Part shown: positions 1-64,000 of the stretch, piece by piece | How the letters are laid out: every line of letters starts with the position of its first letter | How positions within the stretch are numbered: position 1 is the first letter of the stretch | Sequence record: MH791411.1 | Length of the DNA: 64,000 nt | Direction: 5' to 3' (one strand) | The notes under the pieces: generated by a model | The model's input: only the letters and a program-made list of their open reading frames with translations | Database searches by the model: none | Told to the model about the DNA's origin: nothing | Made by a program: the position numbers and the translations under genes

Positions 1-332
1 TACGTGTCAAGTGTTTTTTGGAATGGTTCAAGTCTATCTGAACCACATATGAAAAGAACATCTAAGTACTTTCCATCCAGTTCTCTCATTATATCAAACA
101 GATTATCTTCTGTATAGATATTTTCTTGTACAGATGGGTAAAATCCTTCTGTATAGTACATTTTCAGTTCAGGAGGTAATGGGTTTTTGATGGCATCAGT
201 ACTGGTACTAAGGAATATTTTCAAATCAGCATTGTACTGTTCTTGTAGTGCTTGAGCTTTTTCAAACACTAAACCATGACCTCGATGTACAGGGTTAATT
301 CTTCCGAATGTCACTACGCATGTTTCTTTCAT
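1..332 (-). CDS. Cytidylyltransferase-like nucleotidyltransferase (HxGH family), 3' end outside window
   Basis: Manual translation from ATG at 332: MKETCVVTFGRINPVHRGH...ICGSDR; absent from ORF track because no stop in window. Confidence 0.8.
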   Translation of the reverse strand, partial: MKETCVVTFGRINPVHRGHGLVFEKAQALQEQYNADLKIFLSTSTDAIKNPLPPELKMYYTEGFYPSVQENIYTEDNLFDIMRELDGKYLDVLFICGSDRLEPFQKTLDT

Positions 333-853
333 ATGTTCTTCATCACCTGACCAATAGATTTAAGATGGTTGATTTTAGCTGGAGTCAAATACTTATCCAG
401 TACTATTAAACAACTAGGGAATGGAGCACTGTCAGTCTTTTTATCTGGTTCTTCAGGGATACCGAACTTTAAGCGACCTTTTATAAAACAAATACAATCA
501 CAAACTTTCGCAGCATAATCCTGAAAGGCTATAGTATCAGTTCTTGATGGTACGAGAATCAGTACTGTAGCACCTTTGTTATATGCATCAACTGCCTTAG
601 ATAACCACGTTTTCAAATCACTGTACGGTGGGTTGAGCCACACGATATTGTTTCCCCAGTCCTGTTCAAGTGAATTGTCTTCTGGTGTAAAGAAATTATC
701 ACACAATGCTGTTTCTTTAACACATGCTGCATCTAGTGTAAATCCCCAGAGTTCATCCAAATCTTCAAAGAAATCCTTTGGAGTAGTCCAGTTATCTTTC
801 CCAGTACTGAAATGTACTGATTGTTTTTTCTTCGAAGCATCCTTCTTCGACAT
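329..853 (-). CDS. Phage DNA N6-adenine methyltransferase (T1/HP1 Dam-like family)
   Basis: WTTPKDFF, FTLDAAC, VWLNPPY (motif IV), LVPSRTDT, FIKGRLKFG, SAPFPS; target sequence unknown. Confidence 0.9.
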   Translation of the reverse strand: MSKKDASKKKQSVHFSTGKDNWTTPKDFFEDLDELWGFTLDAACVKETALCDNFFTPEDNSLEQDWGNNIVWLNPPYSDLKTWLSKAVDAYNKGATVLILVPSRTDTIAFQDYAAKVCDCICFIKGRLKFGIPEEPDKKTDSAPFPSCLIVLDKYLTPAKINHLKSIGQVMKNI

Positions 854-869
854 ACATAATTTCCTTTGA

Positions 870-1415
870 TTATAGACAGTTAAGTACTATGTCATCAAAA
901 GTACTACTGTCAATGTTGTATTCATATAAAAATTTAAAATGTGATCCATAACGCATCATCAGATTAAACTCTTCTTCAGTATTAAATTTGTAATCATGAA
1001 GAGTTTCAAGGGTACATGTTAAACCTAAAAACTCAATAATTTCTGATGTTACATCATTTCCTGAATTGAAGTATTTAACCCAAACACATTTTCCTTGTGG
1101 GTTGAATTTTCTATATTCTCCTTCTAGTTCTCCATTGACGATATGTGCTTTCGCACTGATTAGATTATTACTATAACGCTCTTCGTAGTAGTTCCCATAA
1201 CGAGCTTTAAGAATTGTAGGCTTCTTGGTTGGGAATAACTTAATGGAAGTTAATTCAAAACCGCACTGCAACTCTTTGATGTACGAAATACATCCCTTTT
1301 CTTTAATCACAACAAAACCAGTAAAATTCTCTTGGTCTTGGTTCTGATTGTCTGAATCAACAAATTCTAGTGTTTTATAAGTGACGCTTTTAGATTTTTT
1401 AATAAATGACATCAT
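870..1415 (-). CDS. Hypothetical protein with MORN-variant-like repeat
   Basis: NGELEGEYRKFNPQGKCVWVKYFNSG. Confidence 0.55.
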   Translation of the reverse strand: MMSFIKKSKSVTYKTLEFVDSDNQNQDQENFTGFVVIKEKGCISYIKELQCGFELTSIKLFPTKKPTILKARYGNYYEERYSNNLISAKAHIVNGELEGEYRKFNPQGKCVWVKYFNSGNDVTSEIIEFLGLTCTLETLHDYKFNTEEEFNLMMRYGSHFKFLYEYNIDSSTFDDIVLNCL

Positions 1416-1445
1416 TATTCCTATGGAAACATCAATGACTGTACA

Positions 1446-2065
1446 TGGCGTTGACTACATCAACACCAGTCGAATTATACACGCTTCGCATGTCTAATTC
1501 GACGAAAGTACTATGATTTGTTTTAATTAATATTGACGGGGTTTGCTTGAGCATATTTCATCCCCCCCGCAGGGGAAAGAACAAAAAAAGTTTGACGCTG
1601 GTGGCCTTCACATAGTTCATATCACGAATTCTCTTACGAGGCGAAAGCGGGTTGCTCTGTTTCTCTCTATCGCGGTTCTTGTAGCAACGGTCGTCGGTCT
1701 TAAACATCCCGACACATAATACAAATACCATATGACCAGTACTTGTATTTGATTTCACGAATTTTGGACGCAACTATATTGTATAAATTACGACCGCAAA
1801 TTTCTCATGAAATCTCCCTTAGATAATTGGTAAGGTGCGATCCTTATATGTCTATCGAGGAACTCTCTTTATCCTATTGGAGTTCTTTATACAGCCGCAT
1901 TGCCGTGAGTGGTTCAAACTATGCCATCATCTAACGGGTTTCATTTGCTGTTCGTACTGAAAGGACTACTCATCTACCCTCTACTTTTCGAGTGGATTAG
2001 GCTTTAATCATTTCCATATGGAACCTTTCAGGATTAAAAAAAGGCGACAACATATTCTGCTGTCA
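1446..2065 (-). ncRNA. Candidate long structured non-coding RNA or leader
   Basis: ORF-poor; many stems with G-U pairs on minus strand (1446-1468, 1469-1503); upstream extended -10 at 2072-2077. Confidence 0.4.
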
Positions 2066-2099
2066 CCTTACATTATATCATAAACTTATGGTATGTCTC
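2036..2099 (-). terminator. Intrinsic terminator fused to a sigma70 promoter
   Basis: AAGGTGACAGC..GTTGTCGCCTT+T7; TGA-TATAAT at 2072-77, GAGACA at 2094-99. Confidence 0.7.
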
Positions 2100-2946
2100 A
2101 GTTGTATTCTGTTTTTTCAGTGAAATTAGTTAAGATATCTGCACTTAAGCTTCTCATAACCTCAATCTTACTTGGCATGAACCTGTGCTTGTTTTTTACA
2201 TACAACTCATCATCTTCAATGAAAGATGTGAACATGAATACCATATCTTCACGTGGAATTGAGAGAATATTACAGTTTTCATTTTCAGCAACAGGGGAAT
2301 CATTGTAGTACTTAGAGAATGCAGTACTTTGACGACCGATTATGATAGAATTTCGGATTAGAAAATTACTACAGTACTGAAAATCTTTGTAGTACTTGTC
2401 AAGGATATATGGCATTATCGCTTCTTTCACTTCTTCATATCCATTGGTACTATCAATTTCAGTACAATAATCTTCTCGGTCTTTTTTCCCTCGATGATTA
2501 TCAAACTCGTACTCAAAGAATAAATTTTTATTTAATGAATCATTTGAACCAACTGATCCACTATAGTATGATTTTCTATCATTCATTCGATCATCCGGGC
2601 ATGATGCATACATAGAAATGTCATGTGTTGACGTACCGATATAAATTTTCTTAGTAATGTGATTGTACGCGATGTAATCATAATCTTGTACTCCAGTTAG
2701 CATTAACTGGAACATCAATTCATCAGGAACATCAATTAACGGGTACTCAAACTTCGAATATCTACTACGACAGAAATTCTTTTCAAATGCTCGATATGCG
2801 ATGAAATCTTTTAGGTTTGTAATAGATTCATGCTCATGTGTACTACTGGTGCGTACATTGACATTAGTAGACGAGCAATACCCTTCAGATTCTTCTGCGT
2901 AGTCATAATAACCCTTACTGTAGTCAACGATTAGATAAAGTTTCAT
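2098..2946 (-). CDS. Hypothetical protein, family A motif
   Basis: DELMFQLML. Confidence 0.7.
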   Translation of the reverse strand: MKLYLIVDYSKGYYDYAEESEGYCSSTNVNVRTSSTHEHESITNLKDFIAYRAFEKNFCRSRYSKFEYPLIDVPDELMFQLMLTGVQDYDYIAYNHITKKIYIGTSTHDISMYASCPDDRMNDRKSYYSGSVGSNDSLNKNLFFEYEFDNHRGKKDREDYCTEIDSTNGYEEVKEAIMPYILDKYYKDFQYCSNFLIRNSIIIGRQSTAFSKYYNDSPVAENENCNILSIPREDMVFMFTSFIEDDELYVKNKHRFMPSKIEVMRSLSADILTNFTEKTEYN

Positions 2947-2958
2947 ATATCTCCAGAC

Positions 2959-2987
2959 AAAAAAAAGACGAGATATTATATCCCGTC
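2959..2987 (-). terminator. Intrinsic terminator with TATAAT in loop
   Basis: GACGGGA-TATAAT-ATCTCGTC-T7. Confidence 0.75.
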
Positions 2988-2997
2988 CTTTGGTTTA

Positions 2998-3303
2998 TTA
3001 GTGGCTTGCCCAGCAGTAAACAGGACGTAGATTTTCCATTGGGTTTACTTCAGGCTTCAGTACTGTAACACGAACTTCATACGGAGTACCATCTGCATGA
3101 TGGAACGTTTCGTAATGAATACTCTCAATGAAGGTTTCATATTCTTCTTGAGAACGTGAACGAACTGATGGGGAATATTTCTTTTTGGTATCTGATTTTA
3201 GTGTAACACTTACTAGTTCTGATTCTTCACCATTTTCAAGTTTATTGAAATCGAACTCTGGTACACCTTCAAACATATCAAATTTCATTCCGTTGTCTTC
3301 CAT
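2998..3303 (-). CDS. Hypothetical protein
   Basis: 101 aa ORF, SD, co-oriented. Confidence 0.75.
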   Translation of the reverse strand: MEDNGMKFDMFEGVPEFDFNKLENGEESELVSVTLKSDTKKKYSPSVRSRSQEEYETFIESIHYETFHHADGTPYEVRVTVLKPEVNPMENLRPVYCWASH

Positions 3304-3354
3304 TTTAAATTCCTTTTTATATAATGTTAGTTAGATAGTTTTTAATAAATCAGA

Positions 3355-3741
3355 TTAGATTACGTCATACGGTAGAGTACCGTGACGGAATTTATCAAGT
3401 TGTGCTAGAACTTCTTTACGTTCGATAATCTCTGGCACATCTTCTTGCAGTTGGTCACATACTTCAACGATGAAATCCCAATCGCTCTCACAACTCACAC
3501 GTACTGCTTCAATTGTTTTCCAATCAGCACTAATTTCACCTTCAGGATTTACATACGAAGGCCATACCTTTCCATAGTCTTGTACTGATTTGTCGTTAAG
3601 AACACGAATAGCATTGAAAATCTGTCCAGTACTGAAGTGTTTAGTATTCTTCATGTCTTCTAAGCAACATAGCTTAGGTTCACCCTGGACTTCAATCAGA
3701 AGTACACCACCAATAGCTTTTAGAACAGAACTTGTATTCAT
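3355..3741 (-). CDS. Hypothetical protein
   Basis: 128 aa ORF, GGAG SD. Confidence 0.8.
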   Translation of the reverse strand: MNTSSVLKAIGGVLLIEVQGEPKLCCLEDMKNTKHFSTGQIFNAIRVLNDKSVQDYGKVWPSYVNPEGEISADWKTIEAVRVSCESDWDFIVEVCDQLQEDVPEIIERKEVLAQLDKFRHGTLPYDVI

Positions 3742-3758
3742 CTATATCTCCATTTATC

Positions 3759-3802
3759 AAAAAAAGATGTGAACATTATATCACAAGGAATTGTCATGTC
3801 CA
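3759..3802 (-). promoter_or_regulatory. Extended -10 promoter overlapping terminator hairpin
   Basis: TGGACA-16-TATAAT (TG at -15/-14); TGTGA/TCACA stem +T7. Confidence 0.65.
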
Positions 3803-3812
3803 CAATATTTTA

Positions 3813-4106
3813 TCAAATAGTCAAACTTTCGTGCCAGTTATTGAAATCGTTAATAGCCAGCATAAACATATTCTCATCATTAAATTCTAGAATATGTTCA
3901 TTGTATAAGTAGCTAATGTACTTATTACTACAGTGTTTGCTATTCATAATTAGCATTTCAACTGCACGTTCATACGAACATGGGCTGAGATACAATTTTG
4001 TTCCATCAGGATGCTCAATCTCCACTGCACCAGGTGGAATAAAACGTTCACCAGTATAAGGGATATACGGCTCTGTTTTGAAAATAAGTTTGAATTTAGT
4101 ATCCAT
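3813..4106 (-). CDS. Hypothetical protein
   Basis: 97 aa ORF, GGAGG SD. Confidence 0.75.
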   Translation of the reverse strand: MDTKFKLIFKTEPYIPYTGERFIPPGAVEIEHPDGTKLYLSPCSYERAVEMLIMNSKHCSNKYISYLYNEHILEFNDENMFMLAINDFNNWHESLTI

Positions 4107-4122
4107 ACCAAATCCTCCATAA

Positions 4123-4971
4123 TTACATTGTTTCTTTTATGTTGCGTAACATAGTATTAACTATGTTCATCTTCCCACCTAACTTGAAGTAATATTCCAA
4201 TTTATTAATAATATTACTTTTTAATATCTCAAATATTTGATATTCATTTGTTTCGAAACCAAGTTCGAATTGGAAAGTATATAAATTGTTGAATAGATGT
4301 ACCAACGATGCATCAGGTGATTCCATTGTAAATGTGTAGTTGGTACGATAACCAGTACTAATCACCACTTCCGATGATTCACCTTTCATGAATATGTCAA
4401 TATTATACATCATTGGGCGACCAGTTGCAATATCTTTCATTCGGAAGAATGCAGTACTACGATACACAACACCATCTTCGGTAACCTTTTCTTGTATAGT
4501 GATATTTGAAACTTCACTCTCTTTGAATTTGGATTCGAATGAATGAATACGATTTGATTTTTCATCATCCGTATACATAGTGCATGTATATTTTCCAAAA
4601 TCATCTCTAGATGTATATGATTTATCGCTGGCGGTTTTATAAAACGAAACCCCATTGATGTGTTCTTCTTTGTACATCATTGTGTCATTGGATTTGTAGT
4701 ATGAACAATTAGGTGTTGAAAGAGATTCAAAATTGTTCACATCATGACAGTAAGAAATAGAAGAATCGCTATACAGTACTACATCACGAATTGCAACTTC
4801 TTTTGAAGTACCTTTTTTGACAGAAATTTGAAAGTCATTGCATGGGAAGATTCTATATCCATCGTATGTATCTGATGTACTGATACCAAATGGTGTTGGG
4901 GAATTCAGAAATTCGTTGATATGTTCAAGTACTGAATACTTTTTGAAATTACGAAAATCTGTTGTATCCAT
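4123..4971 (-). CDS. Hypothetical protein
   Basis: 282 aa ORF, AGGAG SD. Confidence 0.8.
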   Translation of the reverse strand: MDTTDFRNFKKYSVLEHINEFLNSPTPFGISTSDTYDGYRIFPCNDFQISVKKGTSKEVAIRDVVLYSDSSISYCHDVNNFESLSTPNCSYYKSNDTMMYKEEHINGVSFYKTASDKSYTSRDDFGKYTCTMYTDDEKSNRIHSFESKFKESEVSNITIQEKVTEDGVVYRSTAFFRMKDIATGRPMMYNIDIFMKGESSEVVISTGYRTNYTFTMESPDASLVHLFNNLYTFQFELGFETNEYQIFEILKSNIINKLEYYFKLGGKMNIVNTMLRNIKETM

Positions 4972-5004
4972 AGTAATACAATCTCCTAAATTTCGGACAA
5001 AAAA

Positions 5005-5136
5005 TTAGTCGAGAATAAATCTCGACTTGTGTTTTACTTTACCATTCTTCATTGCTTTTTTACGGTCCACATGTGTTTGAGGTTTATTAAACTCATTCAT
5101 ATGCTTTTGTACAAAGTTGTTTACATTTTTAGCCAT
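5005..5136 (-). CDS. Small basic phage protein (43 aa)
   Basis: Manual: MAKNVNNFVQKHMNEFNKPQTHVDRKKAMKNGKVKHKSRFILD; resembles widespread small phage ORFs; terminator hairpin overlaps 3' end. Confidence 0.7.
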   Translation of the reverse strand: MAKNVNNFVQKHMNEFNKPQTHVDRKKAMKNGKVKHKSRFILD

Positions 5137-5138
5137 AC

Positions 5139-5612
5139 TTACTCCAAATCGGGATCTTTAACTGTTAGGCTTTCAATATCACTTGCGTAAAGAACTACAT
5201 TAGTTTGTGTCTCTGATACTTTAAAATCATGATAACTATCTTTCACTTTAAAATTATCCAAAATAAACCCTTTACTACAACACATCATGATTTTATCATC
5301 TTTGATGGTGTATGTATTCTTTTTCTTACGTACTTCAGATTGTGGGGTAATATTATCATTGTTACGAATAACACAATCAATGTACTCGTCATTTGTACTC
5401 ATAGGCATACCCATGATAAACGAATTACTAGTACTGATTGTTAGTATGAAAACATTAGTATTTGGATTGTGAAAGAAGTCGTGCATAGTTTTACTGCATA
5501 AAAACAAGCACTGAATTATGTCCTTTACATTGAACATTATATCATGAACTTTGAATGCGTCCAACTCTAAAATGTCATCTATCTTTCCATTCTCAACAGT
5601 TTTAATCTCCAT
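5139..5612 (-). CDS. Hypothetical protein
   Basis: 157 aa ORF. Confidence 0.75.
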   Translation of the reverse strand: MEIKTVENGKIDDILELDAFKVHDIMFNVKDIIQCLFLCSKTMHDFFHNPNTNVFILTISTSNSFIMGMPMSTNDEYIDCVIRNNDNITPQSEVRKKKNTYTIKDDKIMMCCSKGFILDNFKVKDSYHDFKVSETQTNVVLYASDIESLTVKDPDLE

Positions 5613-5654
5613 GATCTATCCTTGATCTTCAAAGGCACTCCATGTGCACATATA

Positions 5655-6155
5655 TTAGGTCACAGCTTTGTATTTCTCCATTGCTTCGGTGATATTCAAT
5701 ACTGCTTGCGGTACGTCACTTTTGTTGTATGCAATGGTTAGTTTTTCCATGTTATTGAGAAGACTTAGAAACAATGGAAGTACTTCTGCATTGTCACTGA
5801 AGTTACAATCATTGACAGTACTCAATTGAAATAACTCACCAGCATCAACATTGAGTGTGTTGTATTCTTTAACAATGTTTTCTTCAGTATTGAAGATGTA
5901 GAATACAGTCCCCATGTGGTGTAAGTATACACCAGTATCATTCTGAATATGACATGGGGTGATTACAATTGCTGTGTTATCAATATTATTTACTATTGTC
6001 AAACGCAGACTATGTAACCCAAAGATTACAGTACAATCCTTTGTACTGTGTTGGATCTGGTCACTAGTAAAGGAAGACCCACTATGATTTTTAGATCCAT
6101 TTAGTATTTCTTTGATAATTTTAAATGAATACTTCATCGAATTAGTTAAAAGCAT
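5655..6155 (-). CDS. Family A paralogue
   Basis: AGELFQLSTV. Confidence 0.8.
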   Translation of the reverse strand: MLLTNSMKYSFKIIKEILNGSKNHSGSSFTSDQIQHSTKDCTVIFGLHSLRLTIVNNIDNTAIVITPCHIQNDTGVYLHHMGTVFYIFNTEENIVKEYNTLNVDAGELFQLSTVNDCNFSDNAEVLPLFLSLLNNMEKLTIAYNKSDVPQAVLNITEAMEKYKAVT

Positions 6156-6555
6156 GAACTTTACCTTTAAGTAAATTAATTAATGATCGCATAGATTCAG
6201 TACTGACAGTACCAAAATCAACACCTAAGCACTCGTATTGAAAGAACTCAATAGAATCAATTGAGTCCAAAGGAATCTCAACAACCTGATTCCCTATACC
6301 AGACATAGTAACATTGCTTTTATTAATCGTCAAGAAGTTTTTTGAATAAGTATTAAATTTTAGTGAAATCGCATCGGGGTGCTTTGTAACAATGCAGTAC
6401 TGGGAGCCATACACATATAGTACTTTACTTTCACTAAGATCCGTTTTAAAAAAATGAATCCCATTGAAGTATTTCTCATTGGCTCCCATCGCCGCGATTA
6501 GTTCATCTGTTGTTGTTAACCTTGTTTCGTTCTTCGTTAAACTGTTGAAAAGCAT
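6142..6555 (-). CDS. Family A paralogue
   Basis: SIEFFQYECL. Confidence 0.7.
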   Translation of the reverse strand: MLFNSLTKNETRLTTTDELIAAMGANEKYFNGIHFFKTDLSESKVLYVYGSQYCIVTKHPDAISLKFNTYSKNFLTINKSNVTMSGIGNQVVEIPLDSIDSIEFFQYECLGVDFGTVSTESMRSLINLLKGKVHAFN

Positions 6556-6976
6556 AGAATACTACCTTAACCATTTGTAGTGTTTCAGACATTACTTCTG
6601 ATGAAAATTCAACATCATTGAATTTCAGCATAGTGTTCTGTGTAAAGAAAGTTGCTTCTAAGTCTTCCAGATTGAAGGGTTCATCAAACAAATTAGTACT
6701 GAACATGTCAGTCTTCTTCTTGTATGTGAACAAGAATTTGGAATTATAACGAAGAACTATTTCATCTTTATTAACCAAAATACGTGCAATGTTTTGACGT
6801 GTCAATGTGGTAATGTTTAAATTGAACACGTTCTTGCGTGTTTCAGTGATATCAACAAAATACCCATCTCCCTGATGGATATTACATCGTACATCCAACC
6901 CTTTCTGTACTGTATTGAACAGTGCATCTTGAATAAAATAATTTGCTGTATCGATGTTTCCTAAAATGTCTAACAT
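6503..6976 (-). CDS. Family A paralogue
   Basis: LEATFFTQNTM. Confidence 0.65.
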   Translation of the reverse strand: MLDILGNIDTANYFIQDALFNTVQKGLDVRCNIHQGDGYFVDITETRKNVFNLNITTLTRQNIARILVNKDEIVLRYNSKFLFTYKKKTDMFSTNLFDEPFNLEDLEATFFTQNTMLKFNDVEFSSEVMSETLQMVKVVFYAFQQFNEERNKVNNNR

Positions 6977-7488
6977 AACTTCTCCTTGATTGCTGTCATA
7001 TTTAGAAGAAATTCTTCAAGCAATTCCTCTGTAACATACTCAACATACCAGAATATCACAATATCTTTTGAAAGTCGAGTATTCTTAAAAATATCTACTA
7101 ACTCTTTGTAGTACTCAAGATCATATACATCTTTTATAATTAGTGAGTACTGAAATAGTGATTCTTCAGTTAACTTAAATTCTGGATATAGTAAGTCATT
7201 AAATTCTAATGATTCTGATTGTACTTTTATTTTAGTGAAGTCATTTGTTAATCCACCATTACATCCATATAATGCAGCGTAATTCACGAACTTGGCTTTT
7301 GGATTAAAATCAAGAACAGTTTCACCATTATATGACAATCGGTGGAACGCCGTGAACTTTGTAATTTGCCACGGTTGCTTAATATCTAAGTCATTTATGT
7401 CTTTATTATTGTACATAAGAACAGTGAATATTTCAGCAATCTTCAATAATAATTTAGTACGTGCTAGTACTGTCATAGGTTCAATCAT
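6970..7488 (-). CDS. Family A paralogue
   Basis: EESLFQYSLI. Confidence 0.8.
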   Translation of the reverse strand: MIEPMTVLARTKLLLKIAEIFTVLMYNNKDINDLDIKQPWQITKFTAFHRLSYNGETVLDFNPKAKFVNYAALYGCNGGLTNDFTKIKVQSESLEFNDLLYPEFKLTEESLFQYSLIIKDVYDLEYYKELVDIFKNTRLSKDIVIFWYVEYVTEELLEEFLLNMTAIKEKLC

Positions 7489-7901
7489 TATACACCTTCA
7501 TATTCATCAAGGAAATCTTCGATGATCATTTCTGCGTCATCCATGTGCATAGCATCAACTTCGACAATGCGAACCTTAGACGTATCCCAAATCATATAGC
7601 TAGAAACTGTATCTGGTTCGTAATCGTTTTTGTACTGAACTGCATCATAGCCGTTAATTTCGCAGTACTCAATCACTCCACGCCATTCGTCATCACTGCC
7701 CATATCCGTCCACAGAAGCACGTTATCAACATCAACTTCTAAGGTATGTAAGTATACTGTATCAGCGTCAACAACGTTCAGTGGGCTTCTAAGCTTGCGT
7801 AATGCAGCTTCTAAAGCACTGTGTTTACCTCCCATATGAAGACCACCATACGGGATATAAAAGTTATCAATTTTTACAGTACTCGCATGATACAGTTTCA
7901 T
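7488..7901 (-). CDS. ADP-ribosyltransferase-fold protein (ART-PolyVal-like)
   Basis: MKLYHAS, GGLHMG, GYDAVQYKNDYE..SYMIWD. Confidence 0.55.
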   Translation of the reverse strand: MKLYHASTVKIDNFYIPYGGLHMGGKHSALEAALRKLRSPLNVVDADTVYLHTLEVDVDNVLLWTDMGSDDEWRGVIEYCEINGYDAVQYKNDYEPDTVSSYMIWDTSKVRIVEVDAMHMDDAEMIIEDFLDEYEGV

Positions 7902-7910
7902 AATTCATTC

Positions 7911-8495
7911 CTATTTCAGTACTTTGACCAGGGCTTTAACCGCTGTTTCAAGTTGTGCAAAGTCGTTGATTGTAAGATAATGAATACCCAATGTACTCAT
8001 TTCTGAATCTATTTTACTATACAAATCGAACATGTCAAGTAGATATTGATATGTATATGACTCCGATGACACACATGATTCTTGAAATAGACGTTCTTCC
8101 ATATCATTTACTACTTCATCATTTGCGTCTCGAATCACACCATCTTTGTATGTGTAGTAAATCTCATCCCATTCATCTGATAAGCGGAATAGTAAAGGTT
8201 TACCATTAAACATCTCAAGGTCATATGCATTGACTTCACTCAATAACATATCATCAGGATCAGGTGTGAAATCGAATTGAGCGAGTGAAGAACCATCATA
8301 ATCCTTAAGGAATACACCAATAGCATTCAATTTAACTTCGCCATAATTGCCATTCTTGAACTTTACACGAATATTAATATCAATGTTTTGAACAGTATCA
8401 TCATCTTGGAATTGATAATCAATTTTATACTTTTCCCAAAGTTTTTTAATATCTTTAAAGTACTTAATTTTACTTTCTATTTCTTTAAAGTTCAT
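7911..8495 (-). CDS. Family A paralogue
   Basis: EERLFQESCV. Confidence 0.8.
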   Translation of the reverse strand: MNFKEIESKIKYFKDIKKLWEKYKIDYQFQDDDTVQNIDINIRVKFKNGNYGEVKLNAIGVFLKDYDGSSLAQFDFTPDPDDMLLSEVNAYDLEMFNGKPLLFRLSDEWDEIYYTYKDGVIRDANDEVVNDMEERLFQESCVSSESYTYQYLLDMFDLYSKIDSEMSTLGIHYLTINDFAQLETAVKALVKVLK

Positions 8496-9087
8496 CTGGA
8501 ACCGCCATCTCTTGTATGTTCTTGCATTTTATCATTGCACAATTAGTATGTAAAATGATAGCGTACTTGTGTAATGATTTAATTTTATAACACTCATTAA
8601 GTACTGAAATGATGCCCCATAACTCTTCTACATCAATAGTGATAGGTTCACTAGTACTAAGTTGCATTAGTGCTGCTTCCACATCATCTTTGTTATTGAT
8701 TTTGAACTGCATACCACGTTTCAGTATTTTGGTTTTTGGGTTATACTCTGCCATTACATCACCTTCAGGGTAACCCTCGTGTAATAATAATGTAGTCTCA
8801 TAATCTCCACAATTGAAATTAATTTCATCATAGTCAGGAACACAAATCATTCCTTCACCATATTGATTATCTACTGATTCGATTGTTAAAATACGCTGAT
8901 GTTCATTACTCAGGATAATAGAATCATGCCAGTACTGCGTAGTGAATTTACTACGTTTCTTTTGACAGCACATACTTGACATGGGACCATACTTTTTATA
9001 TAGGGACTTCTTGAATGCTATCGCATCAGGAGCCACCTTAATAACTTCTCGAATTAGGTCAATAGCTTCTTGATAACTTTTTCTCAT
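8485..9087 (-). CDS. Family A paralogue
   Basis: EAALMQLSTS; start reassigned to MRKSY. Confidence 0.7.
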   Translation of the reverse strand: MRKSYQEAIDLIREVIKVAPDAIAFKKSLYKKYGPMSSMCCQKKRSKFTTQYWHDSIILSNEHQRILTIESVDNQYGEGMICVPDYDEINFNCGDYETTLLLHEGYPEGDVMAEYNPKTKILKRGMQFKINNKDDVEAALMQLSTSEPITIDVEELWGIISVLNECYKIKSLHKYAIILHTNCAMIKCKNIQEMAVPDEL

Positions 9088-9635
9088 TTGTCGTACCCAT
9101 ATAAAATATGATCTAGTGTGCATTGTACTTCTTCATGGAAGAACAGTGGGTAAATTTGTATCAATTTTTCTTTAAGTTCAAGTGAATGGCATAATTCTAA
9201 TGCTTTGATACAATCTTCATATTGAACTAAGCTATGTATTGTACTTAACTGGAAATGTTGTTCTTCAGAGTAAGCTAAATCATATACCAAATTATCATCT
9301 AAAAGGTTTGATTTCTTTGAAGGATCAAGTACTGTGTTGCTATGACCTACCCAGAAAAAAGCATTGGTGTTCATATTATTACAACCCCAACCTGCCCCCA
9401 TTTTCTGGTGAATAGCAAAGACACAACTATCATAGAGATTAATACCAAGACGTTCTTCGTTGACATAAATCGTAACACCATCGATTGTCATGGTTATTTG
9501 GAAACGCATTGAACCTTCACTTCGTGAACGTGCACAGAAGCCAAGATAACGGTTAATAATTGTATTGATTTTATCTGCCCATCCTTCCACATCTTTGGAT
9601 GCACATAATTTAAAAAGATCATGACTTTGATTCAT
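9084..9635 (-). CDS. Family A paralogue
   Basis: EEQHFQLSTI. Confidence 0.8.
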   Translation of the reverse strand: MNQSHDLFKLCASKDVEGWADKINTIINRYLGFCARSRSEGSMRFQITMTIDGVTIYVNEERLGINLYDSCVFAIHQKMGAGWGCNNMNTNAFFWVGHSNTVLDPSKKSNLLDDNLVYDLAYSEEQHFQLSTIHSLVQYEDCIKALELCHSLELKEKLIQIYPLFFHEEVQCTLDHILYGYDK

Positions 9636-9646
9636 GTAGTTCTCCG

Positions 9647-10228
9647 TTAATCAAGCATAAGTGGCATCATCGCCCATATCTTTTTCATAATCATATCTTC
9701 AGTAAAAACAAACGTTTTAGGTGCAGTATATGATATTGACAACCCAAATGGAAGTACGATTGCATCATCAATTATATTATGAATATCAAACCATGTTTTT
9801 ACACAATCATATGGTGGAAGTTCATGTATTGTACTTAACTGAAAGTATTGTTCTTCACCAAATGTACTGCAATCAATATCACAAATTTTAGTGAATTGAT
9901 GATTCCATTTAGATATAATACTGTTTTTATTATTGAACATATTAGTTCTATGCATGAAACCATTTCTGCTAATATGATTTGATATTGCGTTTTCTTCAAT
10001 ATCATTGCTTATTTTAAAATTCATGTCAAAGTTGTAGTGCGAACTCGACGATTCTTTGAATTTTAAATGAAAATAACGATTGTTATTAATTTCCATTTCA
10101 ATACAAAACACATCCGAATCAAAACGATTAAACTTGTAATCGTTGTCTTCAGGTAGAGTCTGTAGTTTTTTCATAACACCAAGCATAGGGTGCACTAAGC
10201 TTCTAATAAAATCATTAGTTATTTTCAT
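9647..10228 (-). CDS. Family A paralogue
   Basis: EEQYFQLSTI. Confidence 0.8.
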   Translation of the reverse strand: MKITNDFIRSLVHPMLGVMKKLQTLPEDNDYKFNRFDSDVFCIEMEINNNRYFHLKFKESSSSHYNFDMNFKISNDIEENAISNHISRNGFMHRTNMFNNKNSIISKWNHQFTKICDIDCSTFGEEQYFQLSTIHELPPYDCVKTWFDIHNIIDDAIVLPFGLSISYTAPKTFVFTEDMIMKKIWAMMPLMLD

Positions 10229-10721
10229 AGTATTCCTTTAGAACTTTAAATGATTCAACAATACAATCTTGTGTGTAATTAGAACTATATACAATTGCAT
10301 TTGATTTGATTGACCACAGATATGACATAAAGGTTATAACACTACTACATGAACTTAATGTATTGTTTTGGAATTCATTTTCTTCAATGTTATCAGTACT
10401 GGTATTGATGAATTGGATAGTATCTTGTTTCTGATTAGACATTGAAACTAAAGTACAATCAGTATAAGGAGTGTACAAAAACGTCTCATTACTAATTGAA
10501 CTATCATTAGTATATGATGGTTTGGTAATATAAATCAAACGCATGATATCACGCTCAATACCCGATTTACGACTTTCCACTAAAGAAATCATATCTATAT
10601 TTTTCATATGATCAACATTGACATGGAACTTTTTGTTTAGAATTACATCTTTTGGGGAATTTTTATATGAAGATAAGATCTCATACATCTCAACTAATTC
10701 TCGTGCATTTAATAAACTCAT
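10215..10721 (-). CDS. Family A paralogue
   Basis: EENEFQNNTL. Confidence 0.7.
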   Translation of the reverse strand: MSLLNARELVEMYEILSSYKNSPKDVILNKKFHVNVDHMKNIDMISLVESRKSGIERDIMRLIYITKPSYTNDSSISNETFLYTPYTDCTLVSMSNQKQDTIQFINTSTDNIEENEFQNNTLSSCSSVITFMSYLWSIKSNAIVYSSNYTQDCIVESFKVLKEYYENN

Positions 10722-11146
10722 GTTTTGTCTCTTAATGAAAGAATATCCTTAGTATAAACTGAAACTGAAATATGATTATATTTCATCATTAATTTATACA
10801 CATAAGAAGCTAGTACTAAATCGTAAATTAATTTAGTATCATACAGTACTCCGTATTGTAAAGCAAGTGAATCAATATCATCTTTACTTTCAATATCCAG
10901 AAATGTGCCGAAATATGTAGTACCGTAGAGATGAAAATTGGAATTAATGCAATCAATGCATTCATTGTCCAACAGAGTAGATGATGATGCCCTCGGTGAA
11001 TCCCAAATAGTCACTGCGTGTATGCCCTCAACGAACAAATCTATCCATATTTTGTGTCGTTGTCTTTTTTTTGTTTTATAATTTTCTGGATTTGAAAGTG
11101 TAGTTTCAATTATATCCCATATGTATAAGCATTCATCTCTTGTCAT
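10718..11146 (-). CDS. Divergent family A paralogue
   Basis: DSLALQYGVL, weak motif. Confidence 0.55.
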   Translation of the reverse strand: MTRDECLYIWDIIETTLSNPENYKTKKRQRHKIWIDLFVEGIHAVTIWDSPRASSSTLLDNECIDCINSNFHLYGTTYFGTFLDIESKDDIDSLALQYGVLYDTKLIYDLVLASYVYKLMMKYNHISVSVYTKDILSLRDKT

Positions 11147-11724
11147 TATAGCACCTTATCCATTGCTGCATTTAATGCTTTTAAACGATCAACATTCAAA
11201 GTATTGAAGATGTACGTTCCTAAAATGTGGAAATCGAACTGGTACTTTTTGTATGTGTGATAAATTAAACTACAAAAAATAACAGTACTAAGAACCTCTT
11301 CAGGTATAACGGTGCTCATCTGAAACAGTTCTTCATCAACTGTACTTGATTCTGGATTGATAGCTTTTAACTCATACTCTTTATCACCGAATAGTACTTT
11401 AATATTATATAAAACACCAACAGTACTAATATGAAATGGATGGTGTGAAAAACTTCCATCATCATTAATTTGGATATCGGATCTAATCTCGCACTCTTCA
11501 TTACTTTTACTATTATTTTTTACAATACAAATATTCCTGGCACCAGAAATAGTAAGAATACCGTGATCGTAATATTCTTTGGACATACATTTAGATGAAA
11601 ATGACACATCACGAATGAGGTAATGTTTGTTAATTTCTTTGGCACTACCAACAATGTGTAGCATCTTTGTACTGATATCATATAGCTGTTGGTGTCGGGC
11701 TGTCATATAACTATAAGCGTTCAT
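11146..11724 (-). CDS. Family A paralogue
   Basis: DEELFQMSTV. Confidence 0.8.
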   Translation of the reverse strand: MNAYSYMTARHQQLYDISTKMLHIVGSAKEINKHYLIRDVSFSSKCMSKEYYDHGILTISGARNICIVKNNSKSNEECEIRSDIQINDDGSFSHHPFHISTVGVLYNIKVLFGDKEYELKAINPESSTVDEELFQMSTVIPEEVLSTVIFCSLIYHTYKKYQFDFHILGTYIFNTLNVDRLKALNAAMDKVL

Positions 11725-12295
11725 ATGTATCCTTGATGTTTTTGATTGCCGTGTGTAGCTCTTTTAATGTATCGGATTCACAGTTAATGAACTTACTATA
11801 CATTACCAATTCACCAGTGTCAATAGCTTTTGCAGTTTCATAGCAAAGCATCATGTACTCAAACTCCTTGAAGTTGTCAAGTACTGATCTCTGGAAAATG
11901 TATGCTTCACGAATGTCTTCACTTTGATCTAGTTCTGGTGGAATTTCCAAATATGTATCATTCTCTACGTCATCAAAATTAGATTCAACAATTCGATTAA
12001 TATCTTCGTGTAAAGCATTGACAAATATCATGTTTGGAGTAATGGAACCAATTCGCTCACTATGCCTTGATGTACGGATATACATTGCCATAGTATCCCA
12101 TGAACCTTTTTTTGTCGTTCCATAATCGTAAACTTTATAAGACTCCAGTACTACTGAACCAAAACGATATGGTGATTTGCATTCAACTTTAAGACGATAA
12201 TTTCCAATAGGCTCATGTTCAGTAATGTTGTGCTTTTCAGATAGTTCTGCAATGTCATGCATCAATTTCATAATTTGAATGTGTTCAGCTTGCAT
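11711..12295 (-). CDS. Family A paralogue
   Basis: EAYIFQRSVL. Confidence 0.75.
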   Translation of the reverse strand: MQAEHIQIMKLMHDIAELSEKHNITEHEPIGNYRLKVECKSPYRFGSVVLESYKVYDYGTTKKGSWDTMAMYIRTSRHSERIGSITPNMIFVNALHEDINRIVESNFDDVENDTYLEIPPELDQSEDIREAYIFQRSVLDNFKEFEYMMLCYETAKAIDTGELVMYSKFINCESDTLKELHTAIKNIKDTYERL

Positions 12296-12858
12296 TATAA
12301 GTCCTCTAATTTAACAGGTACATGTTCATTGATGAACGTCTTAAGAGCCAGTACTAGATCTTCTAATTCTTCTGTACTGAATTTTAATATAGTTTTAAAG
12401 ATTATCAATTCATTTCTTTCTATAATCTTTGGAATTTCATATGCTAACATAAGATTGCGAACAGTACCAGCGTTGTGTATGAGGTTCGCATTGAATAAAA
12501 GTACATCGTACTCGTCTTTTTTAATTTTATAATTGTACTCTTCAATTACTTCATGTGTGTATGTATTCTTATAAGCAATTTTATTTTTATGAAATTTATA
12601 ACCAACAGTAACACTATCATCATAAAATGTAGAACGATAATCTTGTTTTCTATCGCCGGACGAAATGATGTGTAATGCGGTGTATTTGTCCTCAACATCT
12701 AACTCAATGTTTGCATAACTGTTAACAGTTTCATTCTTTAGGACATTAATGTTATATTTCTCATTAACTTTAATGTACTGGCGTGCACCATTATCATCAA
12801 TGAACTTAAAACAATGCTTTATCAACAATGTGATTTCTTTAATTAATTCAGTGCTCAT
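12295..12858 (-). CDS. Divergent family A paralogue
   Basis: DVLLFNANLI, weak motif. Confidence 0.55.
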   Translation of the reverse strand: MSTELIKEITLLIKHCFKFIDDNGARQYIKVNEKYNINVLKNETVNSYANIELDVEDKYTALHIISSGDRKQDYRSTFYDDSVTVGYKFHKNKIAYKNTYTHEVIEEYNYKIKKDEYDVLLFNANLIHNAGTVRNLMLAYEIPKIIERNELIIFKTILKFSTEELEDLVLALKTFINEHVPVKLEDL

Positions 12859-12885
12859 ATCTTCTCCTGTACTCTGTTAAAAGCG

Positions 12886-12947
12886 ATTATAACACACCTG
12901 AATGCTCATGTAAAGCACTAAACACAAAAAGACCCATAAGGGTCTTT
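12886..12947 (-). promoter_or_regulatory. Terminator (12926-47) followed by sigma70 promoter
   Basis: AAAGACCC/GGGTCTTT stem; TTTACA-17-TATAAT at 12909-14/12886-91. Confidence 0.8.
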
Positions 12948-13530
12948 ATTTTGGTAAAACGCTGTCAATGTACGCTAGAGCCTCATCTCGGAGGTACGTT
13001 CCATCTATTGTTATGTAATAATTCTTAGGGATATCACTCCCAATCTTCTCGTAAATTTTCATACATGATATCACATCTTCATCACAAATGGTACTCAATT
13101 GAAACTGTACTTCATCAGTTAAAGGTACGATATCATGTTTAGATGGGGGGTTGGTATTTTCATTCAAAACAATATCAAACAAATTAGGAGTATTCTTTGA
13201 CGAAATGTAACGATGTTTACTACGAATTACCATTCTCGACAGAGAAATACTGGAACTCCATCTTTGGTCCACATCTTCGTATGTTAACGCAATTAACATT
13301 TCATAATAATCTTGGAATTTCATTGATGCATAATATGTTTTGTCCTCACCGTACATTCCAAATGATTTGAATTCAATGTCACCTACATTGTGTGTATCGC
13401 TATCACTATTCACGAATTTTAAAAGACTGTTGATTAGTCTGATTAGAATATCATCTTTATTCATTATCAGATAACTCCCTGTGCATGTTGTATAAATCTC
13501 TAAAGTCCTGATAGAAATCTTTTTCTTCAA
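12946..13530 (-). CDS. Family A paralogue
   Basis: DEVQFQLSTI. Confidence 0.8.
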   Translation of the reverse strand: MKKKISIRTLEIYTTCTGSYLIMNKDDILIRLINSLLKFVNSDSDTHNVGDIEFKSFGMYGEDKTYYASMKFQDYYEMLIALTYEDVDQRWSSSISLSRMVIRSKHRYISSKNTPNLFDIVLNENTNPPSKHDIVPLTDEVQFQLSTICDEDVISCMKIYEKIGSDIPKNYYITIDGTYLRDEALAYIDSVLPK

Positions 13531-14023
13531 GAATATCTTTTAAACTAGGAATCTCATCCATAATCTCATCGATATCAGTTTCAATAGTAAAACCTGATTT
13601 ATAATTTTGTAAGAGATAACTAAAAGCAACAAGATAAAGAATTTCATTTGGTTTATGAATTAACATGTGTTGGAACATAACTGATTCTAAATCAGATTCA
13701 GTACTAAGGTCAGCATAACATGTATCGTTGGTGTCAATTCGTACTGTACTTGAATTTGGATTCCATGTAAAGCAATGTGTTCCAACTGTTCCCAAACATC
13801 CTACTCTTGTACTATCATTTGTTCCCAAAAAGATATAAAAATACGTTTCATCTGTATAATCGTATTTTTGTACTTTACCTTTTTTAAGGCATAAATCATT
13901 ATCCTTTCGAAAAGTTTTAGATGATAGTGTATCAATGATGCACATTAATGTTTTTGCAAATGCAATACAATGACGTAATTCAAGTCTATGGAAATTATAA
14001 TTAGTAAAATTCATAAAATTCAT
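13457..14023 (-). CDS. Family A paralogue
   Basis: ESVMFQHMLI. Confidence 0.7.
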   Translation of the reverse strand: MNFMNFTNYNFHRLELRHCIAFAKTLMCIIDTLSSKTFRKDNDLCLKKGKVQKYDYTDETYFYIFLGTNDSTRVGCLGTVGTHCFTWNPNSSTVRIDTNDTCYADLSTESDLESVMFQHMLIHKPNEILYLVAFSYLLQNYKSGFTIETDIDEIMDEIPSLKDILEEKDFYQDFRDLYNMHRELSDNE

Positions 14024-14562
14024 AATTGTACCTTCAATATTTTATCAGCAATTGATATAACCTTATCACTGAATACATTACCAATCTCAATTCTTATATA
14101 CATCGCAGGTGGAATCTTTCCCTGAAGTGCATAATATGTTTGTATACCTAAGTACTCATTATTTGATAATGAAAATTTGATTCTCTCCATATCTATGTCT
14201 GATGTTGGTAAATCTAGTAGTTCATGGTTGTAGTCAACATTTTCAGTGTATATCTGTTCGACGTAATTTGAATGATCACTACTAATGTAGATACTATCAT
14301 CACGAATAATTACTTTATAATCAGAAGGTTCAAACTTATCTTTAGGAGAAAAGAAGACATCATCTATCTTCTCTTCTCGGACACCGAATAACAATTTACC
14401 ATCGTACTTTACATCAAGCATACTACCTAGAATAGTAATTACACAATGATCATCAATATTATGACGTAAAGAACGAGTCTTGTATTTTGGGTTAATGAAA
14501 ATTTTCATTAATTTTATACAAATGTCGGCAATGCATTTTACATTATCATTTTCTATGTACAT
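14020..14562 (-). CDS. Divergent family A paralogue
   Basis: ERIKFSLSNN, weak motif. Confidence 0.55.
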   Translation of the reverse strand: MYIENDNVKCIADICIKLMKIFINPKYKTRSLRHNIDDHCVITILGSMLDVKYDGKLLFGVREEKIDDVFFSPKDKFEPSDYKVIIRDDSIYISSDHSNYVEQIYTENVDYNHELLDLPTSDIDMERIKFSLSNNEYLGIQTYYALQGKIPPAMYIRIEIGNVFSDKVISIADKILKVQL

Positions 14563-15040
14563 CGTAAATCCTCTTTAATTCTTTTACATTTTTAATGAAT
14601 ACTTTCATTGCAGAGATCTCAAAAGCTAATGATTTAAATTTGCAGTACTTTTTAAAGTACGACATAATGAATAGCATTTTGAGTTCTTTTTCTGTGTAAA
14701 TTAAACTATTTTGAAAGTAACTTTCTTCTGATAAATCATCAAGAAAAGGATATACAACTCCATTTGGAGTCAAGAACATGACACGTTCACTCCAAGATCT
14801 AAATGAAATGTAATCAGTCTTACCACATTCATATAAGGAGTTTATCATGCCATCAATCATTAAGGAGAACTCAATACTGTATCCTAATCGTTGACACTTG
14901 TATCTCTTATCTTCTTTCTTTGTAATTACAAAGTGACGACCCAATGCGTCTTTGTTATCGAAAATGAAATCAACTGTCTCTAAACACTCCTTAGCGAACT
15001 TCATAGTTTCTCTGTACTTTCGGTTCATTAGTCTCTCCAA
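14546..15040 (-). CDS. Family A paralogue
   Basis: EESYFQNSLI. Confidence 0.8.
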   Translation of the reverse strand: MERLMNRKYRETMKFAKECLETVDFIFDNKDALGRHFVITKKEDKRYKCQRLGYSIEFSLMIDGMINSLYECGKTDYISFRSWSERVMFLTPNGVVYPFLDDLSEESYFQNSLIYTEKELKMLFIMSYFKKYCKFKSLAFEISAMKVFIKNVKELKRIYDVHRK

Positions 15041-15441
15041 ACTTTACCAGGGAAGTGTTTCTCGTAGAACTCATCATCACTTAACATATAATCAGGTGTT
15101 TCTACTTCTATGGGTTTGTAGAATGTTTCTGGAATGTGTGTAATTTTATTGGGTAGTACTTTATGTTCGCGTAAAACCTTCTGTATAGCTCCTAGACGTT
15201 GTAAATCAATACAGCCCGGCAGAACTAAGCTGTACTGAAATAGCTCATCAGGGGTCATTATAGATACATCCTTGGCTTGTTTGATTTTATTGTTGGCATC
15301 AATGAATATATCAAATCCAAGTACTGCATTATAGCTTACATATGTTGTTTTGTTTTTGTCAATAGCTGCACTTAAACTATATCCATATATTCCATGTTGG
15401 TCAACAATGCATCGTTGCATAATTTTAATCATTTCGAACAT
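15028..15441 (-). CDS. Family A paralogue (short type)
   Basis: PDELFQYSLV. Confidence 0.8.
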   Translation of the reverse strand: MFEMIKIMQRCIVDQHGIYGYSLSAAIDKNKTTYVSYNAVLGFDIFIDANNKIKQAKDVSIMTPDELFQYSLVLPGCIDLQRLGAIQKVLREHKVLPNKITHIPETFYKPIEVETPDYMLSDDEFYEKHFPGKVWRD

Positions 15442-15784
15442 AATTTACCTCGTATGTGTTATAATTCCACGTTTTAACACTATCCATTTGTATATCCTGA
15501 ACTTCATGGAAATATTTAAGTACCTTCTGGTATTCCATTAGTTCGTACACATCTTCAGTATTGACAGTGCTCTCCTGAAACAATTCCTCTTCTGATAAAG
15601 TACTATAATCAGGGATTTTTATTTCAGAATATATCTCATTCATATATGAATCATTTTGGTAAATCTGTAGATAAAACTGATTATATTCAGGGATATAGGT
15701 TACGAAATGGTTCTTGATGAATTCATATCTTGAAGCAAAGCAATCATTGCCATCCGTCATGTACTGAATTGTTGTATTATGCAT
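15425..15784 (-). CDS. Family A paralogue (short type)
   Basis: EEELFQESTV. Confidence 0.8.
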   Translation of the reverse strand: MHNTTIQYMTDGNDCFASRYEFIKNHFVTYIPEYNQFYLQIYQNDSYMNEIYSEIKIPDYSTLSEEELFQESTVNTEDVYELMEYQKVLKYFHEVQDIQMDSVKTWNYNTYEVNYVRND

Positions 15785-16259
15785 TCAAATAATCCACACA
15801 TTTATAGTATACTGCTAAATCTAAAAAGAATCGTTGTTTGTATTTGTAATGATGAAGTAGTGCACCATAAAGTAATATAGCATTAAGTACTTTTGCATCA
15901 TGAATACAAGACCCTTGGAAGTACATTTCTTCTGTCATGAAAACTAACTCATTGTACGGGATAAGCACTGAATCTCTAAATGTATCAATGTTAATCTTCA
16001 AATCGGACCCTTGGCAATATGAAATATATTCACCTCGGTAATGAAAGTCATTATCGTCAAAGTACTCAGCATATACTTGATTGTCCCTATTATTTTTAAA
16101 GGCAAGTCTTCCTTTGGTTGAACTGAATTGGTCATATTGGAACATTCCACCAAAAGGCATTCCACCGAAAGGTTGGGGACTTCTGAACTCCTTTGCAATG
16201 CGATGAATGTTAGATGCAAATTCTAAAACACCATCGTAATCATATTCTGTTGTAATCAT
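15777..16259 (-). CDS. Family A paralogue
   Basis: EEMYFQGSCI. Confidence 0.8.
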   Translation of the reverse strand: MITTEYDYDGVLEFASNIHRIAKEFRSPQPFGGMPFGGMFQYDQFSSTKGRLAFKNNRDNQVYAEYFDDNDFHYRGEYISYCQGSDLKINIDTFRDSVLIPYNELVFMTEEMYFQGSCIHDAKVLNAILLYGALLHHYKYKQRFFLDLAVYYKCVDYLNA

Positions 16260-16738
16260 AGACCATTTTTCTCCATGTACTCAATGATTTCATCTACGAA
16301 GTTTAAATCCATATAGAATCTATCATCTGCGTCATTGAGTTCATCTTTAAGTACTGTAAAAATTGTAGAACTAAACACGATTCTCTCATTGTACAAAGTA
16401 CTGTACTGGAAGAATTCTTCTTCTGATCTAACATTAAATGTGTCATATTCATATTCATCATCATTAAATCTAGGATGATAGTACTTAAAACTATCAGATG
16501 TATGGAAACAATATGAGATAAAATCCCCTGATGGTGCATCGTCAAGTACACGAATACCACAGAAATTCTCATCTGTAGTATGCAACAAATTGCTATTCAT
16601 TGACAAATAATTTTTGTACGCATAAAGTGTGCATCGTGGGAGAATTATATTCTCTTTAACTGTTACAAAGAACTTATGAAGTTTAATGATATTTTGTGCG
16701 ATTTTTTGTGCATTGCTAAATGATAGGTCTTTGGACAT
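16256..16738 (-). CDS. Family A paralogue
   Basis: EEEFFQYSTL. Confidence 0.8.
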   Translation of the reverse strand: MSKDLSFSNAQKIAQNIIKLHKFFVTVKENIILPRCTLYAYKNYLSMNSNLLHTTDENFCGIRVLDDAPSGDFISYCFHTSDSFKYYHPRFNDDEYEYDTFNVRSEEEFFQYSTLYNERIVFSSTIFTVLKDELNDADDRFYMDLNFVDEIIEYMEKNGL

Positions 16739-16797
16739 TGTGATATAACCCTTTACAATTAATATAAAGAGATTATATCACAAAGATTTGGAGGGTG

Positions 16798-17388
16798 TCA
16801 AGAGTTCTCACGAAGTTCTACCATTTCTTTCCATACTAAATGGTAATCTTCTAAGTCCAGATAGAAGTCTTCATTTAAGTGCTCATATAAGTACTTGTAC
16901 ATGAATAGTACACCTAAATTGTATTCAGTATTAAGTAATGATTGTTGGAAGTAGTTTTCTTCATTTAGTTCTATATCCATGAACTCAAATCTACCTAGAC
17001 CTTTTAATGTACGTATCTCAACATGTGAAGTATCTGTTTTACTGAAGCACATGAATCCACCTCTAAATTCGGGATCATATTCACATTCATACTGTCCACT
17101 GTTATTATAGAAATCTCTATTACCATCCTTATCTTTTGGCTTAACAACTGATACGTGAAGGTCGTCATCTTTGTACATTGTACGTTCTGGCGTTTTCACA
17201 CATTTTAACTTATTTTCTTTAATGTACTTGATAATATCAATTATATCTTGTGCAGTACTGATTGCTGCCTCGAACGTATCCAACTTAAGATGATTGTATT
17301 GTGTACCCTTGTTCTTTATTTTATCTAACATACTAACCTCATAATTCATACATCTTTGATTTGAATTGCATTGGTCCACCAACTTCAC
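16798..17388 (-). CDS. Family A paralogue
   Basis: EENYFQQSLL; true start probably MNYEVS. Confidence 0.8.
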   Translation of the reverse strand: MKLVDQCNSNQRCMNYEVSMLDKIKNKGTQYNHLKLDTFEAAISTAQDIIDIIKYIKENKLKCVKTPERTMYKDDDLHVSVVKPKDKDGNRDFYNNSGQYECEYDPEFRGGFMCFSKTDTSHVEIRTLKGLGRFEFMDIELNEENYFQQSLLNTEYNLGVLFMYKYLYEHLNEDFYLDLEDYHLVWKEMVELRENS

Positions 17389-17677
17389 ATGGATAATTTT
17401 CCATAATACGATTCAAAAGTATCTGGTACTGTTGTAGTACTTCAATTTCCAAATGTATACTACTATCCAGTACTAATGACTCCTGGAACAATTCACCTGT
17501 ATCTAAACATGAAAAATCATTTATAGTTAGCATTGGCTTATCATTGGTACGCAATGTAAATGATTCCTCATTTCGGATTAATGTACAGAATTCATTATGT
17601 TTTCTGTTATAATCCATTTTAACCAATAATAACTTAGTGTGAGTTGCGTACATTATTTTTACTAATTCAGTCTTCAT
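17339..17677 (-). CDS. Family A paralogue (short type)
   Basis: TGELFQESLV. Confidence 0.8.
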   Translation of the reverse strand: MKTELVKIMYATHTKLLLVKMDYNRKHNEFCTLIRNEESFTLRTNDKPMLTINDFSCLDTGELFQESLVLDSSIHLEIEVLQQYQILLNRIMENYPCEVGGPMQFKSKMYEL

Positions 17678-18026
17678 AACGGAATAAAATTCTCCTGTAC
17701 TGCTCCGGCTTAGTACTCAATCTCTTCACCGGATAATTGTCGAAGATCCTTTTCATTTCTTTCTGGATTAAACAAAGAAAATCAAAATCACAATAGTATT
17801 TTTTATCCCATACTAAACTTTCTTGAAATAACTCATCTTCTTGCATTAGCGTAGTATCAATTGTATCTTCACGTGTATTTGAGTACGCTTCATGACATTG
17901 AAAACCATCTTCTGATAATTCTAATGTATATGCCGCCATTTCAAACATATCATCATTTGTCTTTAACGAAAGTAAACAACAAACGTATTTTTTCGTTGTG
18001 TAGTACGTAATACTAATGGTATTCAT
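17667..18026 (-). CDS. Family A paralogue (short type)
   Basis: EDELFQESLVW. Confidence 0.8.
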   Translation of the reverse strand: MNTISITYYTTKKYVCCLLSLKTNDDMFEMAAYTLELSEDGFQCHEAYSNTREDTIDTTLMQEDELFQESLVWDKKYYCDFDFLCLIQKEMKRIFDNYPVKRLSTKPEQYRRILFRYED

Positions 18027-18031
18027 GGCAT

Positions 18032-18634
18032 TTAAACCTCAGTATAAAGCTTACAATAGCTTTCATCGAAATCAAAAATACTTCTCAAGAACTGACAAAG
18101 GTCAGTAAAAATATTTACATTTGCTATATACACATTATCAAATTCTGTTCTTTCGAAGAATGTATGCATAGAATTTGTAATATATCTCATTGCAGATTCA
18201 CGCTGCATTGTTATATCATTTGTGAACATTGCATCTTCATCAGTACTGACTAATTCAATATCAAATGATTGCATATATGGGATACTCTTCCCTAGTGCAA
18301 AGCTATCACCGTATGATGCTTCAACTGCACCTTTAGAATACACCAATTGATATAAGTCCGAAATAGGGTTATAAAAAGTACGACATATTGATGAACATAA
18401 TTTATTATCTATCCAAAAGAAAACCCTATTTGTATTACCGTCAAATGCTATACGCAATCCATCACCATCTAACGATATATCACCATCGAGATTAAAAGAG
18501 AACTGAACTAATGCTTTTTCTAAGTCCATTCTTTTGTGATAAATGATTTCTTGCATATAGATAATATCATTTACTAATTTCTTAAAATACAAATGAACCT
18601 CAGTACTACAACATTTATTTGCATTTAATAACAT
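18032..18634 (-). CDS. Divergent family A paralogue
   Basis: EDAMFTNDIT, weak motif. Confidence 0.55.
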   Translation of the reverse strand: MLLNANKCCSTEVHLYFKKLVNDIIYMQEIIYHKRMDLEKALVQFSFNLDGDISLDGDGLRIAFDGNTNRVFFWIDNKLCSSICRTFYNPISDLYQLVYSKGAVEASYGDSFALGKSIPYMQSFDIELVSTDEDAMFTNDITMQRESAMRYITNSMHTFFERTEFDNVYIANVNIFTDLCQFLRSIFDFDESYCKLYTEV

Positions 18635-19221
18635 AGTAGATCCTTATACATTGCATGTATTCTTACAATGTCTCTGTAATAACTCATATCTTCACGATTA
18701 TCATTAAAAACAGTAACACTGAATACAGCAGTACTAATTGAACTATCAACAATGTACTCTTTTAATTTATTATAAAGATATATGCACTTAGTAGATGTAT
18801 CATCCCACATAAGACTATTTTGAAAGATGTTTTCTTCTGTGTTAGGATATAAGTACTGCTCAATCTTGTACTCCAATGAACTATCACAGTTTTTATATAC
18901 AGAAATAGATGGGACATTCATATTGCACATAATACTAATAACATTATCATTGTATGTAGAAATTAAACTGGTACTGGATGCTACACTTTCATCATAATTC
19001 AGTACTGAAATTCTTGCATTATCTGTGCAGTACAGATGTTTCATTCCACCTCTCATAGCCATAGTAAGAAATTTATCAGTGAACCATATTCCTTTTGTTT
19101 TCAGTATAGTTTCATGCATAAGATAAGTTTCAATGAAGATTTTTACACGCTCAAATGCCAAGTCAAGTTCATTGTACATAACGGATATCCTTCTGTAAAG
19201 AATCAATATATTCTTTAACAA
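18625..19221 (-). CDS. Family A paralogue
   Basis: EENIFQNSLM. Confidence 0.8.
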   Translation of the reverse strand: MLKNILILYRRISVMYNELDLAFERVKIFIETYLMHETILKTKGIWFTDKFLTMAMRGGMKHLYCTDNARISVLNYDESVASSTSLISTYNDNVISIMCNMNVPSISVYKNCDSSLEYKIEQYLYPNTEENIFQNSLMWDDTSTKCIYLYNKLKEYIVDSSISTAVFSVTVFNDNREDMSYYRDIVRIHAMYKDLLCY

Positions 19222-19360
19222 CTTGTTCCTGATACTGTGTGCCCAAATACATCAGTACTTTTAATTCTTTGAATTCAGTACTATATGAGTCAATTTGCAT
19301 CATTTTAGAAGAATATATATTGAATAGTTTAGCAATATCATCTTGGTCTATTATTTTCAT
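19169..19360 (-). CDS. Family B paralogue
   Basis: YLGTQYQE. Confidence 0.8.
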   Translation of the reverse strand: MKIIDQDDIAKLFNIYSSKMMQIDSYSTEFKELKVLMYLGTQYQEQVVKEYIDSLQKDIRYVQ

Positions 19361-19556
19361 ATATTCTCTTCTGGATTAGTTCCTGTAAGTGCTGAATATA
19401 ACCCTTCATTGCAACATCCTGTTTGTTAGAGCCAACGAAGAACAATAGCTTAAAGTCATGGTAATCCATTTTTGGTTTAGTAGTGAACCATATGTCCCAC
19501 ACTGCACTCACAGTTCTCATGTATTCAATTCGATTAAATGTTTTTGAATACTTCAT
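19338..19556 (-). CDS. Family B paralogue
   Basis: FVGSNKQD. Confidence 0.7.
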   Translation of the reverse strand: MKYSKTFNRIEYMRTVSAVWDIWFTTKPKMDYHDFKLLFFVGSNKQDVAMKGYIQHLQELIQKRIYENNRPR

Positions 19557-20070
19557 CGATGTTCATCGCCAATAAGTTAATATACAAATTACTGTTAAAT
19601 GCAATCTGCAATTCCATATAGAACTGAATGATAGCATAGTCAGGGTCAGTACACGATAGTTGAAAACACTGTTCGTCAAATGCATTGTAACTGTACTTAG
19701 GGATGTGAATTTCACGCTTCAAATCAGGTTGACCCCACTTCATCGCATACACACCAATGTTATTGTTCTTTTTCCTTTTCTTAAATGTTAATTGTTGAAT
19801 ATTTCCAGCGTTGTCTAGGAAAATAGTATTATTCGACACAGGTGCACCAATAGAAAACAATGATGTATCAATGACGTGTTTCTCACGTATCTCACACTTC
19901 TGGAATGCACCATTCCCTTGTAACAGTTTATGGAAATCGTACTTCTCATTAACAACAGTACTAGGATCAATTAATCCAGTACTGCATTTTTTCAGTACTG
20001 GTACGATAGTGCGAATCTTTTTTGATAAATCTTGTAATGCATCATAATCATTAATGTTAATTTTTCTCAA
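19534..20070 (-). CDS. Family A paralogue
   Basis: DEQCFQLSCT. Confidence 0.75.
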   Translation of the reverse strand: MRKININDYDALQDLSKKIRTIVPVLKKCSTGLIDPSTVVNEKYDFHKLLQGNGAFQKCEIREKHVIDTSLFSIGAPVSNNTIFLDNAGNIQQLTFKKRKKNNNIGVYAMKWGQPDLKREIHIPKYSYNAFDEQCFQLSCTDPDYAIIQFYMELQIAFNSNLYINLLAMNIDEVFKNI

Positions 20071-20513
20071 AAGGATGCCTCTTCTATAGTAACGAAATCA
20101 ACTAACCTATCAAGTTTTTCAGTGTCTAGATAAAATATATCCAGTACTGACTTCTGATATAGTACACTAAATGTACATAGATTGTCAAGTGTTCCTTCAT
20201 TATAAACAGTACTTCCCTGGAAGTACCCTTCTTCTGTACTCAGAGATAAAATATCAGAAATTTTAAAAGATTCTTCATTCTCATGACGCTCTATCGTAAC
20301 TTCATCATATTTTCTGTTCAATGAAATATAATCGTATGCTAATTCAATAGTACTACAGTTGTTGTTGCTAGTGTCAAATAAAGAATCAATTGTAATCTTC
20401 GTACCATTAGAAACTTCTCTGCGTTCATCATCTACGTATTCAGGATTTTCTTTGAAGAACTTAACAACTTTTAGAATATCATTTGCTTTCTTGATTGCAC
20501 TTTCATAACTCAT
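20067..20513 (-). CDS. Family A paralogue (MSxESA subfamily)
   Basis: EEGYFQGSTV. Confidence 0.8.
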   Translation of the reverse strand: MSYESAIKKANDILKVVKFFKENPEYVDDERREVSNGTKITIDSLFDTSNNNCSTIELAYDYISLNRKYDEVTIERHENEESFKISDILSLSTEEGYFQGSTVYNEGTLDNLCTFSVLYQKSVLDIFYLDTEKLDRLVDFVTIEEASF

Positions 20514-20952
20514 TTTTTCTGGACTCCATATATATCACCTGATTTAGTTCATATACATAATCTAAATCAATGAATATAGAATTATTAAAGTTCTCTTTCA
20601 GGAATGCATTAAAAACTACTAAAGCTCTTAACGCCCCATTTGGGTATATAGTACTGTACTGGAAGTAAGCATCTTCTGAATTTAAAAATAGTACTTCTTC
20701 TTCTGTGAATTCAAAATATTTGCCATCTTCCTCTATAGAATAGAAAGTTCCAGAATCCCATACGAAGTACTTGAATTCCAAATCATAATCATGGGACTCG
20801 TACTTATATTCATTACCTAATCCTAGTATATCTGTACCAACACTTATAGTACTAATATATGCCCCTTTATAGTCTAAGTACTTTACATTATTTTGAAAGA
20901 ACTTTACTATATTAACTAATTCTTCAGCGTGCTTAAGATCACTTTCGTACAT
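20503..20952 (-). CDS. Family A paralogue (MSxESA subfamily)
   Basis: EDAYFQYSTI. Confidence 0.8.
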   Translation of the reverse strand: MYESDLKHAEELVNIVKFFQNNVKYLDYKGAYISTISVGTDILGLGNEYKYESHDYDLEFKYFVWDSGTFYSIEEDGKYFEFTEEEVLFLNSEDAYFQYSTIYPNGALRALVVFNAFLKENFNNSIFIDLDYVYELNQVIYMESRKNEL

Positions 20953-21266
20953 TATATTTCAATCTCTATATATTTTTGGGTAATTAAGTAATCCCAGTAG
21001 TACTTCACTTGTTTTTGTATCTCAAGTAAAGCATAAAAATTAATTCTCTTATCCCATACAAGTGATTCCTGAAAAAGAAATGTTTCATGATCATCTCTGT
21101 AATCACATTCAAGGAAGTCAGGAATATAATCACAATCGTGAAGATATTCAATCATTAAAGATTCATTACATCTTCTAACGGCAAGGTGCTGGAAATTATC
21201 ATGATCGAAGAAATACATTAAACTAATTGTACCTGGAATGTACTGAATACTGTATAATAATTTCAT
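20952..21266 (-). CDS. Family A paralogue (short type)
   Basis: ETFLFQESLVW. Confidence 0.8.
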   Translation of the reverse strand: MKLLYSIQYIPGTISLMYFFDHDNFQHLAVRRCNESLMIEYLHDCDYIPDFLECDYRDDHETFLFQESLVWDKRINFYALLEIQKQVKYYWDYLITQKYIEIEI

Positions 21267-21706
21267 CGTTTACCCTTATGTGCTGCACGTACATATTCAT
21301 AATCCAAATAAAATCTTGTGCTATCAATACTTTTAAAGTACCACATAATAACTAAAGTATCTAGTACTTCATCATCATACAAAGTACTATTCTGAAAGTA
21401 ATACTCTTCACTATCCCACGGACCTTTCAGTACTTCAAAGTTCAATTTTAAAGGTCTGCTGCGATTATAAAAACGGATTTCACCACCATAAGCATAACTG
21501 ATAAATTCTGCATCTGGATTGTATTGTGAAAAATCTGCGGGACTTTTGGAATTCAGCCCAAGAATAACTGTAGTTGTGGTAAAATCACTATCCTTGTAGT
21601 AGTTACCATTCTCGGCTTTGTATACTTCTTCGAACTTCCCAGCCTTGATATCTTCAATATATACCTGTAGTTCTTTTGCTTTATCCAGAGCACTTTGTAA
21701 TGACAT
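21263..21706 (-). CDS. Family A paralogue (MSxESA subfamily)
   Basis: GPWDSEEYYFQNSTL. Confidence 0.85.
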   Translation of the reverse strand: MSLQSALDKAKELQVYIEDIKAGKFEEVYKAENGNYYKDSDFTTTTVILGLNSKSPADFSQYNPDAEFISYAYGGEIRFYNRSRPLKLNFEVLKGPWDSEEYYFQNSTLYDDEVLDTLVIMWYFKSIDSTRFYLDYEYVRAAHKGKR

Positions 21707-22172
21707 TATCTTCCCCTACAGTATTCTCTACGTATTCATAATCGAAATAGAAACTATCAGAACCAATACTTTTAAAGTACCACATAATTACAATAACATC
21801 TAATTCTTCTTCATTGTACACAGTACTGTTCTGGAAGTAATATTCTTCACTATCCCACGGACCTTCCAGTACTGAATACGGAATGATTGTGTCATAATCA
21901 TCGTAATCAGGACTGTAAATTATAATATCTTCATCTCTACAATAACTAATGTACTGATTGTACATATGATATTCACAGTCATCAGTATCACCCGTATCAG
22001 TGTGTAGTACTAACGTTTCTGCACATATCTCTGACTCATCATAATCGTCGCGGTCTTTTACAAAAAATTCAGTATCAGATGTTTTATACACACCAGGCAC
22101 TGAACCTTCTTGTACCATAATCATGTACTCATGAATCTTCTTTGCTTCTTTCAATGCACTTTCTAATGACAT
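21681..22172 (-). CDS. Family A paralogue (MSxESA subfamily)
   Basis: GPWDSEEYYFQNSTV. Confidence 0.85.
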   Translation of the reverse strand: MSLESALKEAKKIHEYMIMVQEGSVPGVYKTSDTEFFVKDRDDYDESEICAETLVLHTDTGDTDDCEYHMYNQYISYCRDEDIIIYSPDYDDYDTIIPYSVLEGPWDSEEYYFQNSTVYNEEELDVIVIMWYFKSIGSDSFYFDYEYVENTVGEDNVITKCSG

Positions 22173-22174
22173 TA

Positions 22175-22615
22175 CTAATCCCCTGTACTTAAATATTCAC
22201 ATGCTCCCCAGTCAAGGAAGAAGGGTTCAAAATTCAATTCCTTAAAGTACCACAAAACAACCAAGGAATCAAGCATTTCTTGGTTAAAAATAAGACTCTG
22301 TTGGAAGTAATACTCTTCAGTACCCCACGGCCCATCAAGTACCCCGAAGTCAACAGGTGTATTTGATGTGTCAAAAGTAATCTTAGTACCTGGAATATAT
22401 ACAAAAAAACTAGTATATTGACTACATGAAGAGTACTGTATAGTATTGTCTTTATCATGGCCCATAAGTAAAATATCATCAGAGTATGTCTTTATACCTG
22501 ATAGATAATACTCATTACCAAATGCACTTACTTTATCACCATAGAAACCACTTTTTATGTTATCGTGGAAGTGATGTATTTTGTGTGCCAGTTTAAGTGC
22601 ACTTGCTAAACTCAT
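22175..22615 (-). CDS. Family A paralogue (MSxESA subfamily)
   Basis: GPWGTEEYYFQQSLI. Confidence 0.85.
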   Translation of the reverse strand: MSLASALKLAHKIHHFHDNIKSGFYGDKVSAFGNEYYLSGIKTYSDDILLMGHDKDNTIQYSSCSQYTSFFVYIPGTKITFDTSNTPVDFGVLDGPWGTEEYYFQQSLIFNQEMLDSLVVLWYFKELNFEPFFLDWGACEYLSTGD

Positions 22616-23082
22616 ATATCCTCTTTAATAACTCGTAGTAGATCCAAGTCCAAATAGAAGCTAGGACAATCTGTATTATTAAAGTACCACAGAATGACAA
22701 GCTTGTCAAGCACATATTCCTCGTAGATAGTATTCTGCTGGAAGTAGAACTCTTCACTTCCCCAGTCATTATCCAGTACTGAATACGGAAGATGTTTCTC
22801 TGCTGCACCAGTTATAATGTCAGTATATTGTATTAAAATATCAGCATCACGACAGAAGTACATGTAATTATCTTCCAGATTAACATCACACCCAGTGAGT
22901 GTTGTTTCAGAAGAATCTAAGTTTTCTTCGTACATGTGAATGTACTCACTACTGTCATCGTATATCATTCGACAATAAGCTTTACCTTCCTTGAATAGAT
23001 ACCCATTGAGTTGATTGAGTACTATTTCCTTTTTACATAAATCAATTAACTTAGCAATTTCTAATGCTCTTTCTAAACTCAT
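22612..23082 (-). CDS. Family A paralogue (MSxESA subfamily)
   Basis: DWGSEEFYFQQNTI. Confidence 0.85.
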   Translation of the reverse strand: MSLERALEIAKLIDLCKKEIVLNQLNGYLFKEGKAYCRMIYDDSSEYIHMYEENLDSSETTLTGCDVNLEDNYMYFCRDADILIQYTDIITGAAEKHLPYSVLDNDWGSEEFYFQQNTIYEEYVLDKLVILWYFNNTDCPSFYLDLDLLRVIKEDI

Positions 23083-23083
23083 T

Positions 23084-23575
23084 TTAACCCCTGTTAATAC
23101 CGTTATCTACAGTTTTCTTTACGTATTTGTAATCGAAATAGAAGTTCCCAGAACCAATACTTTTAAAGTACCACATAATTATAATAACATCAAGTACTTC
23201 ATCATCGTAAACAGTACTTTGTTGGAAGTAATACTCTTCACTATCCCACGGACCTTCCAGTACTTCACTCGGAATTATAATGTCATCGGAATCGCTATCA
23301 GTACTGTAGATGGTATCTGTATCATTAATATAGACCATGTACTCATTATGCATATTAATGAAGCATTCATAATCATTAGGGTCGGTATCCAGTACACACG
23401 TTTCTGTATCCAGTACGCACGTTTCTGTATCTGAGTCGTCATTATTAAGGAGGTTATCCGGTACATAATATTGAGTACTTGTGTCTTTGAAAACACCGTA
23501 AACTGAACCTTCTTTTGCCATATTCATGTACTCATGAATCTTCTTTGCTTTTTCCAATGAACTCTGTAATGTCAT
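23084..23575 (-). CDS. Family A paralogue (MSxESA subfamily)
   Basis: GPWDSEEYYFQQSTV; internal 7-aa duplication. Confidence 0.85.
   Translation of the reverse strand: MTLQSSLEKAKKIHEYMNMAKEGSVYGVFKDTSTQYYVPDNLLNNDDSDTETCVLDTETCVLDTDPNDYECFINMHNEYMVYINDTDTIYSTDSDSDDIIIPSEVLEGPWDSEEYYFQQSTVYDDEVLDVIIIMWYFKSIGSGNFYFDYKYVKKTVDNGINRG
23385..23431. repeat. 21-bp in-frame tandem duplication
   Basis: gtatccagtac[a/g]cacgtttct x2; encodes DTETCVL twice. Confidence 0.9.
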
Positions 23576-23584
23576 TTTATAATC

Positions 23585-23944
23585 TCATATATTGAAATAA
23601 TAATTACTTGTTGTTGGTGTAGATGTATCAAAGGTGTTTTCTTTAACATATCTCTTCATTTCATTTTGTATAAAAATCATATCTTCTATTGTACATGAGT
23701 ACTTATTCTTGTCAAACACCAAAGAAGCTTGAAATAGTTCAACATCATCCAGTACTGTATAATCTGTAATACTTTCAGAGTTATAGTCGAAGTCATCATG
23801 CAATACATCAATGAAATTAAAACACAAATCCGAGTACTGAATATATAAACTCAACTCATGTTCCGAGTCACCCTTGACAAGATTACAGCACAAATCCCAC
23901 CCCGTTCTGGACTTGCAAACGTACATCGAATAATCAAATGTCAT
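23585..23944 (-). CDS. Family A paralogue (short type)
   Basis: DVELFQASLVF. Confidence 0.8.
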   Translation of the reverse strand: MTFDYSMYVCKSRTGWDLCCNLVKGDSEHELSLYIQYSDLCFNFIDVLHDDFDYNSESITDYTVLDDVELFQASLVFDKNKYSCTIEDMIFIQNEMKRYVKENTFDTSTPTTSNYYFNI

Positions 23945-24300
23945 TCTGGAATTCCTATATTGAATTTGTATTCTTGATTAATACTGACATTGCCTTTATT
24001 CAAAGCAGCATACTCTTTCATTTCATTTTGTATTGCAATAACTTCTTCAAATGTACACAAGTACTTCTTATCAAATACTAATGACTCCTGAAATAGTTCA
24101 GCCTCATCAAGTACTGTATAATCCGGCATATCCTGATGCGGATACTGTAATGAATTGTAATCAATGAATGTAAATTTACCCTGAGTGAAATGAATATACT
24201 CATTTGCACTGTGCATTAAATCACCTTTGTTTAAATTACAAAAGTACTGAAAACTGTTCTTAAAAGAATGTACTGATATTACAAAATCAAATTCCATCAC
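23941..24300 (-). CDS. Family A paralogue (short type)
   Basis: EAELFQESLVF. Confidence 0.8.
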   Translation of the reverse strand: MMEFDFVISVHSFKNSFQYFCNLNKGDLMHSANEYIHFTQGKFTFIDYNSLQYPHQDMPDYTVLDEAELFQESLVFDKKYLCTFEEVIAIQNEMKEYAALNKGNVSINQEYKFNIGIPE

Positions 24301-24710
24301 TCTTCCCCTAGATTGAAATGATTACAAAAATCAACTTCACCAGTACTGCACCAGATATCTATACATTCCCTGTGAATACATTTAATTCTACGCTGTAATT
24401 CAATCATCTCTTCTAATGTACAGATGTACTTCTTATCAAATACTAATGCCTCCTGAAACAGTGCAGCATCATCAAGTACTGTATAGTCCAACATCTCGGT
24501 TGCTTTACCCCTAAACCCAGTATTAAAATCCATCAAATAAAAGTCAGCATTTTCGTATTTTATAAGCTTGTCCCTTGTGTAGTTTAAATCACCCTTGTAT
24601 AAGTTAGAGTGCGTAACTAACTCACCAGTGTACATCCATGTCCTTGCACAAAATTCATTATATTTTATTTCCATCTTAATCTCTACTATAATTAATAAGG
24701 TAAACTCCAA
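24297..24710 (-). CDS. Family A paralogue (short type)
   Basis: DAALFQEALVF; true start probably MEIKY. Confidence 0.8.
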   Translation of the reverse strand: MEFTLLIIVEIKMEIKYNEFCARTWMYTGELVTHSNLYKGDLNYTRDKLIKYENADFYLMDFNTGFRGKATEMLDYTVLDDAALFQEALVFDKKYICTLEEMIELQRRIKCIHRECIDIWCSTGEVDFCNHFNLGEE

Positions 24711-24868
24711 TATAAGGAGAACGTTCGCGGCGGGGTATTTTTTGTTTCAGGAAACATGAACTGTACTCTGAAAACACATTTTAAAACTTTATATTAAACA
24801 TATACCTTAACATGTTTTTCAGCGAAAATTTTTTTGACCCCCCAGCGGCCTGTGAAAATGAAACGTCT

Positions 24869-25084
24869 CTATTTATTCAGCCTAGAAAGCTTGATTTCTT
24901 CAATCCTTTTCATCGCACAAAGCCTTCGACTCGTCTTCTCGTATATATTCAATACTCGTTGTACTGCATCATCTGCAACTGCAATCTGAACCAAATATGT
25001 ATCCTTCAAAATCGAATCCATCATGTATTCAAAACCTTTCACACTATAACAATATACCACTTCCGGCTCTTCAAACGTAATCAT
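24869..25084 (-). CDS. Small hypothetical protein
   Basis: 71 aa ORF. Confidence 0.7.
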   Translation of the reverse strand: MITFEEPEVVYCYSVKGFEYMMDSILKDTYLVQIAVADDAVQRVLNIYEKTSRRLCAMKRIEEIKLSRLNK

Positions 25085-25274
25085 AACTCCAATCCCCTAT
25101 TCCATCTAACCTTCTAAGATATCTTGCGTAAATTATTTCGAAATATCTGTGCAACGAAATTACGGATTGCTCATAATCATCATTCCTGTACATTGTGCAT
25201 GTAAGAAAATCATTTAAACCGTAATCTAAACTGCACTTGAACTTCTCCTTTGCAACATCTCTAAAATTATCCAT
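25071..25274 (-). CDS. Small hypothetical protein
   Basis: 67 aa ORF. Confidence 0.7.
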   Translation of the reverse strand: MDNFRDVAKEKFKCSLDYGLNDFLTCTMYRNDDYEQSVISLHRYFEIIYARYLRRLDGIGDWSYDYV

Positions 25275-25428
25275 AATATGTCCTCTGCACAGCGTAGGTG
25301 TACTGTGAACTCAGCACCGTTAATAGGTAATCTATGTTGTAAGCACGATTTCCTCGTTGACTAGCACGACTAGAATAAAGAATATTATCCACATATGTAT
25401 CGAACTGTTCTTCAAATAACTCTTTCAT
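25267..25428 (-). CDS. Small hypothetical protein (53 aa)
   Basis: Manual: MKELFEEQFDTYVDNILYSS...YAVQRTYYG; fills the gap between neighbours. Confidence 0.6.
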   Translation of the reverse strand: MKELFEEQFDTYVDNILYSSRASQRGNRAYNIDYLLTVLSSQYTYAVQRTYYG

Positions 25429-25437
25429 CAGCACCCT

Positions 25438-25992
25438 TTAGCACCCTTTAACAACTTTTGAAATGTAATCTTCTAATGCACCAATGTTCTTTGTATTCGT
25501 TCGAACTAAAAGATAACTTAAATTCTCGAACTCCTGAACATAATGCTTAACAGCGTACATGCATCGTAATTCAAAATCTGTATGAACCGTTTTGTACTGA
25601 AATAACATCTCTTCTGAAGCCTCTAAAAGCTCTGTAGCTTGTTCTGTACTGAACTTAAAGGGATTCTGTACTCCTGAACTAAAACACTTTTGTTCGTTCG
25701 TCTGGACACCCTGTGATAGATATAATCCTGTACTACCATCTTGTGTTGATATCGAATTGAAACCATTACTTGCAACCATTAAATCTGAACTCAATACAAA
25801 TAATAATTTATCTTCCTTATGAATTAATAAATCTGACTTCAGGGATTTTATTCCTGTACTGGTTATATCACCTATACTAAGATTGTCACTGAACTTCTCA
25901 GCGTTGTTCGCAATGCTCTGGACAAGATTTTTTAATCTCTTAATGGCACTTCTGTCTTTTTCTAATGTATCTAATAAACTCATTGAACTCAT
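25438..25992 (-). CDS. Family A paralogue
   Basis: EEMLFQYKTV; start reassigned to MSSMSLL. Confidence 0.75.
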   Translation of the reverse strand: MSSMSLLDTLEKDRSAIKRLKNLVQSIANNAEKFSDNLSIGDITSTGIKSLKSDLLIHKEDKLLFVLSSDLMVASNGFNSISTQDGSTGLYLSQGVQTNEQKCFSSGVQNPFKFSTEQATELLEASEEMLFQYKTVHTDFELRCMYAVKHYVQEFENLSYLLVRTNTKNIGALEDYISKVVKGC

Positions 25993-26002
25993 TGTACTTT
26001 CC

Positions 26003-26347
26003 TTACATATTTGTACCGAACAAAACGGAACTTTGAATGCCATTAATCGACACTTCATGTACATATATATTTTGTCTGAATACCTGAAGCAATTGAACTA
26101 AACTCTGTTGCATAATAATATGCATCGCTAAATTATCAAAGGCCGTTTCGTGTTGGAATCGTGCAGCTTCATCTTCTATGAAATTCGGAACTTGGACTGG
26201 ATTCTCAAAATTTGTCCTTGTACTGAACTGTACATCATTGTCCTGTACCTTAATACCATATGAATTATCATTGTTATCAACTACATCAAATTCAATTAAA
26301 CTACCATCTTTACTGACGTTTACTATATAAACTGAAAATCTACTCAT
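26003..26347 (-). CDS. Family A paralogue
   Basis: EAARFQHETA. Confidence 0.65.
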   Translation of the reverse strand: MSRFSVYIVNVSKDGSLIEFDVVDNNDNSYGIKVQDNDVQFSTRTNFENPVQVPNFIEDEAARFQHETAFDNLAMHIIMQQSLVQLLQVFRQNIYVHEVSINGIQSSVLFGTNM

Positions 26348-26862
26348 AATCCTATTTCCTTTAAATCTTCCAAAAATGTTTCATAATCACTTAAGGAAAA
26401 AAAGATATCCGTATCGATGTTCGCATCTAATACATTATACAAATTCTGCATCTGTAACACATCAGGAGCATCAATCAATGATTGCTGGAAATATGCAGCT
26501 TCATCTTCTAAAATATCCCTGAATGTTCTCTCTCGTACTCTGTGGTGTACTGAATTGAATATTGATTTCTCATCCTTAAGCATTGGTAGGTATCGAATGT
26601 ACATGTGTTCTCTTAGCTCAGGACTGATGGAACCCCTGAACTGTAACACGTATTCGAAGCACATAGCAACATCCTGAAGGTAATTGGCACTGTAATTATT
26701 GCTGTAAACAATCTTATGACTTCTGAACTCATCATCATTTCTGAACCAATTGTCACCTACTTTGGTGTACTTATGACTAAGCAATCCACCCTCTAACGCT
26801 TTGATGATCTTCAAAATGTTGTGTGCAAATGCATATGATGTATTGTACTTGGCCTGATACAT
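26344..26862 (-). CDS. Family A paralogue
   Basis: EAAYFQQSLI; start reassigned to MYQAKY downstream of promoter TTAACA-17-TATAAT (26929-34/26906-11). Confidence 0.8.
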   Translation of the reverse strand: MYQAKYNTSYAFAHNILKIIKALEGGLLSHKYTKVGDNWFRNDDEFRSHKIVYSNNYSANYLQDVAMCFEYVLQFRGSISPELREHMYIRYLPMLKDEKSIFNSVHHRVRERTFRDILEDEAAYFQQSLIDAPDVLQMQNLYNVLDANIDTDIFFSLSDYETFLEDLKEIGL

Positions 26863-26875
26863 GTGTGCCTCAACC

Positions 26876-27070
26876 TTATCTTGTGTTAAAATATTCACTG
26901 AAATGATTATAACACAAAAGCACCACGATGTTAAGCACTCTGTTGTCAAAATCATCTTGTGATGTAGGATGCAATGACGCATTGATGTTAAAATTCACTA
27001 TATCATTGTGGAATTGGTATGTGAACAAATCAAACTTCGTATGCCTTTGTTTGATATCATAGGCGGTCAT
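26876..27070 (-). CDS. Small hypothetical protein
   Basis: 64 aa ORF. Confidence 0.55.
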   Translation of the reverse strand: MTAYDIKQRHTKFDLFTYQFHNDIVNFNINASLHPTSQDDFDNRVLNIVVLLCYNHFSEYFNTR

Positions 27071-27071
27071 A

Positions 27072-27680
27072 TTATATATTCAACCCTTTAACAATGGAAA
27101 TAAATTCTTTGTAAACATTTTCAGGTAAAGCTCTACTACCATAAAGAACACTAAATTCAGGTAACATATCCGAAATCTCTTTCGCTAAATTTATTTCATC
27201 CCTGAACATTTGCACAGGCATGATATCCTGTACCAATGATAACTGAAAGAAAAATGATTCAATATCTTCATGCACCTCTGAATTTAAATAAATCTCTTCT
27301 GGAAACTGGGCTGTACTGTAATAATAAAATACGTCAATTCTTTTTTCATTATTTTGTACAAGAGGTAAATTTCTTTCGTCTCTCTTATTAATATTTGTTT
27401 TCCATGACTCAATGTTATTCGGAACCCAAAACTCATAAGGTGTCTTCTCTCCTGAAATATTATCCAGCTTCAATCCATAATATTCACTTTCGCCGTACTT
27501 TTGCTTCAAAACAATACCTGTACTACTAATGTTTACAATGTACGTATCAACAATCCCTTCTGTGGTAAAAGGAATATTTAACTCTGAACCTTCAGGGTAC
27601 TTAGCATTGAATGCATCTAATGCTTTACTTAGCACTGGAATTGCACTTGCACTGTACTTCATTAATTGGTCTATGTTCAT
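27072..27680 (-). CDS. Family A paralogue
   Basis: ESFFFQLSLV. Confidence 0.8.
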   Translation of the reverse strand: MNIDQLMKYSASAIPVLSKALDAFNAKYPEGSELNIPFTTEGIVDTYIVNISSTGIVLKQKYGESEYYGLKLDNISGEKTPYEFWVPNNIESWKTNINKRDERNLPLVQNNEKRIDVFYYYSTAQFPEEIYLNSEVHEDIESFFFQLSLVQDIMPVQMFRDEINLAKEISDMLPEFSVLYGSRALPENVYKEFISIVKGLNI

Positions 27681-28252
27681 TTTAATTCCCCTGTAATCAC
27701 TGCATTTACTGCACTTGATGCAAATAAACTGATATTTGAACGATACATATCGTACACTGTACTTTCTTTCTTGTGCACAATGAAATCATAAAGATCAACA
27801 AATGCAGGAATAATAATCTTGAATGATTTATTTGGGTACGTCCCAAAATCAACTGTACTCAATTTTGCAACGAGCATAACAACAAAGATTTCTTCTGGAC
27901 TATACACTGTACTGTACTGAAAATAATCCTCTGCACTCATGGCACTCATTGCATTTATATCTTGTGTTTGTAATGTAATATTAAGACAATCAAAAATATA
28001 ATAAAACTCTGATTTGTTTTGTATTTTGTATTTGTCAATTGGGGTATCTCTCATGAACCATAAACGATCTTGTCCATAAAAAGGAATGATTGAATTTGGG
28101 GAAGCCAGAAATACTTCTTCTCTATCAATATCCTTTAACTCAATTTGCATACCGGATGAATTGGCAATAATTAATTCATTAAAAATATAATGAACCTTGT
28201 GTACAATCTCTTGTACTGAATTGAAATCATCTGGTATTTTAAAATTTTCCAT
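27677..28252 (-). CDS. Family A paralogue
   Basis: AEDYFQYSTV; start reassigned to MENFKI. Confidence 0.8.
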   Translation of the reverse strand: MENFKIPDDFNSVQEIVHKVHYIFNELIIANSSGMQIELKDIDREEVFLASPNSIIPFYGQDRLWFMRDTPIDKYKIQNKSEFYYIFDCLNITLQTQDINAMSAMSAEDYFQYSTVYSPEEIFVVMLVAKLSTVDFGTYPNKSFKIIIPAFVDLYDFIVHKKESTVYDMYRSNISLFASSAVNAVITGELK

Positions 28253-28277
28253 AGGTATCTCCTTAAAATGATTACAC

Positions 28278-28338
28278 ATTGTACCATGCATTTGTACTCG
28301 TGTCAAACAAAAAAAGCCCATATCTTACGATACAGGCA
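28278..28338 (-). promoter_or_regulatory. Terminator (GUAA tetraloop) followed by sigma70 promoter
   Basis: GCCTGTATC-GTAA-GATATGGGC-T7; TTGACA-17-TACAAT at 28301-06/28278-83. Confidence 0.85.
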
Positions 28339-28822
28339 TGTTTATTTGAATTTCATTGTACAAATCATCAATATATAGACATGAAAACGATAAACTTTCT
28401 TTAACTATATTGTTGTGATAAAGCATTTTAAATGCAATATAGAAAAATAAATCAATATCATCATGTACTAAATTCTGCTGGAACCACCACTCTTCTGTTA
28501 AATCTTGTGCATTAAAATCATCAGGAACTACAATTGACGACATATCAGCATCTTCTTTGTACTCAAACCACATGTCGTCATTTGGATAACGTTCATGCTT
28601 CTCTGGGTAACAATTGCTGGGATTAAATGCTAAAATATAAAATGCCGTCGCAGAATGTTCTTTATTATAAAATGAATTATTCCACACCTGATACCTTTCA
28701 CCAACATCAAACTCTTTTGATACTGATGTTATTGCACATAATGTACGATATATTGTTTCTATTTTGTGAACAAATTTAAAGGCTGCATCTAAACTGAACT
28801 CTAAATCAGACATGCGGTGCAT
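28325..28822 (-). CDS. Family A paralogue
   Basis: EEWWFQQNLV. Confidence 0.8.
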   Translation of the reverse strand: MHRMSDLEFSLDAAFKFVHKIETIYRTLCAITSVSKEFDVGERYQVWNNSFYNKEHSATAFYILAFNPSNCYPEKHERYPNDDMWFEYKEDADMSSIVVPDDFNAQDLTEEWWFQQNLVHDDIDLFFYIAFKMLYHNNIVKESLSFSCLYIDDLYNEIQINMPVS

Positions 28823-29142
28823 AAAATTACCTCAACTAAAATAAGAACGGTATTGAATTCGATGCAACCTTTGATACCTTGATTGTACATGTACTTTGCT
28901 ACTACATATTTCTGTACTAAATTATAATTATTAAATTCCTCAAAATTGTAATTTAGAATGAAATTTGTACTCAAAAATAACTTATGCATCTCTAATGCAC
29001 TCTGATAATATTTGTACAACTCTCTGATATCAATACTTTGTAAATCACTTTGTTCATATCTATGATAAGGAATGGCTTCAATTTCAATACTATAAAACCA
29101 TTCTCTTAACTTCTTAATATCAAATGTATTATTCAGCTTCAT
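28801..29142 (-). CDS. Divergent family A paralogue
   Basis: FEEFNNYNLV, weak motif. Confidence 0.55.
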   Translation of the reverse strand: MKLNNTFDIKKLREWFYSIEIEAIPYHRYEQSDLQSIDIRELYKYYQSALEMHKLFLSTNFILNYNFEEFNNYNLVQKYVVAKYMYNQGIKGCIEFNTVLILVEVILCTACLI

Positions 29143-29698
29143 AACTCAATACCTCCATTAAGCACTCATAAACACCATCAATCGCATAAGCACAAAAACT
29201 GAAATTAATTTTGTTATTCTTGTGTAATGGACTATTGTATACTGTACTCAACATAACACTATAAAACAAAGAACGTTCATGTGTAAATAATGATTCCTGA
29301 AAAAATGCTTCCTCTGATTTAATTTTATTATATTCAATCGATTGATCATTAGAATAAAATGAATCTTGATTTGAATTGTACCATGTGTAATCCAAATCAT
29401 TCTTTGATATAACTGGTGTTGGATTAAACTGTAAAAGACTAATAACACTACGGGCATTTGGGGTATCAGGTGTATTGAATCGTTTGTCAAAATAACTTGT
29501 GCACGCAATATGTGAATCAAAATCAGATGGTTTAAACCCCATGAATGCGTTAATGATTCTTGTATATGGTTTTTTATTATGTGCTGCTTTCTGTACATTA
29601 TATAAGGCTGCAACAATACAAGCTAACTTTTGTCCCATTAGGATTGCATTAGCGTAGGTGTACTGAATTTCATTGCTGGTACGGTACTTCGAGATCAT
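29129..29698 (-). CDS. Family A paralogue
   Basis: EEAFFQESLF. Confidence 0.8.
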   Translation of the reverse strand: MISKYRTSNEIQYTYANAILMGQKLACIVAALYNVQKAAHNKKPYTRIINAFMGFKPSDFDSHIACTSYFDKRFNTPDTPNARSVISLLQFNPTPVISKNDLDYTWYNSNQDSFYSNDQSIEYNKIKSEEAFFQESLFTHERSLFYSVMLSTVYNSPLHKNNKINFSFCAYAIDGVYECLMEVLSYEAE

Positions 29699-30020
29699 GG
29701 AACAGCCTCACTTTGCCTAACTCGTCATTGGATATTAATTCGTTAACAGCTTTCTGTATATTCTTTAATAATAGCACATCAAATCCTTTTGTGTCAAGCA
29801 CACATTGCATTTGGAAGAATTCTTCTTCTGATAATGTATTAAAATCCACAAAATTGTCTAATATTACGTCATTATCCAAATGTGCCATGTACCATGTATT
29901 TCTTTCGGAGCGTTTGATAAAATTCCATCCATCTGGATAATCGGGTTCTAATTCTACATATATCCCTGATAATGTATAAAGCATTTTATACTTCATAACT
30001 ATTGTACTCATTGCTTTCAC
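29670..30020 (-). CDS. Family A paralogue (short type)
   Basis: EEEFFQMQCV; close paralogue of next gene. Confidence 0.8.
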   Translation of the reverse strand: MKAMSTIVMKYKMLYTLSGIYVELEPDYPDGWNFIKRSERNTWYMAHLDNDVILDNFVDFNTLSEEEFFQMQCVLDTKGFDVLLLKNIQKAVNELISNDELGKVRLFHDLEVPYQQ

Positions 30021-30328
30021 TGTACGTCGATGTCATAATACGCTCCTACCTCATAATCTTTCTTGCTTTGGAATTCATTAACGGCTTTCTGTATATTTCT
30101 TAATGTTACCATGTCATGTCCGTACATGTCAACCACCAATTGCATTTGGAAAAATTCTTCTTCAGATAATGTATTAAAATCTATAAAATAATCCGTAACA
30201 ACCTGTGCGTCTAAATTTGCCATGTACCATTGATTGGTATCGACCTCTTTAACCAAATTCCATGCATCTGAATCGGATTCTAATTCTACATATATTAATG
30301 TTAATGTATACAGCATTTTATACTTCAT
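30017..30328 (-). CDS. Family A paralogue (short type)
   Basis: EEEFFQMQLV. Confidence 0.8.
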   Translation of the reverse strand: MKYKMLYTLTLIYVELESDSDAWNLVKEVDTNQWYMANLDAQVVTDYFIDFNTLSEEEFFQMQLVVDMYGHDMVTLRNIQKAVNEFQSKKDYEVGAYYDIDVQ

Positions 30329-30878
30329 AACTATATCCTTGCATTAAAAGATCATAAGCAATATCAACTAATTCTAAACGAATGAAAAATTTTAAATTAT
30401 CTTTCAATGGATTCAAATGCATTGTACTAAACAACATAAGATACTTCATTTGATTTGTATTGTATATTAGGGATGTCTGAAATACTTCTGCTTCATTGTA
30501 AGGATCAATGAATTTTATACCTTCTTCACTATAATCCGTTTTGGAATTCTGATATATAAAATAATCATCACCATAATTGTACCACAAATAACCTTCAAAA
30601 CTGGAATCAAATTCTGAATTTTCATTTCGCATTAAAGGTGATACTGAAATTGGATTTGAACCAACTGTTGCACAAACCTCAATGAAAGCATCTTCATTTC
30701 CCTTAACTTCTTCTTTGATTTTATCATTGTACTGTCCTGCAAAACCAGCTTTTACTTCCAAATATAAACTACTCCCAACTTTATTAATTCTTAAAAGGGA
30801 ACTCTGTACTGTATTCGCATTGTCCAGCACTAACGATATTGTGCAAATCTTATGTACCAATAACTCAATATCATTCAT
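30318..30878 (-). CDS. Family A paralogue
   Basis: EAEVFQTSLIY. Confidence 0.8.
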   Translation of the reverse strand: MNDIELLVHKICTISLVLDNANTVQSSLLRINKVGSSLYLEVKAGFAGQYNDKIKEEVKGNEDAFIEVCATVGSNPISVSPLMRNENSEFDSSFEGYLWYNYGDDYFIYQNSKTDYSEEGIKFIDPYNEAEVFQTSLIYNTNQMKYLMLFSTMHLNPLKDNLKFFIRLELVDIAYDLLMQGYSYEV

Positions 30879-30889
30879 ATTGGTATTCC

Positions 30890-31072
30890 TTAATTTGGTG
30901 GATTTGGATGTAATAACTGATCTATATAATTTAAATGTTCTATTGTAACTAATGAAAGATAATAATTGTAATTATCTATACCACCCTTTAAATGTATATT
31001 GTAATACATCTTGATACTTACTAATAAAGAATCATTTAAATCATTTATTGCTTTTGTATTAACGGTTTTCAT
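30890..31072 (-). CDS. Small hypothetical protein
   Basis: 60 aa ORF. Confidence 0.55.
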   Translation of the reverse strand: MKTVNTKAINDLNDSLLVSIKMYYNIHLKGGIDNYNYYLSLVTIEHLNYIDQLLHPNPPN

Positions 31073-31211
31073 TAATGTTCTTCTCTTAAAAAACGCTTAA
31101 TGGCACAATCTAAATAAAAATCATAATACATCATATCTCTATTCTTAACCCATACACAATAATCTGCATTAATATTTCTTAATAATATATTCATATTATA
31201 ATCTTCACACC

Positions 31212-31622
31212 CTAATCGTGCCATTTAATAGGATACTCCGTTCCATTTATTGTATAAGATATAATCCATCCGTAATGAATAGGATGATTTTTGTCTGAAA
31301 CAGGAATAAAATATAAAGATGTACTGGGGTTATAACTGAATAAATCGTTGTTACCAATTGTAAAATGTGATAACTCAATCTTCCTTGTACCTGTACTTGG
31401 ACGAAGAACATTCTTAACACCGAAGACTGTACCTTGATATTTCTCGGAAAATTCAAACAATGCATCTGCAATTAAATCACGAAACTCCGCATGTATGGTT
31501 TCAAAAAAATCTATATTACACGATGTTTTAATATCCTTGAACTCCTTATATAAAGAGCTTCTTGTATTCAAAAGAAATATTACTTTTTTAAGATCCTGAA
31601 CTATTTCTGGATTCATATTCAT
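31212..31622 (-). CDS. Hypothetical protein
   Basis: 136 aa ORF. Confidence 0.75.
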   Translation of the reverse strand: MNMNPEIVQDLKKVIFLLNTRSSLYKEFKDIKTSCNIDFFETIHAEFRDLIADALFEFSEKYQGTVFGVKNVLRPSTGTRKIELSHFTIGNNDLFSYNPSTSLYFIPVSDKNHPIHYGWIISYTINGTEYPIKWHD

Positions 31623-31872
31623 TTATCTCATTCTGTAACTTAAGCATCAAAATTTGCATATTAATTTTTTGTACAAGATGATTGAGAAATTTCTGTACTG
31701 TATCTTCTTGTTCTTTTGTACCAAGATAAAATAACATATTAAATTCAGATAATCTCAGAGCGAAATCTTCCTCTCCCCCTCGTAAACAAAAATCCCTGTA
31801 CTTTGAAGCATACAAATAAGCATCTATCTTTTTATACCTTTGGGTCTGCATTGTATCTCCTTTTTCATGCAC
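31588..31872 (-). CDS. Family B paralogue
   Basis: YLGTKEQE. Confidence 0.75.
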   Translation of the reverse strand: MHEKGDTMQTQRYKKIDAYLYASKYRDFCLRGGEEDFALRLSEFNMLFYLGTKEQEDTVQKFLNHLVQKINMQILMLKLQNEINEYESRNSSGS

Positions 31873-32036
31873 CTTATTAGATTATCAACGTATTGATCCT
31901 GTACTATTGTCCCTAGATAAAATGATACTTCGAACTCTGATAATTTTATATTGAAAGGATCTACATATACATCTTTAATAAACTCTTTGTACTTCAACAT
32001 ATATGCATTAGGTATATTCTTATATATCGATTTCAA
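31824..32036 (-). CDS. Family B paralogue
   Basis: YLGTIVQD. Confidence 0.75.
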   Translation of the reverse strand: MKSIYKNIPNAYMLKYKEFIKDVYVDPFNIKLSEFEVSFYLGTIVQDQYVDNLIRCMKKEIQCRPKGIKR

Positions 32037-32331
32037 TGATCCTCCCTGACATACCTTGTATTAGCTTATCATACATATCGAGCATCACTTTTTGAATACT
32101 AATTAATACTGGCATCGTGCAAATATCAATGTCGTATATTAAGCTGTACTGGAATAATTCCTCTTCCTGCATGTGTACTAAATTAGGTAAAAGATAATTG
32201 TCTGCCTCTTCATCCTGGTACTTGAAATGCATAACACCATCCTTTTTGTACAAAAGAATGTCAATATCACCTAACTCTTCTGCATAACCAAAAATACATA
32301 TACTCGATGTTTTTGCTATATTAAATTTCAT
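32020..32331 (-). CDS. Family A paralogue (short type)
   Basis: EEELFQYSLIY. Confidence 0.8.
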   Translation of the reverse strand: MKFNIAKTSSICIFGYAEELGDIDILLYKKDGVMHFKYQDEEADNYLLPNLVHMQEEELFQYSLIYDIDICTMPVLISIQKVMLDMYDKLIQGMSGRIIEIDI

Positions 32332-32340
32332 ATTCTTCTC

Positions 32341-32691
32341 TTATATGTAGAATTCACATACGCGTTGAACAAAATTCTTTGGAAGATGACAATGTGCAAT
32401 CATCTGCTTTTGTACTTCCTTCATGTCTTCGAATGTAAATCCTAAAGAATCATCATGTACTAACAAGTACTGAAACTCTTCTTCTTCAGAGATAGAACAT
32501 AAATTCGGTACTGAAATTGTTTTTGCTTTTCTTGCACCCAATTTCCAATGAAAAGAATTATTGCATTTTCTGTACTCAAATATCTTCAACCCAGAACCTG
32601 TATTAAAATCAGCTACTACAATGTAACATGAATTCTTACGTACAATACAATTGAACTTACGCATTATCTCCACCTCTCTCCGTCTGTACAA
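32341..32691 (-). CDS. Family A paralogue (short type)
   Basis: EEEEFQYLLV. Confidence 0.8.
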   Translation of the reverse strand: MYRRREVEIMRKFNCIVRKNSCYIVVADFNTGSGLKIFEYRKCNNSFHWKLGARKAKTISVPNLCSISEEEEFQYLLVHDDSLGFTFEDMKEVQKQMIAHCHLPKNFVQRVCEFYI

Positions 32692-32909
32692 GAGTACTGG
32701 TACGTTGTCGTTAGGGTAGGGACCATGTTGGTAATGGGCATATTATTAACAATAACGGTAACAGGCATAAGTATCGTCTCTACTCTACTCTGTCCTGTCC
32801 TTGTGCAATTCATCTTTTGCATTTCATCGGACTCCATGAAATACAATACAAATGGTGCAATCCCAAGAACAATACACAAGACGATAAGGAAATTTAAAAA
32901 ATTCAACAT
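32664..32909 (-). CDS. Small membrane-anchored protein
   Basis: Hydrophobic N-terminus FLNFLIVLCIVLGIAPFVLYF; Cys pair in soluble part; promoter TTGACA-17-TATAGT at 32964-69/32941-46. Confidence 0.7.
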   Translation of the reverse strand: MLNFLNFLIVLCIVLGIAPFVLYFMESDEMQKMNCTRTGQSRVETILMPVTVIVNNMPITNMVPTLTTTYQYSCTDGERWR

Positions 32910-32970
32910 AATTTTCTACCCTAATGATTAACGTACAGGTACTATATCAGTAATGAAAAGTACTGTCAAG

Positions 32971-33345
32971 CTAGTATTGCACTGTTCTAATGAAAGTACC
33001 TTTACTCATGGATTTAAGCTTATGAACCTCTTCCTGTATACCCTTGATTAACCCTAAAGGTATAGGTACATCATGTACTAAGCTGTACTGAAAGTATTCT
33101 TCTTCAGATAAAGTACTAACATCTGGAATACCAATTTTAGTTATATAATCTTGATGTGTTGACCAATAAATTATATCTTCAGTACTATTGTACTCCCCAT
33201 ATACTGAACAATATTGATGAATATCTTTCATGTATCCTTGAGCAATAAAGAACTTATCTACTGCATTACCAGCATTAATAGAATTCACTTCGATTGTCAC
33301 AGTACTTGAGCTTGTTTTTCCTTTACTATGCATATTAATCCCCAA
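32971..33345 (-). CDS. Family A paralogue (short type)
   Basis: EEEYFQYSLV. Confidence 0.8.
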   Translation of the reverse strand: MGINMHSKGKTSSSTVTIEVNSINAGNAVDKFFIAQGYMKDIHQYCSVYGEYNSTEDIIYWSTHQDYITKIGIPDVSTLSEEEYFQYSLVHDVPIPLGLIKGIQEEVHKLKSMSKGTFIRTVQY

Positions 33346-33521
33346 ATTAGATATCGAACACTATCAGCTTGATAGTTAGTTCCTACTGTGTGTTTTAATA
33401 TTAACTCATCTTTCAGTACTGAACATTCTGCATTAGATATAGGAAGAGAATTAATTCTTTGAATTTCTGGTCGCAAAATACCGCGAAGCTTGCGGTAATC
33501 TTCGTATGATAATATTTTCAT
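33297..33521 (-). CDS. Family B paralogue
   Basis: TVGTNYQA. Confidence 0.8.
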   Translation of the reverse strand: MKILSYEDYRKLRGILRPEIQRINSLPISNAECSVLKDELILKHTVGTNYQADSVRYLIWGLICIVKEKQAQVL

Positions 33522-33524
33522 TGT

Positions 33525-33866
33525 TTAGTACTCAACGATGTGTTCTTCATAACCATTAAACTCCGGTTTAGTTTCTTTCATTAGGACTACCATTTTATGT
33601 ACTAATGGCATAGGAAATTCTAAATCCCATACTAATGATTCTTGAAAGTATTCTTCTTCAGATAAAGTACTTAAATCTTTAATATCAACGTGCTTGTATA
33701 TTTTATTTTCGTAATTAAGAAATGATATATATAAATCATTAACATCAGAATCATAAGTAATTGTGAATGGCTTACCCTTGTAGTCCATTACATCTTTACA
33801 TAGACTGCATTTGATATATGTATGTTCTTCTGAACTGTATACATTGAGTTGTATATTAGTTTTCAT
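33525..33866 (-). CDS. Family A paralogue (short type)
   Basis: EEEYFQESLVW. Confidence 0.8.
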   Translation of the reverse strand: MKTNIQLNVYSSEEHTYIKCSLCKDVMDYKGKPFTITYDSDVNDLYISFLNYENKIYKHVDIKDLSTLSEEEYFQESLVWDLEFPMPLVHKMVVLMKETKPEFNGYEEHIVEY

Positions 33867-34140
33867 ATTTCTCTTTATTAGCTTGTTTAGATTGTGTGGT
33901 TTTATAGTGAATTAAATCTATTAATGTAATCAAGTACAACGTCAAATAGTACTCTTGTTGATCTGTACCTAATGATACAAAGAACTTGTGCTCATAGATT
34001 AAAACCTGTTTCTCATAACAAGAACACTTAATCCTATGTATAGGTTTCAGTAAATGTGAGTACTTATTAAATCTCATACCCATTTCTATTTCAGATAGTA
34101 CTTTCATATTAAACATGTACTCCATTAGCTGTAGCATCAC
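33856..34140 (-). CDS. Family B paralogue
   Basis: SLGTDQQE. Confidence 0.8.
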   Translation of the reverse strand: MMLQLMEYMFNMKVLSEIEMGMRFNKYSHLLKPIHRIKCSCYEKQVLIYEHKFFVSLGTDQQEYYLTLYLITLIDLIHYKTTQSKQANKEKYEN

Positions 34141-34330
34141 GTAAAGCTCTCAAATACTTCTGTACTGCTTGCTCTTGATGATCTGTACCTAAAAGTATAT
34201 ACATCCATAATTCACTGTAATGTACATCTTGTGTATAAGGGTTGTTGTAACTTTTTGATAATATAGCATCAAATTCAGATGCATGAACCCTTGCGAACTT
34301 AAGCATATCTTGTTGTGTTATGATTCTCAT
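34109..34330 (-). CDS. Family B paralogue
   Basis: LLGTDHQE. Confidence 0.8.
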   Translation of the reverse strand: MRIITQQDMLKFARVHASEFDAILSKSYNNPYTQDVHYSELWMYILLGTDHQEQAVQKYLRALRDATANGVHV

Positions 34331-34542
34331 ATCTTTTCCTGTACTATCTGCATAAGAATCTCTATGTGTGAATTAACAGTTCTCTCTTGATGCTGTGTTC
34401 CTAAGAGTGTCAGTACTATCATATCTGAACGCAAAAGATTTTTTTCAAGTTCACTTATATCAGTTCTTGAATCAAGTGCCATATATTTGTGATTATTCTT
34501 CCTGAATAGTGCCAAGTACTCTTGATTTGATATTTCCTTCAT
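34327..34542 (-). CDS. Family B paralogue
   Basis: LLGTQHQE. Confidence 0.8.
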   Translation of the reverse strand: MKEISNQEYLALFRKNNHKYMALDSRTDISELEKNLLRSDMIVLTLLGTQHQERTVNSHIEILMQIVQEKI

Positions 34543-34778
34543 AGTTTATCCCTGATGCCATTTAAAAGTGCTCTAATATGCTCCTGTACGAATTTGTACT
34601 GACTGTCTGTTCCTAGAGTGAGTAGTAATCTTAAATCTGAACTTTTGATATGATATTCTAAATCATTATTTGATTCTTGCATCAGTTTCTTAAAGGATGA
34701 GAAGTTTGCAGCCATTAGTTCAATGTATTCTGCTGTTCCTAGGGGTTTGTGTATTGGCTGTTTGTGCTGTCTGTGCAT
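34539..34778 (-). CDS. Family B paralogue
   Basis: TLGTDSQY. Confidence 0.8.
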   Translation of the reverse strand: MHRQHKQPIHKPLGTAEYIELMAANFSSFKKLMQESNNDLEYHIKSSDLRLLLTLGTDSQYKFVQEHIRALLNGIRDKL

Positions 34779-34990
34779 TTTAATTTTATTACCCTTTTGA
34801 GTGTATTAATGTAATTATACACATTGGCTTCTTGATAGTTTGTTCCTAGAGTAGCTTGAACGTAGATTTCATTTAACTTAATAATTTTATCAGTATCTGG
34901 AAGTTTTGATGTGTTAATGGCAAATAACTTCGAAAACAGTCCATTTATGATTGTTAGGTATTCTTCGTCGGTAATGATTCGCATTTGCAT
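34739..34990 (-). CDS. Family B paralogue
   Basis: TLGTNYQE. Confidence 0.8.
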   Translation of the reverse strand: MQMRIITDEEYLTIINGLFSKLFAINTSKLPDTDKIIKLNEIYVQATLGTNYQEANVYNYINTLKRVIKLKCTDSTNSQYTNP

Positions 34991-35196
34991 TGGATAAACC
35001 TTTTTAGTTCTTTGATGTAATCATTAATATTACATTCTTGATAGTTAGTCCCTAGGGTAGAATTAACATAGATTTCACTCATTAGAATATTTTTTTCTTC
35101 ATCAGGTAAATCTGTGGTCTTTGCTATATACAATTTTAGAATTAAACTACTTAATAGTTCGTGGTATTCACTTGGTGAAAGGATTTTCATTTGCAT
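34954..35196 (-). CDS. Family B paralogue
   Basis: TLGTNYQE. Confidence 0.8.
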   Translation of the reverse strand: MQMKILSPSEYHELLSSLILKLYIAKTTDLPDEEKNILMSEIYVNSTLGTNYQECNINDYIKELKRFIQCKCESLPTKNT

Positions 35197-35402
35197 GTTC
35201 TCAGTACAGATTCTTTAAGTTCATCGATGTAGTCCTCAACGAATTGCTCTTGGAAGTTAGTTCCAACATATAAAAGAACTCTTAAATCTGCTCTAAGTAA
35301 CTCTTTTTCATCCTCATCTATATCAGACAATGTTATGTTTAAGAATTTACTTGTATTAAAGATTAACAATTCTGTTTGTTCACTGTGGCTTAAAATTTTC
35401 AT
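35187..35402 (-). CDS. Family B paralogue
   Basis: YVGTNFQE. Confidence 0.8.
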   Translation of the reverse strand: MKILSHSEQTELLIFNTSKFLNITLSDIDEDEKELLRADLRVLLYVGTNFQEQFVEDYIDELKESVLRTCK

Positions 35403-35610
35403 AATCTCTTTTTGCTTTCCTCGACAGTAGGTACAAATACGATTCTTCGTATTGTGCTTGGAAGTTTGTGTTTAAGAGTCGAAACAACTTCTGTTCTGCT
35501 AGAACGAGTTGCTTATCTTCATAACAACGGTAGCGTATCAACTTTTTGTATTCGATGTTGATTACATCCATTACTATAAGCCCATGTTCATCATCTGTCA
35601 AGTGCTTCAT
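35380..35610 (-). CDS. Family B paralogue
   Basis: LLNTNFQA. Confidence 0.8.
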   Translation of the reverse strand: MKHLTDDEHGLIVMDVINIEYKKLIRYRCYEDKQLVLAEQKLFRLLNTNFQAQYEESYLYLLSRKAKRDYENFKPQ

Positions 35611-35848
35611 GCTTTTTTCTTTTCCTGATGTGTTTAGTTAAAAGGTATATTAGTTTTCTGATGTATTCTTCTTGATAGTTTGTTCCTAGGAGTGCCAGAA
35701 GTTTTGCTTCAACTAAAGCTAATTGACGTTCTTCAAATGTGTGTTCCAGTATGTACTTTGGGTTTGATTTTTTAGATATTGCACTATTAGTTTTCATTAC
35801 AATCTTATGATATTCATTAACTGTTAGGATTTTTAAATTCTTGAGCAT
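35591..35848 (-). CDS. Family B paralogue
   Basis: LLGTNYQE. Confidence 0.8.
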   Translation of the reverse strand: MLKNLKILTVNEYHKIVMKTNSAISKKSNPKYILEHTFEERQLALVEAKLLALLGTNYQEEYIRKLIYLLTKHIRKRKKHEALDR

Positions 35849-36074
35849 GTACCTTTTCCTTTATAGAGAATTTAAGATATCGAAGCATACTTTCAATGTA
35901 ATACTCTTGTCTGTCAGTGCCAAGAAAGTACATGAGTTGAATGTATAAAACTTCTGCACTCCTTTCGGCATGTGACTTGTTTGTGTCGTTTGGAAGTTGA
36001 TTTGTAAGTTTTCTGGATTTAATTAGTCGTTCTTTTAACTCATCGTCTGTTAAGTATTTCATTTCATTTTGCAT
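35817..36074 (-). CDS. Family B paralogue
   Basis: FLGTDRQE. Confidence 0.8.
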   Translation of the reverse strand: MQNEMKYLTDDELKERLIKSRKLTNQLPNDTNKSHAERSAEVLYIQLMYFLGTDRQEYYIESMLRYLKFSIKEKVHAQEFKNPNS

Positions 36075-36294
36075 TTACTTTTTCCTTAATACTCATTACA
36101 AGATGTTCAATCATATTTTGAACCATAAATTCTTGTTTATCAGTTCCAAGAACGTATGGTAGCTTCTGAAACAATACATTCGCAGACATTTCATATATTG
36201 ATTGATTTGGAACGAACTTAAGAGTAATGTTATTGGCTTTTAACATCTTCTCTTGAAATTCTTCATTCGTTAAGTATATCATTTCACTTTGCAT
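36064..36294 (-). CDS. Family B paralogue
   Basis: VLGTDKQE. Confidence 0.8.
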   Translation of the reverse strand: MQSEMIYLTNEEFQEKMLKANNITLKFVPNQSIYEMSANVLFQKLPYVLGTDKQEFMVQNMIEHLVMSIKEKVNAK

Positions 36295-36520
36295 TTACTT
36301 TTTCCATAATAGTAATTTTGAGATATTTAATTATACGTTCAATGTGATACTCTTGCCTATCAGTTCCAAGAATGTATGGTAATCTTTGGAATAAAACTTC
36401 TGCACTCCTTTCCGCTGGGGTTTGGTTTGGGTTGTGTGGAAGATATTTTGTAAGTTTTTTGGATTTATCTAGTCTTTCTGTTAACTCATCATGTGTTAAG
36501 TATATCATTTCATTTTGCAT
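36284..36520 (-). CDS. Family B paralogue
   Basis: ILGTDRQE. Confidence 0.8.
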   Translation of the reverse strand: MQNEMIYLTHDELTERLDKSKKLTKYLPHNPNQTPAERSAEVLFQRLPYILGTDRQEYHIERIIKYLKITIMEKVNAK

Positions 36521-36756
36521 TTAATGTTCCTTACGTAAATTGTCTGGATTAAACAATCAATCCAAGTTTGAATATATTGGTTTTGATACTGTGTGCCTAA
36601 GAGACTCTGCATTTTAAACTCTGCTTCAAGTTCATATCTCTTTTCTATAGAAAAGCTCAAATGACCATATTCTTTATCGTATCTTCTCAGTGCTTCCCCA
36701 ATTCTATCAAATCTTTCTGCTAATCTGATGTTATTCACAATATTCATCGCATTCAT
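36505..36756 (-). CDS. Family B paralogue
   Basis: LLGTQYQN. Confidence 0.8.
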   Translation of the reverse strand: MNAMNIVNNIRLAERFDRIGEALRRYDKEYGHLSFSIEKRYELEAEFKMQSLLGTQYQNQYIQTWIDCLIQTIYVRNIKCKMK

Positions 36757-37031
36757 CGATCAGTACACCTCAGTGGTTGGGTCATTTGATGAAAGTACAG
36801 CTTACCTCTGATTTCCAGTAGTAACTCAGCAATTAAGCGATTTACTTCTGGCTCTTGATAGTTTGTTCCTAAGAATACACCCATCTTTAACTCACGCATC
36901 ATAATCATTTTCTTACTGTGTTGAATTTCTGGGTTGTGATAGATTGTATTACGTTTGTGCGTAATTTTTGTCATACGCTCGGTATATTCATCTTTACTTA
37001 AATTGATCATTTGCATGTTCATCAACCTCAC
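36753..37031 (-). CDS. Family B paralogue
   Basis: FLGTNYQE. Confidence 0.8.
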   Translation of the reverse strand: MRLMNMQMINLSKDEYTERMTKITHKRNTIYHNPEIQHSKKMIMMRELKMGVFLGTNYQEPEVNRLIAELLLEIRGKLYFHQMTQPLRCTDR

Positions 37032-37242
37032 ATTTATTTTCGATACAAATCATGAGTTCTCTAAGATAGTTTTTTACCTTACCTGCCTGATAGTTCGTCC
37101 CCAGGAAGTTGCATAACTCTGCTTCTATCATTTTGATTCTTCTGTTATCAGGTTTCAATTTTTTGTTATTGAAGATTTGAATCCTTATATCCCTTGATGC
37201 ATTTAAACGTTTTTGATATTCATGGAAAGATAAATTAATCAT
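36994..37242 (-). CDS. Family B paralogue
   Basis: FLGTNYQA. Confidence 0.8.
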   Translation of the reverse strand: MINLSFHEYQKRLNASRDIRIQIFNNKKLKPDNRRIKMIEAELCNFLGTNYQAGKVKNYLRELMICIENKCEVDEHANDQFK

Positions 37243-37457
37243 TTACTTTGTATCTCTCTCTTGAGGGCATCAATTAACAACAGTACAGCATTCTCTTGAT
37301 AGTTTGTTCCTAAGACTGAAAGCATCTTAATCTCATTTACTACGATCAACTTCTTTGAGCGTTCAATAATGTTACTATTATAAACGGCGTTACGTGCTGG
37401 ATAAGTTTTTGCAAGACGTTCATAATATTCATCTTTACTTAAATTAATCATTTGCAT
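37239..37457 (-). CDS. Family B paralogue
   Basis: VLGTNYQE. Confidence 0.8.
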   Translation of the reverse strand: MQMINLSKDEYYERLAKTYPARNAVYNSNIIERSKKLIVVNEIKMLSVLGTNYQENAVLLLIDALKREIQSK

Positions 37458-37666
37458 TTACTTTTGACCTCCTTGACTAATGCATCAACCCACATGTCTA
37501 TATACATTTGTTGATAGTTTGTCCCTATGAGTGCCCCTGCATAGAGTTCAGCTATCAATGCATGTTTTAGGTTGGCAGGGATGCTCTTATCAGATTGAAT
37601 CTTTACTCTTCTGTTGGCACATGTTTTCAGGAGTCTGATGTATTCAAAGCCTTGTAATTTTCTCAT
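37448..37666 (-). CDS. Family B paralogue
   Basis: LIGTNYQQ. Confidence 0.8.
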   Translation of the reverse strand: MRKLQGFEYIRLLKTCANRRVKIQSDKSIPANLKHALIAELYAGALIGTNYQQMYIDMWVDALVKEVKSKCK

Positions 37667-37878
37667 TCTTTTGATATCACCTTGTTACGTAAGGCACTTA
37701 ACAATACGTCAGTGTAGATGTTTTGATAGTTTGTTCCTACGAATACACCCAACTTCATTTCAGCTATTATAACACATTTGTCCTCTTGTGCAATAGACTT
37801 GTCTAAAGAAATACTAACAACTTTCCTTCTTATAGCTTGTAACCTCCAATGATACTGAAACTCATTTAGGGTTATCAT
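37663..37878 (-). CDS. Family B paralogue
   Basis: FVGTNYQN. Confidence 0.8.
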   Translation of the reverse strand: MITLNEFQYHWRLQAIRRKVVSISLDKSIAQEDKCVIIAEMKLGVFVGTNYQNIYTDVLLSALRNKVISKE

Positions 37879-38113
37879 TCTCTCGCCTCCATATCTCGGT
37901 TCTAATGTGTTGACATTGTGCTTCGATGAACATATCTATTGATTTGGCAATTGCTTTTTTATCAGTGCCTGTCATCAGTACAAGCATCTCGGCCTCACAG
38001 TGAAGTAAACGCATGATATCATAGGGTAATATTCCAGATACCGTGTCATAGTGTTTCTGTGCCAGTGTCTGTAATAGTTTACAATACATTTTGTGATTTA
38101 GTCTTTGTCGCAT
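37862..38113 (-). CDS. Family B paralogue (divergent)
   Basis: MTGTDKKA. Confidence 0.7.
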   Translation of the reverse strand: MRQRLNHKMYCKLLQTLAQKHYDTVSGILPYDIMRLLHCEAEMLVLMTGTDKKAIAKSIDMFIEAQCQHIRTEIWRRENDNPK

Positions 38114-38370
38114 TGTCTATTCCATTCTTTTTTGGCCTTGATGGTTTTATATTGGATTTGGTTTCTTAATGCTGATAAGTATCGTTGAATGAACAGATCT
38201 TGATAGTTTGTTCCAATGAATTTCATAAGATAAAGTTCACCGTTGATAACATCCACTTCAGGTGCACCATATAAGGCATTGTTTTTTCTAAGGGCATGGA
38301 TTAAAGAGAATAGGGCAGTTTGATACTCAACTCCTGATAAAGTCTTCATGTTTTGTGAGCCAATAATCAT
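38098..38370 (-). CDS. Family B paralogue
   Basis: FIGTNYQD. Confidence 0.8.
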   Translation of the reverse strand: MIIGSQNMKTLSGVEYQTALFSLIHALRKNNALYGAPEVDVINGELYLMKFIGTNYQDLFIQRYLSALRNQIQYKTIKAKKEWNRQCDKD

Positions 38371-38590
38371 CTAGTTTATCCTGTATAACATTCATTAATT
38401 GTTCGACATATTCTGTGCAAAACTTATCTTGATATTGAGTCCCCATAAAGTACAGCAACCATAGCTCATTAACTTTAGCTCGCATTTGGTTCCATGTAAG
38501 GCTGGGGTCATCGTAGACTATCCTTGCTATAGGGGTTAGTTTACGGACTATAGTTTCATATTCATCTAGTGTTAAGTGTTTCATTTGCAT
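38327..38590 (-). CDS. Family B paralogue
   Basis: FMGTQYQD. Confidence 0.8.
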   Translation of the reverse strand: MQMKHLTLDEYETIVRKLTPIARIVYDDPSLTWNQMRAKVNELWLLYFMGTQYQDKFCTEYVEQLMNVIQDKLDDYWLTKHEDFIRS

Positions 38591-38799
38591 TTGTCCCTTA
38601 TTAAATCAGTGAGGGCAACTATGTGTGCAACAACATACTCTTCCTGAAAGTTCGTCCCCAGTACAGCCATCATGCGTATATCGGTGGTGTTTATTCTGTG
38701 TTCCCTTACACATAAACCTTCTGTGTGAGGAAGTGTAAAATATTTGTTTATTGCAGCAACGATAATTTTATTCTTCTCGTAATTACTTAAATGTTTCAT
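38581..38799 (-). CDS. Family B paralogue
   Basis: VLGTNFQE. Confidence 0.8.
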   Translation of the reverse strand: MKHLSNYEKNKIIVAAINKYFTLPHTEGLCVREHRINTTDIRMMAVLGTNFQEEYVVAHIVALTDLIRDKCK

Positions 38800-39008
38800 A
38801 GTTTGCTCTTAATGTATTTCTGGAGTGCAATTATATACTCATTCAAGAAGTGCTCCTGATAATCTGTGCCGAGGAATGCACCCAATAGTATATCATTTTC
38901 CAATACTAATGCTAAGTTTAAATCATCAGTCTCTTCATATACTATGAGAATTTCAAGTTGTCTGGCAGCGACGCGTTCGGTATATAGATTTGAGTTAATG
39001 CTATTCAT
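38796..39008 (-). CDS. Family B paralogue
   Basis: FLGTDYQE. Confidence 0.8.
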   Translation of the reverse strand: MNSINSNLYTERVAARQLEILIVYEETDDLNLALVLENDILLGAFLGTDYQEHFLNEYIIALQKYIKSKL

Positions 39009-39217
39009 AGTTTACTCTTAATGTAATTCTGGAGTGCAATTAAGTATTCCCCTACATAATACACCTGAAAGTCTGTATCCAAAAATGCACCCATAAGTAA
39101 ATCTTTTTCTAATACCCTTGATAAGTTAAGGTCTGCATTTGAATTGTATATAATTAAGATTTTATTCTGGACAGAAACAAAACGTATCTTATATTCTTCT
39201 GGTGTTAAAAAAATCAT
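39005..39217 (-). CDS. Family B paralogue
   Basis: FLDTDFQV. Confidence 0.8.
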   Translation of the reverse strand: MIFLTPEEYKIRFVSVQNKILIIYNSNADLNLSRVLEKDLLMGAFLDTDFQVYYVGEYLIALQNYIKSKL

Positions 39218-39423
39218 AGTTTACTCTTAATATCTTCTATTAAAAAATGAATCCAATCATCAACATACTCTTCCTGATGGTTTGTGTTCAGTACAGCCAA
39301 CATGCGGATCTCTGCTCTTGCAACTTGGATTTCAGTTTTAGAAAGGTCTTTGCTGATATCAAACATTAAGTCCATGTATTTCAAGATAAGACCGAATGAT
39401 TGGGTTCGTGTTATAGTTTTCAT
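39214..39423 (-). CDS. Family B paralogue
   Basis: VLNTNHQE. Confidence 0.8.
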   Translation of the reverse strand: MKTITRTQSFGLILKYMDLMFDISKDLSKTEIQVARAEIRMLAVLNTNHQEEYVDDWIHFLIEDIKSKL

Positions 39424-39620
39424 TGTTTCCTCGTGGACAATATTTCATTTTTCAATGCATCCATATATTGAATCACCCATCTTCCCTGATAGCTTGTACC
39501 CAATGTAATCAAAAGGTATAACTCAATTCGTTCTAAGTTTGTGTCTGTGTTATAAATCTTTACCATGTTTTTACGTAACAGTTCTTGATAATCTTCTTTA
39601 TTTAAAATACGCATTTTCAT
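39420..39620 (-). CDS. Family B paralogue
   Basis: TLGTSYQG. Confidence 0.8.
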   Translation of the reverse strand: MKMRILNKEDYQELLRKNMVKIYNTDTNLERIELYLLITLGTSYQGRWVIQYMDALKNEILSTRKQ

Positions 39621-39814
39621 AGTCTACCTTTTATGTCCCTTCGTAATTCTTGTAAGTATAGTTCGATATACTTTTCTTGATAGTTAGTTCCTATGAAAAG
39701 TTTCATAACCAATTCACGCTTATATGCAATACCACGGATATGTGACATATGTAAGATATATGCCATGTTGGATATGAGTGTGTGGTTGTGCTCTTCTTGA
39801 GTTAAAATACGCAT
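39617..39814 (-). CDS. Family B paralogue (first gene of array)
   Basis: FIGTNYQE; TTGACT-16-TATTAT promoter just upstream (~39844-39872). Confidence 0.8.
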   Translation of the reverse strand: MRILTQEEHNHTLISNMAYILHMSHIRGIAYKRELVMKLFIGTNYQEKYIELYLQELRRDIKGRL

Positions 39815-39967
39815 AGGGACTCCATTAAAAATAATATCAATCCAATAATATACGATTCATATAAAAAGTCAATAACATTTTATAAGTAATACCCCTTTAT
39901 CGAAGTCGCTAAGGTTACCCGCCCTTTAGCCCCCTACGCATTTTGCCATAGTCCAATCCCTTTTTAT

Positions 39968-40039
39968 TCATAAAAGTCAAGGGATTACCTATGCATTTTT
40001 TTAACGCTGAAGTTTAAAAATGCCTTGACTTTTTTATGA
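39968..40039. repeat. Long imperfect inverted repeat at compositional boundary
   Basis: TCATAAAAGTCAAGG..GCATTTTT..AAAAATGC-CTTGACTTTTTTATGA. Confidence 0.75.
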
Positions 40040-40063
40040 TTCAGTACTAAATCCTTTTACGCA

Positions 40064-40273
40064 TTAATCCTTCGTTACGCTTACGATTATCTGTGTATCC
40101 CCATAGTCCTGCCATACTTCCACGCCAGCCGTCGCCTTGGTTAGTCGTGCTGTCATCTGCTTAATGGTCTTAGGCTTTAGTGGAACCTGTTGCAGTACTG
40201 TACGCATAGCACTATCGACGTTATCATGTACGCCTGCAATAGTGCCTAGAACGCTATATACTGTATAGATCAT
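40064..40273 (-). CDS. Early hypothetical protein
   Basis: AGGAG SD. Confidence 0.75.
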   Translation of the reverse strand: MIYTVYSVLGTIAGVHDNVDSAMRTVLQQVPLKPKTIKQMTARLTKATAGVEVWQDYGDTQIIVSVTKD

Positions 40274-40341
40274 GTGTATGTACTCCTGATATAGTTAAGG
40301 CCGCTAGAGAGCGGCCTATGATGTTTGATGATGTGTAACGC

Positions 40342-40743
40342 TTACAGTCCTAAGATAGTGCGTGCTTCGTTACGTTCCGTACACAGCTGCATGATGTGAG
40401 CAAGTAAGTCCTTGCTAATGTATCCGGTGTTCATAGCTTCACGAATAGATACATCATAAGCACCGAACCCAGTGCGAACGATACGCACATCATTCAGGTT
40501 AGTATTATAGATACCGCCGAGATCAACGGCTTCGAATACTACATCAACAGAATATTCATTGTTGCCATCGTGGAAGTTTTCCAGTGCAATAGTATTGGAA
40601 ACCGCCCAACGTTTGCAGTTTCCAATGATGCGGCACTGTTCCGGTTGGATAGTGCCATTACTTACAGCGTACTCCAGTGCATCTTTACCAAAAGTCCGAG
40701 CCAGTACTAAAACGTCAGCGAAGGAAGTGATTGAGAAGGTCAT
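40342..40743 (-). CDS. Early hypothetical protein
   Basis: Start reassigned to MTFSIT after AAGGAG. Confidence 0.8.
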   Translation of the reverse strand: MTFSITSFADVLVLARTFGKDALEYAVSNGTIQPEQCRIIGNCKRWAVSNTIALENFHDGNNEYSVDVVFEAVDLGGIYNTNLNDVRIVRTGFGAYDVSIREAMNTGYISKDLLAHIMQLCTERNEARTILGL

Positions 40744-40828
40744 GATAAAACTCCTTAATTTAGGAGGGAGAACCATTTCCCCCTCTCTATGTAAAACATT
40801 ATACATGAATCTAAGTACTATGCAAGTA

Positions 40829-41164
40829 CTATTTCATTTTAATACCTGGATTCAGGTAGCGGTGAGATCCATATTCTGGATCGGTTTCGGTCCAGTACTG
40901 TAAATCTATAGTACCTTTAGCGTTAATCTTATCTACCAGCTTATTCATCTTAGCGTATACTACATCAGCATCGATGCGTTTAAAGCCAGTGGCTTTAGTG
41001 AAGTAGTAGTGATTTGCTTCACTATCATTCAGGATGTACCGAGAACCGTCAGCCGTTTGTGCGACAATGAATGAGAATGATACTTTACGATCAAGGCCGT
41101 CGCAGTATACAGATGAATCATTGGTACGGATGAAAGCTTTAACGATAGCGATTGAAGTAGTCAT
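40829..41164 (-). CDS. Conserved-type phage early protein
   Basis: C-terminal IDLQYWTETDPEYGS resembles widespread phage early ORFs. Confidence 0.75.
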   Translation of the reverse strand: MTTSIAIVKAFIRTNDSSVYCDGLDRKVSFSFIVAQTADGSRYILNDSEANHYYFTKATGFKRIDADVVYAKMNKLVDKINAKGTIDLQYWTETDPEYGSHRYLNPGIKMK

Positions 41165-41325
41165 TTTGAATCTCCTAACTTTGTGGGCCGTCGCACCATT
41201 GCCGCCCTACGAGATACATTATTGCAGTACTGATATACTTTGTCAATACTTTTTTATTAATAGTTTTAGTTCCACCAGCAGATAGTTACTCACCGTTATT
41301 AACTATATATTTTGGATACACTTAT

Positions 41326-41392
41326 GCACCCTGTGGGCTAGTTTTTGTCTATGCGTATATAATAGCAAAGGGACTGACCTGAGTCAATCCCT
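41326..41392 (-). promoter_or_regulatory. Terminator/promoter/RCCC-hairpin module, copy 1 (others at 44078-44150, 47353-47420, 51358-51430)
   Basis: AAAGGGA-TTGAC-TCMG-GTCAG-TCCCTTT stem contains -35; TATTAT -10 17 bp downstream; then AGCCCACAGGGTGC. Confidence 0.85.
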
Positions 41393-41409
41393 TTTTTTAT
41401 TCTTTTTTG

Positions 41410-41610
41410 TTAGATGATTCTCCAATCATCAACGATCATGGTAAGATACCGAACCAGTGATTCGAGTGATTCGTGTTCTCGATAGTCTGACGCACCGCCA
41501 GCGGTACAAGTACAGCCGATTAAGCCGTTTTGCAATTCCTTAATCTGTACATCGATAAGGTTGGCTTTAGCTTCTTTCAGTACTTCAACCAGGGCGATAG
41601 CGATAGACAT
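41410..41610 (-). CDS. Early hypothetical protein
   Basis: Own promoter cassette, GGAG SD. Confidence 0.75.
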   Translation of the reverse strand: MSIAIALVEVLKEAKANLIDVQIKELQNGLIGCTCTAGGASDYREHESLESLVRYLTMIVDDWRII

Positions 41611-41700
41611 AATGTTTTACTCCAAACTATTGGCGGGAGAACTATTCCCCCGCTCTATGTAAAACATTATACATTACTGGTTAGTACTGTCAAATAGTTT

Positions 41701-41958
41701 TTATGAAATATCTTCGATGTAGTCGGCCCATTTCATTTTTTCAGTACTGTCAATGGCTACCGGATTATTTGGATCAAACCATTCACCATTACCGCAATAC
41801 ATACCAACGGCTACGGTTTTATAGCCATCCTGGGCCGTACACCACGACATTGCACGATAGATATGGCCTTTAACTGGTTGTAGTACTGGTAACGTTTTAT
41901 GGTCTTCTACGTAGGCCATCGCTTGATGATTTACCCGATATTGTGTGAACTGTTCCAT
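41701..41958 (-). CDS. Early hypothetical protein
   Basis: 85 aa, SD. Confidence 0.75.
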   Translation of the reverse strand: MEQFTQYRVNHQAMAYVEDHKTLPVLQPVKGHIYRAMSWCTAQDGYKTVAVGMYCGNGEWFDPNNPVAIDSTEKMKWADYIEDIS

Positions 41959-42034
41959 TATGTTTCCCCTTGTAGTTAGTAAAGTTATTACATCAGTACT
42001 ATCAAGCTATGTCAATAGTACTGAAATAAAACTT

Positions 42035-42259
42035 TTAGATTAGATTATTGAGGCCGTCAATGGTAGACTCACTTTCTTCTTTCTCCCATTGTCGGTAGTA
42101 CTTCCATGCTTCATGATAGGTGGCGATTAGTTCATCTTTTTGATCCTGGTTACATGCCAGTACTGAATCACGGTGAGCGGTGTTATAGATAGAATCGAAT
42201 GATTTCTTCTCTTCTGCCAGGTTAGCTACTTCCCGCATCAGTTCATCAAAGTTAGCCAT
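42035..42259 (-). CDS. Early hypothetical protein
   Basis: AGGAG SD, own promoter. Confidence 0.8.
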   Translation of the reverse strand: MANFDELMREVANLAEEKKSFDSIYNTAHRDSVLACNQDQKDELIATYHEAWKYYRQWEKEESESTIDGLNNLI

Positions 42260-42326
42260 TTTATTACTCCTTTTAGTGGGGGAGGATATCTCCCCCTATG
42301 CAAAACATTATACTTTGTTTTAGTTA

Positions 42327-42590
42327 TTATGCAAGTACTTTTTTCATATAAACATTAAATTCTACACCGCCGTAACCTTCCACGATGATATGTTTTGCGT
42401 TATCACGTTTGCACATAGTGAAACCATCGTTTACGTGTTTTGCATTTTCCAGGGCGACATCACCGATAGCGGCACATACGGCACTAATAACAGTATTCCG
42501 CAAAGTACTGGTATCATTGGCGGTCATAGTAGTTTGCAGTACTACGTTGTCGTATACGTGTGCATTGATAGTGATTTCGATAGTGTTCAT
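42327..42590 (-). CDS. Early hypothetical protein
   Basis: Start reassigned to MNTIEI. Confidence 0.75.
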   Translation of the reverse strand: MNTIEITINAHVYDNVVLQTTMTANDTSTLRNTVISAVCAAIGDVALENAKHVNDGFTMCKRDNAKHIIVEGYGGVEFNVYMKKVLA

Positions 42591-42677
42591 GGTGTATCTC
42601 CTGGACTTGAGGGGAAACCATTTCCCCCTCTCGATATAAAACATTATACGTTAATCTAACTACAATGCAAGTACTTT

Positions 42678-42869
42678 TTAAATTTTATTTCCGATATAGT
42701 CCGGCATGTTCTTTTCAGTCATACGCTTTGCTAATGTCTGCATATGGCTTATAGCGTTCAAGGTGTCTTCCTCCAGGGATGAATCGAGATAATCAGGATC
42801 ATTCTTCACCTTGCAATGATTATGATAGCGTAGTACTGCCAGTACTTTTTTAACTTCTTCTACTGTCAT
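42678..42869 (-). CDS. Early hypothetical protein
   Basis: 63 aa, coupled to upstream gene. Confidence 0.7.
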   Translation of the reverse strand: MTVEEVKKVLAVLRYHNHCKVKNDPDYLDSSLEEDTLNAISHMQTLAKRMTEKNMPDYIGNKI

Positions 42870-43138
42870 AATAAGTACCCCACTTCGTTAGCTTTCAGGT
42901 TAGTATCAATCATCAGTGGATTTTTGTAGTTCACAAAACGAGTAGTTTTCTCGATAGCGAATCCCATATAATCCAGCTTACTAACAGTACATTCATTCTT
43001 AAAAACTTCTTTCGCTGCATCGATGGCTGATTGCATGGATAACCGACCATCTAAATTAATGTTTCCAAATGATCCACCAGCAGAAGTAGGATTACCGTTC
43101 ATATCTTTAATGATCATAGTAGCGGAGTAGCTGGACAT
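42866..43138 (-). CDS. Early hypothetical protein
   Basis: LDGRLSMQSAID; contains a Chi site at 43074. Confidence 0.75.
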   Translation of the reverse strand: MSSYSATMIIKDMNGNPTSAGGSFGNINLDGRLSMQSAIDAAKEVFKNECTVSKLDYMGFAIEKTTRFVNYKNPLMIDTNLKANEVGYLL

Positions 43139-43227
43139 AATTTTGTTTCCTTTTATTGGTGTGGGGAGAACTATTCTCCCCTTGATGTAAACTATTATAC
43201 AGTACTAAAATACTTTGTCAAATACTT

Positions 43228-43635
43228 TTATTCGCCCATATAGATTAGATTATCATCGCCTACATAGGGATCGCAAACGTTGATTTCTTCACAGTACTTC
43301 GTGAATACATCGCCATAGTGACCTAAACCACGATCCCAAAAACCAGTTCCGTGACCTTCGCGGGTAAGGAACAGATCATGACCAGCTTGCTCATAACCGT
43401 AATCAATAAACATACCGCGAACTACTTCCAGATCATTACCGTGTTTCTCAATGAAGCGAGAACATGCAATCACCGCCGCTTGACGTGCTTCATCAGATAA
43501 CTCATAATCTTCCAGGTAATCGCCGTTATCATTATGTACAGTACTGAATTGCATAGCTTCAATGTAAGCTACAACCATTGCAGCATGATTTTTATCGTTA
43601 GTGATGTTCCGAGCGAGATTAGTAGTAGTAGACAT
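43228..43635 (-). CDS. Conserved-type phage protein (GHDxxLTRxGHGxGFWDR)
   Basis: AGHDLFLTREGHGTGFWDRG motif; function unknown to me. Confidence 0.8.
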   Translation of the reverse strand: MSTTTNLARNITNDKNHAAMVVAYIEAMQFSTVHNDNGDYLEDYELSDEARQAAVIACSRFIEKHGNDLEVVRGMFIDYGYEQAGHDLFLTREGHGTGFWDRGLGHYGDVFTKYCEEINVCDPYVGDDNLIYMGE

Positions 43636-43718
43636 GATTTTATTCCTTATTGTATTGGGGAGAACTATTCTCCCCTTGATGTAAACTATTATACAGTACT
43701 GATATACTTTGTCAATAC

Positions 43719-43940
43719 TTAATTACGTTTAAAATGATATGTGCCTTTATCATCCTGTACGCCCCATACTGATTTACCATCAACACCAGTGAAGCCGGAT
43801 TGTAATTCAATATGGAAACCATTATTATCAACTACAAAAACTTTTTTATTTTCATCCCGATAACATTGATATTCTGAATCAACATTAAAGGCCGCATCAT
43901 TCAGACGATTGGAAGCGTAAATGCAAGTCATTGTAGTCAT
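43719..43940 (-). CDS. Early hypothetical protein
   Basis: Start reassigned to MTTMTC. Confidence 0.7.
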   Translation of the reverse strand: MTTMTCIYASNRLNDAAFNVDSEYQCYRDENKKVFVVDNNGFHIELQSGFTGVDGKSVWGVQDDKGTYHFKRN

Positions 43941-44164
43941 GATTTTATTCCTTAATATACCAGGGAGAACCATTCCCCCTCTCGATATAAAACATTATAC
44001 TTGATTCTAAGTACAATGCAAGTACTTTTTTAAAAATAGTTTTCAGTACTGAATACTTATATAATAGATACACTTCCGCACCCTATGGGTCAGTGAGTTA
44101 TCTCTCAATGGATATATAATAGCAAAGGGACTGACCGGAGTCAATCCCTTTTTTTAATCTTTTT

Positions 44165-44749
44165 TTATCGTGTTACCTTACTTGCTGCCACATCACGCTT
44201 TTTATAGTACTGATTCCAGATATTGCTGGTTAAACCGTAATCAAGTACTTTAATAAGTCCATTACGATCCTGGCCGATATTCTGTTTTCTGATATCTCTT
44301 ATCGTTAGTGTTGATAATGTATCATCAACGTGTTGTAGTGCATCAGCAAAGCGGTGCTGGCGTTCGATTGCATTACGTTTAATATTGTACTTTAATTCAT
44401 TGCACGCGTTTACGTGCTTCACACTGCCTTTGCTTGCAGTACTCAACCGATCCATAACGATAAACATATTATCAGGATCGCATAAATGCATATGCACCTT
44501 TGCAAAGTACTGTTTCAATTGAGGGCGGTCATAGTCTAAAAAATTCCATACCTTACATTCAGTTTCATTTTGTTCTACACCCGCATCACAATTCGCGACC
44601 TTAATCACTAACCGATCATTTAAAGCGAAAACTATACGGGAAGAACCAGCACCGATGATCTCCAGGCCAGCTAACCGACAAGCTGAAAGGATCTCTTTGT
44701 TGGTTTCCATTTCTGACAGTGTACGGATGAATTTAGTATAATTACGCAT
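44165..44749 (-). CDS. Ser/Thr-type protein kinase-fold enzyme
   Basis: IGAGSSRIVF (Gly loop), VIKVA (Lys), EQNETE (alphaC Glu), RDIRKQN (catalytic loop), LDYG (DFG equivalent). Confidence 0.85.
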   Translation of the reverse strand: MRNYTKFIRTLSEMETNKEILSACRLAGLEIIGAGSSRIVFALNDRLVIKVANCDAGVEQNETECKVWNFLDYDRPQLKQYFAKVHMHLCDPDNMFIVMDRLSTASKGSVKHVNACNELKYNIKRNAIERQHRFADALQHVDDTLSTLTIRDIRKQNIGQDRNGLIKVLDYGLTSNIWNQYYKKRDVAASKVTR

Positions 44750-44780
44750 TGCATGTTCTCCTTGAGTTAATGAAACTATA

Positions 44781-45023
44781 TTACAGTACTTTACTATCAA
44801 TGGCAACTACTTTTTTAACATTAACGGCGTGGATCACTTCCTTCGTGTTTTTAGTACTGAATACTTTCGCCGCTCCTTGTTCGACCGTGATACGATAGCG
44901 ACCATTAACATCAACCATATTAATAAAGTCCGGCGTGCTGAATGGTGTTGTTTTACATTTGAGTACTGTTAACAGTTCCACCAGCGATGTAGTTTCTTTG
45001 ATACGTTTTTCTAAAGTAATCAT
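44781..45023 (-). CDS. Early hypothetical protein
   Basis: Start reassigned to MITLEK; Chi at 44978. Confidence 0.7.
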   Translation of the reverse strand: MITLEKRIKETTSLVELLTVLKCKTTPFSTPDFINMVDVNGRYRITVEQGAAKVFSTKNTKEVIHAVNVKKVVAIDSKVL

Positions 45024-45080
45024 TTTGTTTCCCCCGTGTTGGTATGTACATATAGTACTAAAACATTTGAGTACTGTCAA

Positions 45081-45299
45081 TTAGATAATATTATATTTCT
45101 TAAAATAAAATGCGTCCTGTGTTGGTTGATACTCGATACCGTTACCGTTATTGACTTCAACTAATAAACCTTTGTCAATTAGTTTTTTAATAGTACGATA
45201 CCCTTGTTGAAAATTGGTAAAATGTGAATCATTACGAAAGGTATAACCGTGCTTAACTGCTTCATCAATAGTTTTCTTTTCGATTTTAGATAATTTCAT
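45081..45299 (-). CDS. Possible winged-helix protein
   Basis: RTIKKLIDKGLLVEV..YQPT. Confidence 0.5.
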   Translation of the reverse strand: MKLSKIEKKTIDEAVKHGYTFRNDSHFTNFQQGYRTIKKLIDKGLLVEVNNGNGIEYQPTQDAFYFKKYNII

Positions 45300-45352
45300 T
45301 TTGTTTCTCCCGTGTTGGTATGTGTACATAGTACTAAAACAATTGAGTACTG

Positions 45353-45607
45353 TCAACGTGATATTAGTTTTATTTTCTTATTGTATTGTTGATGCTCATA
45401 AAGGTTTATCTTTCCTGTGTTCTCGATTACTATCCTGTTGTTAGTGTCCACGTCGATTACACGCAGTTTCCCGTTGCTTAACTTCCTAGGTAATAGGTTA
45501 CCATTAATAAACTCATTAGCAAGCTGTACGGCCTTTGTGATGATTCTCTGAGGTGCTTTATAGTGTACCCGTAAGATGTTATCTTTATATAGTTGAACCT
45601 TAATCAT
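45353..45607 (-). CDS. RelE/ParE-like toxin-fold protein
   Basis: KAVQLANEFINGNLLPRKL..VIDV..R..LYEHQQYNK pattern recalled from ParE-like families. Confidence 0.45.
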   Translation of the reverse strand: MIKVQLYKDNILRVHYKAPQRIITKAVQLANEFINGNLLPRKLSNGKLRVIDVDTNNRIVIENTGKINLYEHQQYNKKIKLISR

Positions 45608-45621
45608 TTTGTTTGTCCTAT

Positions 45622-45646
45622 AAAAAAGGCGGGAACTGATCCCGCC
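45622..45646 (-). terminator. Intrinsic terminator
   Basis: GGCGGGA-TCAGT-TCCCGCC-T6. Confidence 0.85.
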
Positions 45647-45668
45647 GTGTTGTTAGTACTGCAAGTTA

Positions 45669-46064
45669 TTAGATAACCTGGCGGCGTTTACTGTATACTG
45701 TTACACGATTACCCTTACGATCATGTCGGATCTCTTTCTGGTTGCGAATCAGTTCACTTGGACGCTTAAGGTTTGCCAGGTGATCCGCGTGAGTCCATGC
45801 GGTGTGGTTTACCTGTACTTTGATATCAGAATCAGCGATAAACTCATCTTGTGCGTCAAGTATTGCCGCCAGCATATCCGCTCGTTTTAGTTCTGCTGCT
45901 GTCAGTACTGGCTCAGGTGAATTCACAATATCAGAGATTTCTTTGAACTGTACGGCCCAGCGTTGACCTTTCGTTGCATCTTTGCCCATGTCTTTAAATG
46001 CTGCTCCTTCCTCGCGTGCAACAATACGGGCAGCTTCACGGGTAGCGTAGAATTTAGTAATCAT
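45669..46064 (-). CDS. Early protein, paralogue of 59079-59345
   Basis: FYATREAARIVAR..FKDMG..RWA..DRKGNRVTVY. Confidence 0.8.
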   Translation of the reverse strand: MITKFYATREAARIVAREEGAAFKDMGKDATKGQRWAVQFKEISDIVNSPEPVLTAAELKRADMLAAILDAQDEFIADSDIKVQVNHTAWTHADHLANLKRPSELIRNQKEIRHDRKGNRVTVYSKRRQVI

Positions 46065-46159
46065 GGTATACATCCTATTAGTTGAGTTAGTACTACAAGT
46101 TAGAGTCTATTATAAAGTACTATCTGGGCAATGTCAAATAGTACTTTAAATGGATTCTA

Positions 46160-46483
46160 TTACATGTCTTTCTTACGTTTTACATCGTGGTAGCGAACTG
46201 TTATTTCTTTGTTGATCTCTTCCTCGATGCGATGAATAACTTTTTCTTTCGGGTTGAAACCTATAACGGTTTCTTTAATGATCTCCAAGCCCGTGTATTC
46301 GCCTTGTGTACCGTAACCGTATGTAAAGGTTTCGTGTCCCAGGTCTTCCCAGCGGTCGCCAATTAACGCAGACACGTAGCAAGAGTGGTAAGTATTGCCG
46401 TGTGAATCAGTCCACCGATTAACGTTAATGTCAAAGGAGGTTACAATTTTCAATTCTACTTTCTGGGCAAGGATCATAGCCAT
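46160..46483 (-). CDS. Early protein, paralogue of 53003-53326
   Basis: RWTDSHGNTYHSC..FTYGY..VKRKKD. Confidence 0.8.
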   Translation of the reverse strand: MAMILAQKVELKIVTSFDINVNRWTDSHGNTYHSCYVSALIGDRWEDLGHETFTYGYGTQGEYTGLEIIKETVIGFNPKEKVIHRIEEEINKEITVRYHDVKRKKDM

Positions 46484-46844
46484 TTTTATTTCTCTCTCTT
46501 TGTTAGGAGGGGAACCATTCCCCTCGCTTGATGTAAACTATTATACAGTACTAAGATACTTTGTCAATACTTATTTTTTGGAAAGTTTACGCATTAATTC
46601 TACGCTTTCTTGTGAACGTTTTGCTACCTGGCAAGCTGTATGGGCAGTAAACATTTTTGTATAGTCTGACGCTTTGCCACCGAACCGAGCGGCACGTTCA
46701 CGGGCACTTGGAACTAATACTATTTCTTTATTACAGATAGTGCACTTAGCCATTTTTATTTCTCTCTCTTTGTTAGGAGGGGAACCGTTTCCCCTCACTT
46801 GATGTAAACTATTATACAGTACTAAGATACTTTGTCAATACTTA
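46477..46844. repeat. Two ~97-bp near-identical promoter cassettes flanking one gene
   Basis: 46477-46573 and 46747-46844. Confidence 0.9.
46571..46753 (-). CDS. Small Cys/His protein, possible Zn binding
   Basis: MAKCTICNK...HTAC. Confidence 0.75.
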   Translation of the reverse strand: MAKCTICNKEIVLVPSARERAARFGGKASDYTKMFTAHTACQVAKRSQESVELMRKLSKK

Positions 46845-47117
46845 AGTATTGTAAATGTCGTGAATAGTGATAAAGTTTTTACGACCGTAAACATGTAAAT
46901 CAGTATCAATGTAGTGCTTATCAAGTACATCCTCGACGCTTAAAGACGTGTCGTGAATATCTTCATAAAATTGTGGATCAACAATCGTGCTTAAGTCATC
47001 TGGCGTTAACTTATCGTTAAGGCATTGAACCGCCTGGATATCTGCTTCACGTTTCCATTGTTCCAGATTAGTAGTCAGTACTTGCTCGATTTCGTTAGCT
47101 GTAAGTAAAGTCCGCAT
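46842..47117 (-). CDS. Acidic early protein
   Basis: 91 aa, AAGGA SD. Confidence 0.75.
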   Translation of the reverse strand: MRTLLTANEIEQVLTTNLEQWKREADIQAVQCLNDKLTPDDLSTIVDPQFYEDIHDTSLSVEDVLDKHYIDTDLHVYGRKNFITIHDIYNT

Positions 47118-47185
47118 TTTAATGTTTCCTTATCAGTGGTTGATGTAAGTATTATACTCGTTTACTTTCTATTGTCAAACTATTT

Positions 47186-47262
47186 TATCAGGGGAGTTTT
47201 TCGTATGTCTTACTCCTGGACTACTTAACGGGGTTACTTATTTCGTTCCCCGTCCTGATGTA
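47186..47262 (-). ncRNA. Promoter-driven ORF-less structured RNA, copy 1
   Basis: -10 at 47267; outer ATCAGG/CCTGAT stem, ACGGGG/CCCCGT stem, GGAGT-14nt-ACTCC stem; no ATG. Confidence 0.6.
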
Positions 47263-47432
47263 AAACATTATACTTGATTCTAAGTACAATGCAAGTACTT
47301 TTTTAAAAATAGTTTTCAGTACTAGCCACCAGCAAACAATAGATACATTTATGCACCCTGTGGGCTAATTTGTTTCTATGCGTATATAATAGCAAAGGGA
47401 CTGACCGGAGTCAATCCCTTTTTCAAATATTT

Positions 47433-47582
47433 TTAAACTTCTTTCGGGTTGCGATATGTGATAGCGTTCGGGTACATTTGTTTAATGTTATTCCATGCCT
47501 GGTTAACATTATAACCACTTGATCGAATCAGTTGGTTATTACCGACACCTTGAAACACTACTTCAAATAAGAATTCTTTCAT
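47433..47582 (-). CDS. Small early protein (49 aa)
   Basis: Manual: MKEFLFEVVFQGVGNNQLIRSSG... Confidence 0.6.
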   Translation of the reverse strand: MKEFLFEVVFQGVGNNQLIRSSGYNVNQAWNNIKQMYPNAITYRNPKEV

Positions 47583-47752
47583 GCTTTCACCTCTCGATCT
47601 GCTTTGCCTTTACGCCAGGCCGTTGCTAATTGTTCGCGTTGCCATAAGTCGAGTGATACGTAAAGTTTTGCATTATCACCCTTCGGATATTCGCCAGTAG
47701 TACCAATCCGATAAAACAGATCTTTCAGTACTGTTAATTCTACCTGGACCAT
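47579..47752 (-). CDS. Small early protein
   Basis: Start reassigned to MVQVEL. Confidence 0.7.
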   Translation of the reverse strand: MVQVELTVLKDLFYRIGTTGEYPKGDNAKLYVSLDLWQREQLATAWRKGKADREVKA

Positions 47753-47839
47753 TATACTTTCCTCTTTGTTAGGAGGGGAACTATTCCCCTTCCGATATAA
47801 AACATTATACACTTTATTCAGTACTGTGCAAGTACTTTT

Positions 47840-48052
47840 TTAATCTTTCAGCCAATGATCCTGAATGAATTTTTCACCGGAACCTTGCTGCATTGATTGT
47901 AACAGACGTTCGCGATGAGCGGCGGCGAATTGCTCAGTACTATGCGTTACACCTGGTTGATATCTGGATTCACCATTTGGGGCGATGTATTGTACATCCC
48001 ACGGTTTTTCGTTAGTATCAGACCATTTACGAACGATTAGTTGACCTTGCAT
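47840..48052 (-). CDS. Early hypothetical protein
   Basis: Own promoter cassette. Confidence 0.75.
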   Translation of the reverse strand: MQGQLIVRKWSDTNEKPWDVQYIAPNGESRYQPGVTHSTEQFAAAHRERLLQSMQQGSGEKFIQDHWLKD

Positions 48053-48135
48053 TTTTCTTTCCTCTTAGTGGGGAGAATCATTTCTCCCCTTCATGTAAAC
48101 TATTATACAGTACTGGATTGCATTGTCAATAGTTT

Positions 48136-48459
48136 TTATTCACCTTGTTTGAATATAGTTTTCTCCATTGATTCCATGATTGCAACCAATACAGCATGGA
48201 TCTCACTTAACGCGGCATCACTAAAAGCATTAATGAATAGGCAATCATTCTCGCGAATATTTTTAATGTACTTATCAGCAGTGGTTGCGAATTCATTCAA
48301 CGGCAGATCAAATGCTTTATCCCATAATGGATGGCGTAACTGTAACAGTACTGGATTATCACGATCACCAGGGGAAAACGTACCAGTGATGAAACATACG
48401 CCCGGAATACTTTCGAACTGGCAACGGACTTCCTTTGTGATAGTAGTATGAATGTACAT
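48136..48459 (-). CDS. Early hypothetical protein
   Basis: GAGG SD. Confidence 0.75.
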   Translation of the reverse strand: MYIHTTITKEVRCQFESIPGVCFITGTFSPGDRDNPVLLQLRHPLWDKAFDLPLNEFATTADKYIKNIRENDCLFINAFSDAALSEIHAVLVAIMESMEKTIFKQGE

Positions 48460-48486
48460 TTATTGTTATCCTCTATTAAATTAATA

Positions 48487-48675
48487 TTACAGTTTATGAA
48501 TTAATTCTTTATCTAAGCGATAGCGTACATTATTAATGGTAACAGCATTATTTTTAATGCTACGCTGTACGGGTCCACCAGCAATAACAAACGTTGCTTT
48601 ATTGCCCCGAACAATGATAGCACTTCCAGGATTACCGAAATCATCTTGTACTAAAATACTTGATAAGTTTTCCAT
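48487..48675 (-). CDS. Early hypothetical protein
   Basis: 62 aa; Chi at 48575. Confidence 0.7.
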   Translation of the reverse strand: MENLSSILVQDDFGNPGSAIIVRGNKATFVIAGGPVQRSIKNNAVTINNVRYRLDKELIHKL

Positions 48676-48753
48676 TTTTATTTCCTCTTAGTAGGGGAAG
48701 ATGTTTCCCCTTGATGCAAGTACTATAACAGTACTGAAAACTAAATGCAAGTA

Positions 48754-49110
48754 CTATGATAAAATCATGATAGGATATTCACTATCTATCAATACCTCGA
48801 ATCCGAAACCTTCGTACCATTCTTTAAGATTAAAGGCGTTATCTTCTCCCGTATCGCATTCTAAGATGATACAATCTGAATCATCGGCGGCATCAATAAA
48901 GGCATTCATTAATTCGTTACCTTCACCATTGCCCCGACTATCAGGATCAACATAAAGAGAATCAATAAACGCTACACGGTCATAATCAAGATCCGGTGCA
49001 ATGATTCCACGTTTAACAAACCAGTACTGCAATTGTGCTACTTTGCCCTGTACTTGATAGCCAGTGATCTCGCCATTGTCAGTAGTACGCGTGATATGTT
49101 GTATTCCCAT
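48754..49110 (-). CDS. GNAT-family acetyltransferase
   Basis: IDSLYVDPDSRGNGEGNELM (acetyl-CoA motif A), WYEGFGF. Confidence 0.85.
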   Translation of the reverse strand: MGIQHITRTTDNGEITGYQVQGKVAQLQYWFVKRGIIAPDLDYDRVAFIDSLYVDPDSRGNGEGNELMNAFIDAADDSDCIILECDTGEDNAFNLKEWYEGFGFEVLIDSEYPIMILS

Positions 49111-49173
49111 GATTACTATCCTCAGTTAAGATATAAAACATTATACACTATCTTTCAGTACTGTCAATACTTT

Positions 49174-49431
49174 TTATCTCATAGATCTATGCCAACAATT
49201 ACGCGGATCTCTTTTAAAAGTACTATCATGATCCTCCTGGCAAGTAATACAATACATGCACCCTATAACGGCCTGGCGTCGATTCTCAGGGATTTTATCG
49301 CCGCAGTCGAGGCAATGTACAAGTGATTCTCTTTGTGCGTTAATTTGCTTTCTAGCGTGGTTAACGGCGGCCTGAATCACTGCATGAATCTCGTCTTGTT
49401 CGGCCCCGTCTTTCGCGTATCCTACTGCCAT
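49174..49431 (-). CDS. TraR/DksA-family C4 zinc-finger protein
   Basis: GYAKDGAEQDEI (acidic tip), CLDCGDKIPENRRQAVIGCMYCITCQ. Confidence 0.9.
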   Translation of the reverse strand: MAVGYAKDGAEQDEIHAVIQAAVNHARKQINAQRESLVHCLDCGDKIPENRRQAVIGCMYCITCQEDHDSTFKRDPRNCWHRSMR

Positions 49432-49760
49432 TATTTTAACCTCATTATAAAAATACTATAGTACTGTAATGCTACAATAATACTACTAGTGTTTATCTTA
49501 TTCAAACCATATGATACTACATATCCACCAGCATTACCACGAATAGTAACGCCTTTGTACTGTCTATATAAATTCAACTGCGTATATTGCCTTTGATCAA
49601 GAATTGATCAGAATTATACGCCTTATGCTAAATTGATCCAGTACTTTTTTGATCATTTATTGATCGATATTATATAGTTACATTTGTGCACCCTATGGGT
49701 TAGTGACGTTCTCGTCTTGATGTAAGTATTATGCCAGTACTGGAGGATATTGTCAATAGA

Positions 49761-49964
49761 TTATTTTAATTTTTTTCTGTCATTGATTAATGCTTTCAGT
49801 ACTATACTAATAACTTGCAATGATTCATCAATGACAATGAAATTATTCTCTTTCATTAGATGATAGTTACCATTGATTGTATATTCTAACGAGTACTGTT
49901 TACGTTTAATTTTTGATAATGTTTCTATTTGTTTTTGTACTGATTTCATGCTAATCATTGTCAA
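49761..49964 (-). CDS. Small hypothetical protein
   Basis: 67 aa, start uncertain. Confidence 0.5.
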   Translation of the reverse strand: MTMISMKSVQKQIETLSKIKRKQYSLEYTINGNYHLMKENNFIVIDESLQVISIVLKALINDRKKLK

Positions 49965-50063
49965 ACGTCCTGTAACGCATTCTAACGAGATAAACGGTTT
50001 AGTACTGGCATTGTATAGGGTAAATGATTAAAGCCCACCAGCGTTAACCAGTGGGCTATAATA

Positions 50064-50207
50064 TTACATCTTGCGGATAATCTTAACAGTATCTTTCACC
50101 GATTTACCGTTTTGCTGACATTGCTCGATCATCGCGTATTGTTCTGCGGTCAGATCCTCGCCAGTTTTTGCCAGTACTGCGTCGATGAATGAATCCAGTG
50201 CGATCAT
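50064..50207 (-). CDS. Small early protein (47 aa)
   Basis: Manual: MIALDSFIDAVLAKTGEDLTAEQY...; followed by AGCCCAC/GTGGGCT terminator. Confidence 0.65.
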   Translation of the reverse strand: MIALDSFIDAVLAKTGEDLTAEQYAMIEQCQQNGKSVKDTVKIIRKM

Positions 50208-50297
50208 TTTATTTCTCTCTTAGGTTAAGTTAACTACTGTTTATAAAACTTATTATACAGTACTATCAATCTATGTCAATAGTACTGGTAATATATT

Positions 50298-50477
50298 TTA
50301 GCGGTAGTCGTCGTATGCTTTATTCACCTGGCGAATATAACTTTCAAAGGCTTCGTCTACCGTTTCATACTCCCGAACATAATCACCATATGAAACTACA
50401 TACATACCTTTTTGATCTTCAAACGTCATGATGATAGAATCCAGACCAACGATTTCAGTTTTTGCGATGATAGCCAT
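50298..50477 (-). CDS. Small early protein (59 aa), weak paralogue of 53416-53628
   Basis: Manual: MAIIAKTEIVGLDS...YVVSYGDYVREYETVDEAF. Confidence 0.65.
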   Translation of the reverse strand: MAIIAKTEIVGLDSIIMTFEDQKGMYVVSYGDYVREYETVDEAFESYIRQVNKAYDDYR

Positions 50478-50560
50478 TTTTTAATTCCTTAGTAGTGTAG
50501 TTGATAAAAGTTATTATGTCAGTACTATCAAACTATGTCAATAGTACTGTGATAATATTT

Positions 50561-50773
50561 TTAGTTAATGATAGTCAGTGTAAAATTGTAATCACCGCAG
50601 CGATATAGCACGTTATTCCCAAATGTCCCAACTAATCGCACATCACACAAAACGCCGGTTTTTTCTTTTACTTCCTTGATACTTGTAACTCCTGTAATAT
50701 CTTTATTAAAGTATTCATGATCTGAAAATAAAACTTGTTTTGCATTTTTTAATTTCGACCGGATATTAGCCAT
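50561..50773 (-). CDS. Early hypothetical protein
   Basis: Own promoter cassette. Confidence 0.75.
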   Translation of the reverse strand: MANIRSKLKNAKQVLFSDHEYFNKDITGVTSIKEVKEKTGVLCDVRLVGTFGNNVLYRCGDYNFTLTIIN

Positions 50774-50869
50774 TTTGTTTTCTCTCTCTGTTAGTGGGGA
50801 GAAGTTTTTCTCCCCTTGATGTAAACTATTATACAGTACTATAATCTATTGTCAAACTATTTTTTTATA

Positions 50870-51211
50870 TTATTCGAAATCTTCTGGACCGGACTGATAA
50901 TCATCTTCACCGTATGCACTTTCTAACCGCTCGCCAGTGTGATCATCAGTTAGTGAGTCATCCTCATAGTTCACGTCTACGCCAGTGATGTAAAACTGGC
51001 TATCGTCTGGATCATTGAAATTAATTTTCTGTATGTTTACAATAACTGTATTGATGCCCAGGACACCGCCATCAGCCGTTACAAAGTACTGATAGTTTTC
51101 GCAACCGCCTGAATTGAAACCGTAATTAATTTCGGCCCGACCATCATTTAAACGCAGTGCCTGGGCGATGATTTCGTTTTCAAAGTTAGATTGAGCAATT
51201 GAGATAGTCAT
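50870..51211 (-). CDS. Acidic conserved-type phage early protein
   Basis: YFVTADGG...VNYEDDSLTDDHTGERLESAYGED. Confidence 0.8.
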   Translation of the reverse strand: MTISIAQSNFENEIIAQALRLNDGRAEINYGFNSGGCENYQYFVTADGGVLGINTVIVNIQKINFNDPDDSQFYITGVDVNYEDDSLTDDHTGERLESAYGEDDYQSGPEDFE

Positions 51212-51433
51212 GATTTGTTTCCTTATTACCAGGGGAAACCGTTTCCCCCTCTCGATGTAAAACATTATACGCTTATTGAGATAGTTTGCAAGTACTTTCT
51301 ACAAATACTTTTAAAATAGTTTTCAGTACTCAATACTCATATAATAGATACACTTATGCACCCTGTGGGCTAGTGAGCTATCTCTCAATGAATATATAAT
51401 AGCAAAATGGCTGACCGGAGTCAACCACTTTTT

Positions 51434-51577
51434 TCATTTATTTTTAGCTTTTAGAATCGCCGCCTTTCGCGTCATGCCTTGCTTGATGTATTCTTGTACT
51501 TTCGCTTTACGTGCATTCGCTTTATTTGCTTTCGTAAATGCCGAACAACTTTTATAGTTTAAACCTGTTGGATTCAT
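51434..51577 (-). CDS. Small basic protein (47 aa)
   Basis: Manual translation MNPTGLNYK...KAKNK. Confidence 0.55.
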   Translation of the reverse strand: MNPTGLNYKSCSAFTKANKANARKAKVQEYIKQGMTRKAAILKAKNK

Positions 51578-51667
51578 TTAAATCACCATAAAGAATAGAT
51601 AGGTTACTAACAACGCCGCGATCAATGCACCGACCAGGGCCGAACTATAGTAAGCTAATGTTTTCAT
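51578..51667 (-). CDS. 29-aa single-TM peptide
   Basis: Manual: MKTLAYYSSALVGALIAALLVTYLFFMVI. Confidence 0.55.
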   Translation of the reverse strand: MKTLAYYSSALVGALIAALLVTYLFFMVI

Positions 51668-51816
51668 TTTTTAGCCTGAAAGTAATGTTTAATTTGAGCG
51701 GCGGTCAGTGCACAATTACGCAGGAAGTTTTCTGTATAACTGCGGCGAGTACTGAAAGAGAATTGACCTTTGCCGTTACCGATAGTAACATCAAACCGAG
51801 CGTTGTATTGTTTCAT
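51664..51816 (-). CDS. Small early protein
   Basis: Start reassigned to MKQYNA. Confidence 0.65.
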   Translation of the reverse strand: MKQYNARFDVTIGNGKGQFSFSTRRSYTENFLRNCALTAAQIKHYFQAKK

Positions 51817-51897
51817 TTTGATTCTCCTGTTATTGGGGAGAATCATTTCTCCCCTTCATGTAAAACATTATACAGTACTAAAAACTAATTGCAAGTA

Positions 51898-52044
51898 CTA
51901 TTTTTTAGATTTACGCAAACTTTCTACCATCTCAGGAGTAAGGCCCGGCGGGTAGGAAACTACTTCATCAACGAAACGTAAAGGGAATACCCCAGCGAAA
52001 GGTGAACGTGCTTTCTTAGTATTACTCTTTTTTGATGCTTTCAT
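51898..52044 (-). CDS. Small early protein (48 aa)
   Basis: Manual: MKASKKSNTKKARSPFAG...; own promoter cassette. Confidence 0.6.
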   Translation of the reverse strand: MKASKKSNTKKARSPFAGVFPLRFVDEVVSYPPGLTPEMVESLRKSKK

Positions 52045-52113
52045 TTCATATTCCTTAATTAGTGGGGAGAATCATTTCTCCCCTTCATGTAAAACATTAT
52101 ACGCGTTTAAAAA

Positions 52114-52323
52114 CTAATTGCAAGTACTATTTGAAAGTAAATGCTCATACGCTGCATTAACTACGTTTTCAATAACCGACTGTACAGAAAGATCCCCCAC
52201 GTCCTGGCTATAGTAGAAATCGCTTACAGTGGTGTCATCGTATGCAAATACTTTACCAGGTACTGCATCAATCACATACATATTAACCTTTAAGATGTCG
52301 ATCTTATCCTGTACAGTAAGCAT
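52114..52323 (-). CDS. Early hypothetical protein
   Basis: 69 aa. Confidence 0.7.
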   Translation of the reverse strand: MLTVQDKIDILKVNMYVIDAVPGKVFAYDDTTVSDFYYSQDVGDLSVQSVIENVVNAAYEHLLSNSTCN

Positions 52324-52328
52324 ATTAA

Positions 52329-52601
52329 TTAACCTTTTAAGTACTGGCTTAAGTAGTCTTGTTGATCTTCGGTGATTGCAGCCATCTTCCCTAGTACTGG
52401 ATTAATGATATAATCCCCTGTAACGTCCTGTAACGCATTCTCAGGCGGTTTAACGGCTGGGGTAGCCATAGCCATCGCCTGGACTTGTTCGACGCTATAA
52501 CGCTCATATAGGCGGCATTCTTCCGGTGTTAACATAGCATCAATGCGTTTCATTGGTTTAATGATGCTTTCAACTTCATTCAGTACTTGATTAACGTTCA
52601 T
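52329..52601 (-). CDS. Early hypothetical protein
   Basis: 90 aa. Confidence 0.75.
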   Translation of the reverse strand: MNVNQVLNEVESIIKPMKRIDAMLTPEECRLYERYSVEQVQAMAMATPAVKPPENALQDVTGDYIINPVLGKMAAITEDQQDYLSQYLKG

Positions 52602-52652
52602 GGTATAATCCCCAATATAAGCGGCCTGAATCGACCGCTAACGATGTTTTGA

Positions 52653-52922
52653 TTAATAGGTGTATGGTTGACGTTCAAACAATGATTGCACGTTGTACGC
52701 CCCACTAATGGGCTTTGCTGGTAAATCAATTTTATATTGCTCACGCTTAAAGATAATAAAACGGCAATTGTTTTTAACATCAAAATTGATTGAACGTTCC
52801 AGTAGTTTACCATCGTGCACAAATACAAGATAACCGCTCGCTACTTGTTTTGTAGTACTGGTTGCAACCATAGACCGCCGAACATGTGTACCTGCGTCGA
52901 TTAAAGTACTGATATTTTTCAT
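52653..52922 (-). CDS. Early hypothetical protein
   Basis: 89 aa, GAGG SD. Confidence 0.7.
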   Translation of the reverse strand: MKNISTLIDAGTHVRRSMVATSTTKQVASGYLVFVHDGKLLERSINFDVKNNCRFIIFKREQYKIDLPAKPISGAYNVQSLFERQPYTY

Positions 52923-53002
52923 TATACGTTCCTCTTAAGTTAATTTAATTTCTTTCCCCTATGCAGACACTATATCAAAGTATCTGCATAAAGTAAAGCT
53001 AA

Positions 53003-53326
53003 TTAAAGATCTTTTTTGCGTTTAACATTCTGTACAGTACAATGCAACGGGATATTAAGATCATTGCACAAACGAGTAAGGGAGGTTTCATCAGTATTAA
53101 GCCCGTCTACTGATTCCTTTAATAGATCTAACGCCGTTTGTTGATATGCATCTTCATAGCCATAAGTAAATGATTCAACCGCCAGATCATTCAAACCGTT
53201 ATCCAGTTCGACGCTTACATGACAAGAATGATAAGTATTGCCATATGAATCAGTCCAACGTTTACCGTCAACATTGATTGCACGGATTGCAGCCAGGGAA
53301 ACGGTGTTAATGATAGTTTTAGCCAT
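53003..53326 (-). CDS. Early protein, paralogue of 46160-46483
   Basis: RWTDSYGNTYHSC. Confidence 0.8.
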   Translation of the reverse strand: MAKTIINTVSLAAIRAINVDGKRWTDSYGNTYHSCHVSVELDNGLNDLAVESFTYGYEDAYQQTALDLLKESVDGLNTDETSLTRLCNDLNIPLHCTVQNVKRKKDL

Positions 53327-53415
53327 TTTTGTATTCCTTAAATTAATATGTTGTCTTGATAAAATCTATTATGCCAGTACTATCAAACTATGTCAATAGT
53401 ACTGTGATAATATTT

Positions 53416-53628
53416 TTACTTACTTTCTTTCGCTGCTTTGTGCGTTGCCACTGCCATAACCACATCAGCACGAACAAAGTTTTTAACCGTGTCGCTGTAA
53501 TAATTGATCGCTTCATCAATATCTGCGAACATCCGATACATACCGCACCACGATACTTTATAACCTGCTTTCACTTCTTCCAGCTTAACCAGTGATTTGT
53601 TAACTTTGATTTTAGTAATGATAGCCAT
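53416..53628 (-). CDS. Early hypothetical protein
   Basis: Flanked by ~75-bp direct repeats of a promoter (about 53350-53420 and 53643-53715). Confidence 0.75.
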   Translation of the reverse strand: MAIITKIKVNKSLVKLEEVKAGYKVSWCGMYRMFADIDEAINYYSDTVKNFVRADVVMAVATHKAAKESK

Positions 53629-53707
53629 TTTATTTTCCTCAGTTGTCTTGATAAAATCTATTATGCCAGTACTATCAAACTATGTCAATAGCACTGTGAT
53701 AATATTT

Positions 53708-53851
53708 TTACTTACTTTTTGCTTTCTTGATTGCTTCCACCTGGTCGGCCCATTCTTTACCCCATACTTGTAAATTATAATGGTACTGGCAAAGAGCAAC
53801 GCCCCGCTTTAAACCCGTAATAGATTTCTGACCACATTGACAAGTTTTCAT
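53708..53851 (-). CDS. Small Cys-rich protein (47 aa)
   Basis: Manual: MKTCQCGQK...ALCQYH. Confidence 0.6.
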   Translation of the reverse strand: MKTCQCGQKSITGLKRGVALCQYHYNLQVWGKEWADQVEAIKKAKSK

Positions 53852-53937
53852 TTTAGTTTCCTTGTAGTGGGGAGAACCATTTTCTCCCCTTGATGTAATG
53901 TATTATACTTTATTCGATTTACTTTGCAAGTACTTTT

Positions 53938-54165
53938 TTAATTTAATTCATCAAGGCAAAGGATACGCTCAACGCCCAAATCAGTTAAACTAATCGACGG
54001 CACTTGATAGGTTTCAATGTATGCTACACTTGCCCACTGACCGAACTCATTAACGGCCCAGGTATTCATTGCATTTTGCAATTCCGCACCTTCCTTGTTG
54101 GTAATGACTGCAACTACTTGTTCGTTGCCAGTAGTACCAGATACGCGAGTAATGATAATAGCCAT
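53938..54165 (-). CDS. Early hypothetical protein
   Basis: Start reassigned to MAIIIT. Confidence 0.7.
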   Translation of the reverse strand: MAIIITRVSGTTGNEQVVAVITNKEGAELQNAMNTWAVNEFGQWASVAYIETYQVPSISLTDLGVERILCLDELN

Positions 54166-54450
54166 TGTTTTGATTCCTTTGATTTGGAAGGAGAACCGTT
54201 TCCCCCTCTCGATGTAAAACATTATACGCTAATCTCTTAATCGTGCAAGTACTTTTTATTACTTTTTGCAAAATACTTTAAACGCTCTCAATCGCGTTCT
54301 TACAGCCTTAACGCCACCAGCTAGGGCAATGCATCAGATAATCAGTTTAATGCGTTAGAATCGTTTCTAGGCGGTGCTGGTGGCATGGTAAACGATAAAC
54401 ACAAAAAAGCCCACCGTTTAAGGTGGGCTAGTGATTCAGTACTTTAATTG

Positions 54451-54933
54451 TTATGCTTCAACTTTGCGATGAGATTCGATCCATTCCTCGCGAGTCATAC
54501 CGCTGGCGTTAATCGCGTCCAGTACTACCGCAATGCAGTTACCACGCACCGGAATCAGATATTCTTCCCCGTTGTCCAGTACTACCGCTACGCGTTCCTG
54601 AATCCATTTTTTGGCTTTTACTTCTGGCTTGTCTTCCCCATACTTAACCGCCAGGGCTTTTTGTGCCATCTCTGTAACTACTTCCAGATCCAATCCAACT
54701 ACTGCCGCCTGAATACTTTCGATTGTTGCTTGTAGTTCTGCTTCACGGGCCGCCTTTGCCGCTTCAATTTCTGCCGCTTTATTTGCTTGTAGTTCTTTCG
54801 CAGTACTGTACGCGATGTTAAAATTATTGCGTACCGCTTTCATGGTATCGTTATCCAGTTCAGCCAGGATCTCAGCCGCGACGTTAGTTTCATTTGCTAC
54901 CAGTGCTTTGATGAATGATTTTACATTAGCCAT
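54451..54933 (-). CDS. H-NS/StpA-like protein with altered DNA-binding motif
   Basis: Coiled-coil N-terminus; C-terminus KAK..DNGE.7.GNCIAVVLDAINASGMTREEWI aligns by eye to H-NS KAK..ENGE.7.[22 protein letters not shown]. Confidence 0.65.
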   Translation of the reverse strand: MANVKSFIKALVANETNVAAEILAELDNDTMKAVRNNFNIAYSTAKELQANKAAEIEAAKAAREAELQATIESIQAAVVGLDLEVVTEMAQKALAVKYGEDKPEVKAKKWIQERVAVVLDNGEEYLIPVRGNCIAVVLDAINASGMTREEWIESHRKVEA

Positions 54934-54997
54934 TTTATAAATCCTCAATTAAAGTTTAGTTTACGTTTATTAGTGTATCAAAGTTTTCTCGACGTGT

Positions 54998-55050
54998 CCA
55001 GTTTTTCGTTCGACTTACTGGCGGTCTACTTAGTGCTCCCCGTCTTGATG
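54998..55050 (-). ncRNA. Structured RNA motif, copy 3 (5' leader of H-NS-like gene)
   Basis: CCAGT-AAGTCGAACGAAAA-ACTGG; compensatory version of copies 1 and 2. Confidence 0.6.
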
Positions 55051-55166
55051 TAATACATTCTACGCTTTTCTGCGGTAATGTCAACTACTTTCTTAAAACT
55101 ATTTTCAAAGTATCTCAGTACTACGATACTACAAAAACAAAAAAGCCCACCAGGTGGGCTATGTAC

Positions 55167-55397
55167 TTAATCAGTGAGTAAAATATTAAACACTTTACCA
55201 TTTAACGTTATTGGTGCACTGCTACCAGGCACAAGATCCGTTAGTATACCTGCAATCGCTTTATCATTGGCTACCTTTCCAGTGTCCAACAGTACTACAG
55301 TACTGATAAGATTAACGCTCGTTTCAATATCATAATGCACGGCGTTAAGTAGTTGTGTAGTACTGCTTTCGTTAAGTAAAACAATTCGCTTAGTCAT
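55167..55397 (-). CDS. Early hypothetical protein
   Basis: 76 aa, followed by terminator at ~55137-55160. Confidence 0.65.
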   Translation of the reverse strand: MTKRIVLLNESSTTQLLNAVHYDIETSVNLISTVVLLDTGKVANDKAIAGILTDLVPGSSAPITLNGKVFNILLTD

Positions 55398-55418
55398 GAT
55401 GTTACCCCGTAGTATCTA

Positions 55419-55718
55419 TCAACGGCAATTAATAACGCCGGTATGAGTTACTTTCTCGGTATCCATTACAGTGACCGAACCGCGTTTAGCACTGGCATCA
55501 TAATAAATTGTCGTGCTACCGTTTTCGTCTTCTTCATGGAACGGGCCGTTTTTAAATGCTTCCGGCTGGATCTCTAAATCCTTTAATACAATCTCGCCAG
55601 TTCTTTCATCGGTCATTGCAACAGTGCACTGAATGAATTTTTCACTACTTACATCTAATGACGCATTAACAGCGAAAGAGGAAACAGATAAAGCCAGGGC
55701 GATGATTGCAATTTTCAT
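55419..55718 (-). CDS. Secreted/periplasmic protein
   Basis: Sec signal MKIAIIALALSVSSFAVNA. Confidence 0.75.
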   Translation of the reverse strand: MKIAIIALALSVSSFAVNASLDVSSEKFIQCTVAMTDERTGEIVLKDLEIQPEAFKNGPFHEEDENGSTTIYYDASAKRGSVTVMDTEKVTHTGVINCR

Positions 55719-55802
55719 TTGATTATCCTTAGTTACCAGGGGAAACCGTTTCCCCTTGCGATGTAAAATATTATACAGTACTAAAAACTAATTGCAAGTA
55801 CT

Positions 55803-56039
55803 TTATGATTTTTTATAAAACATTTCAGCAGTGATATTTTTACCCGTTGGCTGTACTTTATCCAGAATTTTTTGATGCCCTGGTCGTCCAAAGGAATATG
55901 ATCCGTAAACAGTAAACCAGTAGTTACCCTCAGTGTTTACATGTACAGCACAATAAGGAACACCACGCGATTCATCACTAGTAAAGTGTGATACCGTTCC
56001 CGTTACATTCGCAGACGTTGATTTGATTTGTTCGACCAT
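55803..56039 (-). CDS. Early hypothetical protein
   Basis: Own cassette. Confidence 0.75.
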   Translation of the reverse strand: MVEQIKSTSANVTGTVSHFTSDESRGVPYCAVHVNTEGNYWFTVYGSYSFGRPGHQKILDKVQPTGKNITAEMFYKKS

Positions 56040-56147
56040 TTTCTTATTCCTTAGTTACCAGGGGAACCGCTCCCCCTATGCAAAACATTATACGCGTTTA
56101 AAAACTAATTGCAAGTATTTTAATAAAAAGTATTTGAAAAATAGTTG

Positions 56148-56216
56148 TTGACAAGTGCATCCAGTACTGGCATAATTACTACATCAAGACGAAACAGTCA
56201 CTAACCCACCGGGTGC
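56148..56216 (+). promoter_or_regulatory. Antisense sigma70 promoter with RCCC-hairpin, no ORF
   Basis: TTGACA-17-CATAAT; AACCCACCGGGTGC at 56203. Confidence 0.75.
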
Positions 56217-56282
56217 CGAGATCCGTCTATTAAATGATTCAGTACTGAAAAAGTAACGGGGAGTTATTATCTCCCCGTGTTG

Positions 56283-56504
56283 TTATTTTGTAAGGTATAA
56301 ACAGAAGTCGCCTTTATTTGCTACGCCGCCAGTGTAACGCGAGGAATAGTTAGAAACGTCCTGGACTTCTGCTATTACCAGGGTATCATCATTCAATTCG
56401 TCGCAGAAGCAAACGGCTGGATCTTGTACGCCGATTTTGTCGGCATGTTCCCGCATAGATTTAACCAGTGCTTCCAGTTGGGAAAGAGTAGTGATATTAG
56501 CCAT
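56283..56504 (-). CDS. Early hypothetical protein
   Basis: Start reassigned to MANITT. Confidence 0.7.
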   Translation of the reverse strand: MANITTLSQLEALVKSMREHADKIGVQDPAVCFCDELNDDTLVIAEVQDVSNYSSRYTGGVANKGDFCLYLTK

Positions 56505-56588
56505 TTTATTTTCCTCATTACCAGGGAGAACCATTTCTCCCTTTGATGTAAACCATTATACAGTACTGAAAACTAATTGCAAGTACTT

Positions 56589-56777
56589 TTAATTAAATTC
56601 CATAAAATCATTTTCAACGTGCACAACAATCTGATTATTTTTAAAGGACGCAGAAAACTCTATACAATCATAAACCGCTTTTTCTGTTACCAGACTATGA
56701 GCACCAATCGGATTAATTGGGGATTGAATTGTTTCAATCTCGTTACCTTGTTCATTAACGATTAAAATATTAAACAT
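56589..56777 (-). CDS. Early hypothetical protein
   Basis: AGGAG SD. Confidence 0.7.
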   Translation of the reverse strand: MFNILIVNEQGNEIETIQSPINPIGAHSLVTEKAVYDCIEFSASFKNNQIVVHVENDFMEFN

Positions 56778-56816
56778 TGCCGTTACTCCTGGATAGTGTT
56801 AACTCGATATAAAGTA

Positions 56817-56999
56817 TTATACGCCTTTATTGCTTAGTGTCCAGTGATCACGCATCATACGCCCCGCACGATCCCAGCTAGTAGGCATGGGTATGCCTTG
56901 CAATTCGTTAGGGGAGATCTCGACCTCGATCCCTACATCAATAACAGTCATTCCAGCTTTCGCAGCTTGCTCGCGGATAACCTCAGATAATGTTGTCAT
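56817..56999 (-). CDS. Early hypothetical protein
   Basis: AGGAG SD. Confidence 0.7.
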   Translation of the reverse strand: MTTLSEVIREQAAKAGMTVIDVGIEVEISPNELQGIPMPTSWDRAGRMMRDHWTLSNKGV

Positions 57000-57073
57000 G
57001 ATTAAAGCTCCTGGATAGTGTTAACTCGATATAAAGTATTATACAGTACTGAAAACTAATTGCAAGTACTTTT

Positions 57074-57334
57074 TTAATATTGTTTGTCGTCGTCTTCCTC
57101 GATGAATTGACCGACGAAATGATCTACTTTCGCTTTGAGGCTTTTATAATCTTCTTCTACTTCCGTTAAACGTTCCTGGTAGTATTCCAATGCTTCAAGA
57201 TACGCCGCCTCAGCAGTTTTTGCACGCATAGCTAAATTCATTCCACGCGTTTCATCAAATAGCCAATAACCATCGGTGCACTGGCTAATAGATAATGACT
57301 TGCTTAGTACTGTATAGCTAATTACTTTACTCAT
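57074..57334 (-). CDS. Conserved-type phage early protein
   Basis: SQCTDGYWLFDETRGMNLAMRAKT. Confidence 0.8.
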   Translation of the reverse strand: MSKVISYTVLSKSLSISQCTDGYWLFDETRGMNLAMRAKTAEAAYLEALEYYQERLTEVEEDYKSLKAKVDHFVGQFIEEDDDKQY

Positions 57335-57391
57335 TAGATAACCCTCAGTAAAGGCGGGAACTATTACCCGCCATTATCTCAGTACTGAATA

Positions 57392-57631
57392 TTACATTCC
57401 AACCATTGCAGCACGGATCGCAGTAGTGCTATACTTAAAGCCGTCCGGCGTTGTAGTAGTACCGTTGGCTTTTAATCTGCGGTACATACATTCCGCAGCA
57501 ATATCTTTAGTTCTACTTTGTGCGATGCAACTTTGAGCAAGCCGATACAATGACTCACCGTTATTAATCCAAAGGCTTACATTCCAATGAGTTTTGTTTT
57601 TGTGTCCGTTGTAAGTTTTAGTACTAGCCAT
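57392..57631 (-). CDS. Early protein, paralogue of 59432-59671
   Basis: YNGHKNKTHWNVSLWINN...TPDGFKYSTTAIRAAMVGM. Confidence 0.8.
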   Translation of the reverse strand: MASTKTYNGHKNKTHWNVSLWINNGESLYRLAQSCIAQSRTKDIAAECMYRRLKANGTTTTPDGFKYSTTAIRAAMVGM

Positions 57632-57721
57632 TTTTAAATCCTCGTTTGAGCGGGGAACCACTCCCCGCCTCGATATAAAGTATTATACGCTTTTAAACTT
57701 AGTTTGCAAGTACTTTTTAAA

Positions 57722-58333
57722 TTAATATTCGATTGATTCCACTACGCCATCAATAACATTGAATTGATACTCGTTACCCTCAATCAGTGCCGTAATGTTT
57801 TCAGTAGTGAATTGATCCTCATATGCATTCTCTAAATCACGGTACAACTTGCGGGACAATTCACGAATAGTTTCAGTGAGTAGTTCCTCAAGCTCATTAA
57901 CTAACGTTTCTTGTTTTGCGGTTAAATCAGTGTAAGCCGATTCAATGTACCCGCTTACAGTATTCTCATGCGAGTAGTGGGAGTGCGAACGTTTTACACT
58001 CATCGCCAAATCATCTTCATTCAGCAAGTGACGGATTGAGCGATACTTAGTTAATGCTCTTACCTTGCGTAAAAACTTCACTGCGTCAACGTGGTCAGTA
58101 CTGATTGATGCACCGTCACCCTGGGACCAAAAACCACTGAATTGTATTTCAGCGTCATTAATGCCATATTCCGGTAGTACTGTTTCTTTATAGTATTCAA
58201 TTTCACTTTCAGAAAAATAATTGTCGTTTGAGTTTTTTTCACGTTCCCGAACCAGTTCGATAGCTGACGTTTGTTGTTCTGCGTTCAATTCAGAAAAAGC
58301 CATAACATAAGTAGTAGTAGTGATAGTTTTCAT
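57722..58333 (-). CDS. Protein of family often annotated as toxin-antitoxin antitoxin
   Basis: TYVMAFSELN..FSGFWSQGDGAS..LYRDLENAYE; family recalled, function unproven. Confidence 0.55.
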   Translation of the reverse strand: MKTITTTTYVMAFSELNAEQQTSAIELVREREKNSNDNYFSESEIEYYKETVLPEYGINDAEIQFSGFWSQGDGASISTDHVDAVKFLRKVRALTKYRSIRHLLNEDDLAMSVKRSHSHYSHENTVSGYIESAYTDLTAKQETLVNELEELLTETIRELSRKLYRDLENAYEDQFTTENITALIEGNEYQFNVIDGVVESIEY

Positions 58334-58400
58334 TTTGTAACCCTCATTCAGTAGTTGATGTAAGTATTATACGCTTTTAAAAACATTTGTCAAACTATTT

Positions 58401-58478
58401 TATCAGGGGAGTTTTTCGTGTGCCTTACTCCTGGGCTACTTAACGGGAAGTTACTTATTTCGTTCCCCGTCCTGATGT
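58401..58478 (-). ncRNA. Promoter-driven ORF-less structured RNA, copy 2
   Basis: Near-identical to 47186-47262; -10 at 58484. Confidence 0.6.
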
Positions 58479-58557
58479 AAAACATTATACGCCTTTAAAC
58501 ATAGTTTGCAAGTACTTTTTAAAAATAGTTTTCAGTACTGAATAGTAAAAAAAAGTA

Positions 58558-58730
58558 TTGACAGCATTATCAAGTACTGGTATAATATACCCCATGACAA
58601 CAGCTAACCCACCGGGTGCACAATTGTAACTATACTAAACTAATTTTTCTATAGATACACTCCCGCACCCTATGGGCTACGGCTTATCTGCCAATGAATA
58701 CATTATGCCAGTACTGACAAAATAAGTCAA
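58558..58730. promoter_or_regulatory. Convergent promoter pair, each followed by an RCCC-hairpin
   Basis: + TTGACA-17-TATAAT (58558/58581), motif 58606; - TTGACT-17-CATAAT (58725/58702), motif 58665. Confidence 0.8.
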
Positions 58731-58760
58731 TACCGGCAATTGTAAAGATTTGTAAACTGC

Positions 58761-58991
58761 TTATACTGCAATCGCGTCCAGGCTATAATAATAATAAGTG
58801 CCGTATTGGTGTACTTTATTACCTTTTATTTCAGTACTGAATGAATCCGAACGGTTTGCATATGATGTTAATTTAAAGTACTTTGATTTGCTGATACGTT
58901 GCCATACACCACAGATCCGCTGTAAGTAAGTAGTTTTATTCGTGGTAGTATCTTTTACGGTTTTAACTTCAGTCATATACATATTAGTCAT
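58761..58991 (-). CDS. Early hypothetical protein
   Basis: Own cassette. Confidence 0.7.
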   Translation of the reverse strand: MTNMYMTEVKTVKDTTTNKTTYLQRICGVWQRISKSKYFKLTSYANRSDSFSTEIKGNKVHQYGTYYYYSLDAIAV

Positions 58992-59078
58992 TTTCATTAC
59001 TCCAGGTTATAGGCGGGAAGAGTTCCCGCTCTCGATGTAAAACATTATACGCCATTAAACATAGTTTGCAAGTACTTT

Positions 59079-59345
59079 TTATTCAAGTACTGCAATCTTT
59101 TTAGTACGGTACACGGTCACGCGGTTGCCCTTTCGGTCGAGCTTTATTTCTACCACTCGACGCGATACACTATCGGGACTTTTTAAGGCCGCTAACCAGT
59201 ACTGTAATGATCTGGCGGTACTACGCTTTACAATGGCCCAACGTTTACCACGTTCCGATTGTACGCCCATATCTTTAAACGTTGCCCCGTCCTGGCGTGC
59301 GGCGATCCGAGCTTGTTCACGCGTCGCAAAATACTTAATTTTCAT
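59079..59345 (-). CDS. Early protein, paralogue of 45669-46064
   Basis: YFATREQARIAAR. Confidence 0.8.
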   Translation of the reverse strand: MKIKYFATREQARIAARQDGATFKDMGVQSERGKRWAIVKRSTARSLQYWLAALKSPDSVSRRVVEIKLDRKGNRVTVYRTKKIAVLE

Positions 59346-59431
59346 GCTGTTGCCCTTATCGTTGGTGTATGAATAAAACACTATTATAAAGTACTATCGC
59401 AAAAAAATGATAGTACTTTAAATAAATTCTA

Positions 59432-59671
59432 TTACATTCCAACCATCGCCGCACGGATCGCAGTAGTGCTATATTTGAATCCGTCCGGTGTTTTATCTTG
59501 TCCAGTCTGTTCTAAAAATAACATCATATGACGGGCCGCATCATTGCGATTAGTGCTATCGTTAATAAAGTCCTGGGCCAACCGATACAATCCCTCATCG
59601 TTATTAATCCAAAGGCTTACATTCCAATGAGTTTTGTTTTTGTGACCTAAGAACATTTTTGATTTAGCCAT
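59432..59671 (-). CDS. Early protein, paralogue of 57392-57631
   Basis: GHKNKTHWNVSLWINNDE. Confidence 0.8.
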   Translation of the reverse strand: MAKSKMFLGHKNKTHWNVSLWINNDEGLYRLAQDFINDSTNRNDAARHMMLFLEQTGQDKTPDGFKYSTTAIRAAMVGM

Positions 59672-59764
59672 TTTTTTAATCCTCTTATATAGTGGGGAAC
59701 TATTCCCCACCTGATGTAAAACATTATACGCCATTAAACATAGTTTGCAAGTACTTTATTAAAC

Positions 59765-60127
59765 TTATTTGTAAATTTTGCCACTGTCAGCCCATACCAG
59801 GAAACGAGGCATATTATCCCATGCATCTTGTTTTAAGTTTAAGCCGTGCAATTCCTCAGTTGTTGCCATCCCTGGTACTGGCTTACTACACACCGCGAAA
59901 TTTTCGCCCATATACTGATAAACCATCGTCAAATCATTTGAGATCATTATATGGATCATTGAATCCAGCATCAAAGTAGCGGCGTATTGTTCACGCTTAA
60001 GCGGCAACATTGCAATAAGTTCCCGATAAGCTGCAATGTGAATTTTTACAGTTTCAGCCGGAAGACCTTTCATCTCATCGCGGAAGTTTACCAGGTTAAG
60101 CATGATTTTATTGATTTGAGTCGCCAT
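59765..60127 (-). CDS. First early protein of region
   Basis: Start reassigned to MATQIN. Confidence 0.75.
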   Translation of the reverse strand: MATQINKIMLNLVNFRDEMKGLPAETVKIHIAAYRELIAMLPLKREQYAATLMLDSMIHIMISNDLTMVYQYMGENFAVCSKPVPGMATTEELHGLNLKQDAWDNMPRFLVWADSGKIYK

Positions 60128-60241
60128 CGTTTTAATCTCTCTTAATGTGTAGCGGGAAGTGTTCCCGCTCTCGATGTAAAACATTATACGCTTTTATCAG
60201 TACGGTGCAAGTACTTTCTACAAATACTTTTAAAATAGTTT

Positions 60242-60328
60242 TCTTTCTATATAGGAGTACTATTATTCAGTACTGCAATCATCCAGGGGAACTATCTTTC
60301 TATATAGGAGTACTATTATTCAGTACTG
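60242..60328. repeat. 34-bp direct repeat, each copy with two AGTACT
   Basis: tctttctatataggagtactattattcagtactg at 60242 and 60295. Confidence 0.9.
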
Positions 60329-60490
60329 AATCAATCCACTAAATCATCCCTATACCCCGTAAAACGTCCTCAGACGCATTCTAACGCATTAATACACATA
60401 AGCTATACATTTGCACCATTCCAATCATTCCAGGGCTTTACAGGCCGTTTAAACGCGTTAAATTATTTTCAATTATTTTGTTTTTAGGTA

Positions 60491-60860
60491 TTGACTTGAT
60501 CCTGAAAAAGCGTATAATTACTACATAGACGCGAGAAAGCGGATACCCCAGGGGGTGGGAAGATCCGTCCAAAATTCAAGATATAAAAAAAGGATACACT
60601 CCCGCACCCTAGCAGGTAAACGCACTTTCTCAGTACTGAAATATAGTACCATAGTCCGGCCCAGGATAGCAAGCAAATTAATTAAAACTTTTTTGCTTCC
60701 AGGGTATTGCTTTATTTTTCCAGTACTGTATAATAGTTCCATCAAGTCGAGAAAGACTCAAGCCCACCGGGTGCATAGTTACGCCCAAAATTCAGTACTG
60801 AAAAAATTTTTAAAAATATCCGGCCAGGCCGTTGACATTGCCCCCAGTTTATAAGATAAT
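60491..60860 (+). promoter_or_regulatory. Three tandem rightward sigma70 promoters with no downstream ORF
   Basis: TTGACT-16-TATAAT (60491), TTGCTT-16-TATAAT (60707), TTGACA-17-GATAAT (60832). Confidence 0.8.
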
Positions 60861-60956
60861 GATTCCAGATTCAGAAAAATCTAACACCAGATACTGCGGG
60901 GAAACTATCCCCACGCGGTAGGGGAACTATTGGAAAAAACAAAATAAAATTTTGAT

Positions 60957-61100
60957 TTAGCCGTCTATACTTCCAGACGTGTAACCATCTAGCCGTTTAG
61001 CCGTCCAAACGTCTAGCCATCCAGCCATCCAGAAATCTAGCCGTTTAGCCGTCTAGATGGATAGCCATCTTTACTTCCAGACTTCTGGAGGGCTAGACAT
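60957..61100. repeat. 18 in-register degenerate 8-bp units
   Basis: ttagccgt ctatactt ccagacgt gtaaccat ctagccgt ttagccgt ccaaacgt ctagccat ccagccat ... ctagacat. Confidence 0.85.
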
Positions 61101-61267
61101 ATCTACGCCCAAAATCCATCCAGGGTAACTACGCCCAAAATCCGTCAGTACTATACCATAGATCTATCTTTTGAAAGGGAGTATTCAGTACTGCCATCAT
61201 AGCCCTCACTATGTTACCCTAGGAGGATGAAGACCATCATGTAGTACTGAATACTGTTAGAGGGAAT

Positions 61268-61287
61268 CCACCAGCTTGTGCTGGTGG
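61268..61287. other. Back-to-back Chi sites (CCACCAGC-TTGT-GCTGGTGG)
   Basis: Exact Chi octamer on both strands; further Chi at 41272, 43074, 44978, 47326, 48575, 49525, 50035, 54314 (minus strand) and 54376, 1597 (plus strand). Confidence 0.85.
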
Positions 61288-62166
61288 CATAATGCTTTAG
61301 ATTAAAATCAGTACTGACACCATTCTGTTAATATCAGTACTGTTATTACGATTTTCATATGAGGTTCAAAAAGATGTACCACCACAGGAGGAACTATCTT
61401 TTCTGTACTGTCTCACGACAGGAGGTAGAGTAAATGAATTGTTCGCAGCAACTCATCACCCTATGTAGAACATTATACAGTACTGAATCATAAAGTCAAT
61501 AACTTTCTTTCATCTTTCAGTACTGATATTCTTGAGAACTACCCGACTACAAACATCATTATATCCCACAAATCATAAACGTCCCAACGTAAATTTCAAC
61601 TTTCGAAGATCCAACTTTTATTTCATAGGTACTCCAAAATTTTTAGGATCGAGATTTAGGATGGAGTACTAACCAACTTTTTGCTGGAGCCTCAAGGGGT
61701 AATGGAATTTTACCCCGAAGGGTAAAGGGGTAATTGAAATTAAGGTGAAAGTAATAATTCAGTACTAATCATTGCGTGATTACTTTTGATTACATTTGAT
61801 GTAATTTGCAAAATGGAAAAGGAGCTTGGAAACTACAAAGTACGGCAGACTTCCTCTGCCTACTTAGTGGGATATCGCCACCTTCAGTACTGAATACTTT
61901 TAGGGCAGTACTGAATCCTTCCCTAGCATTCTTGAGTAATCTTGTCTATAATAATCAGTACTGAATCATATATAATCATTCTGTGATTCTACGGTGCTCA
62001 TATAAATGTTTATATATGATTACTTATGACTACATATGATTACGGGGTTTAGCCTGGGGAGAATCCTAGTGATCGCATTTGTCCAGGCTGAATTTTAACA
62101 ATTCTTCTAATTGTTAAAGCCTGTCCAATGCTTTCCCTGCGGAGCTTCCCCTGTCTATATGTTGAA

Positions 62167-62373
62167 TTACTTCCTATATATAAGCATTAACATATAGTAG
62201 TACTGATTATGCTGTACATTCTCTTTAATATTATAAGGGTCTATAGCAATCTCGGTACATCTGTTAAATGCATATCTATTAAATGCCAGTACTATTATAG
62301 ATCTAATCCATGCTTGGTCAGTCGGTGGTAGTTTACTTATATAGTACTCTTTATAGTTTTTTATGTTCTGCAT
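62167..62373 (-). CDS. Family C paralogue
   Basis: KEYYISKLP..YYMLMLIYRK. Confidence 0.75.
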   Translation of the reverse strand: MQNIKNYKEYYISKLPPTDQAWIRSIIVLAFNRYAFNRCTEIAIDPYNIKENVQHNQYYYMLMLIYRK

Positions 62374-62384
62374 AGTATACCTTA

Positions 62385-62576
62385 TTATTTCAAAGTACCA
62401 TATAGTACTCTTAATAGGAAGTAGTACGTATTAGAGATATCATTAGTAGTTAAAACAATCTTTGTACACATATTAAATTCGTATTGAGTCATTGCCAGGG
62501 GGATTAAATTGTTAACCCATGCTTGTTCGTTTTCTTTTAGTTTACTTATATAGAAATCTTTATGTTCTTTATTCAT
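62385..62576 (-). CDS. Family C paralogue
   Basis: HKDFYISKL. Confidence 0.75.
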   Translation of the reverse strand: MNKEHKDFYISKLKENEQAWVNNLIPLAMTQYEFNMCTKIVLTTNDISNTYYFLLRVLYGTLK

Positions 62577-62778
62577 ATAGGAATAGTATACCTATGATGC
62601 CGGAGTACATATTAGTACTGTTATTATTGTCGTTTGCGTTTAAAGTCATTTGAATACAATTATTGTAGCATACTCTGCCGAAATAAGTATCAGTACTTAA
62701 AGGTGCTGTAGTCCTTAGAAACATTTGTTCTGTGGGGCTGAGGTGTTTGGAGTAGAATTCTTTATGTTCTTTATTCAT
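62569..62778 (-). CDS. Family C paralogue
   Basis: HKEFYSKHL. Confidence 0.75.
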   Translation of the reverse strand: MNKEHKEFYSKHLSPTEQMFLRTTAPLSTDTYFGRVCYNNCIQMTLNANDNNNSTNMYSGIIGILFLYE

Positions 62779-62783
62779 ATTAG

Positions 62784-62969
62784 TTAGTGTCTGTATATAA
62801 GTAATAGTAAGAATACGTACTGCACCTGTTCATCTTTAGTATTGAGTACTGTACGTATTGCGTCATGGAACAAGAATATAGTACTTGGGTCATTAGAATT
62901 TAAGGGGTTTACGGGGACGGCGTGTTTGTAGTTCCCTTTAACAAATTGTGTGTAGTATTCTCTATGCAT
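62784..62969 (-). CDS. Family C paralogue
   Basis: HREYYTQF. Confidence 0.75.
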   Translation of the reverse strand: MHREYYTQFVKGNYKHAVPVNPLNSNDPSTIFLFHDAIRTVLNTKDEQVQYVFLLLLIYRH

Positions 62970-62970
62970 A

Positions 62971-63159
62971 TCAGTACCTATATATTAGGGCGAGAATGTA
63001 GTACAGTTTATATGTATTATAATCTGGGTTGATAGCACATAGTGTGTGGTAGTGGAATTGTTTGGTATTTTTCTTATCCTTGATATCTATTGGGTTTAGT
63101 GGTATAAGCATTTGGGAGTTTAGTTCCAGATGGTTTAAGTAGAATTCTTTGTTATTCAT
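62971..63159 (-). CDS. Family C paralogue
   Basis: NKEFYLNHL. Confidence 0.75.
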   Translation of the reverse strand: MNNKEFYLNHLELNSQMLIPLNPIDIKDKKNTKQFHYHTLCAINPDYNTYKLYYILALIYRY

Positions 63160-63358
63160 AGAAGAATATTAGTCCCATTACGCCTGAGTACTGAATATTT
63201 TTGTTATTGTTTTCTAAAGCTTCTAGAGTAATACGTATACAATTATTAAAGCAATCTCTGGCGTGTGGTGTATCTAAACTTAAAGGTGATACACTCCTTA
63301 GAAACATTTGTTCTGATGCACTGAGGTGTTTGGTGTAAAATTCTTTCTGTTCGTTCAT
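63152..63358 (-). CDS. Family C paralogue
   Basis: QKEFYTKHL; close copy of 62569. Confidence 0.75.
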   Translation of the reverse strand: MNEQKEFYTKHLSASEQMFLRSVSPLSLDTPHARDCFNNCIRITLEALENNNKNIQYSGVMGLIFFYE

Positions 63359-63368
63359 ATTGGCCTCT

Positions 63369-63602
63369 TTAGTACACGAAAGCTAGGTACAGGGTATGAT
63401 ACAGTACTCGATGATAGCTATCAAAATCTAGTATACATGCTTTAGTGCACATAGTAAAGTACACTTTATCGTTTTGAGCATTGATACCGCGAGGTTTATC
63501 TAATAGATTAGTACTGAGGTACATTGGGAAATATTTTGTGTAGTATTCTTTATGCATATTAGTACCTGAATATAAGTAGGATAGTGTTATATAATTGGTC
63601 AT
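63369..63602 (-). CDS. Family C paralogue
   Basis: HKEYYTKYFP; true start probably MHKEYY. Confidence 0.7.
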   Translation of the reverse strand: MTNYITLSYLYSGTNMHKEYYTKYFPMYLSTNLLDKPRGINAQNDKVYFTMCTKACILDFDSYHRVLYHTLYLAFVY

Positions 63603-63747
63603 AGCTACTACTATTTTCTATACTGCGTTCTATGCAATTATTGAATCCCAGTACTGCCAAATCGTTATCCAGGGGGACTTTATATCTGGCGTAGTGTTCA
63701 AAAATACTGGGGAGAAATTGTGTGTAGTATTCTTTGTGGTTGTTCAT
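63559..63747 (-). CDS. Family C paralogue
   Basis: HKEYYTQFLP. Confidence 0.75.
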   Translation of the reverse strand: MNNHKEYYTQFLPSIFEHYARYKVPLDNDLAVLGFNNCIERSIENSSSYDQLYNTILLIFRY

Positions 63748-63748
63748 A

Positions 63749-63940
63749 TTAGTACTTATATATTAGTAAAAGGATGTGATACAGTACTCTATTATAGTCC
63801 TCAATATCTATCGAGGATTTAGTGCACTTAATGAAATAGTCTTTTTCGTAGTCTTTTTCTATACTCAATTGTTTTGTTGGTACAAGGTGTTGGAGATACA
63901 TTGGGAGTTTCTCTATGTAGTATTCTTTGTGGTTATTCAT
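63749..63940 (-). CDS. Family C paralogue
   Basis: HKEYYIEKLP. Confidence 0.75.
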   Translation of the reverse strand: MNNHKEYYIEKLPMYLQHLVPTKQLSIEKDYEKDYFIKCTKSSIDIEDYNRVLYHILLLIYKY

Positions 63941-63948
63941 ATTATGTG

Positions 63949-64000
63949 TTATTTCGTGAAAACAAGGGTTAGTACTGCATAGTACAAGTCATACGTATCT
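63949..64000 (-). CDS. Family C paralogue, partial (5' end outside window)
   Basis: Manual: ..DTYDLYYAVLTLVFTK*. Confidence 0.6.
   Translation of the reverse strand, partial: DTYDLYYAVLTLVFTK

Follow-up and report, generated by a model that had tools for sequence, protein, structure and literature searches.

The palindrome AGTACT, iterated, selected and coupled to loss of GCGC in Escherichia jumbo phage Ecwhy_1 and its relatives, as a putative protein-binding site

An iterated palindrome in the Ecwhy_1 genome

The window analysed here, 64,000 nucleotides in length, corresponds to positions 248001-312000 of the 354.5-kb genome of Escherichia phage Ecwhy_1 (MH791411), a 121Q/RaK2-type jumbo phage infecting E. 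coli. It contains the following features (coordinates are those of the window):

1-64000, no strand: AGTACT, 275 copies with the consensus T-N-C-AGTACT-G-N-A (counts and flank profiles)
329-853, minus strand: phage N6-adenine DNA methyltransferase, Ecwhy1_356 (PF05869 profile match)
24481-32465, minus strand: region B, 7,985 bp with about 20 genes, free of AGTACT, GTAC normal to high (motif counts)
34521-40042, minus strand: region D, 5,522 bp, free of AGTACT, GTAC at the background of 2/kb (motif counts)
39912-60904, no strand: direct terminal repeat of about 20,993 bp, which is the early-gene region, a single collapsed copy in MH791411
40803-61477, minus strand: 31 strong early promoters of the sigma-70 type (TTGaCA/TTGCAa and TATAAT with a spacer of 16-18 bp)
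60185-62166, no strand: control region without genes at the repeat's inner end, 12 AGTACT/kb
60962-61113, no strand: array of 8-bp iterons, CGTCTAGC / CATCCAGC / CGTTTAGC

The original prediction described AGTACT as a highly iterated palindrome, and the positions it listed (65, 198, 399, 561, 803, 883 and 900 within 1-1000, and 12 copies in 61001-62000) are all correct. The iteration turns out to be even stronger than it proposed, as the 275 copies compare with 18.2 ± 4.3 (maximum 29) in dinucleotide-preserving shuffles, a 15-fold excess. Within coding sequence, 194 copies are found versus 52.9 ± 6.4 after shuffling of synonymous codons with every protein kept, and 22.2 ± 4.6 after codon permutation, so the excess remains 3.7- to 8.7-fold under codon-preserving null models, and all three reading frames are used (57/42/71). 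Since it persists under the dinucleotide, synonymous-codon and codon-permutation nulls, a purely statistical origin in codon usage, composition or avoidance of many other palindromes is refuted and retains next to no probability. Many palindromes are indeed avoided (of the 64 palindromic hexamers, 26 are missing from the window), which makes the predicted contrast with palindrome avoidance genuine and would force a slight rise in other words, but a 15-fold excess lies far above such compensation and is the opposite of the under-representation that marks restriction-site avoidance. Moreover, T4 and PA5oct, of similar G+C, show no AGTACT excess and do not share its pattern with GCGC loss (see below).

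Over the whole 354.5-kb genome, AGTACT occurs 986 times (2.8/kb), and each of its pieces of 48-50 kb carries 99-139 copies versus 13-18 expected. The overall excess in Ecwhy_1 and its relatives is about ten times chance. The motif had been called genome-wide, which holds for this count, but two site-free stretches (24,481-32,465 and 34,521-40,042) had been missed. Elsewhere in the window, density ranges from 4.2/kb (1-24.5 kb) to 7/kb (32.5-34.5 kb) and 6.5/kb (40-64 kb). Structural and replication genes have 2/kb. Approximately 62% of the copies in the window are intragenic, with a density outside genes about twice that inside. The intragenic spacing is Poisson-like, and neither helical phasing nor a regular interval of the kind seen in cooperative arrays was found.

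The bases around the motif are not random either. In the window, C precedes 49% of the sites and G follows 45%; these preferences are symmetric and graded, and coding sites do not differ in them from non-coding ones, position -1 being C in 45-50% of cases and G in 4-8%, with T preferred at -3. In control regions the graded palindromic flanks extend the dyad to 12-16 bp. Such dyad symmetry with graded, extended flanks is what operators of dimeric regulators display. The complete 8-mer CAGTACTG, which had been taken as the usual form, is found at 67 of the 275 sites (24%), and that wording was therefore too strong.

Comparison with phage 121Q reveals that the enrichment is held by selection. There, 69.5% of the Ecwhy_1 sites are intact versus 40-41% of control hexamers, leaving about 30% of the sites that differ between the two phages. 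Third codon positions are 88% identical within AGTACT and 72% outside, i.e., they change 2.4 times more slowly within the sites, and site decay altogether is 2.3-2.4 times slower than in controls, third codon positions included. The Poisson-like spacing would fit selection on density, by analogy with Chi or uptake sequences. A mutational origin is disfavored because the one-off neighbors of AGTACT are not depleted (nine classes, observed/expected 0.62-2.70; 1.45 for AGCACT/AGTGCT).

Early promoters, terminal repeat and site-free regions

AGTACT reaches its highest density in the terminal repeat. A repeat of 20,993 bp was determined by PhageTerm and digests in fEgEco12 (PMC13070987), a 97%-identical phage, and its coordinates map exactly onto the Ecwhy_1 window. 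The records of WPEC3 and WPEC5 begin at window position 39,912, and the same segment is present in two copies within records of 368-384 kb.

The 31 early promoters show a fixed arrangement of the motif. In 16 of them AGTACT starts 27 bp upstream of the -10 hexamer and abuts the -35 element (AAAGTAC|TTGCAA), and in 13 it starts 7 bp upstream and abuts the -10 element (cAGTACTG|TATAAT). Altogether, 25 promoters have at least one site at -27 or -7, where approximately 0.2 are expected per offset, and promoters with both have the pair 20 bp apart. This layout recurs in RaK2 as well as in L020 and L073, two jumbo relatives that are uncultured. A fixed position overlapping core promoter elements is, again, a property of operators bound by dimeric regulators. 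In the gene-free control region, palindromes of 12-16 bp with the pattern (TA)TTCAGTACTGAA(TA) lie together with several promoters, and the GC skew turns. The iteron array, which is devoid of AGTACT, lies 58 bp outside the repeat boundary and is a candidate recognition array for packaging or replication.

Regions B and D are the only multi-kb parts of the Ecwhy_1 genome that are free of AGTACT. Among the 81 GTAC of region B, 71 are preceded by T on the plus strand and none by A, and the coding strand therefore carries GTACA/AGTACA at about 5/kb. The plus strand of this region lacks any 5'-AGTAC, a strand-specific one-base variant thus replacing AGTACT, and the pattern is also present in phage 121Q. 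Region D, which abuts the terminal repeat, is made of around 25 tandem paralogous genes of 65-90 aa (array at 34,109-39,814).

Absence of GCGC and a Leclercia prophage

The tetramer GCGC is absent from the entire 354.5-kb Ecwhy_1 genome, as well as from the genome pieces of 121Q, RaK2, GAP32, XbC2 and fHe-Yen9-04. GTGC and GCAC are mildly raised (1.2- to 1.4-fold). AGTACT excess and GCGC absence occur together in jumbo phages of four genera and also in a Leclercia prophage of 33 kb that is unrelated to them, a temperate siphovirus in which AGTACT is enriched 13.5-fold; on the Leclercia chromosomes, the densities of both words step sharply at the prophage ends. Likewise, GCGC is zero in all IMG/VR loci that are 3 kb or longer and whose AGTACT density reaches 2.4/kb. 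A 50-kb sample of E. coli K-12 contains 0.06 AGTACT and 6.8 GCGC per kb.

In the Leclercia prophage, no methyltransferase domain was found among the called genes, and the promoter arrangement of the jumbo phages was looked for and not found. Jumbo phages and prophage have no detectably shared accessory protein; one common trans-factor is therefore not established, and the two groups may read AGTACT differently.

What may read AGTACT

The original prediction offered two readings, a site marked by the methyltransferase at 329-853 or a site bound by a phage protein. This open reading frame does encode an adenine methyltransferase, as proposed: it matches PF05869 with 114.3 bits (cut-off 28.1, E 6e-33), and TIGR01712 with 91.8 bits, just below the cut-off of 97.05. 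Membership in these families gives no sequence specificity, and we found no solved relative of the enzyme. The link to AGTACT, however, is unsupported because the Leclercia prophage is enriched and has no recognizable methyltransferase. The protein-bound option fits better, given the graded flanks and the fixed placement at -35 and -10. Compaction, one of the roles suggested for such a protein, finds no support, since the annotated "DNA condensation proteins" of Ecwhy_1 are RCC1-repeat propellers.

We consider it most likely, though tentatively for the explanation as a whole, that AGTACT, with the optimum (TA)TTCAGTACTGAA(TA), is the putative recognition sequence of a protein that binds double-stranded DNA as a symmetric dimer and would act at two levels. 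At early promoters, the protein on sites 20 bp apart, at -35 and -10, would control the host RNA polymerase, in the simplest form by shutting off early transcription. At the level of the genome, the approximately 1,000 weakly selected and randomly spaced copies could mark phage DNA as self. The absence of GCGC would form the complementary, non-self side, as though an activity directed at GCGC were free to attack other DNA. Enrichment, selection, promoter placement, the coupling with GCGC loss and the phylogenetic spread are observed, whereas the reader and its action are inferred, and a GCGC-directed nuclease is entirely conjectural. The phage probably encodes the binder or brings it along in the virion, a host protein being less likely. 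Domain searches of the 55 open reading frames in the terminal repeat and its right flank returned no recognizable DNA-binding domain. A simple symmetric binder leaves regions B and D unaccounted for, along with the strand-specific GTACA of region B.

Methylation of AGTACT or GTAC by the 329-853 enzyme, a phage C5 methyltransferase or a host enzyme might instead time the early promoters and mark self, its state separating parental from replicated DNA at those promoters. Ecwhy_1 encodes a C5 methyltransferase besides the PF05869 enzyme, methylation of RaK2 DNA and its resistance to many enzymes have been reported (PMC3622015), and sites overlapping the -35 and -10 could render promoters methylation-sensitive. 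Yet we regard this as unlikely, as it does not accommodate the enriched prophage, the flanks are graded to ±5 where enzymes of the restriction-modification type normally read a sharply bounded site, and methylation accounts for tolerance of the sites but not for a selected 10- to 15-fold excess. Furthermore, EcoRI, HindIII, NsiI and ClaI cut fEgEco12 virion DNA normally (PMC13070987), several adenine-methylation-sensitive enzymes among them, which excludes blanket adenine methylation and bears on that alone, not on AGTACT. A nuclease target appears improbable, whether for low-frequency cuts feeding recombination-dependent replication or for T5-like strand-specific nicks: 6-bp palindromes are the recognition type of type II-like enzymes, hemi-sites in region B (AGTAC on one strand) would give strand-specific nicking, the long terminal repeat resembles that of T5 and Ecwhy_1 encodes HNH endonucleases, but promoter-fixed positions and extended palindromic flanks are unexpected in such a target, the enriched temperate siphovirus replicates in quite a different style and the fEgEco12 restriction patterns match an intact linear genome (PMC13070987).

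A neutral bias of mutation or repair is very improbable. It would make AGTACT a by-product of a GCGC purge, G(m5C)GC becoming GTAC once both methylated cytosines deaminate, or of repair of the very-short-patch type favoring AGTACT, and it could draw on the constant company of AGTACT excess and GCGC absence, the raised GTGC and GCAC, the Poisson-like spacing and the site differences between Ecwhy_1 and 121Q. Against this, the one-step precursors AGCACT/AGTGCT lack the depletion that deamination or very-short-patch repair entails, the approximately 57 GCGC missing per 92 kb are too few for some 600 excess GTAC, a mutational sink would leave decay unslowed, and the C/G and T/A preferences of the flanks, the promoter offsets and regions B and D are unaccounted for. 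Hardly credible, finally, is a mere promoter element read by the host RNA polymerase as an upstream or spacer element, with the intragenic copies as noise or decayed promoters; the sites in 25 of the 31 early promoters and the layout kept across genera agree with it, but not the intragenic majority in all frames, the selection on the sites as a class, the 2/kb in structural and replication genes, or the prophage enriched in the absence of this layout.

Returning to the putative binding site, we would extend it, as a joint and rather doubtful proposal, to a two-word self/non-self code in RaK2-type phages, in which AGTACT read by a phage protein, together with zero GCGC, replaces base modification, and which the Leclercia siphovirus has converged on or mimics. 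If so, the AGTACT reader would confer protection, early-promoter control and genome identity, a GCGC-directed activity could destroy host and competitor DNA, and the siphovirus would possibly survive or exploit infection by jumbo phages.

Among known systems, HIP1 (GCGATCGC) of cyanobacteria is comparable as a short palindrome found about once or more per kb genome-wide, in coding and non-coding DNA and above codon-based expectation. AGTACT, being iterated, selected and clade-wide, is therefore HIP1-like in its statistics, as had been proposed. Methylation-based marking has been suggested for HIP1, and to our knowledge neither word has an agreed function. The carriers of AGTACT, however, are enterobacterial phages and not cyanobacterial chromosomes, one of their lineages has no recognizable methyltransferase, and the word differs from HIP1 by a hexamer core with graded flanks, fixed promoter positions and coupled loss of GCGC. 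Chi and the uptake sequences USS/DUS of Haemophilus and Neisseria share a density in self DNA far above that in foreign DNA (about 45-fold for AGTACT, 2.8/kb versus 0.06/kb in the 50 kb of K-12), turnover of sites at a kept density and near-random spacing, but they are asymmetric and read by RecBCD or the competence pilus, whereas AGTACT is palindromic and its reader putative. We know of no density-selected self-recognition word in a phage. The dyad sites overlapping core elements of early promoters recall SPO1 TF1 and operators of the Arc, LexA or TetR style, and this overlap is where a phage protein could stop early transcription and show a preference for phage over host DNA; yet TF1 reads hydroxymethyluracil-containing DNA and not a sequence word, and a genome has a few classical operators versus about 1,000, mostly intragenic, AGTACT sites. 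The SlmA-binding site of E. coli, GTGAGTACTCAC, has the same central AGTACT. We rejected identity with it, as its GTGAG...CTCAC flanks are unmatched (GAGTACTC and GTNAGNNCTNAC both occur zero times in 92 kb) and G is the least frequent base at position -1 of the phage sites (4-8%). Finally, pandoravirus genomes totally lack AGCT (bioRxiv 10.1101/712018), likewise a palindromic tetramer missing from very large viral genomes for a cause not identified; here, the word and the virus group are different, and the loss of GCGC is tied to an over-represented palindrome and recurs in an unrelated temperate phage.

Excess of AGTACT and absence of GCGC in Ecwhy_1 and its relatives

The window is 100% identical to positions 248,001-312,000 of Escherichia phage Ecwhy_1 (MH791411.1; 354,537 bp), which belongs to Asteriusvirus within the 121Q/PBECO4/RaK2 group, and all of its annotated genes, nearly all hypothetical, lie on the minus strand. 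AGTACT is by far its most enriched hexamer, with 275 copies versus 18.2 ± 4.3 (maximum 29) in dinucleotide-preserving shuffles; the GTAC core is in 3.2-fold excess (646 versus 202), and the 8-mer CAGTACTG is present in 67 copies versus 0.7 expected. Coding sequences contain 194 sites, versus 52.9 ± 6.4 upon within-gene shuffling of synonymous codons and 22.2 ± 4.6 upon codon permutation, and these three nulls (dinucleotide, synonymous-codon, codon-permutation) rule out a codon or composition artefact. Sites are found in all three reading frames, at a density about twice as high outside genes as inside. The over-representation put forward in the original prediction, whose quoted AGTACT positions are all correct, therefore stands against codon-preserving shuffles. 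Its genome-wide spread is borne out by direct motif counts: Ecwhy_1 carries 986 AGTACT in total, and each 48-50-kb piece, structural and replication modules included, has 99-139 versus 13-18 expected, the widest site-free gap in these pieces being ∼2 kb. Short palindromes are typically shunned by phages, and the window lacks 26 of the 64 palindromic hexamers altogether, as is usual under restriction avoidance.

The tetramer GCGC is absent from the whole 354.5-kb Ecwhy_1 genome and from every piece of RaK2-type phages examined (121Q, RaK2, GAP32, XbC2, and fHe-Yen9-04); its counts are normal in T4, PA5oct, and E. coli, and its absence accompanies the AGTACT excess in every case examined. In GAP32, CAGTACTG is also frequent (13 copies versus 0.63 expected).

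Table. AGTACT and GCGC in sampled phage genomes (observed, versus expected where given).
121Q (Asteriusvirus), 48 kb: AGTACT 150 versus 12; GCGC 0
RaK2 (Alcyoneusvirus), 50 kb: AGTACT 114 versus 10.8; GCGC 0 versus 19
GAP32 (Mimasvirus), 50 kb: AGTACT 114; GCGC 0
XbC2 (Mimasvirus), 12 kb: AGTACT 27 versus 3.2; GCGC 0 versus 15
fHe-Yen9-04 (Eneladusvirus), 12 kb: AGTACT 29 versus 2.5; GCGC 0 versus 6.9
T4, 20 kb: AGTACT 2 versus 3.7; GCGC 27 versus 30.6
PA5oct (distant relative, Pseudomonas), 20 kb: AGTACT 0 versus 6.0; GCGC 14 versus 17.9

A host-determined cause, at least in its simple version, was rejected, as T4 lacks the pattern on the same host and XbC2, isolated on Xanthomonas, has it. 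Scanning IMG/VR for paired CAGTACTG yielded 116 loci. GCGC was missing from all those of at least 3 kb with at least 2.4 AGTACT/kb (versus 3-31 expected), and most AGTACT-poor loci among the matches listed had ordinary GCGC counts. With 0.06 AGTACT/kb and 6.8 GCGC/kb in 50 kb sampled from E. coli K-12, phage and host DNA are thus parted very cleanly by two words, and the pair makes a simple computational marker for such phages in metagenomes. The nearest published parallel is the absence of AGCT from pandoraviruses (bioRxiv 10.1101/712018), which resembles the GCGC loss in that a tetramer is missing. We found no prior report of the AGTACT excess and GCGC loss in the searchable literature: neither is mentioned in the papers describing the RaK2, CBB, Sharanji, and fEgEco12 genomes, and searches on the motif, ScaI, GCGC loss, and the methylomes of these phages returned nothing relevant. 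Other words are strongly depleted in the window and a further Ecwhy_1 piece (L002), namely GAGAC/GTCTC (25 versus 94), AGAC/GTCT (259 versus 559), GTCAC/GTGAC (45 versus 134), and CTAG (about 0.5-fold).

Terminal repeat, early promoters and site-free regions

The following features of the window are needed here.
9,647-33,866, minus strand: paralogue family of 11 members
14,546-23,575, minus strand: paralogue family of 7 members
24,481-32,465: region B, without AGTACT
34,109-39,814, minus strand: tandem array of ∼25 paralogous genes of 65-90 aa
34,521-40,042: region D, without AGTACT
39,912-60,904: counterpart of the terminal repeat
60,962-61,113: ∼19 tandem 8-bp iterons (CGTCTAGC / CATCCAGC / CGTTTAGC), 58 bp beyond the inner end of the terminal repeat

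A direct terminal repeat of 20,993 bp was established by PhageTerm and restriction digests in fEgEco12 (97% ANI) (PMC13070987), and the segment 39,912-60,904 is its exact counterpart, collapsed here to one copy. The larger records WPEC3 and WPEC5 begin at 39,912 and contain this segment twice; in all three phages a physical genome end lies at this position. AGTACT thus reaches its highest density in the window (6.5/kb) in the terminal repeat, where the early genes lie. The iterons, a possible recognition array for packaging or replication, sit in a 2-kb gene-free region with a GC-skew turn. CCAGGG is enriched (23 versus 2.6), mostly within short G+C-rich segments that follow promoters at 60.3-61.2 kb and might be small RNAs. 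The E. coli Chi octamer GCTGGTGG has at least two copies, at about 47,300 and about 61,270, one of which directly adjoins AGTACT as TTTGCTGGTGGCTAGTACTG on the minus strand. Among 55 ORFs scanned in the terminal repeat and its right flank (40,064-64,774), one has a ParE-like toxin domain (E 6e-11), one a DksA/TraR zinc finger, and one a GNAT acetyltransferase domain.

A simple -35/-10 scan of the minus strand between 40.8 and 61.5 kb called 31 strong sigma-70-type promoters. In 16 of them, the first base of AGTACT lies exactly 27 bp ahead of the -10 hexamer (AAAGTAC/TTGCAA, with one base common to the site and the -35), and in 13 it lies exactly 7 bp ahead (cAGTACTG/TATAAT); 25 of the 31 have at least one of these placements, versus a chance expectation of ∼0.2 per offset. 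This layout explains why AGTACT pairs 20-24 bp apart are in excess in the window, and it recurs in RaK2 (L037) and in two uncultured jumbo relatives (L020 and L073). That AGTACT is purely a promoter element for RNA polymerase is, in our judgment, extremely unlikely.

Regions B and D are the only multi-kb AGTACT-free stretches in the genome. Both sit immediately inward of the right-hand repeat copy and, following transcription, directly downstream of the early promoters. Region B still has ∼10 GTAC/kb, preceded on the plus strand by T in 71 of 81 cases and by A in none, so that the coding strand has GTACA/AGTACA and the other strand lacks 5'-AGTAC. The same pattern is repeated in the independently sequenced 121Q, which eliminates an assembly or base-calling artefact. 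In region D, which is occupied by the array of ∼25 small genes, GTAC is at background. No member of the three paralogue families has a known function, and neither region is accounted for by any model.

An unrelated prophage with the AGTACT/GCGC signature

Of the 116 IMG/VR loci, 28 derive from a temperate siphovirus of ∼33.5 kb, which encodes a lambda-type GpA terminase, a tape-measure protein, a J-like tail tip, and a large serine recombinase, with no recognisable replication or repressor module. Leclercia tamurae and a second Leclercia genome carry it as a prophage (L129 1-16,500; L131; L133 1-17,150). The prophage carries 144 AGTACT in 34.5 kb (13.5-fold) and no GCGC versus 66 expected, and both densities change sharply at its two junctions with the chromosome. 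C precedes AGTACT in 58% of its sites, a preference as in the jumbo phages, and its set of zero-copy palindromic hexamers is largely theirs. GGACC is also absent from it. That an unrelated prophage bears the signature too points to mimicry or to a selective agent common to both lineages.

No accessory protein common to the jumbo phages and the prophage was detected. A shared trans-factor was searched for by tblastn against about a quarter of Ecwhy_1 and pieces of relatives, with negative results; the HNH-AP2 endonuclease of the prophage was dismissed as belonging to a widespread homing family (1,608 phage records), and its DUF2971 and 445-aa proteins as having no RaK2-type homologues. Pfam gave no matches for the small prophage proteins. 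Neither the -27/-7 layout of the jumbo phages nor T4-type late promoters (TATAAATA) were found in the prophage, and the latter result disposes of late-promoter mimicry, which might have been a sign that the prophage depends on a jumbo phage. The shared signature in this siphovirus is not accounted for by any model.

Selection on the sites and a putative reader

Over 32.5 kb of the window aligned to 121Q (82.5% identity), that phage retains 73 of 105 AGTACT sites (69.5%), versus 41.2% of hexamers overall and 39.7% of those matched for composition. Third codon positions are 88.1% identical within sites versus 71.7% elsewhere, and this slower change indicates a constraint on DNA, not on proteins. 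About 30% of the sites are lineage-specific between Ecwhy_1 and 121Q, and spacing within genes follows a Poisson-like pattern, in which neither helical phasing nor regularity was found. Retention, third-position constraint, turnover, and spacing combined suggest weak selection on many individual sites, keeping density up. We regard it as very unlikely that AGTACT is a mutational by-product, for instance of biased repair or of a deamination funnel from GCGC: words one mismatch away, in nine classes, show no depletion (observed/expected 0.62-2.70), the missing GCGC are too few to be the source of the excess, and existing sites are lost more slowly.

The flanks of AGTACT are symmetric and graded, -1 being C in 45-50% and G in just 4-8% of sites and -3 favouring T, with identical preferences in coding and non-coding sites. 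In the gene-free part at 60.2-62.2 kb (12 sites/kb), the motif widens to palindromes of 12-16 bp such as TATTCAGTACTGAATA. Judged from sequence, this is the pattern that a dimeric DNA-binding protein would produce; a restriction-modification enzyme has a sharply bounded site rather than graded flanks. That AGTACT is instead the target of a nuclease seems quite improbable to us.

The original prediction compared AGTACT to HIP1 and, as one of two options, tied it to the N6-adenine methyltransferase encoded at 329-853. The likeness holds for the iterated-palindrome statistics, which are comparable, but the tie to the enzyme finds no support. The product of 329-853 is indeed a PF05869/TIGR01712 phage adenine methyltransferase, for which no solved structural relative was found; yet the Leclercia prophage is equally enriched, and no methyltransferase domain was found among its genes. 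Moreover, ten enzymes, among them EcoRI, HindIII, NsiI, and ClaI, cut DNA from fEgEco12 virions as predicted (PMC13070987), which excludes blanket adenine methylation, though blanket methylation only and not that of AGTACT itself. An epigenetic mark is an unlikely reading. Because of this prophage, of the normal digests, and of a methyltransferase family that does not point to any particular motif, we tentatively favour, at somewhat less than an even call, a putative dimeric protein that would read AGTACT. It would act on operators at early promoters, the density of sites across the genome would serve as a selected mark of self, and the absence of GCGC would form the complementary, non-self side. 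This phage clade of 350 kb avoids dozens of palindromes yet keeps ∼1,000 selected AGTACT, in early promoters too, and has eliminated GCGC. If a protein reads these sites, they would constitute a sequence-based genome identity system, suggesting how large phages with unmodified DNA distinguish their own from host DNA and offering a way into early-gene control in a group of phages that is little understood and relevant to therapy.

Among candidate binders, SlmA was discarded because the flanks of its sites do not match, and a domain scan of the 55 early ORFs found no DNA-binding domains. The annotated "DNA condensation proteins" were set aside as well. These genes, about ten in number (L002 24,881-38,251; record 314,881-328,251), encode RCC1-repeat beta-propellers, and their label, which appears to derive from "regulator of chromosome condensation", is no evidence of DNA binding.

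What the first reader, a model, noticed from the sequence alone, without database searches (positions are those of the whole stretch)
5655..33866. Family A: ~50 tandem genes with unrelated-looking middles but one shared EExxFQxS[LT][VIL] motif - candidate modular effector/adaptor library
Seen: 54 ORFs (about 5 weak, one outlier at 2098) carry the motif in the C-terminal third (e.g. EEYYFQNSTV, EDELFQESLVW, EEQHFQLSTI), followed by an amphipathic helix. The upstream 60-150 aa are barely alignable. About 28 kb is devoted to this family. Inference: a constant docking module carries variable cargo domains to one common partner (host or phage hub, injection or capsid targeting, or protease adaptor), analogous in logic to the T4 internal-protein locus with its shared targeting peptide. 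I know of no described function.
Basis: partly seen in the sequence, partly recalled or inferred. Interest (0 to 1): 0.88.

Follow-up and report, generated by a model that had tools for sequence, protein, structure and literature searches.

The report
Jumbo-phage tandem family of small proteins
About 28 kb of this E. coli jumbo phage, just inside its terminal repeat, is a tandem array of 40-50 diverged copies of one small acidic protein of unknown function, predicted to share one fold with no match among solved structures; it is not a set of unrelated cargo domains on a common tag.

Summary
The window is Escherichia phage Ecwhy_1, an Asteriusvirus (PBECO4/121Q-like jumbo myovirus). FQxS occurs in 35 of 67 minus-strand ORFs in 5655-33866, against 1.3 expected by shuffling and 1 of 97 elsewhere. 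Profile searches give 41 firm members, 2 borderline and about 6 possible; the outlier at 2098 is not supported.

AlphaFold models of a long (163 aa) and a short (119 aa) member are each one compact alpha/beta domain. The motif is a short helix in the most confident part of the long model. All 137 database relatives are 55-208 aa and nearly all align end to end, so no fusion to other domains was found.

Foldseek finds no PDB match. It finds only uncharacterised proteins of RaK2-like jumbo phages. No member was detected in the phAPEC6 virion proteome, which argues against a T4 internal-protein analogy.

The array starts next to the direct terminal repeat in two genera. Near-consensus sigma-70 promoters sit in its rare intergenic gaps. 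Orthologues are under purifying selection (dN/dS about 0.28).

Most likely these are early, cytoplasmic host-interaction or anti-defence proteins built on one scaffold. Function, and whether they share a partner, remain untested.

The parts
5655..33866 (-). Family A array: 41 firm members, 1 borderline and about 6 possible, interspersed with a few family B genes and unrelated small ORFs. Genes are tightly packed: 49 of 66 junctions overlap.
33525..33866 (-). Member, short form, 113 aa, SEEEYFQESLV; first member in the direction of transcription
   Evidence: leave-one-out HMM E 1.6e-13
32971..33345 (-). Member, short form, 124 aa, SEEEYFQYSLV
   Evidence: LOO E 8.9e-12
32341..32691 (-). Member, short form, 116 aa, SEEEEFQYLLV
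   Evidence: LOO E 9.2e-8
32020..32331 (-). Member, short form, 103 aa, QEEELFQYSLI
   Evidence: LOO E 6.5e-10
30318..30878 (-). Member, long form, 186 aa, NEAEVFQTSLI
   Evidence: LOO E 3.4e-8; phrog_19795
30017..30328 (-). Member, short form, 103 aa, SEEEFFQMQLV
   Evidence: LOO E 8.6e-9
29670..30020 (-). Member, short form, 116 aa, SEEEFFQMQCV
   Evidence: LOO E 3.8e-10
29129..29698 (-). Member, long form, 189 aa, SEEAFFQESLF
   Evidence: LOO E 1.9e-6
28325..28822 (-). Member, long form, 165 aa, TEEWWFQQNLV
   Evidence: LOO E 3.7e-7
27677..28321 (-). Member, long form, 214-aa ORF, SAEDYFQYSTV
   Evidence: LOO E 2.5e-7
27072..27680 (-). Borderline member, 202 aa, IESFFFQLSLV
   Evidence: LOO E 0.011; self-inclusive HMM E 2.4e-14
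26344..26982 (-). Member, long form; the ORF is 212 aa but the true start is probably near residue 41; DEAAYFQQSLI
   Evidence: LOO E 1.5e-7; phrog_28680 matches residues 41-212
25438..26064 (-). Member, long form, 208-aa ORF, SEEMLFQYKTV
   Evidence: LOO E 4.2e-8
24297..24710 (-). Member, short form, 137-aa ORF, DDAALFQEALV
   Evidence: LOO E 8.7e-12
23941..24300 (-). Member, short form, 119 aa, DEAELFQESLV; target of the short-form AlphaFold model
   Evidence: LOO E 6.6e-14; model pLDDT 81.9, pTM 0.79
23585..23944 (-). Member, short form, 119 aa, DDVELFQASLV
   Evidence: LOO E 1.3e-8
23084..23575 (-). Member, long form, 163 aa, SEEYYFQQSTV
   Evidence: LOO E 8.2e-23
22612..23082 (-). Member, long form, 156 aa, SEEFYFQQNTI
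   Evidence: LOO E 1.3e-12
22175..22615 (-). Member, long form, 146 aa, TEEYYFQQSLI
   Evidence: LOO E 2.5e-14
21681..22172 (-). Member, long form, 163 aa, SEEYYFQNSTV; target of the long-form AlphaFold model
   Evidence: LOO E 2.6e-24; model pLDDT 85.2, pTM 0.82
21263..21706 (-). Member, long form, 147 aa, SEEYYFQNSTL
   Evidence: LOO E 3.4e-20
20952..21266 (-). Member, short form, 104 aa, HETFLFQESLV
   Evidence: LOO E 3.3e-4
20503..20952 (-). Member, long form, 149 aa, SEDAYFQYSTI
   Evidence: LOO E 8.3e-10
20067..20513 (-). Member, long form, 148 aa, TEEGYFQGSTV
   Evidence: LOO E 1.6e-10
19534..20070 (-). Member, long form, 178 aa, FDEQCFQLSCT
   Evidence: LOO E 3.5e-4
18625..19221 (-). 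Member, long form, 198-aa ORF, TEENIFQNSLM
   Evidence: LOO E 4.2e-5
17667..18026 (-). Member, short form, 119 aa, QEDELFQESLV
   Evidence: LOO E 6.2e-10
17339..17677 (-). Member, short form, 112 aa, DTGELFQESLV
   Evidence: LOO E 2.8e-5
16798..17388 (-). Member, long form, 196-aa ORF, NEENYFQQSLL
   Evidence: LOO E 1.1e-10; phrog_28549
16256..16738 (-). Member, long form, 160 aa, SEEEFFQYSTL
   Evidence: LOO E 7.2e-13
15777..16259 (-). Member, long form, 160 aa, TEEMYFQGSCI
   Evidence: LOO E 8.6e-17
15425..15784 (-). Member, short form, 119 aa, SEEELFQESTV
   Evidence: LOO E 5.7e-9
15028..15441 (-). Member, short form, 137 aa, TPDELFQYSLV
   Evidence: LOO E 5.5e-5
14546..15040 (-). Member, long form, 164 aa, SEESYFQNSLI
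   Evidence: LOO E 2.3e-15
13457..14023 (-). Member, long form, 188 aa, degenerate motif LESVMFQHMLI
   Evidence: LOO E 3.3e-4
12946..13530 (-). Member, long form, 194-aa ORF, TDEVQFQLSTI
   Evidence: LOO E 2.4e-7
11146..11724 (-). Member, long form, 192 aa, VDEELFQMSTV
   Evidence: LOO E 1e-8
9647..10228 (-). Member, long form, 193 aa, GEEQYFQLSTI
   Evidence: LOO E 6.5e-6
9084..9635 (-). Member, long form, 183 aa, SEEQHFQLSTI
   Evidence: LOO E 2.1e-4
7911..8495 (-). Member, long form, 194 aa, MEERLFQESCV
   Evidence: LOO E 1.5e-4
6970..7488 (-). Member, long form, 172 aa, TEESLFQYSLI
   Evidence: LOO E 1.5e-4
5655..6155 (-). Member, long form, 166 aa, DAGELFQLSTV; last member in the direction of transcription
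   Evidence: LOO E 8.8e-6
3813..4106 (-). Borderline member outside the stated range, 97 aa, NDENMFMLAIN
   Evidence: LOO E 0.029; self-inclusive HMM E 7e-8
11711..12858 (-). Two possible degenerate members (11711-12295, EAYIFQRSVLDN; 12295-12858, its paralogue)
   Evidence: broad HMM E 0.0019 and 0.17; linked to each other by phmmer; hhalign does not separate them from controls
16772..16801 (-). Perfect sigma-70-type promoter match (TTGACA, 18 nt, TGnTATAAT) in one of the rare intergenic gaps
   Evidence: 12 of 12 matches; sequence read
12886..12947 (-). Terminator-like hairpin followed by an 11/12 extended -10 promoter, in an intergenic gap
32941..32969 (-). 11/12 sigma-70-type promoter with extended -10, in an intergenic gap
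39815..40063 (.). 249-bp gap holding the inner boundary of the direct terminal repeat (about 39,912, mapped from fEgEco12 position 20,993) and a 10/12 promoter at 39872-39845 that faces the family B and family A arrays
   Evidence: PMC13070987

Best explanation
Family A is a lineage-specific tandem expansion of one small (about 100-215 aa), acidic, soluble, single-domain alpha/beta protein. It is found in RaK2-like jumbo phages (Asteriusvirus and related genera).

Shown:
- The genes are homologous.
- The closest paralogues tend to be neighbours, as expected from tandem duplication.
- Orthologues are kept in the same order in a second Asteriusvirus species and evolve under purifying selection.
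- The array begins beside the direct terminal repeat in two genera and points inward.
- No member was detected in purified virions of a close relative.

Predicted: all members share one fold, in which a beta-sheet is followed by the motif helix, a long helix and a terminal strand. Long forms add an N-terminal helix and extra strands.

Inferred:
- [ST]-E-E-x-[YLHF]-F-Q-x-S-[TL]-[VIL]-[YH]-[DN] is mainly the structural hinge of the fold. It comprises an N-cap residue, two acidic residues in the first helical turn, an aromatic pair with an invariant Phe on the conserved helix face, a short linker, and the N-cap of the next helix.
- The sheet and its loops have diverged freely between paralogues.
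- The genes are transcribed early by host RNA polymerase from the near-consensus sigma-70 promoters in the few intergenic gaps.
- Each paralogue binds or blocks a different host component, such as a defence system or a host-takeover target. The array would thus be a library of binders on one scaffold.
For: - Identity and context: the window is 100% identical to Ecwhy_1.
- Homology.
- One fold: the long-form model has pLDDT 85.2 and pTM 0.82, the short-form model 81.9 and 0.79, and both have the same core order of elements. Foldseek full-length matches go to other family members at 13-29% identity, with TM up to 0.75/0.83.
- No fusions: 137 representative clusters, all 55-208 aa, nearly all aligned end to end.
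- Motif as a structural element: it lies in the blocks of highest pLDDT in the long-form model (97-98). The helix starts at residue 109 directly after S108. Position -5 is S/T/D/N in 182 of 212 sequences and position +7 is D/N/S/T in 162 of 212, both typical helix N-cap residues. The two variable positions (-2, +2) fall on the helix face opposite the invariant F (the helical-wheel reading is my inference).
- Tandem duplication: the median rank distance to the best paralogue is 3, against 13 in permutations.
- Retention and constraint: 40 of 43 members have reciprocal best hits in the same order in phAPEC6, with median dN/dS 0.28.
- Mosaic history: dS between these orthologues ranges from 0.01 to above 2. 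This fits allelic replacement, as is common at conflict loci.
- Position: the terminal-repeat boundary maps to about 39,912. Family B follows, then family A. In Klebsiella phage fENko-Kae01 at least 19 members start directly after the repeat end at 19,736. Metagenome contigs L003 and L004 also hold tandem arrays.
- Promoters: 12/12 and 11/12 sigma-70 matches sit exactly in the rare gaps.
- Not in virions: PMC7247149 Table 1 compared with the phAPEC6 gene numbers.
- Acidic and soluble-looking: median pI 4.84.
- Early expression of terminal-repeat genes in the related phage PA5oct (PMC7318152).
Against: - No function has been shown for any member, and no target is known.
- Expression timing is inferred from position and promoter matches only. 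The overall promoter count is not above the shuffled expectation.
Conservation of these four polar residues (171-208 of 212) is stronger than helix capping alone would usually give, which leaves room for a conserved functional surface.
- Whole-gene dN/dS is well below 1, so there is no direct sign of an arms race within each paralogue.
- The alignments used for the models came from the family itself, so agreement between the two models is not fully independent evidence.
- Virion mass spectrometry can miss low-copy small proteins.
Confidence: 0.5

Rival explanations
1. Adaptor library. The conserved E-E / F-Q / S face and the following helix form a common docking surface for one partner, such as a host or phage hub or a protease; RaK2-like phages encode a ClpP-like protein. 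The variable sheet of each paralogue would recruit a different target to that partner.
For: Four polar residues are conserved far beyond the rest of the protein (E 171, E 181, Q 208, S 190 of 212). The distance from the motif to the C-terminus is nearly constant while the N-terminal part varies. The C-terminal part is more acidic and evolves somewhat more slowly than the N-terminal part (pooled dN 0.126 against 0.175). ClpP-like genes are annotated in RaK2 (ORF489) and fENko-Kae01 (ENKO_123).
Against: The motif is a structured helix in the most confident part of the long-form model, not an exposed linear peptide. Its conserved positions can be read as capping and core residues. No partner is known. 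Short and long forms differ in the helix and strand that follow the motif, so the putative docking surface would be limited to the motif itself.
Confidence: 0.17
2. Packaged internal proteins, like T4 IPI-III: a shared peptide targets the proteins to the prohead and they are injected with the DNA.
For: Many small acidic paralogues with one shared motif; phAPEC6 capsids contain an inner body (PMC7247149).
Against: None of the family's phAPEC6 orthologues (about gp404c-gp466c) is among the 62 virion proteins. Only 1 of 21 members was flagged in a crude >300 kDa fENko-Kae01 preparation in which 158 phage proteins met the inclusion criteria. The motif is internal, C-terminal and helical, not an N-terminal cleaved peptide. 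The array has early-type position and promoters.
Confidence: 0.03
3. The motif is a protease processing site cut after Gln. It matches the E-x-x-Y-x-Q determinants of the potyvirus NIa (TEV) site.
For: E at -4, Y at -1 in 103 of 212 sequences, F at 0 and Q at +1 reproduce P6, P3, P2 and P1 of ENLYFQ (the site itself is from general knowledge).
Against: The residue after Q is variable and the conserved Ser is one position further on. The segment is predicted helical with pLDDT 97-98 in the long-form model, which is unlike a cleavable loop. No Gln-specific protease was identified here. According to the phAPEC6 annotation these phages have a T4 gp21-type prohead protease (gp227c); T4 gp21 is known to cut after Glu (general knowledge).
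Confidence: 0.03
4. Duplicated filler with little individual function, or subunits of one large mixed assembly held together by the conserved C-terminal helices.
For: Hua et al. 2017 read tandem arrays in 121Q as genome expansion by duplication (PMC5646251). Adjacent genes are the closest paralogues.
Against: 40 of 43 paralogues are kept in order between two species with dN/dS about 0.28. The family and its position are conserved across genera. Neither fits neutral filler. No evidence bears on a mixed assembly.
Confidence: 0.1
5. An enzyme family whose conserved Glu-Glu, Gln and Ser form an active site.
For: Conserved acidic and polar residues.
Against: No other conserved catalytic-type residue exists anywhere in the alignment; only F and Q are invariant among the 28 long members. 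There is no Pfam, NCBIfam, PDB sequence or fold match to any enzyme. About 45 paralogous enzymes with unalignable substrate-binding parts would be unusual.
Confidence: 0.04

Closest known systems
Uncharacterised PHROG families of RaK2-like jumbo phages (phrog_9317, 12674, 28549, 19795, 28680, 34636, 35776, 15629, 13866)
   Same: Window members match these profiles end to end (E down to 1e-116), and the profiles cross-hit each other. The BFVD models that match are proteins of 121Q, SP27, RaK2, GAP32, Serratia BF, Yersinia fHe-Yen9-03/04 and Erwinia pEa_SNUABM_47.
   Different: PHROGs splits the family into many separate groups, all labelled 'unknown function'. In the papers searched here I found no description of them as one superfamily with a common motif and fold.
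Tandem duplication arrays noted in phage 121Q and phage G (Hua et al. 2017, PMC5646251)
   Same: Same phage genus. [quoted passage not shown]
   Different: That remark most likely refers to the 31 small, similar family B genes next door (my inference). No motif, fold, position relative to the terminal repeat, or function was analysed there. Family A members are far more diverged, with mean column identity 15%.
Early host-takeover or anti-defence gene blocks at the first-entering end of large phages and plasmids (T5 pre-early region, SPO1 terminal-repeat module, plasmid leading regions)
   Same: Small same-strand genes next to or inside a long terminal repeat, with host-type promoters. Terminal-repeat genes of the related phage PA5oct are early (PMC7318152). 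Plasmid leading regions carry anti-defence genes (bioRxiv 10.1101/2023.02.15.528439, listed).
   Different: Those blocks hold many unrelated genes, whereas here one family makes up most of 28 kb. Timing and function are not measured for this phage. The T5 and SPO1 comparison rests on general knowledge.
Multigene families of large eukaryotic DNA viruses and 'genomic accordions' (poxviruses; discussed for large phages in PMC13359090)
   Same: Tandem paralogue arrays near genome ends, one scaffold with diverged surfaces, and a presumed host-interaction role.
   Different: This array is old and stable: orthologues are kept in order and under purifying selection. It is not a recent copy-number burst. 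There is no sequence or fold relationship.
T4 internal proteins IPI-III with their capsid targeting sequence
   Same: Several small proteins that share a short conserved peptide.
   Different: The T4 peptide is N-terminal, is cleaved by gp21 and directs packaging (general knowledge). Here the motif is an internal C-terminal helix and the proteins were not found in virions.

Membership tests
PHROG groups of RaK2-like phage proteins (e.g. phrog_9317, phrog_12674) | Significant full-length match to the profile | tested here: met
   E 1e-62 to 1e-116 over the whole length for 9 of the 10 tested members (the tenth, 33525-33866, gave only a partial hit, E 5.8e-9 to phrog_13866), with cross-hits between groups
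T4-type internal proteins with a capsid targeting sequence | Shared targeting peptide at the N-terminus, removed by the prohead protease | tested here: not met
   The motif lies 40-81 residues from the C-terminus, inside a predicted helix; cleavage itself was not tested
T4-type internal proteins with a capsid targeting sequence | Presence in mature virions | tested here: not met
   None of the family's phAPEC6 orthologues (about gp404c-gp466c) is among the 62 virion proteins; low-copy proteins could have been missed
Modular effector or adaptor architecture (constant module fused to unrelated cargo domains) | The constant module occurs joined to different, independently folding domains | tested here: not met
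   All 137 representative homologues are 55-208 aa, nearly all aligned end to end; the models show one domain; full-length structural matches between diverged members
Modular effector or adaptor architecture | Members share one binding partner through the motif | not testable with these tools
   Needs pull-downs or complex prediction; not available here
NIa/TEV-type protease cleavage site | E-x-x-Y-x-Q followed by G or S, in an accessible extended segment, with a cognate protease present | tested here: not met
   The E, Y/aromatic, F and Q positions match, but the residue after Q is variable and S is one residue later; the segment is helical with pLDDT 97-98 in the long-form model; no protease was searched for
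SUKH-type or other known immunity-protein folds that occur in tandem arrays | Sequence or fold match to known members (Syd, SMI1/KNR4 and others) | tested here: not met
   No Pfam hit; no PDB fold match (best E 6.4 and 0.027, TM below 0.35); no PDB sequence match
DNA-mimic anti-restriction proteins (Ocr, ArdA type) | Strongly acidic surface and a fold match to a known mimic | tested here: not met
   Median pI is 4.84, but the range reaches 9.1; no fold or sequence match in the PDB
Lineage-specific tandem gene expansion | Homologous genes adjacent on one strand, with the nearest paralogues tending to be neighbours | tested here: met
   41-43 homologues in 28 kb on one strand; median rank distance to the best paralogue is 3, against 13 in permutations (minimum 6)
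Early (host RNA polymerase-dependent) phage genes | Transcription in the first minutes of infection from sigma-70 promoters | tested here: inconclusive
   12/12 and 11/12 consensus matches lie in the rare gaps, and the array sits next to the terminal repeat, but the total count of matches is not above shuffles and no expression data exist for this genus

The most novel reading that the evidence does not exclude
The invariant E-E/F-Q/S face is a shared docking surface. About 45 differently shaped paralogues would use it to deliver different host proteins to one common machine, for example the ClpP-like protease that these phages encode or a host protease or hub. That would make the array a phage-encoded library of adaptors for targeted removal or blocking of host factors. 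The present evidence does not exclude this, because surface exposure of the conserved polar residues and partner binding were not measurable.
Probability: 0.12. Interest if true: 0.9.

Novelty: new variant of a known kind. Interest (0 to 1): 0.6.

Why it matters
Most genes of jumbo phages have no known function. Here about 8% of a 355-kb genome (28 kb, plus about 6 kb of a second small family next to it) is one protein family. Its predicted fold has no significant Foldseek match in the PDB, and the family is kept in order and at the same genome position across several genera of RaK2-like phages.

That degree of investment and conservation implies a substantial role early in infection. If the members are binders of host defence or housekeeping proteins, the array would be a ready-made set of some 45 natural inhibitors on one scaffold. 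It would also be a phage counterpart of the multigene families of large eukaryotic viruses.

Recognising that about ten separate 'unknown' PHROG groups form one superfamily with a simple diagnostic motif also improves annotation of these phages, several of which are being proposed for therapy.

Tried and rejected
- Pfam, NCBIfam and PADLOC scans of members, singly and as the whole alignment: no consistent hit.
- PDB sequence-profile searches with both alignments: nothing below E 0.1.
- Foldseek against the PDB with both models: no significant match. The MHC-platform-like hits for the short form (E 0.03 or worse, TM about 0.2) were dismissed as generic sheet-plus-helices resemblance.
- N-terminal-only phmmer and jackhmmer to test sequence homology of the variable part: only small subfamilies were recovered.
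- hhalign of the motif-poor ORFs in the array against the family profile: probabilities were no better than for control ORFs, so these ORFs were not counted.
- The ORF at 2098-2946 as an outlier member: rejected.
- RaK2 ORF003 as an array member: it is a single-copy conserved gene elsewhere in these genomes. Only the first 50 kb and the last 50 kb of the RaK2 record (100 of 346 kb) were scanned, and they hold no array, so the RaK2 copy number was not determined.
- The search for related loci with the alignment failed because no stretch was conserved enough.
- Literature searches found no functional description of the family, only a one-sentence note on tandem duplication in 121Q.
- Model coordinates are not exposed by the tools, so solvent accessibility of the motif could not be computed.

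Full report
**Source and setting.** The window is 100% identical to Escherichia phage Ecwhy_1 (MH791411.1, about 248-312 kb). It is 86-98% identical to other Asteriusvirus (PBECO4/121Q-like) jumbo myoviruses, where every gene under the finding is annotated 'hypothetical protein'. All genes from 0.3 to about 62 kb lie on the minus strand, and G+C is about 32% in the array.

The closest relative with experimentally determined ends is fEgEco12, with a 20,993-bp direct terminal repeat (PMC13070987). Its first 30 kb are colinear with the reverse complement of the window, and its repeat boundary maps to window position about 39,912. Read in the direction of transcription from that physical end, the order is:
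- the terminal repeat (window about 60.9 to 39.9 kb);
- a 31-member family of 63-94-aa proteins (family B, 39.8 to 33.9 kb);
- family A (33,866 down to 5,655).

**The observation.**
- FQxS is present in 35 of 67 minus-strand ORFs of the interval. Shuffles give 1.3, and the rest of the window has 1 of 97. The strict ten-residue pattern occurs 19 times against 0.008 expected.
- phmmer links 32 ORFs and an iterated HMM links 43. With each sequence left out of its own model, 41 of 43 still score E<1e-3. The ORFs at 27072-27680 and 3813-4106 are borderline.
- Six more ORFs carry eroded motifs but cannot be separated statistically from control ORFs. The proposed outlier at 2098 is not a member.
- Firm members cover 70% of the 28.2 kb.
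- Over 212 family sequences the motif reads [ST]-E-E-x-[YLHF]-F-Q-x-S-[TL]-[VIL]-[YH]-[DNST], with F in 211, Q in 208, S in 190 and the two E in 171 and 181.
- The F lies a nearly constant 40-81 residues from the C-terminus, while 59-164 residues precede it.
N-terminal parts alone give only ten pairwise links, and iterative searches do not grow.

**One fold or modules.** There are two size classes: 28 long forms (140 aa or more) and 15 short forms.

| Model | Target | pLDDT / pTM | Order of elements |
|---|---|---|---|
| Long form | 21681-22172, 163 aa | 85.2 / 0.82 | N-terminal helix 3-22; seven strands 28-97; short helix 99-103; motif helix 109-115; helix 121-135; strand 141-144 (the conserved FY[LF]D); helix 145-152 |
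| Short form | 23941-24300, 119 aa | 81.9 / 0.79 | Five strands; motif helix 66-75; helix 84-100; terminal strand 109-117 |

The short form is therefore the core of the long form, without the N-terminal helix.

In the long-form model the motif sits in the blocks of highest confidence (pLDDT 97-98). Its helix begins directly after Ser108. Position -5 is S/T/D/N in 182 of 212 sequences and position +7 is D/N/S/T in 162 of 212. Both are classic helix N-cap residues, for the motif helix and for the following helix. On a helical wheel the conserved positions (-4, -3, 0, +3, +4) fall within 60 degrees of the invariant Phe, and the two free positions (-2, +2) fall on the opposite face; this reading is my inference. 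The pattern is that of an integral, packed helix and not of a free docking peptide. I could not obtain coordinates, so exposure of the four conserved polar residues remains unmeasured.

Two further results argue against 'cargo plus adaptor'.
- Foldseek aligns the long-form model along its whole length with other family members of only 13-29% identity. Examples are 121Q (E 1.5e-11, TM 0.75/0.83) and RaK2 H6X4L9 (target-normalised TM 0.75).
- A full HMMER scan of 1.84 billion representative proteins found 137 clusters, all 55-208 aa and nearly all aligned end to end. The module was never found fused to anything else.

**Relatives and known families.**
- There is no Pfam, NCBIfam or PADLOC match, no PDB sequence match and no PDB fold match.
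- PHROGs places the members in about ten separate groups, all of unknown function, that cross-hit each other.
- Structural and sequence relatives occur only in RaK2-like jumbo phages: 121Q, SP27, RaK2, GAP32, Serratia BF, Yersinia fHe-Yen9-03/04 and Erwinia pEa_SNUABM_47. They also occur in metagenomic contigs of the same kind.
- Two such contigs (G+C 29% and 39%) again carry tandem arrays. In one of them short forms precede long forms, as in this window.
- In Klebsiella phage fENko-Kae01, which belongs to a different genus and has determined ends, at least 19 members start immediately after the terminal repeat (19,736), and two more lie further on.
- The family, its tandem layout and its position next to the repeat are thus old and conserved.

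**Evolution.**
- The best paralogue of a member is typically a near neighbour: the median rank distance is 3, against 13 in permutations. This is as expected for tandem duplication.
- Against phAPEC6, a different Asteriusvirus species cluster, 40 of 43 members have reciprocal best hits in the same order. Median amino-acid identity is 75%, compared with 87% for family B and 95% for terminal-repeat genes. Median dN/dS is 0.28.
- The N-terminal part changes somewhat faster than the C-terminal part (pooled dN 0.175 against 0.126).
- Each paralogue is therefore individually maintained, which rules out neutral filler.
- Synonymous divergence between the same two phages ranges from 0.01 to above 2 across the array, and exceeds 1 in 12 of 40 genes. 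This points to repeated replacement of individual genes by diverged alleles.

**Expression and location.**
- Genes are packed: 49 of 66 junctions overlap.
- The few gaps hold the best sigma-70 matches of the region. These are a perfect TTGACA-18-TGnTATAAT at 16801-16772, and 11/12 sites with an extended -10 element at 12914-12886 (just after a terminator-like hairpin), 32969-32941 and 3802-3775. A 10/12 site at 39872-39845 lies just inside the repeat boundary.
- The total number of matches is not above the shuffled expectation, so only their placement is informative.
- Early transcription by host polymerase is an inference. It is supported by analogy with PA5oct, whose terminal-repeat genes are early (PMC7318152).
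- The proteins are acidic (median pI 4.84) and rich in aromatic residues.
- In phAPEC6, none of about gp404c-gp466c is among the 62 virion proteins (PMC7247149).
- In fENko-Kae01, a crude >300 kDa preparation in which 158 phage proteins met the inclusion criteria flagged only one weak member.

**What it most likely is.** It is a lineage-specific expansion of one small single-domain scaffold, expressed early in the cytoplasm. The motif is the structural hinge, and the diverged sheet surfaces give each paralogue its own host target, such as a defence system or a takeover target.
- Shown: homology, tandem origin, conservation, selective constraint, genome position, and absence from one virion proteome.
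- Predicted: the fold.
- Inferred: timing and the binding role.

In it, the unusually conserved E-E/Q/S residues form a common docking face for one partner; these phages encode a ClpP-like protein. I give it about 0.17. Packaging like T4 internal proteins, a Gln-specific cleavage site (the motif happens to match the E-x-x-Y-x-Q determinants of the TEV site) and an enzyme active site are each unlikely, for the reasons listed under the rival explanations.

**Novelty.** Hua et al. [quoted passage not shown] That probably refers to family B. I found no description of family A, its motif, its fold or its placement. Tandem multigene families at genome ends are a known kind of thing in large viruses (PMC13359090). 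A stable array of this size in a phage, about 45 members with a fold that has no significant Foldseek match in the PDB, is a new variant of that kind.

Noticed in passing
33856-39814, plus 19169-19556, 31588-32036 and 33297-33521: Family B: 31 tandem minus-strand paralogues of 63-94 aa with a shared LGTxxQ-type motif. They lie directly inside the terminal-repeat boundary and are scattered within family A. No Pfam hit; PHROG 4148 'unknown'. [quoted passage not shown] 2017.
   Followed up: partly
62167-63940: A third tandem family: nine adjacent minus-strand ORFs of 61-77 aa linked by phmmer, beyond the outer edge of the terminal repeat, where GC skew changes sign. No Pfam hit for the two tested.
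   Followed up: partly
about 39,912-60,900: This stretch corresponds to the 20,993-bp direct terminal repeat of fEgEco12. It holds small genes, each separated by gaps of roughly 80 bp, unlike the overlapping genes of the arrays. In relatives they are annotated as a spackle-like protein, a DksA-like zinc finger, a GNAT acetyltransferase and a putative protein kinase (44165-44806, weak Pkinase hit, E 0.005).
   Followed up: partly
5655-33866 compared with L002 (phAPEC6): Synonymous divergence between orthologues of the same two phages ranges from 0.01 (23084-23575) to above 2 (17339-17677, 18625-19221). The array is therefore a mosaic of recently shared and anciently diverged alleles.
   Followed up: partly
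motif positions -4 to +1 in all members, e.g. residues 109-114 of 21681-22172: E-E-x-Y-F-Q reproduces the specificity determinants of the TEV/NIa protease site (E-x-x-Y-x-Q), but the conserved Ser is at P2' and the segment is a confident helix. This is probably coincidence.
   Followed up: partly
7488-7901, 14020-14562, 18032-18634, 10718-11146, 28801-29142, 31212-31622: ORFs inside the array that are not supported as family members. Each has its own PHROG of unknown function and is conserved in phAPEC6. Several show eroded motif-like strings (for example MERIKFSLS in 14020-14562), so some may be members that lost the motif.
   Followed up: partly
329-853: A Dam-type DNA N6-adenine methyltransferase (Pfam PF05869, E 6e-33) lies just downstream of the array.
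   Followed up: yes
L007 (fENko-Kae01) 45,125-46,762 in record coordinates; L006 (RaK2) ORF489; L007 ENKO_123: Two extra family A members lie about 10 kb beyond the main array in fENko-Kae01. RaK2-like phages also carry a ClpP-like gene among early or metabolic genes, separate from the T4-type prohead protease; it is a candidate common partner that was not examined.
   Followed up: no
24711-24868 and 25275-25437: The two largest gaps inside the array (158 and 163 bp) flank a pair of small unrelated ORFs (24869-25274). They contain G+C-rich hairpin-like strings and were not analysed for RNA elements.
   Followed up: no

Follow-up and report, generated by a model that had tools for sequence, protein, structure and literature searches.

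The window analysed here, a 64,000-nucleotide stretch of record MH791411.1, comes from Escherichia phage Ecwhy_1 (Asteriusvirus), a giant E. coli phage with a genome of ~354 kb. Between positions 33856 and 39814 it carries 27 contiguous minus-strand ORFs for small paralogous proteins, which we refer to as family B and on which we trained a profile HMM. The ORFs of the run score E-values of 1e-27 to 3e-19 against this HMM, which recovers five further ORFs in the window, at 19169, 19338, 31588, 31824 and 33297, and no others (Table 1). The best-scoring non-member reaches E = 0.14, leaving a clean gap in E-value below the 32 members. A six-frame scan of the window that ignored start codons found the same 32 copies and no fragments, remnants or decayed copies. 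A previous reading of the letters and ORFs (the sequence-only reading) had counted 32 paralogues, 27 of them uninterrupted, and had listed the same five outliers; HMM and six-frame scan bear out both the counts and the coordinates. Its assignment of the whole interval 31588–39814 to family B needs qualification: members do lie inside it, but so do four family A genes and an 81-aa ORF (32664–32909) with a hydrophobic N-terminal stretch, as judged from its translation. Family B proteins are 58–93 aa long, a value that varies with the start codon chosen.

Table 1. Positions in the window of the terminal repeat, promoter, array genes and outlying family B genes
Feature	Position	Strand	Basis or remark
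Direct terminal repeat, single copy in record	39912..61864	-	mapped from vB_Ec-M-J DTR; inner boundary ~39912, outer physical end ~61864
Sigma-70-like promoter (TTGACT, 16-nt spacer, TATTAT)	39845..39872	-	between DTR boundary and first array gene
Family B member 1, 65 aa, first gene of run	39617..39814	-	HMM
Family B member 2, 66 aa	39420..39620	-	HMM
Family B member 3, 69 aa; turn Gly to Asn	39214..39423	-	HMM
Family B member 4, 70 aa; turn Gly to Asp	39005..39217	-	HMM
Family B member 5, 70 aa	38796..39008	-	HMM
Family B member 6, 72 aa	38581..38799	-	HMM
Family B member 7, 87 aa	38327..38590	-	HMM
Family B member 8, 90 aa	38098..38370	-	HMM
Family B member 9, 83 aa; turn Gln to Lys and post-turn insertion	37862..38113	-	HMM
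Family B member 10, 71 aa	37663..37878	-	HMM
Family B member 11, 72 aa	37448..37666	-	HMM
Family B member 12, 72 aa	37239..37457	-	HMM
Family B member 13, 82 aa	36994..37242	-	HMM
Family B member 14, 87 aa from annotated ATG	36753..37016	-	HMM
Family B member 15, 83 aa	36505..36756	-	HMM
Family B member 16, 78 aa, recent triplet	36284..36520	-	HMM
Family B member 17, 76 aa, recent triplet	36064..36294	-	HMM
Family B member 18, 85 aa, recent triplet; 64% identity to member 16	35817..36074	-	HMM
Family B member 19, 85 aa	35591..35848	-	HMM
Family B member 20, 76 aa; turn Gly to Asn; no CDS in GenBank record MH791411.1	35380..35610	-	HMM
Family B member 21, 71 aa; sequence used for structure model	35187..35402	-	HMM
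Family B member 22, 78 aa; top profile match	34954..35190	-	HMM
Family B member 23, 83 aa	34739..34990	-	HMM
Family B member 24, 79 aa	34539..34778	-	HMM
Family B member 25, 71 aa	34327..34542	-	HMM
Family B member 26, 73 aa	34109..34330	-	HMM
Family B member 27, 93 aa, final gene of uninterrupted run	33856..34137	-	HMM
Family A gene, 113 aa; overlaps end of run, same operon	33525..33866	-	
Family B outlier, 74 aa, flanked by two family A genes	33297..33521	-	HMM, E 4.6e-10
Family A gene, 124 aa; probable operon end	32971..33345	-	
Family B outlier of a divergent subfamily that lacks the N-terminal segment; 58 aa (annotated ATG)	31824..32000	-	E 7.3e-9
Family B outlier of the 31824 subfamily; 87 aa (annotated ATG)	31588..31851	-	E 2.4e-7
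Family B outlier, 72 aa; turn Thr to Ser	19338..19556	-	HMM, E 1.2e-6
Family B outlier, 63 aa	19169..19360	-	HMM, E 1.6e-13

The 27 contiguous copies are the bulk of an operon of ~6.9 kb and 30 genes. As claimed earlier, stops and starts overlap, and they do so at each of the 26 junctions in the run. The overlap is a 4-nt ATGA at 11 of them, and taking an internal Met as the start would cut most of the longer overlaps to no more than 4 nt. In its intergenic gaps the operon has a single strong sigma-70-like site, upstream of the first array gene in the 98 bp that separate this gene from the inner end of the direct terminal repeat (DTR), and a GGAG ribosome-binding site is found upstream of the gene's ATG. 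Inside the run there is a single terminator-like site on the minus strand, with a weak 5-bp stem. A 61-bp gap containing a strong promoter-like site (32941–32969) follows the family A gene at the probable end of the operon.

Across 30.5–42.5 kb, promoter-like sites are not enriched (49 vs 60 expected), and at 42.5–62 kb, in the DTR, there are 107 where 64 ± 9 are expected, 11 of them on the coding strand and without a mismatch. The DTR, whose bounds in Ecwhy_1 we transferred from the annotated DTR of vB_Ec-M-J (1–21525), contains small genes, mostly with a sigma-70-like promoter upstream. That of fEgEco12, with gene annotations that include a kinase, a GNAT acetyltransferase, spackle and a DksA-like protein, is 20,993 bp long, as confirmed by restriction digests (PMC13070987), and RNA-seq of the related phage PA5oct places its DTR genes in the early class (PMC7318152).

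AlphaFold (AF2) very confidently predicts a four-helix bundle for member 21 (pLDDT 97, pTM 0.81), with helices at residues 6–15, 17–24, 30–44 and 51–70 and a beta-bridge joining residue 2 to the turn Thr. The conserved columns of the family either form the hydrophobic core, spaced at i, i+3/4 and i+7, or hold helix-capping or turn residues, and the other columns approach maximal diversity among paralogues (entropy 3.2–3.8 bits). This prediction, proposed as a check in the sequence-only reading, supports the idea put forward there of a constant small scaffold whose faces vary. The G-T-x-x-Q turn, called invariant, turned out to be near-invariant instead (Gly 29/32, Thr 31/32, Gln 31/32), and the N-terminal motif columns are conserved at 71% (Leu), 68% (Glu) and 61% (Tyr). 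Polar columns conserved across paralogues are two Glu, the turn Gln and a C-terminal Lys. Mean identity between paralogues is 24%, implying that the copies are old and have long been retained; neighbouring copies resemble each other a little more closely (30% vs 22%), which demonstrates tandem duplication. Hydropathy in 19-residue windows gave no membrane segments, and pI values run from 4.4 to 9.9 (median 8.8), about a third of the members being acidic.

The family is already catalogued as PHROG 4148: phrog_4148 picks up 31 of the 32 members (best E 4e-26), and phrog_28039, which covers the divergent subfamily, picks up 13. Neither a function nor a tandem array nor a link to a terminal repeat is given in the PHROG 4148 entry. 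For members from 121Q, UB, PBECO4 and slurp01, structure predictions are already available in BFVD. Searches of Pfam, NCBIfam and PADLOC gave no match; there was no similarity to PDB sequences, defence-related profiles or known anti-defence or defence proteins; and Foldseek found no counterpart of the model among solved structures (best E 1.7). Among 1.84 billion proteins there are only 102 cluster representatives of family B, and those traced belong to Asteriusvirus or RaK2-type phages, or to contigs whose small genes are packed in the same layout. Six other isolates each have an array of 26–29 intact contiguous members, with further arrays in contigs of E. coli assemblies; RaK2 and the metagenomic relatives have only 9–13 members each, dispersed. 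We read family B as an expansion, specific to this lineage, of a small four-helix protein that is soluble and cytoplasmic.

The helix–Gly turn–helix layout, together with the basic median pI, brings up a function in gene expression, which we consider distinctly unlikely: the proteins would bind nucleic acids or RNA polymerase/sigma and tune phage or host transcription or translation, the Gly-containing turn working like that of a helix-turn-helix (HTH) protein. The post-turn helix, however, is 20 residues long with core positions along its full length, the acidic third of the family fits poorly, no HTH or other DNA-binding Pfam profile is matched, and Foldseek matches to TetR-type regulators all have E >6. 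To our knowledge, thirty-two regulators in one operon would be without precedent. The circumstances that the array adjoins the early region and that Asteriusviruses encode their own sigma factor (PMC11895373) count in favour of such regulators.

Selection maintains intact family B copies. Pooled dN/dS among orthologues is 0.35 (153 pairs, 97% of them below 1), compared with 0.17 for DTR genes and 0.33 for non-B neighbours. Purifying selection on the G-T-x-x-Q core, on which the sequence-only reading had staked its claim, is present: non-synonymous/synonymous changes number 0/26 for Thr, 5/25 for Gly and 3/11 for Gln. By column, no significant excess of non-synonymous change was found anywhere among orthologues, the fastest-evolving, variable non-core columns reaching up to about the neutral rate, so an arms-race signature is absent at the level of point mutations. 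We assign a low probability to a duplication-prone locus filled with largely dispensable, weakly useful copies (for example, for dosage) under weak selection. Such a locus would account for a dN/dS twice that of the DTR genes, for the near-neutral exposed columns and for the tandem duplication seen in adjacent copies, but not for the strong constraint on core and turn columns, the age of the paralogues, the complete lack of frameshifted or truncated remnants among the 32 copies, or the long runs of intact ORFs, at 70–99% nucleotide identity, in every phage sampled.

Change between sister phages is visible at the level of cassettes, which vary from 44 to 100% identity against one and the same sister phage and sort into discrete allele classes (36 records). 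JNE01 is 96.0% identical to Ecwhy_1 over 10,955 bp, a block that includes the array promoter and extends to window position 39816, where the identity stops 2 nt before the first array start codon. The JNE01 array beyond has 20 members, 18 of them in unshared orthogroups, and only 2 orthogroups are common to both phages. The repertoire is largely the same in 8 of the 9 phages compared. Copies kept intact by selection, in a set that is almost entirely different in one or more sister phages, are what one would expect of genes for interaction with the host.

A hypervariable locus whose proteins have a conserved N-terminal segment before a variable body also recalls the T4-type internal-protein locus, and the family B proteins might by analogy be packaged and injected with the DNA. 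This we already disfavour as highly improbable: the N-terminus is integral to the predicted fold through its beta-bridge to the turn, and a sigma-70-type promoter and an early-region neighbourhood are unlike those of late head-assembly genes. The virion table of phAPEC6 (62 proteins) has no gp45x–gp50x entry and thus lists nothing from that phage's array (gp467c–gp489c), with the limit that small proteins readily escape virion mass spectrometry.

The reading that we favour, tentatively and at a little less than an even chance, is that family B is an early, co-translated repertoire of small putative binders aimed at host proteins. We infer the early timing, the translational coupling, the independent action of each binder and the host proteins as targets. 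Host RNA polymerase would start at the sigma-70-like promoter (39872–39845) soon after DNA entry, perhaps with additional read-through from the promoter-dense repeat, and coupling through overlapping stops and starts would make all members together. Each protein would act alone, its fixed parts being the hydrophobic core, the helix caps and the Gly-Thr turn, and those residues of helices 1, 2 and 4 that are exposed, and that differ between copies, would contact different host targets; defence proteins, or other host proteins taken over in infection, are candidates. The repertoire would change mainly by swapping of whole cassettes or the whole block rather than by point-wise positive selection. 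The case for a binder or anti-defence role is circumstantial, built on the adjoining promoter-dense repeat, the absence from the phAPEC6 virion table and the array's near-complete replacement in a sister phage.

The same repertoire might have other targets and serve competition between phages, by superinfection exclusion or by inhibition of co-infecting phages or satellites. All evidence for binders applies equally here, and among the annotated genes of the neighbouring DTR in fEgEco12 is a spackle-like superinfection gene. We nevertheless regard this as improbable, since family B resembles no known superinfection-exclusion protein and such proteins usually act at the envelope, whereas the hydropathy windows gave family B no membrane segment.

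The stability of the repertoire in 8 of the 9 phages is also compatible with conserved housekeeping, and the polar columns conserved in all paralogues could mark one shared partner, not many targets. Both observations are in keeping with an organisation that we think unlikely, in which the members would be common-partner adaptors or subunits of a hetero-oligomer, assembling with each other, with family A or with one host or phage hub. The conserved polar positions would then make the contacts, within one machine or coat rather than 32 independent binders. Coupling and a single operon imply co-expression, and family A genes are interleaved in the array operon; but the unshared members of the smaller JNE01 array and the few, dispersed copies of RaK2 and the metagenomic relatives should not be tolerated by a complex of fixed stoichiometry, and neither the wide pI spread nor a monomer model that is fully confident alone favours assembly. 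The suggestion in the sequence-only reading that family B proteins are partners of family A draws on nothing more than the shared operon, and the C-terminal extensions of the three natural B-domain fusions are not family A.

Family B can be compared with several known systems. Bacillus phage G has a lineage-specific expansion of ~35 zinc-ribbon proteins, which was termed unprecedented (Iyer et al. 2021, PMC7824862); that paper cites an Ecwhy_1 protein accession, and a term search of the main text did not turn up family B. In both cases a single small domain is present at ~30 copies in one jumbo phage, but family B is four-helix, lacks a metal site, belongs to a different phage group and has its copies side by side in a single operon whose translation is probably coupled.

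Long terminal repeats of other phages also carry genes for early functions or host takeover: the DTR genes of PA5oct (PMC7318152), the SPO1 terminal-redundancy host-takeover module and the T5 pre-early genes. Such genes are many, small, uncharacterised, located at the genome end and read by the host polymerase, a description that the Ecwhy_1 DTR fits. Unlike these three sets of repeat genes, the family B array lies just outside the repeat, has one promoter for ~30 genes rather than one per gene, and is a single paralogous family rather than a collection of unrelated genes. Clustered anti-defence loci of phages, such as anti-CRISPR or inhibitor islands and the contiguous non-essential regions of phiKZ (bioRxiv 10.1101/2025.11.23.690004), resemble family B in grouping small, fast-evolving, non-structural proteins within an accessory region that varies. 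Their genes, however, are unrelated to one another, whereas family B is one family, without resemblance to known inhibitors.

Terminal multigene families are also found in large eukaryotic DNA viruses, as in the asfarvirus MGFs, the poxvirus terminal families and the "genomic accordions". Viruses, hosts and proteins are unrelated to ours, so the likeness is conceptual only, and the family B copies are old and diverged rather than recently amplified. In these viruses, as in family B, tandem paralogues near a genome terminus vary in number and content between strains whose flanks are nearly identical.

Escherichia phage Ecwhy_1 (MH791411.1; 354,537 bp), a member of genus Asteriusvirus, matches the window at 100% identity, with window positions equal to record positions minus 248,000. 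In the ORF listing, small minus-strand ORFs follow one another without a break between 39814 and 33856: these 27 genes form the contiguous array of family B, the tiny paralogues that share a G-T-x-x-Q turn. When a profile made from the 27 run ORFs was searched against the window's 371 ORFs with 40 aa or more, the seeds scored against it with E-values of 1e-27 to 3e-19, and five outliers beyond the run (19169, 33297, 31824, 31588 and 19338) scored 1.6e-13 to 1.2e-6. The best non-member had E = 0.14, so the search recovers exactly the five outliers named in the sequence-only reading. A stop-to-stop six-frame scan of the window returned the same 32 segments and no extra family-B fragments, from which we conclude that the window holds no decayed copy. 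The turn, which that reading had called invariant, is more accurately near-invariant: its Gly is found in 29, its Thr in 31 and its Gln in 31 of the 32 members, and one Leu in the last helix is kept in 30. About 5% of the genome record's annotated features (32 of 590) belong to this one tiny family. The intact member at 35380-35610 has no CDS in MH791411.1, and in the records of phages UB and PBECO4 many members likewise lack annotation with their ORFs intact.

Family B is already known in the sense that it is catalogued, as PHROG 4148 and as BFVD models. The PHROG 4148 profile is matched by 31 of the 32 members (best E 4.4e-26), with residues 1-63 of member 1, the array's first gene, aligning to profile positions 1-69 of 74; phrog_28039 is matched by 13, including the divergent pair at 31588 and 31824. 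Both entries are catalogued as of unknown function. Among 1.84 billion cluster representatives, a profile search found 102 proteins at E <= 0.001, all but three of them 52-96 aa long, and those of the distant relatives that were traced belong to Klebsiella phages RaK2 and K64-1 or to contigs of uncultured origin whose small genes are packed in the same way. At the DNA level the array matched 36 phage records, all of them Escherichia or Salmonella jumbo phages of genus Asteriusvirus. Outside these giant enterobacterial phages the family is hardly found.

The paralogues are old: their pairwise identity averages 24% (range 11-64%). The only DNA-level repeats within the array are the codons of the conserved turn and the N-terminus. 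Adjacent copies are 30% identical, versus 22% for copies at least four positions apart, and one triplet (35817-36520) is recent. For 153 reciprocal-best orthologue pairs, the pooled dN/dS was 0.35 (median 0.35) and 97% of pairs fell below 1; the corresponding values were 0.17 for genes of the direct terminal repeat (DTR), which adjoins member 1, and 0.33 for non-B neighbours in the variable region. Within the turn, non-synonymous versus synonymous changes numbered 0 versus 26 at Thr, 5 versus 25 at Gly and 3 versus 11 at Gln. The core hydrophobic columns had pN/pS values of 0.09-0.3, and values of about 1 were reached in columns along helices 1, 2 and 4. This pattern suggests a constrained scaffold with exposed positions free to vary. 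A per-column test, which is crude, pairwise and not phylogenetically independent, placed no column significantly above neutrality and does not demonstrate diversifying selection. Selection keeps every copy intact. A view of the copies as weakly selected duplicates has the near-neutral helix columns on its side and the conserved turn and core against it, and we consider it quite improbable.

For a 71-aa member (35187-35402), AlphaFold2, using an alignment of 109 sequences, predicted helices at residues 6-15, 17-24, 30-44 and 51-70 and a beta-bridge from residue 2 to the turn Thr, with a pLDDT of 97 and a pTM of 0.81. This model accounts structurally for the motifs picked out in the sequence-only reading. 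Helix 1 is predicted to have the N-terminal Ser/Thr as its N-cap and the Glu that lies three residues further on at N3, a combination that is the classical "capping box" of helices. Helix 3 is predicted to be closed by the turn Gly, and the turn to be held to the N-terminal strand by its Thr; for the near-invariant Gln the model offers no explanation. No member contains a membrane-type hydrophobic stretch.

Neither sequence nor structure searches connected this predicted fold to a characterised protein. Helix-turn-helix DNA-binding proteins were matched on neither count: no Pfam family reached its cut-off and NCBIfam returned nothing for any of the 32 members, and when the model (pLDDT 97) was compared with the PDB by Foldseek, every match had E > 1 (the best had E = 1.7, and the TetR-type matches had E > 6 and TM < 0.5). 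The same search against the predicted viral structures of BFVD returned only family B's own members. We found no likeness to characterised defence or anti-defence proteins in the PDB by Foldseek, in a PDB sequence profile search (a single match, E = 6.9), or in PADLOC, where scanning all 32 members gave only three single-member matches (E 0.0016 to 0.0047). A DNA-mimic anti-restriction role of the Ocr/ArdA type was also rejected, since the members are not acidic throughout (pI 4.4 to 9.9, median 8.8). That family B consists of regulators of gene expression seems unlikely to us: the mostly basic pI speaks for it, and the lack of any helix-turn-helix match against it.

The array lies next to the DTR. 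In the related phage fEgEco12 the DTR is 20,993 bp long, as restriction digests confirm (PMC13070987), and the record of another relative, vB_Ec-M-J, annotates one at 1-21525. Mapping from vB_Ec-M-J places the DTR of the window between ~61864 (physical end) and ~39912 (inner boundary). Because the inner boundary maps there, the array's first gene (39617..39814) begins 98 bp inside the unique region, and the array thus lies outside the DTR, unlike terminal-repeat early or host-takeover modules. Those 98 bp contain a sigma-70-like promoter site (TTGACT, 16-nt spacer, TATTAT; 39872-39845) and a GGAG ribosome-binding site. Within the run all 26 gene junctions overlap, the sole minus-strand terminator-like site is a weak 5-bp stem, and promoter-like sites are not enriched in the array region (49 versus 60 expected). 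Beyond the run come a gene of family A (another paralogous family), which overlaps it by 11 nt, then a family-B outlier 3 nt further on and, again overlapping, a second family-A gene; after these, a gap of 61 bp holds a new promoter-like site, a strong one (32969-32941; TTGACA, 17-nt spacer, TATAGT, extended -10 TG). Since the run continues through these three genes before the gap, we regard the whole as one operon of ~30 genes and 6.9 kb. The table lists the ORF that opens the next transcription unit along with other features discussed here.

Features in the window and in related sequences (window coordinates unless a contig is named).
Feature	Sequence	Coordinates	Strand	Remarks
Family A, 14 paralogues, 103-193 aa	window	9084-10228, 15425-18026, 23585-24710, 29670-30328, 32020-33866	minus	
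Third paralogous family, seven genes, 146-164 aa	window	14546-23575	minus	
81-aa ORF	window	32664-32909	minus	PHROG 8826, no known function; hydrophobic near the N-terminus; opens next transcription unit
28-nt hairpin (12-bp stem), four DTR copies	window	41367-41394, 44124-44151, 47394-47421, 51404-51431	minus	
Nine tiny tandem paralogues, 61-77 aa	window	62167-63940	minus	
Same tandem array in ~350-kb contigs	L003-L006			E. coli assemblies, GCA_036253055.1 and others
269-aa fusion	L007	2625-3434		B domain plus orphan C-terminal part, ~200 aa
121-aa B-domain fusion, RaK2	L012	14980-15366		also K64-1

In PA5oct, a relative of this phage group, RNA-seq assigns the DTR genes to the early class (PMC7318152). 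As literature searches turned up no Asteriusvirus transcriptome, we infer rather than observe early expression of the array. The DTR itself, counted over window 42500-62000, is strongly enriched in promoter-like sites of the sigma-70 consensus, 107 versus 64 +/- 9 expected, with 11 perfect TTGACA/TATAAT matches on its coding strand. One recurrent class of DTR site consists of TTGCAA, a 16-nt spacer and TATAAT. The repeated 28-nt hairpin carries a -35 hexamer (TTGACT) within its stem and a -10 hexamer (TATTAT) after it, and it resembles a terminator-like element and a promoter joined in a single unit between early genes.

The only rival that is clearly disfavoured is that the members are packaged internal (injected) proteins of the T4 type, which we regard as very unlikely indeed. 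The array of phage phAPEC6 corresponds to gp467c-gp489c, and the phAPEC6 virion table of 62 proteins contains no gp45x-gp50x, with the proviso that small proteins can escape mass spectrometry. The model also speaks against packaging: cleavage of an N-terminal capsid-targeting peptide is argued against because the modelled N-terminus is part of the fold, through the beta-bridge to the turn Thr.

Arrays of 26-29 contiguous intact members are found in vB_Ec-M-J, UB, PBECO4, phAPEC6, ph0011 and Salmonella phage SD-15_S21, and also in 350-kb contigs from E. coli assemblies; depositors left several members of these arrays unannotated. Since this tandem array is present in the contigs, they appear to be Asteriusvirus genomes that are nearly complete. 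Measured against one and the same sister phage, individual members are anywhere from 44% to 100% identical, and one cassette exists across the genus in discrete allele classes (~97%, 77%, 51% and absent). Variation is mainly by cassette. At >= 60% identity, 258 members from nine phages fall into 56 orthogroups; of these, 19 occur in eight phages and 21 in a single phage.

The most abrupt change is seen in phage JNE01, in which a stretch of 10,955 bp of the repeat, ending at window 39816, is collinear with Ecwhy_1 at 96.0% identity. Homology breaks two bases before the array's first start codon, leaving the promoter and ribosome-binding site on the conserved side. Past the break there are just short matches of 68-83% identity, and the JNE01 array, with 20 members, has only 2 orthogroups in common with that of Ecwhy_1. 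In RaK2 and two metagenomic relatives the members number 9-13 and are scattered in small groups, which implies that the 27-gene run is an expansion specific to Asteriusvirus; we see the array as small accessory proteins of a large virus, expanded in one lineage. A role in inter-phage competition is one that we doubt strongly.

Family A, some of whose genes are interleaved in the family-B operon, was modelled as a possible partner of family B. It has an invariant Phe-Gln pair within an acidic motif, and AlphaFold (12 sequences, pLDDT 84) predicted an alpha/beta fold in which a beta-sheet is accompanied by two helices. This model had no PDB match below E 0.01, and the family's PHROGs (13866, 15629 and 34636) are all catalogued as of unknown function. 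Three natural fusions contain a B domain: one of 269 aa (in UB and the E. coli-assembly contigs) and two of 121-122 aa (in RaK2/K64-1 and in a metagenome). Neither Pfam nor any informative PHROG was matched by the C-terminal parts of these fusions, and the part from the 269-aa protein, searched against 5.8 billion proteins, found only that protein itself. These parts are not family A, so we rejected the fusions as a "Rosetta stone" link; they gave neither a functional clue nor a connection between the families. That the paralogues bind a common partner or form a hetero-oligomeric assembly, to which the interleaved family-A genes lend some support and the fusions none, strikes us as fairly unlikely.

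The RaK2/K64-1 fusion sits at a syntenic transition from promoter-spaced to tightly packed genes, and RaK2 and K64-1 have 8 other dispersed family-B members beside it. The nine tiny tandem paralogues, at the right-hand extreme of the unique genome, lie just past the outer end of the DTR (~61864); they were rejected as distant family B (hhalign probability 0.2%). The metagenomic relatives L013 and L015 have runs similar to that of the third paralogous family, with genes of 160-200 aa downstream of small-gene arrays.

The reading that best fits these observations, which we hold with a little less than even confidence, is that family B comprises early, co-translated, small soluble binders with a fixed core and copy-specific surfaces, carried as an exchangeable block at the edge of the DTR. 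Given the position and the block replacement, host defence or takeover proteins are the most economical guess for their targets. A bolder version, which we find rather doubtful, is that the array is a combinatorial library: each paralogue would neutralise a different host immune or stress protein, using a previously undescribed four-helix scaffold, and the phage would re-equip itself through wholesale exchange of the block, with recombination at one fixed place, the first gene's promoter and start codon at the DTR edge.

If the members do inhibit host proteins, they would constitute a panel of ~56 or more natural small binders on a very stable 70-residue scaffold, and a compact entry to the host-takeover or counter-defence biology of this phage group, most of whose annotated genes are still listed as hypothetical proteins. 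If they are instead adaptors for a common partner, or regulators, the interest is more modest, and the family would still be among the largest single-family expansions described in phage. Between sister phages, homology stops exactly at the first start codon; accessory-gene exchange beside the DTR thus has a natural boundary there, which bears on how jumbo phage genomes diversify.

Our literature searches found no account of the array, the fold, the position at the DTR boundary or the block replacement, and no functional data. The main text of a jumbo-phage review, in which we found no mention of family B though an Ecwhy_1 protein accession is cited, describes as unprecedented the zinc-ribbon expansion of phage G, which has roughly 35 copies (PMC7824862). 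In RaK2, ~10% of gene products are paralogues (PMC3622015). In concept, although not by homology, there is a likeness to the terminal multigene families of large DNA viruses, in which tandem paralogues near a terminus vary in content by strain: here 27 tandem copies adjoin the DTR, and JNE01 shares only the two orthogroups despite its 96%-identical flank. If the library reading is true, the array would be to a bacterial virus what terminal multigene families are to large DNA viruses of eukaryotes.
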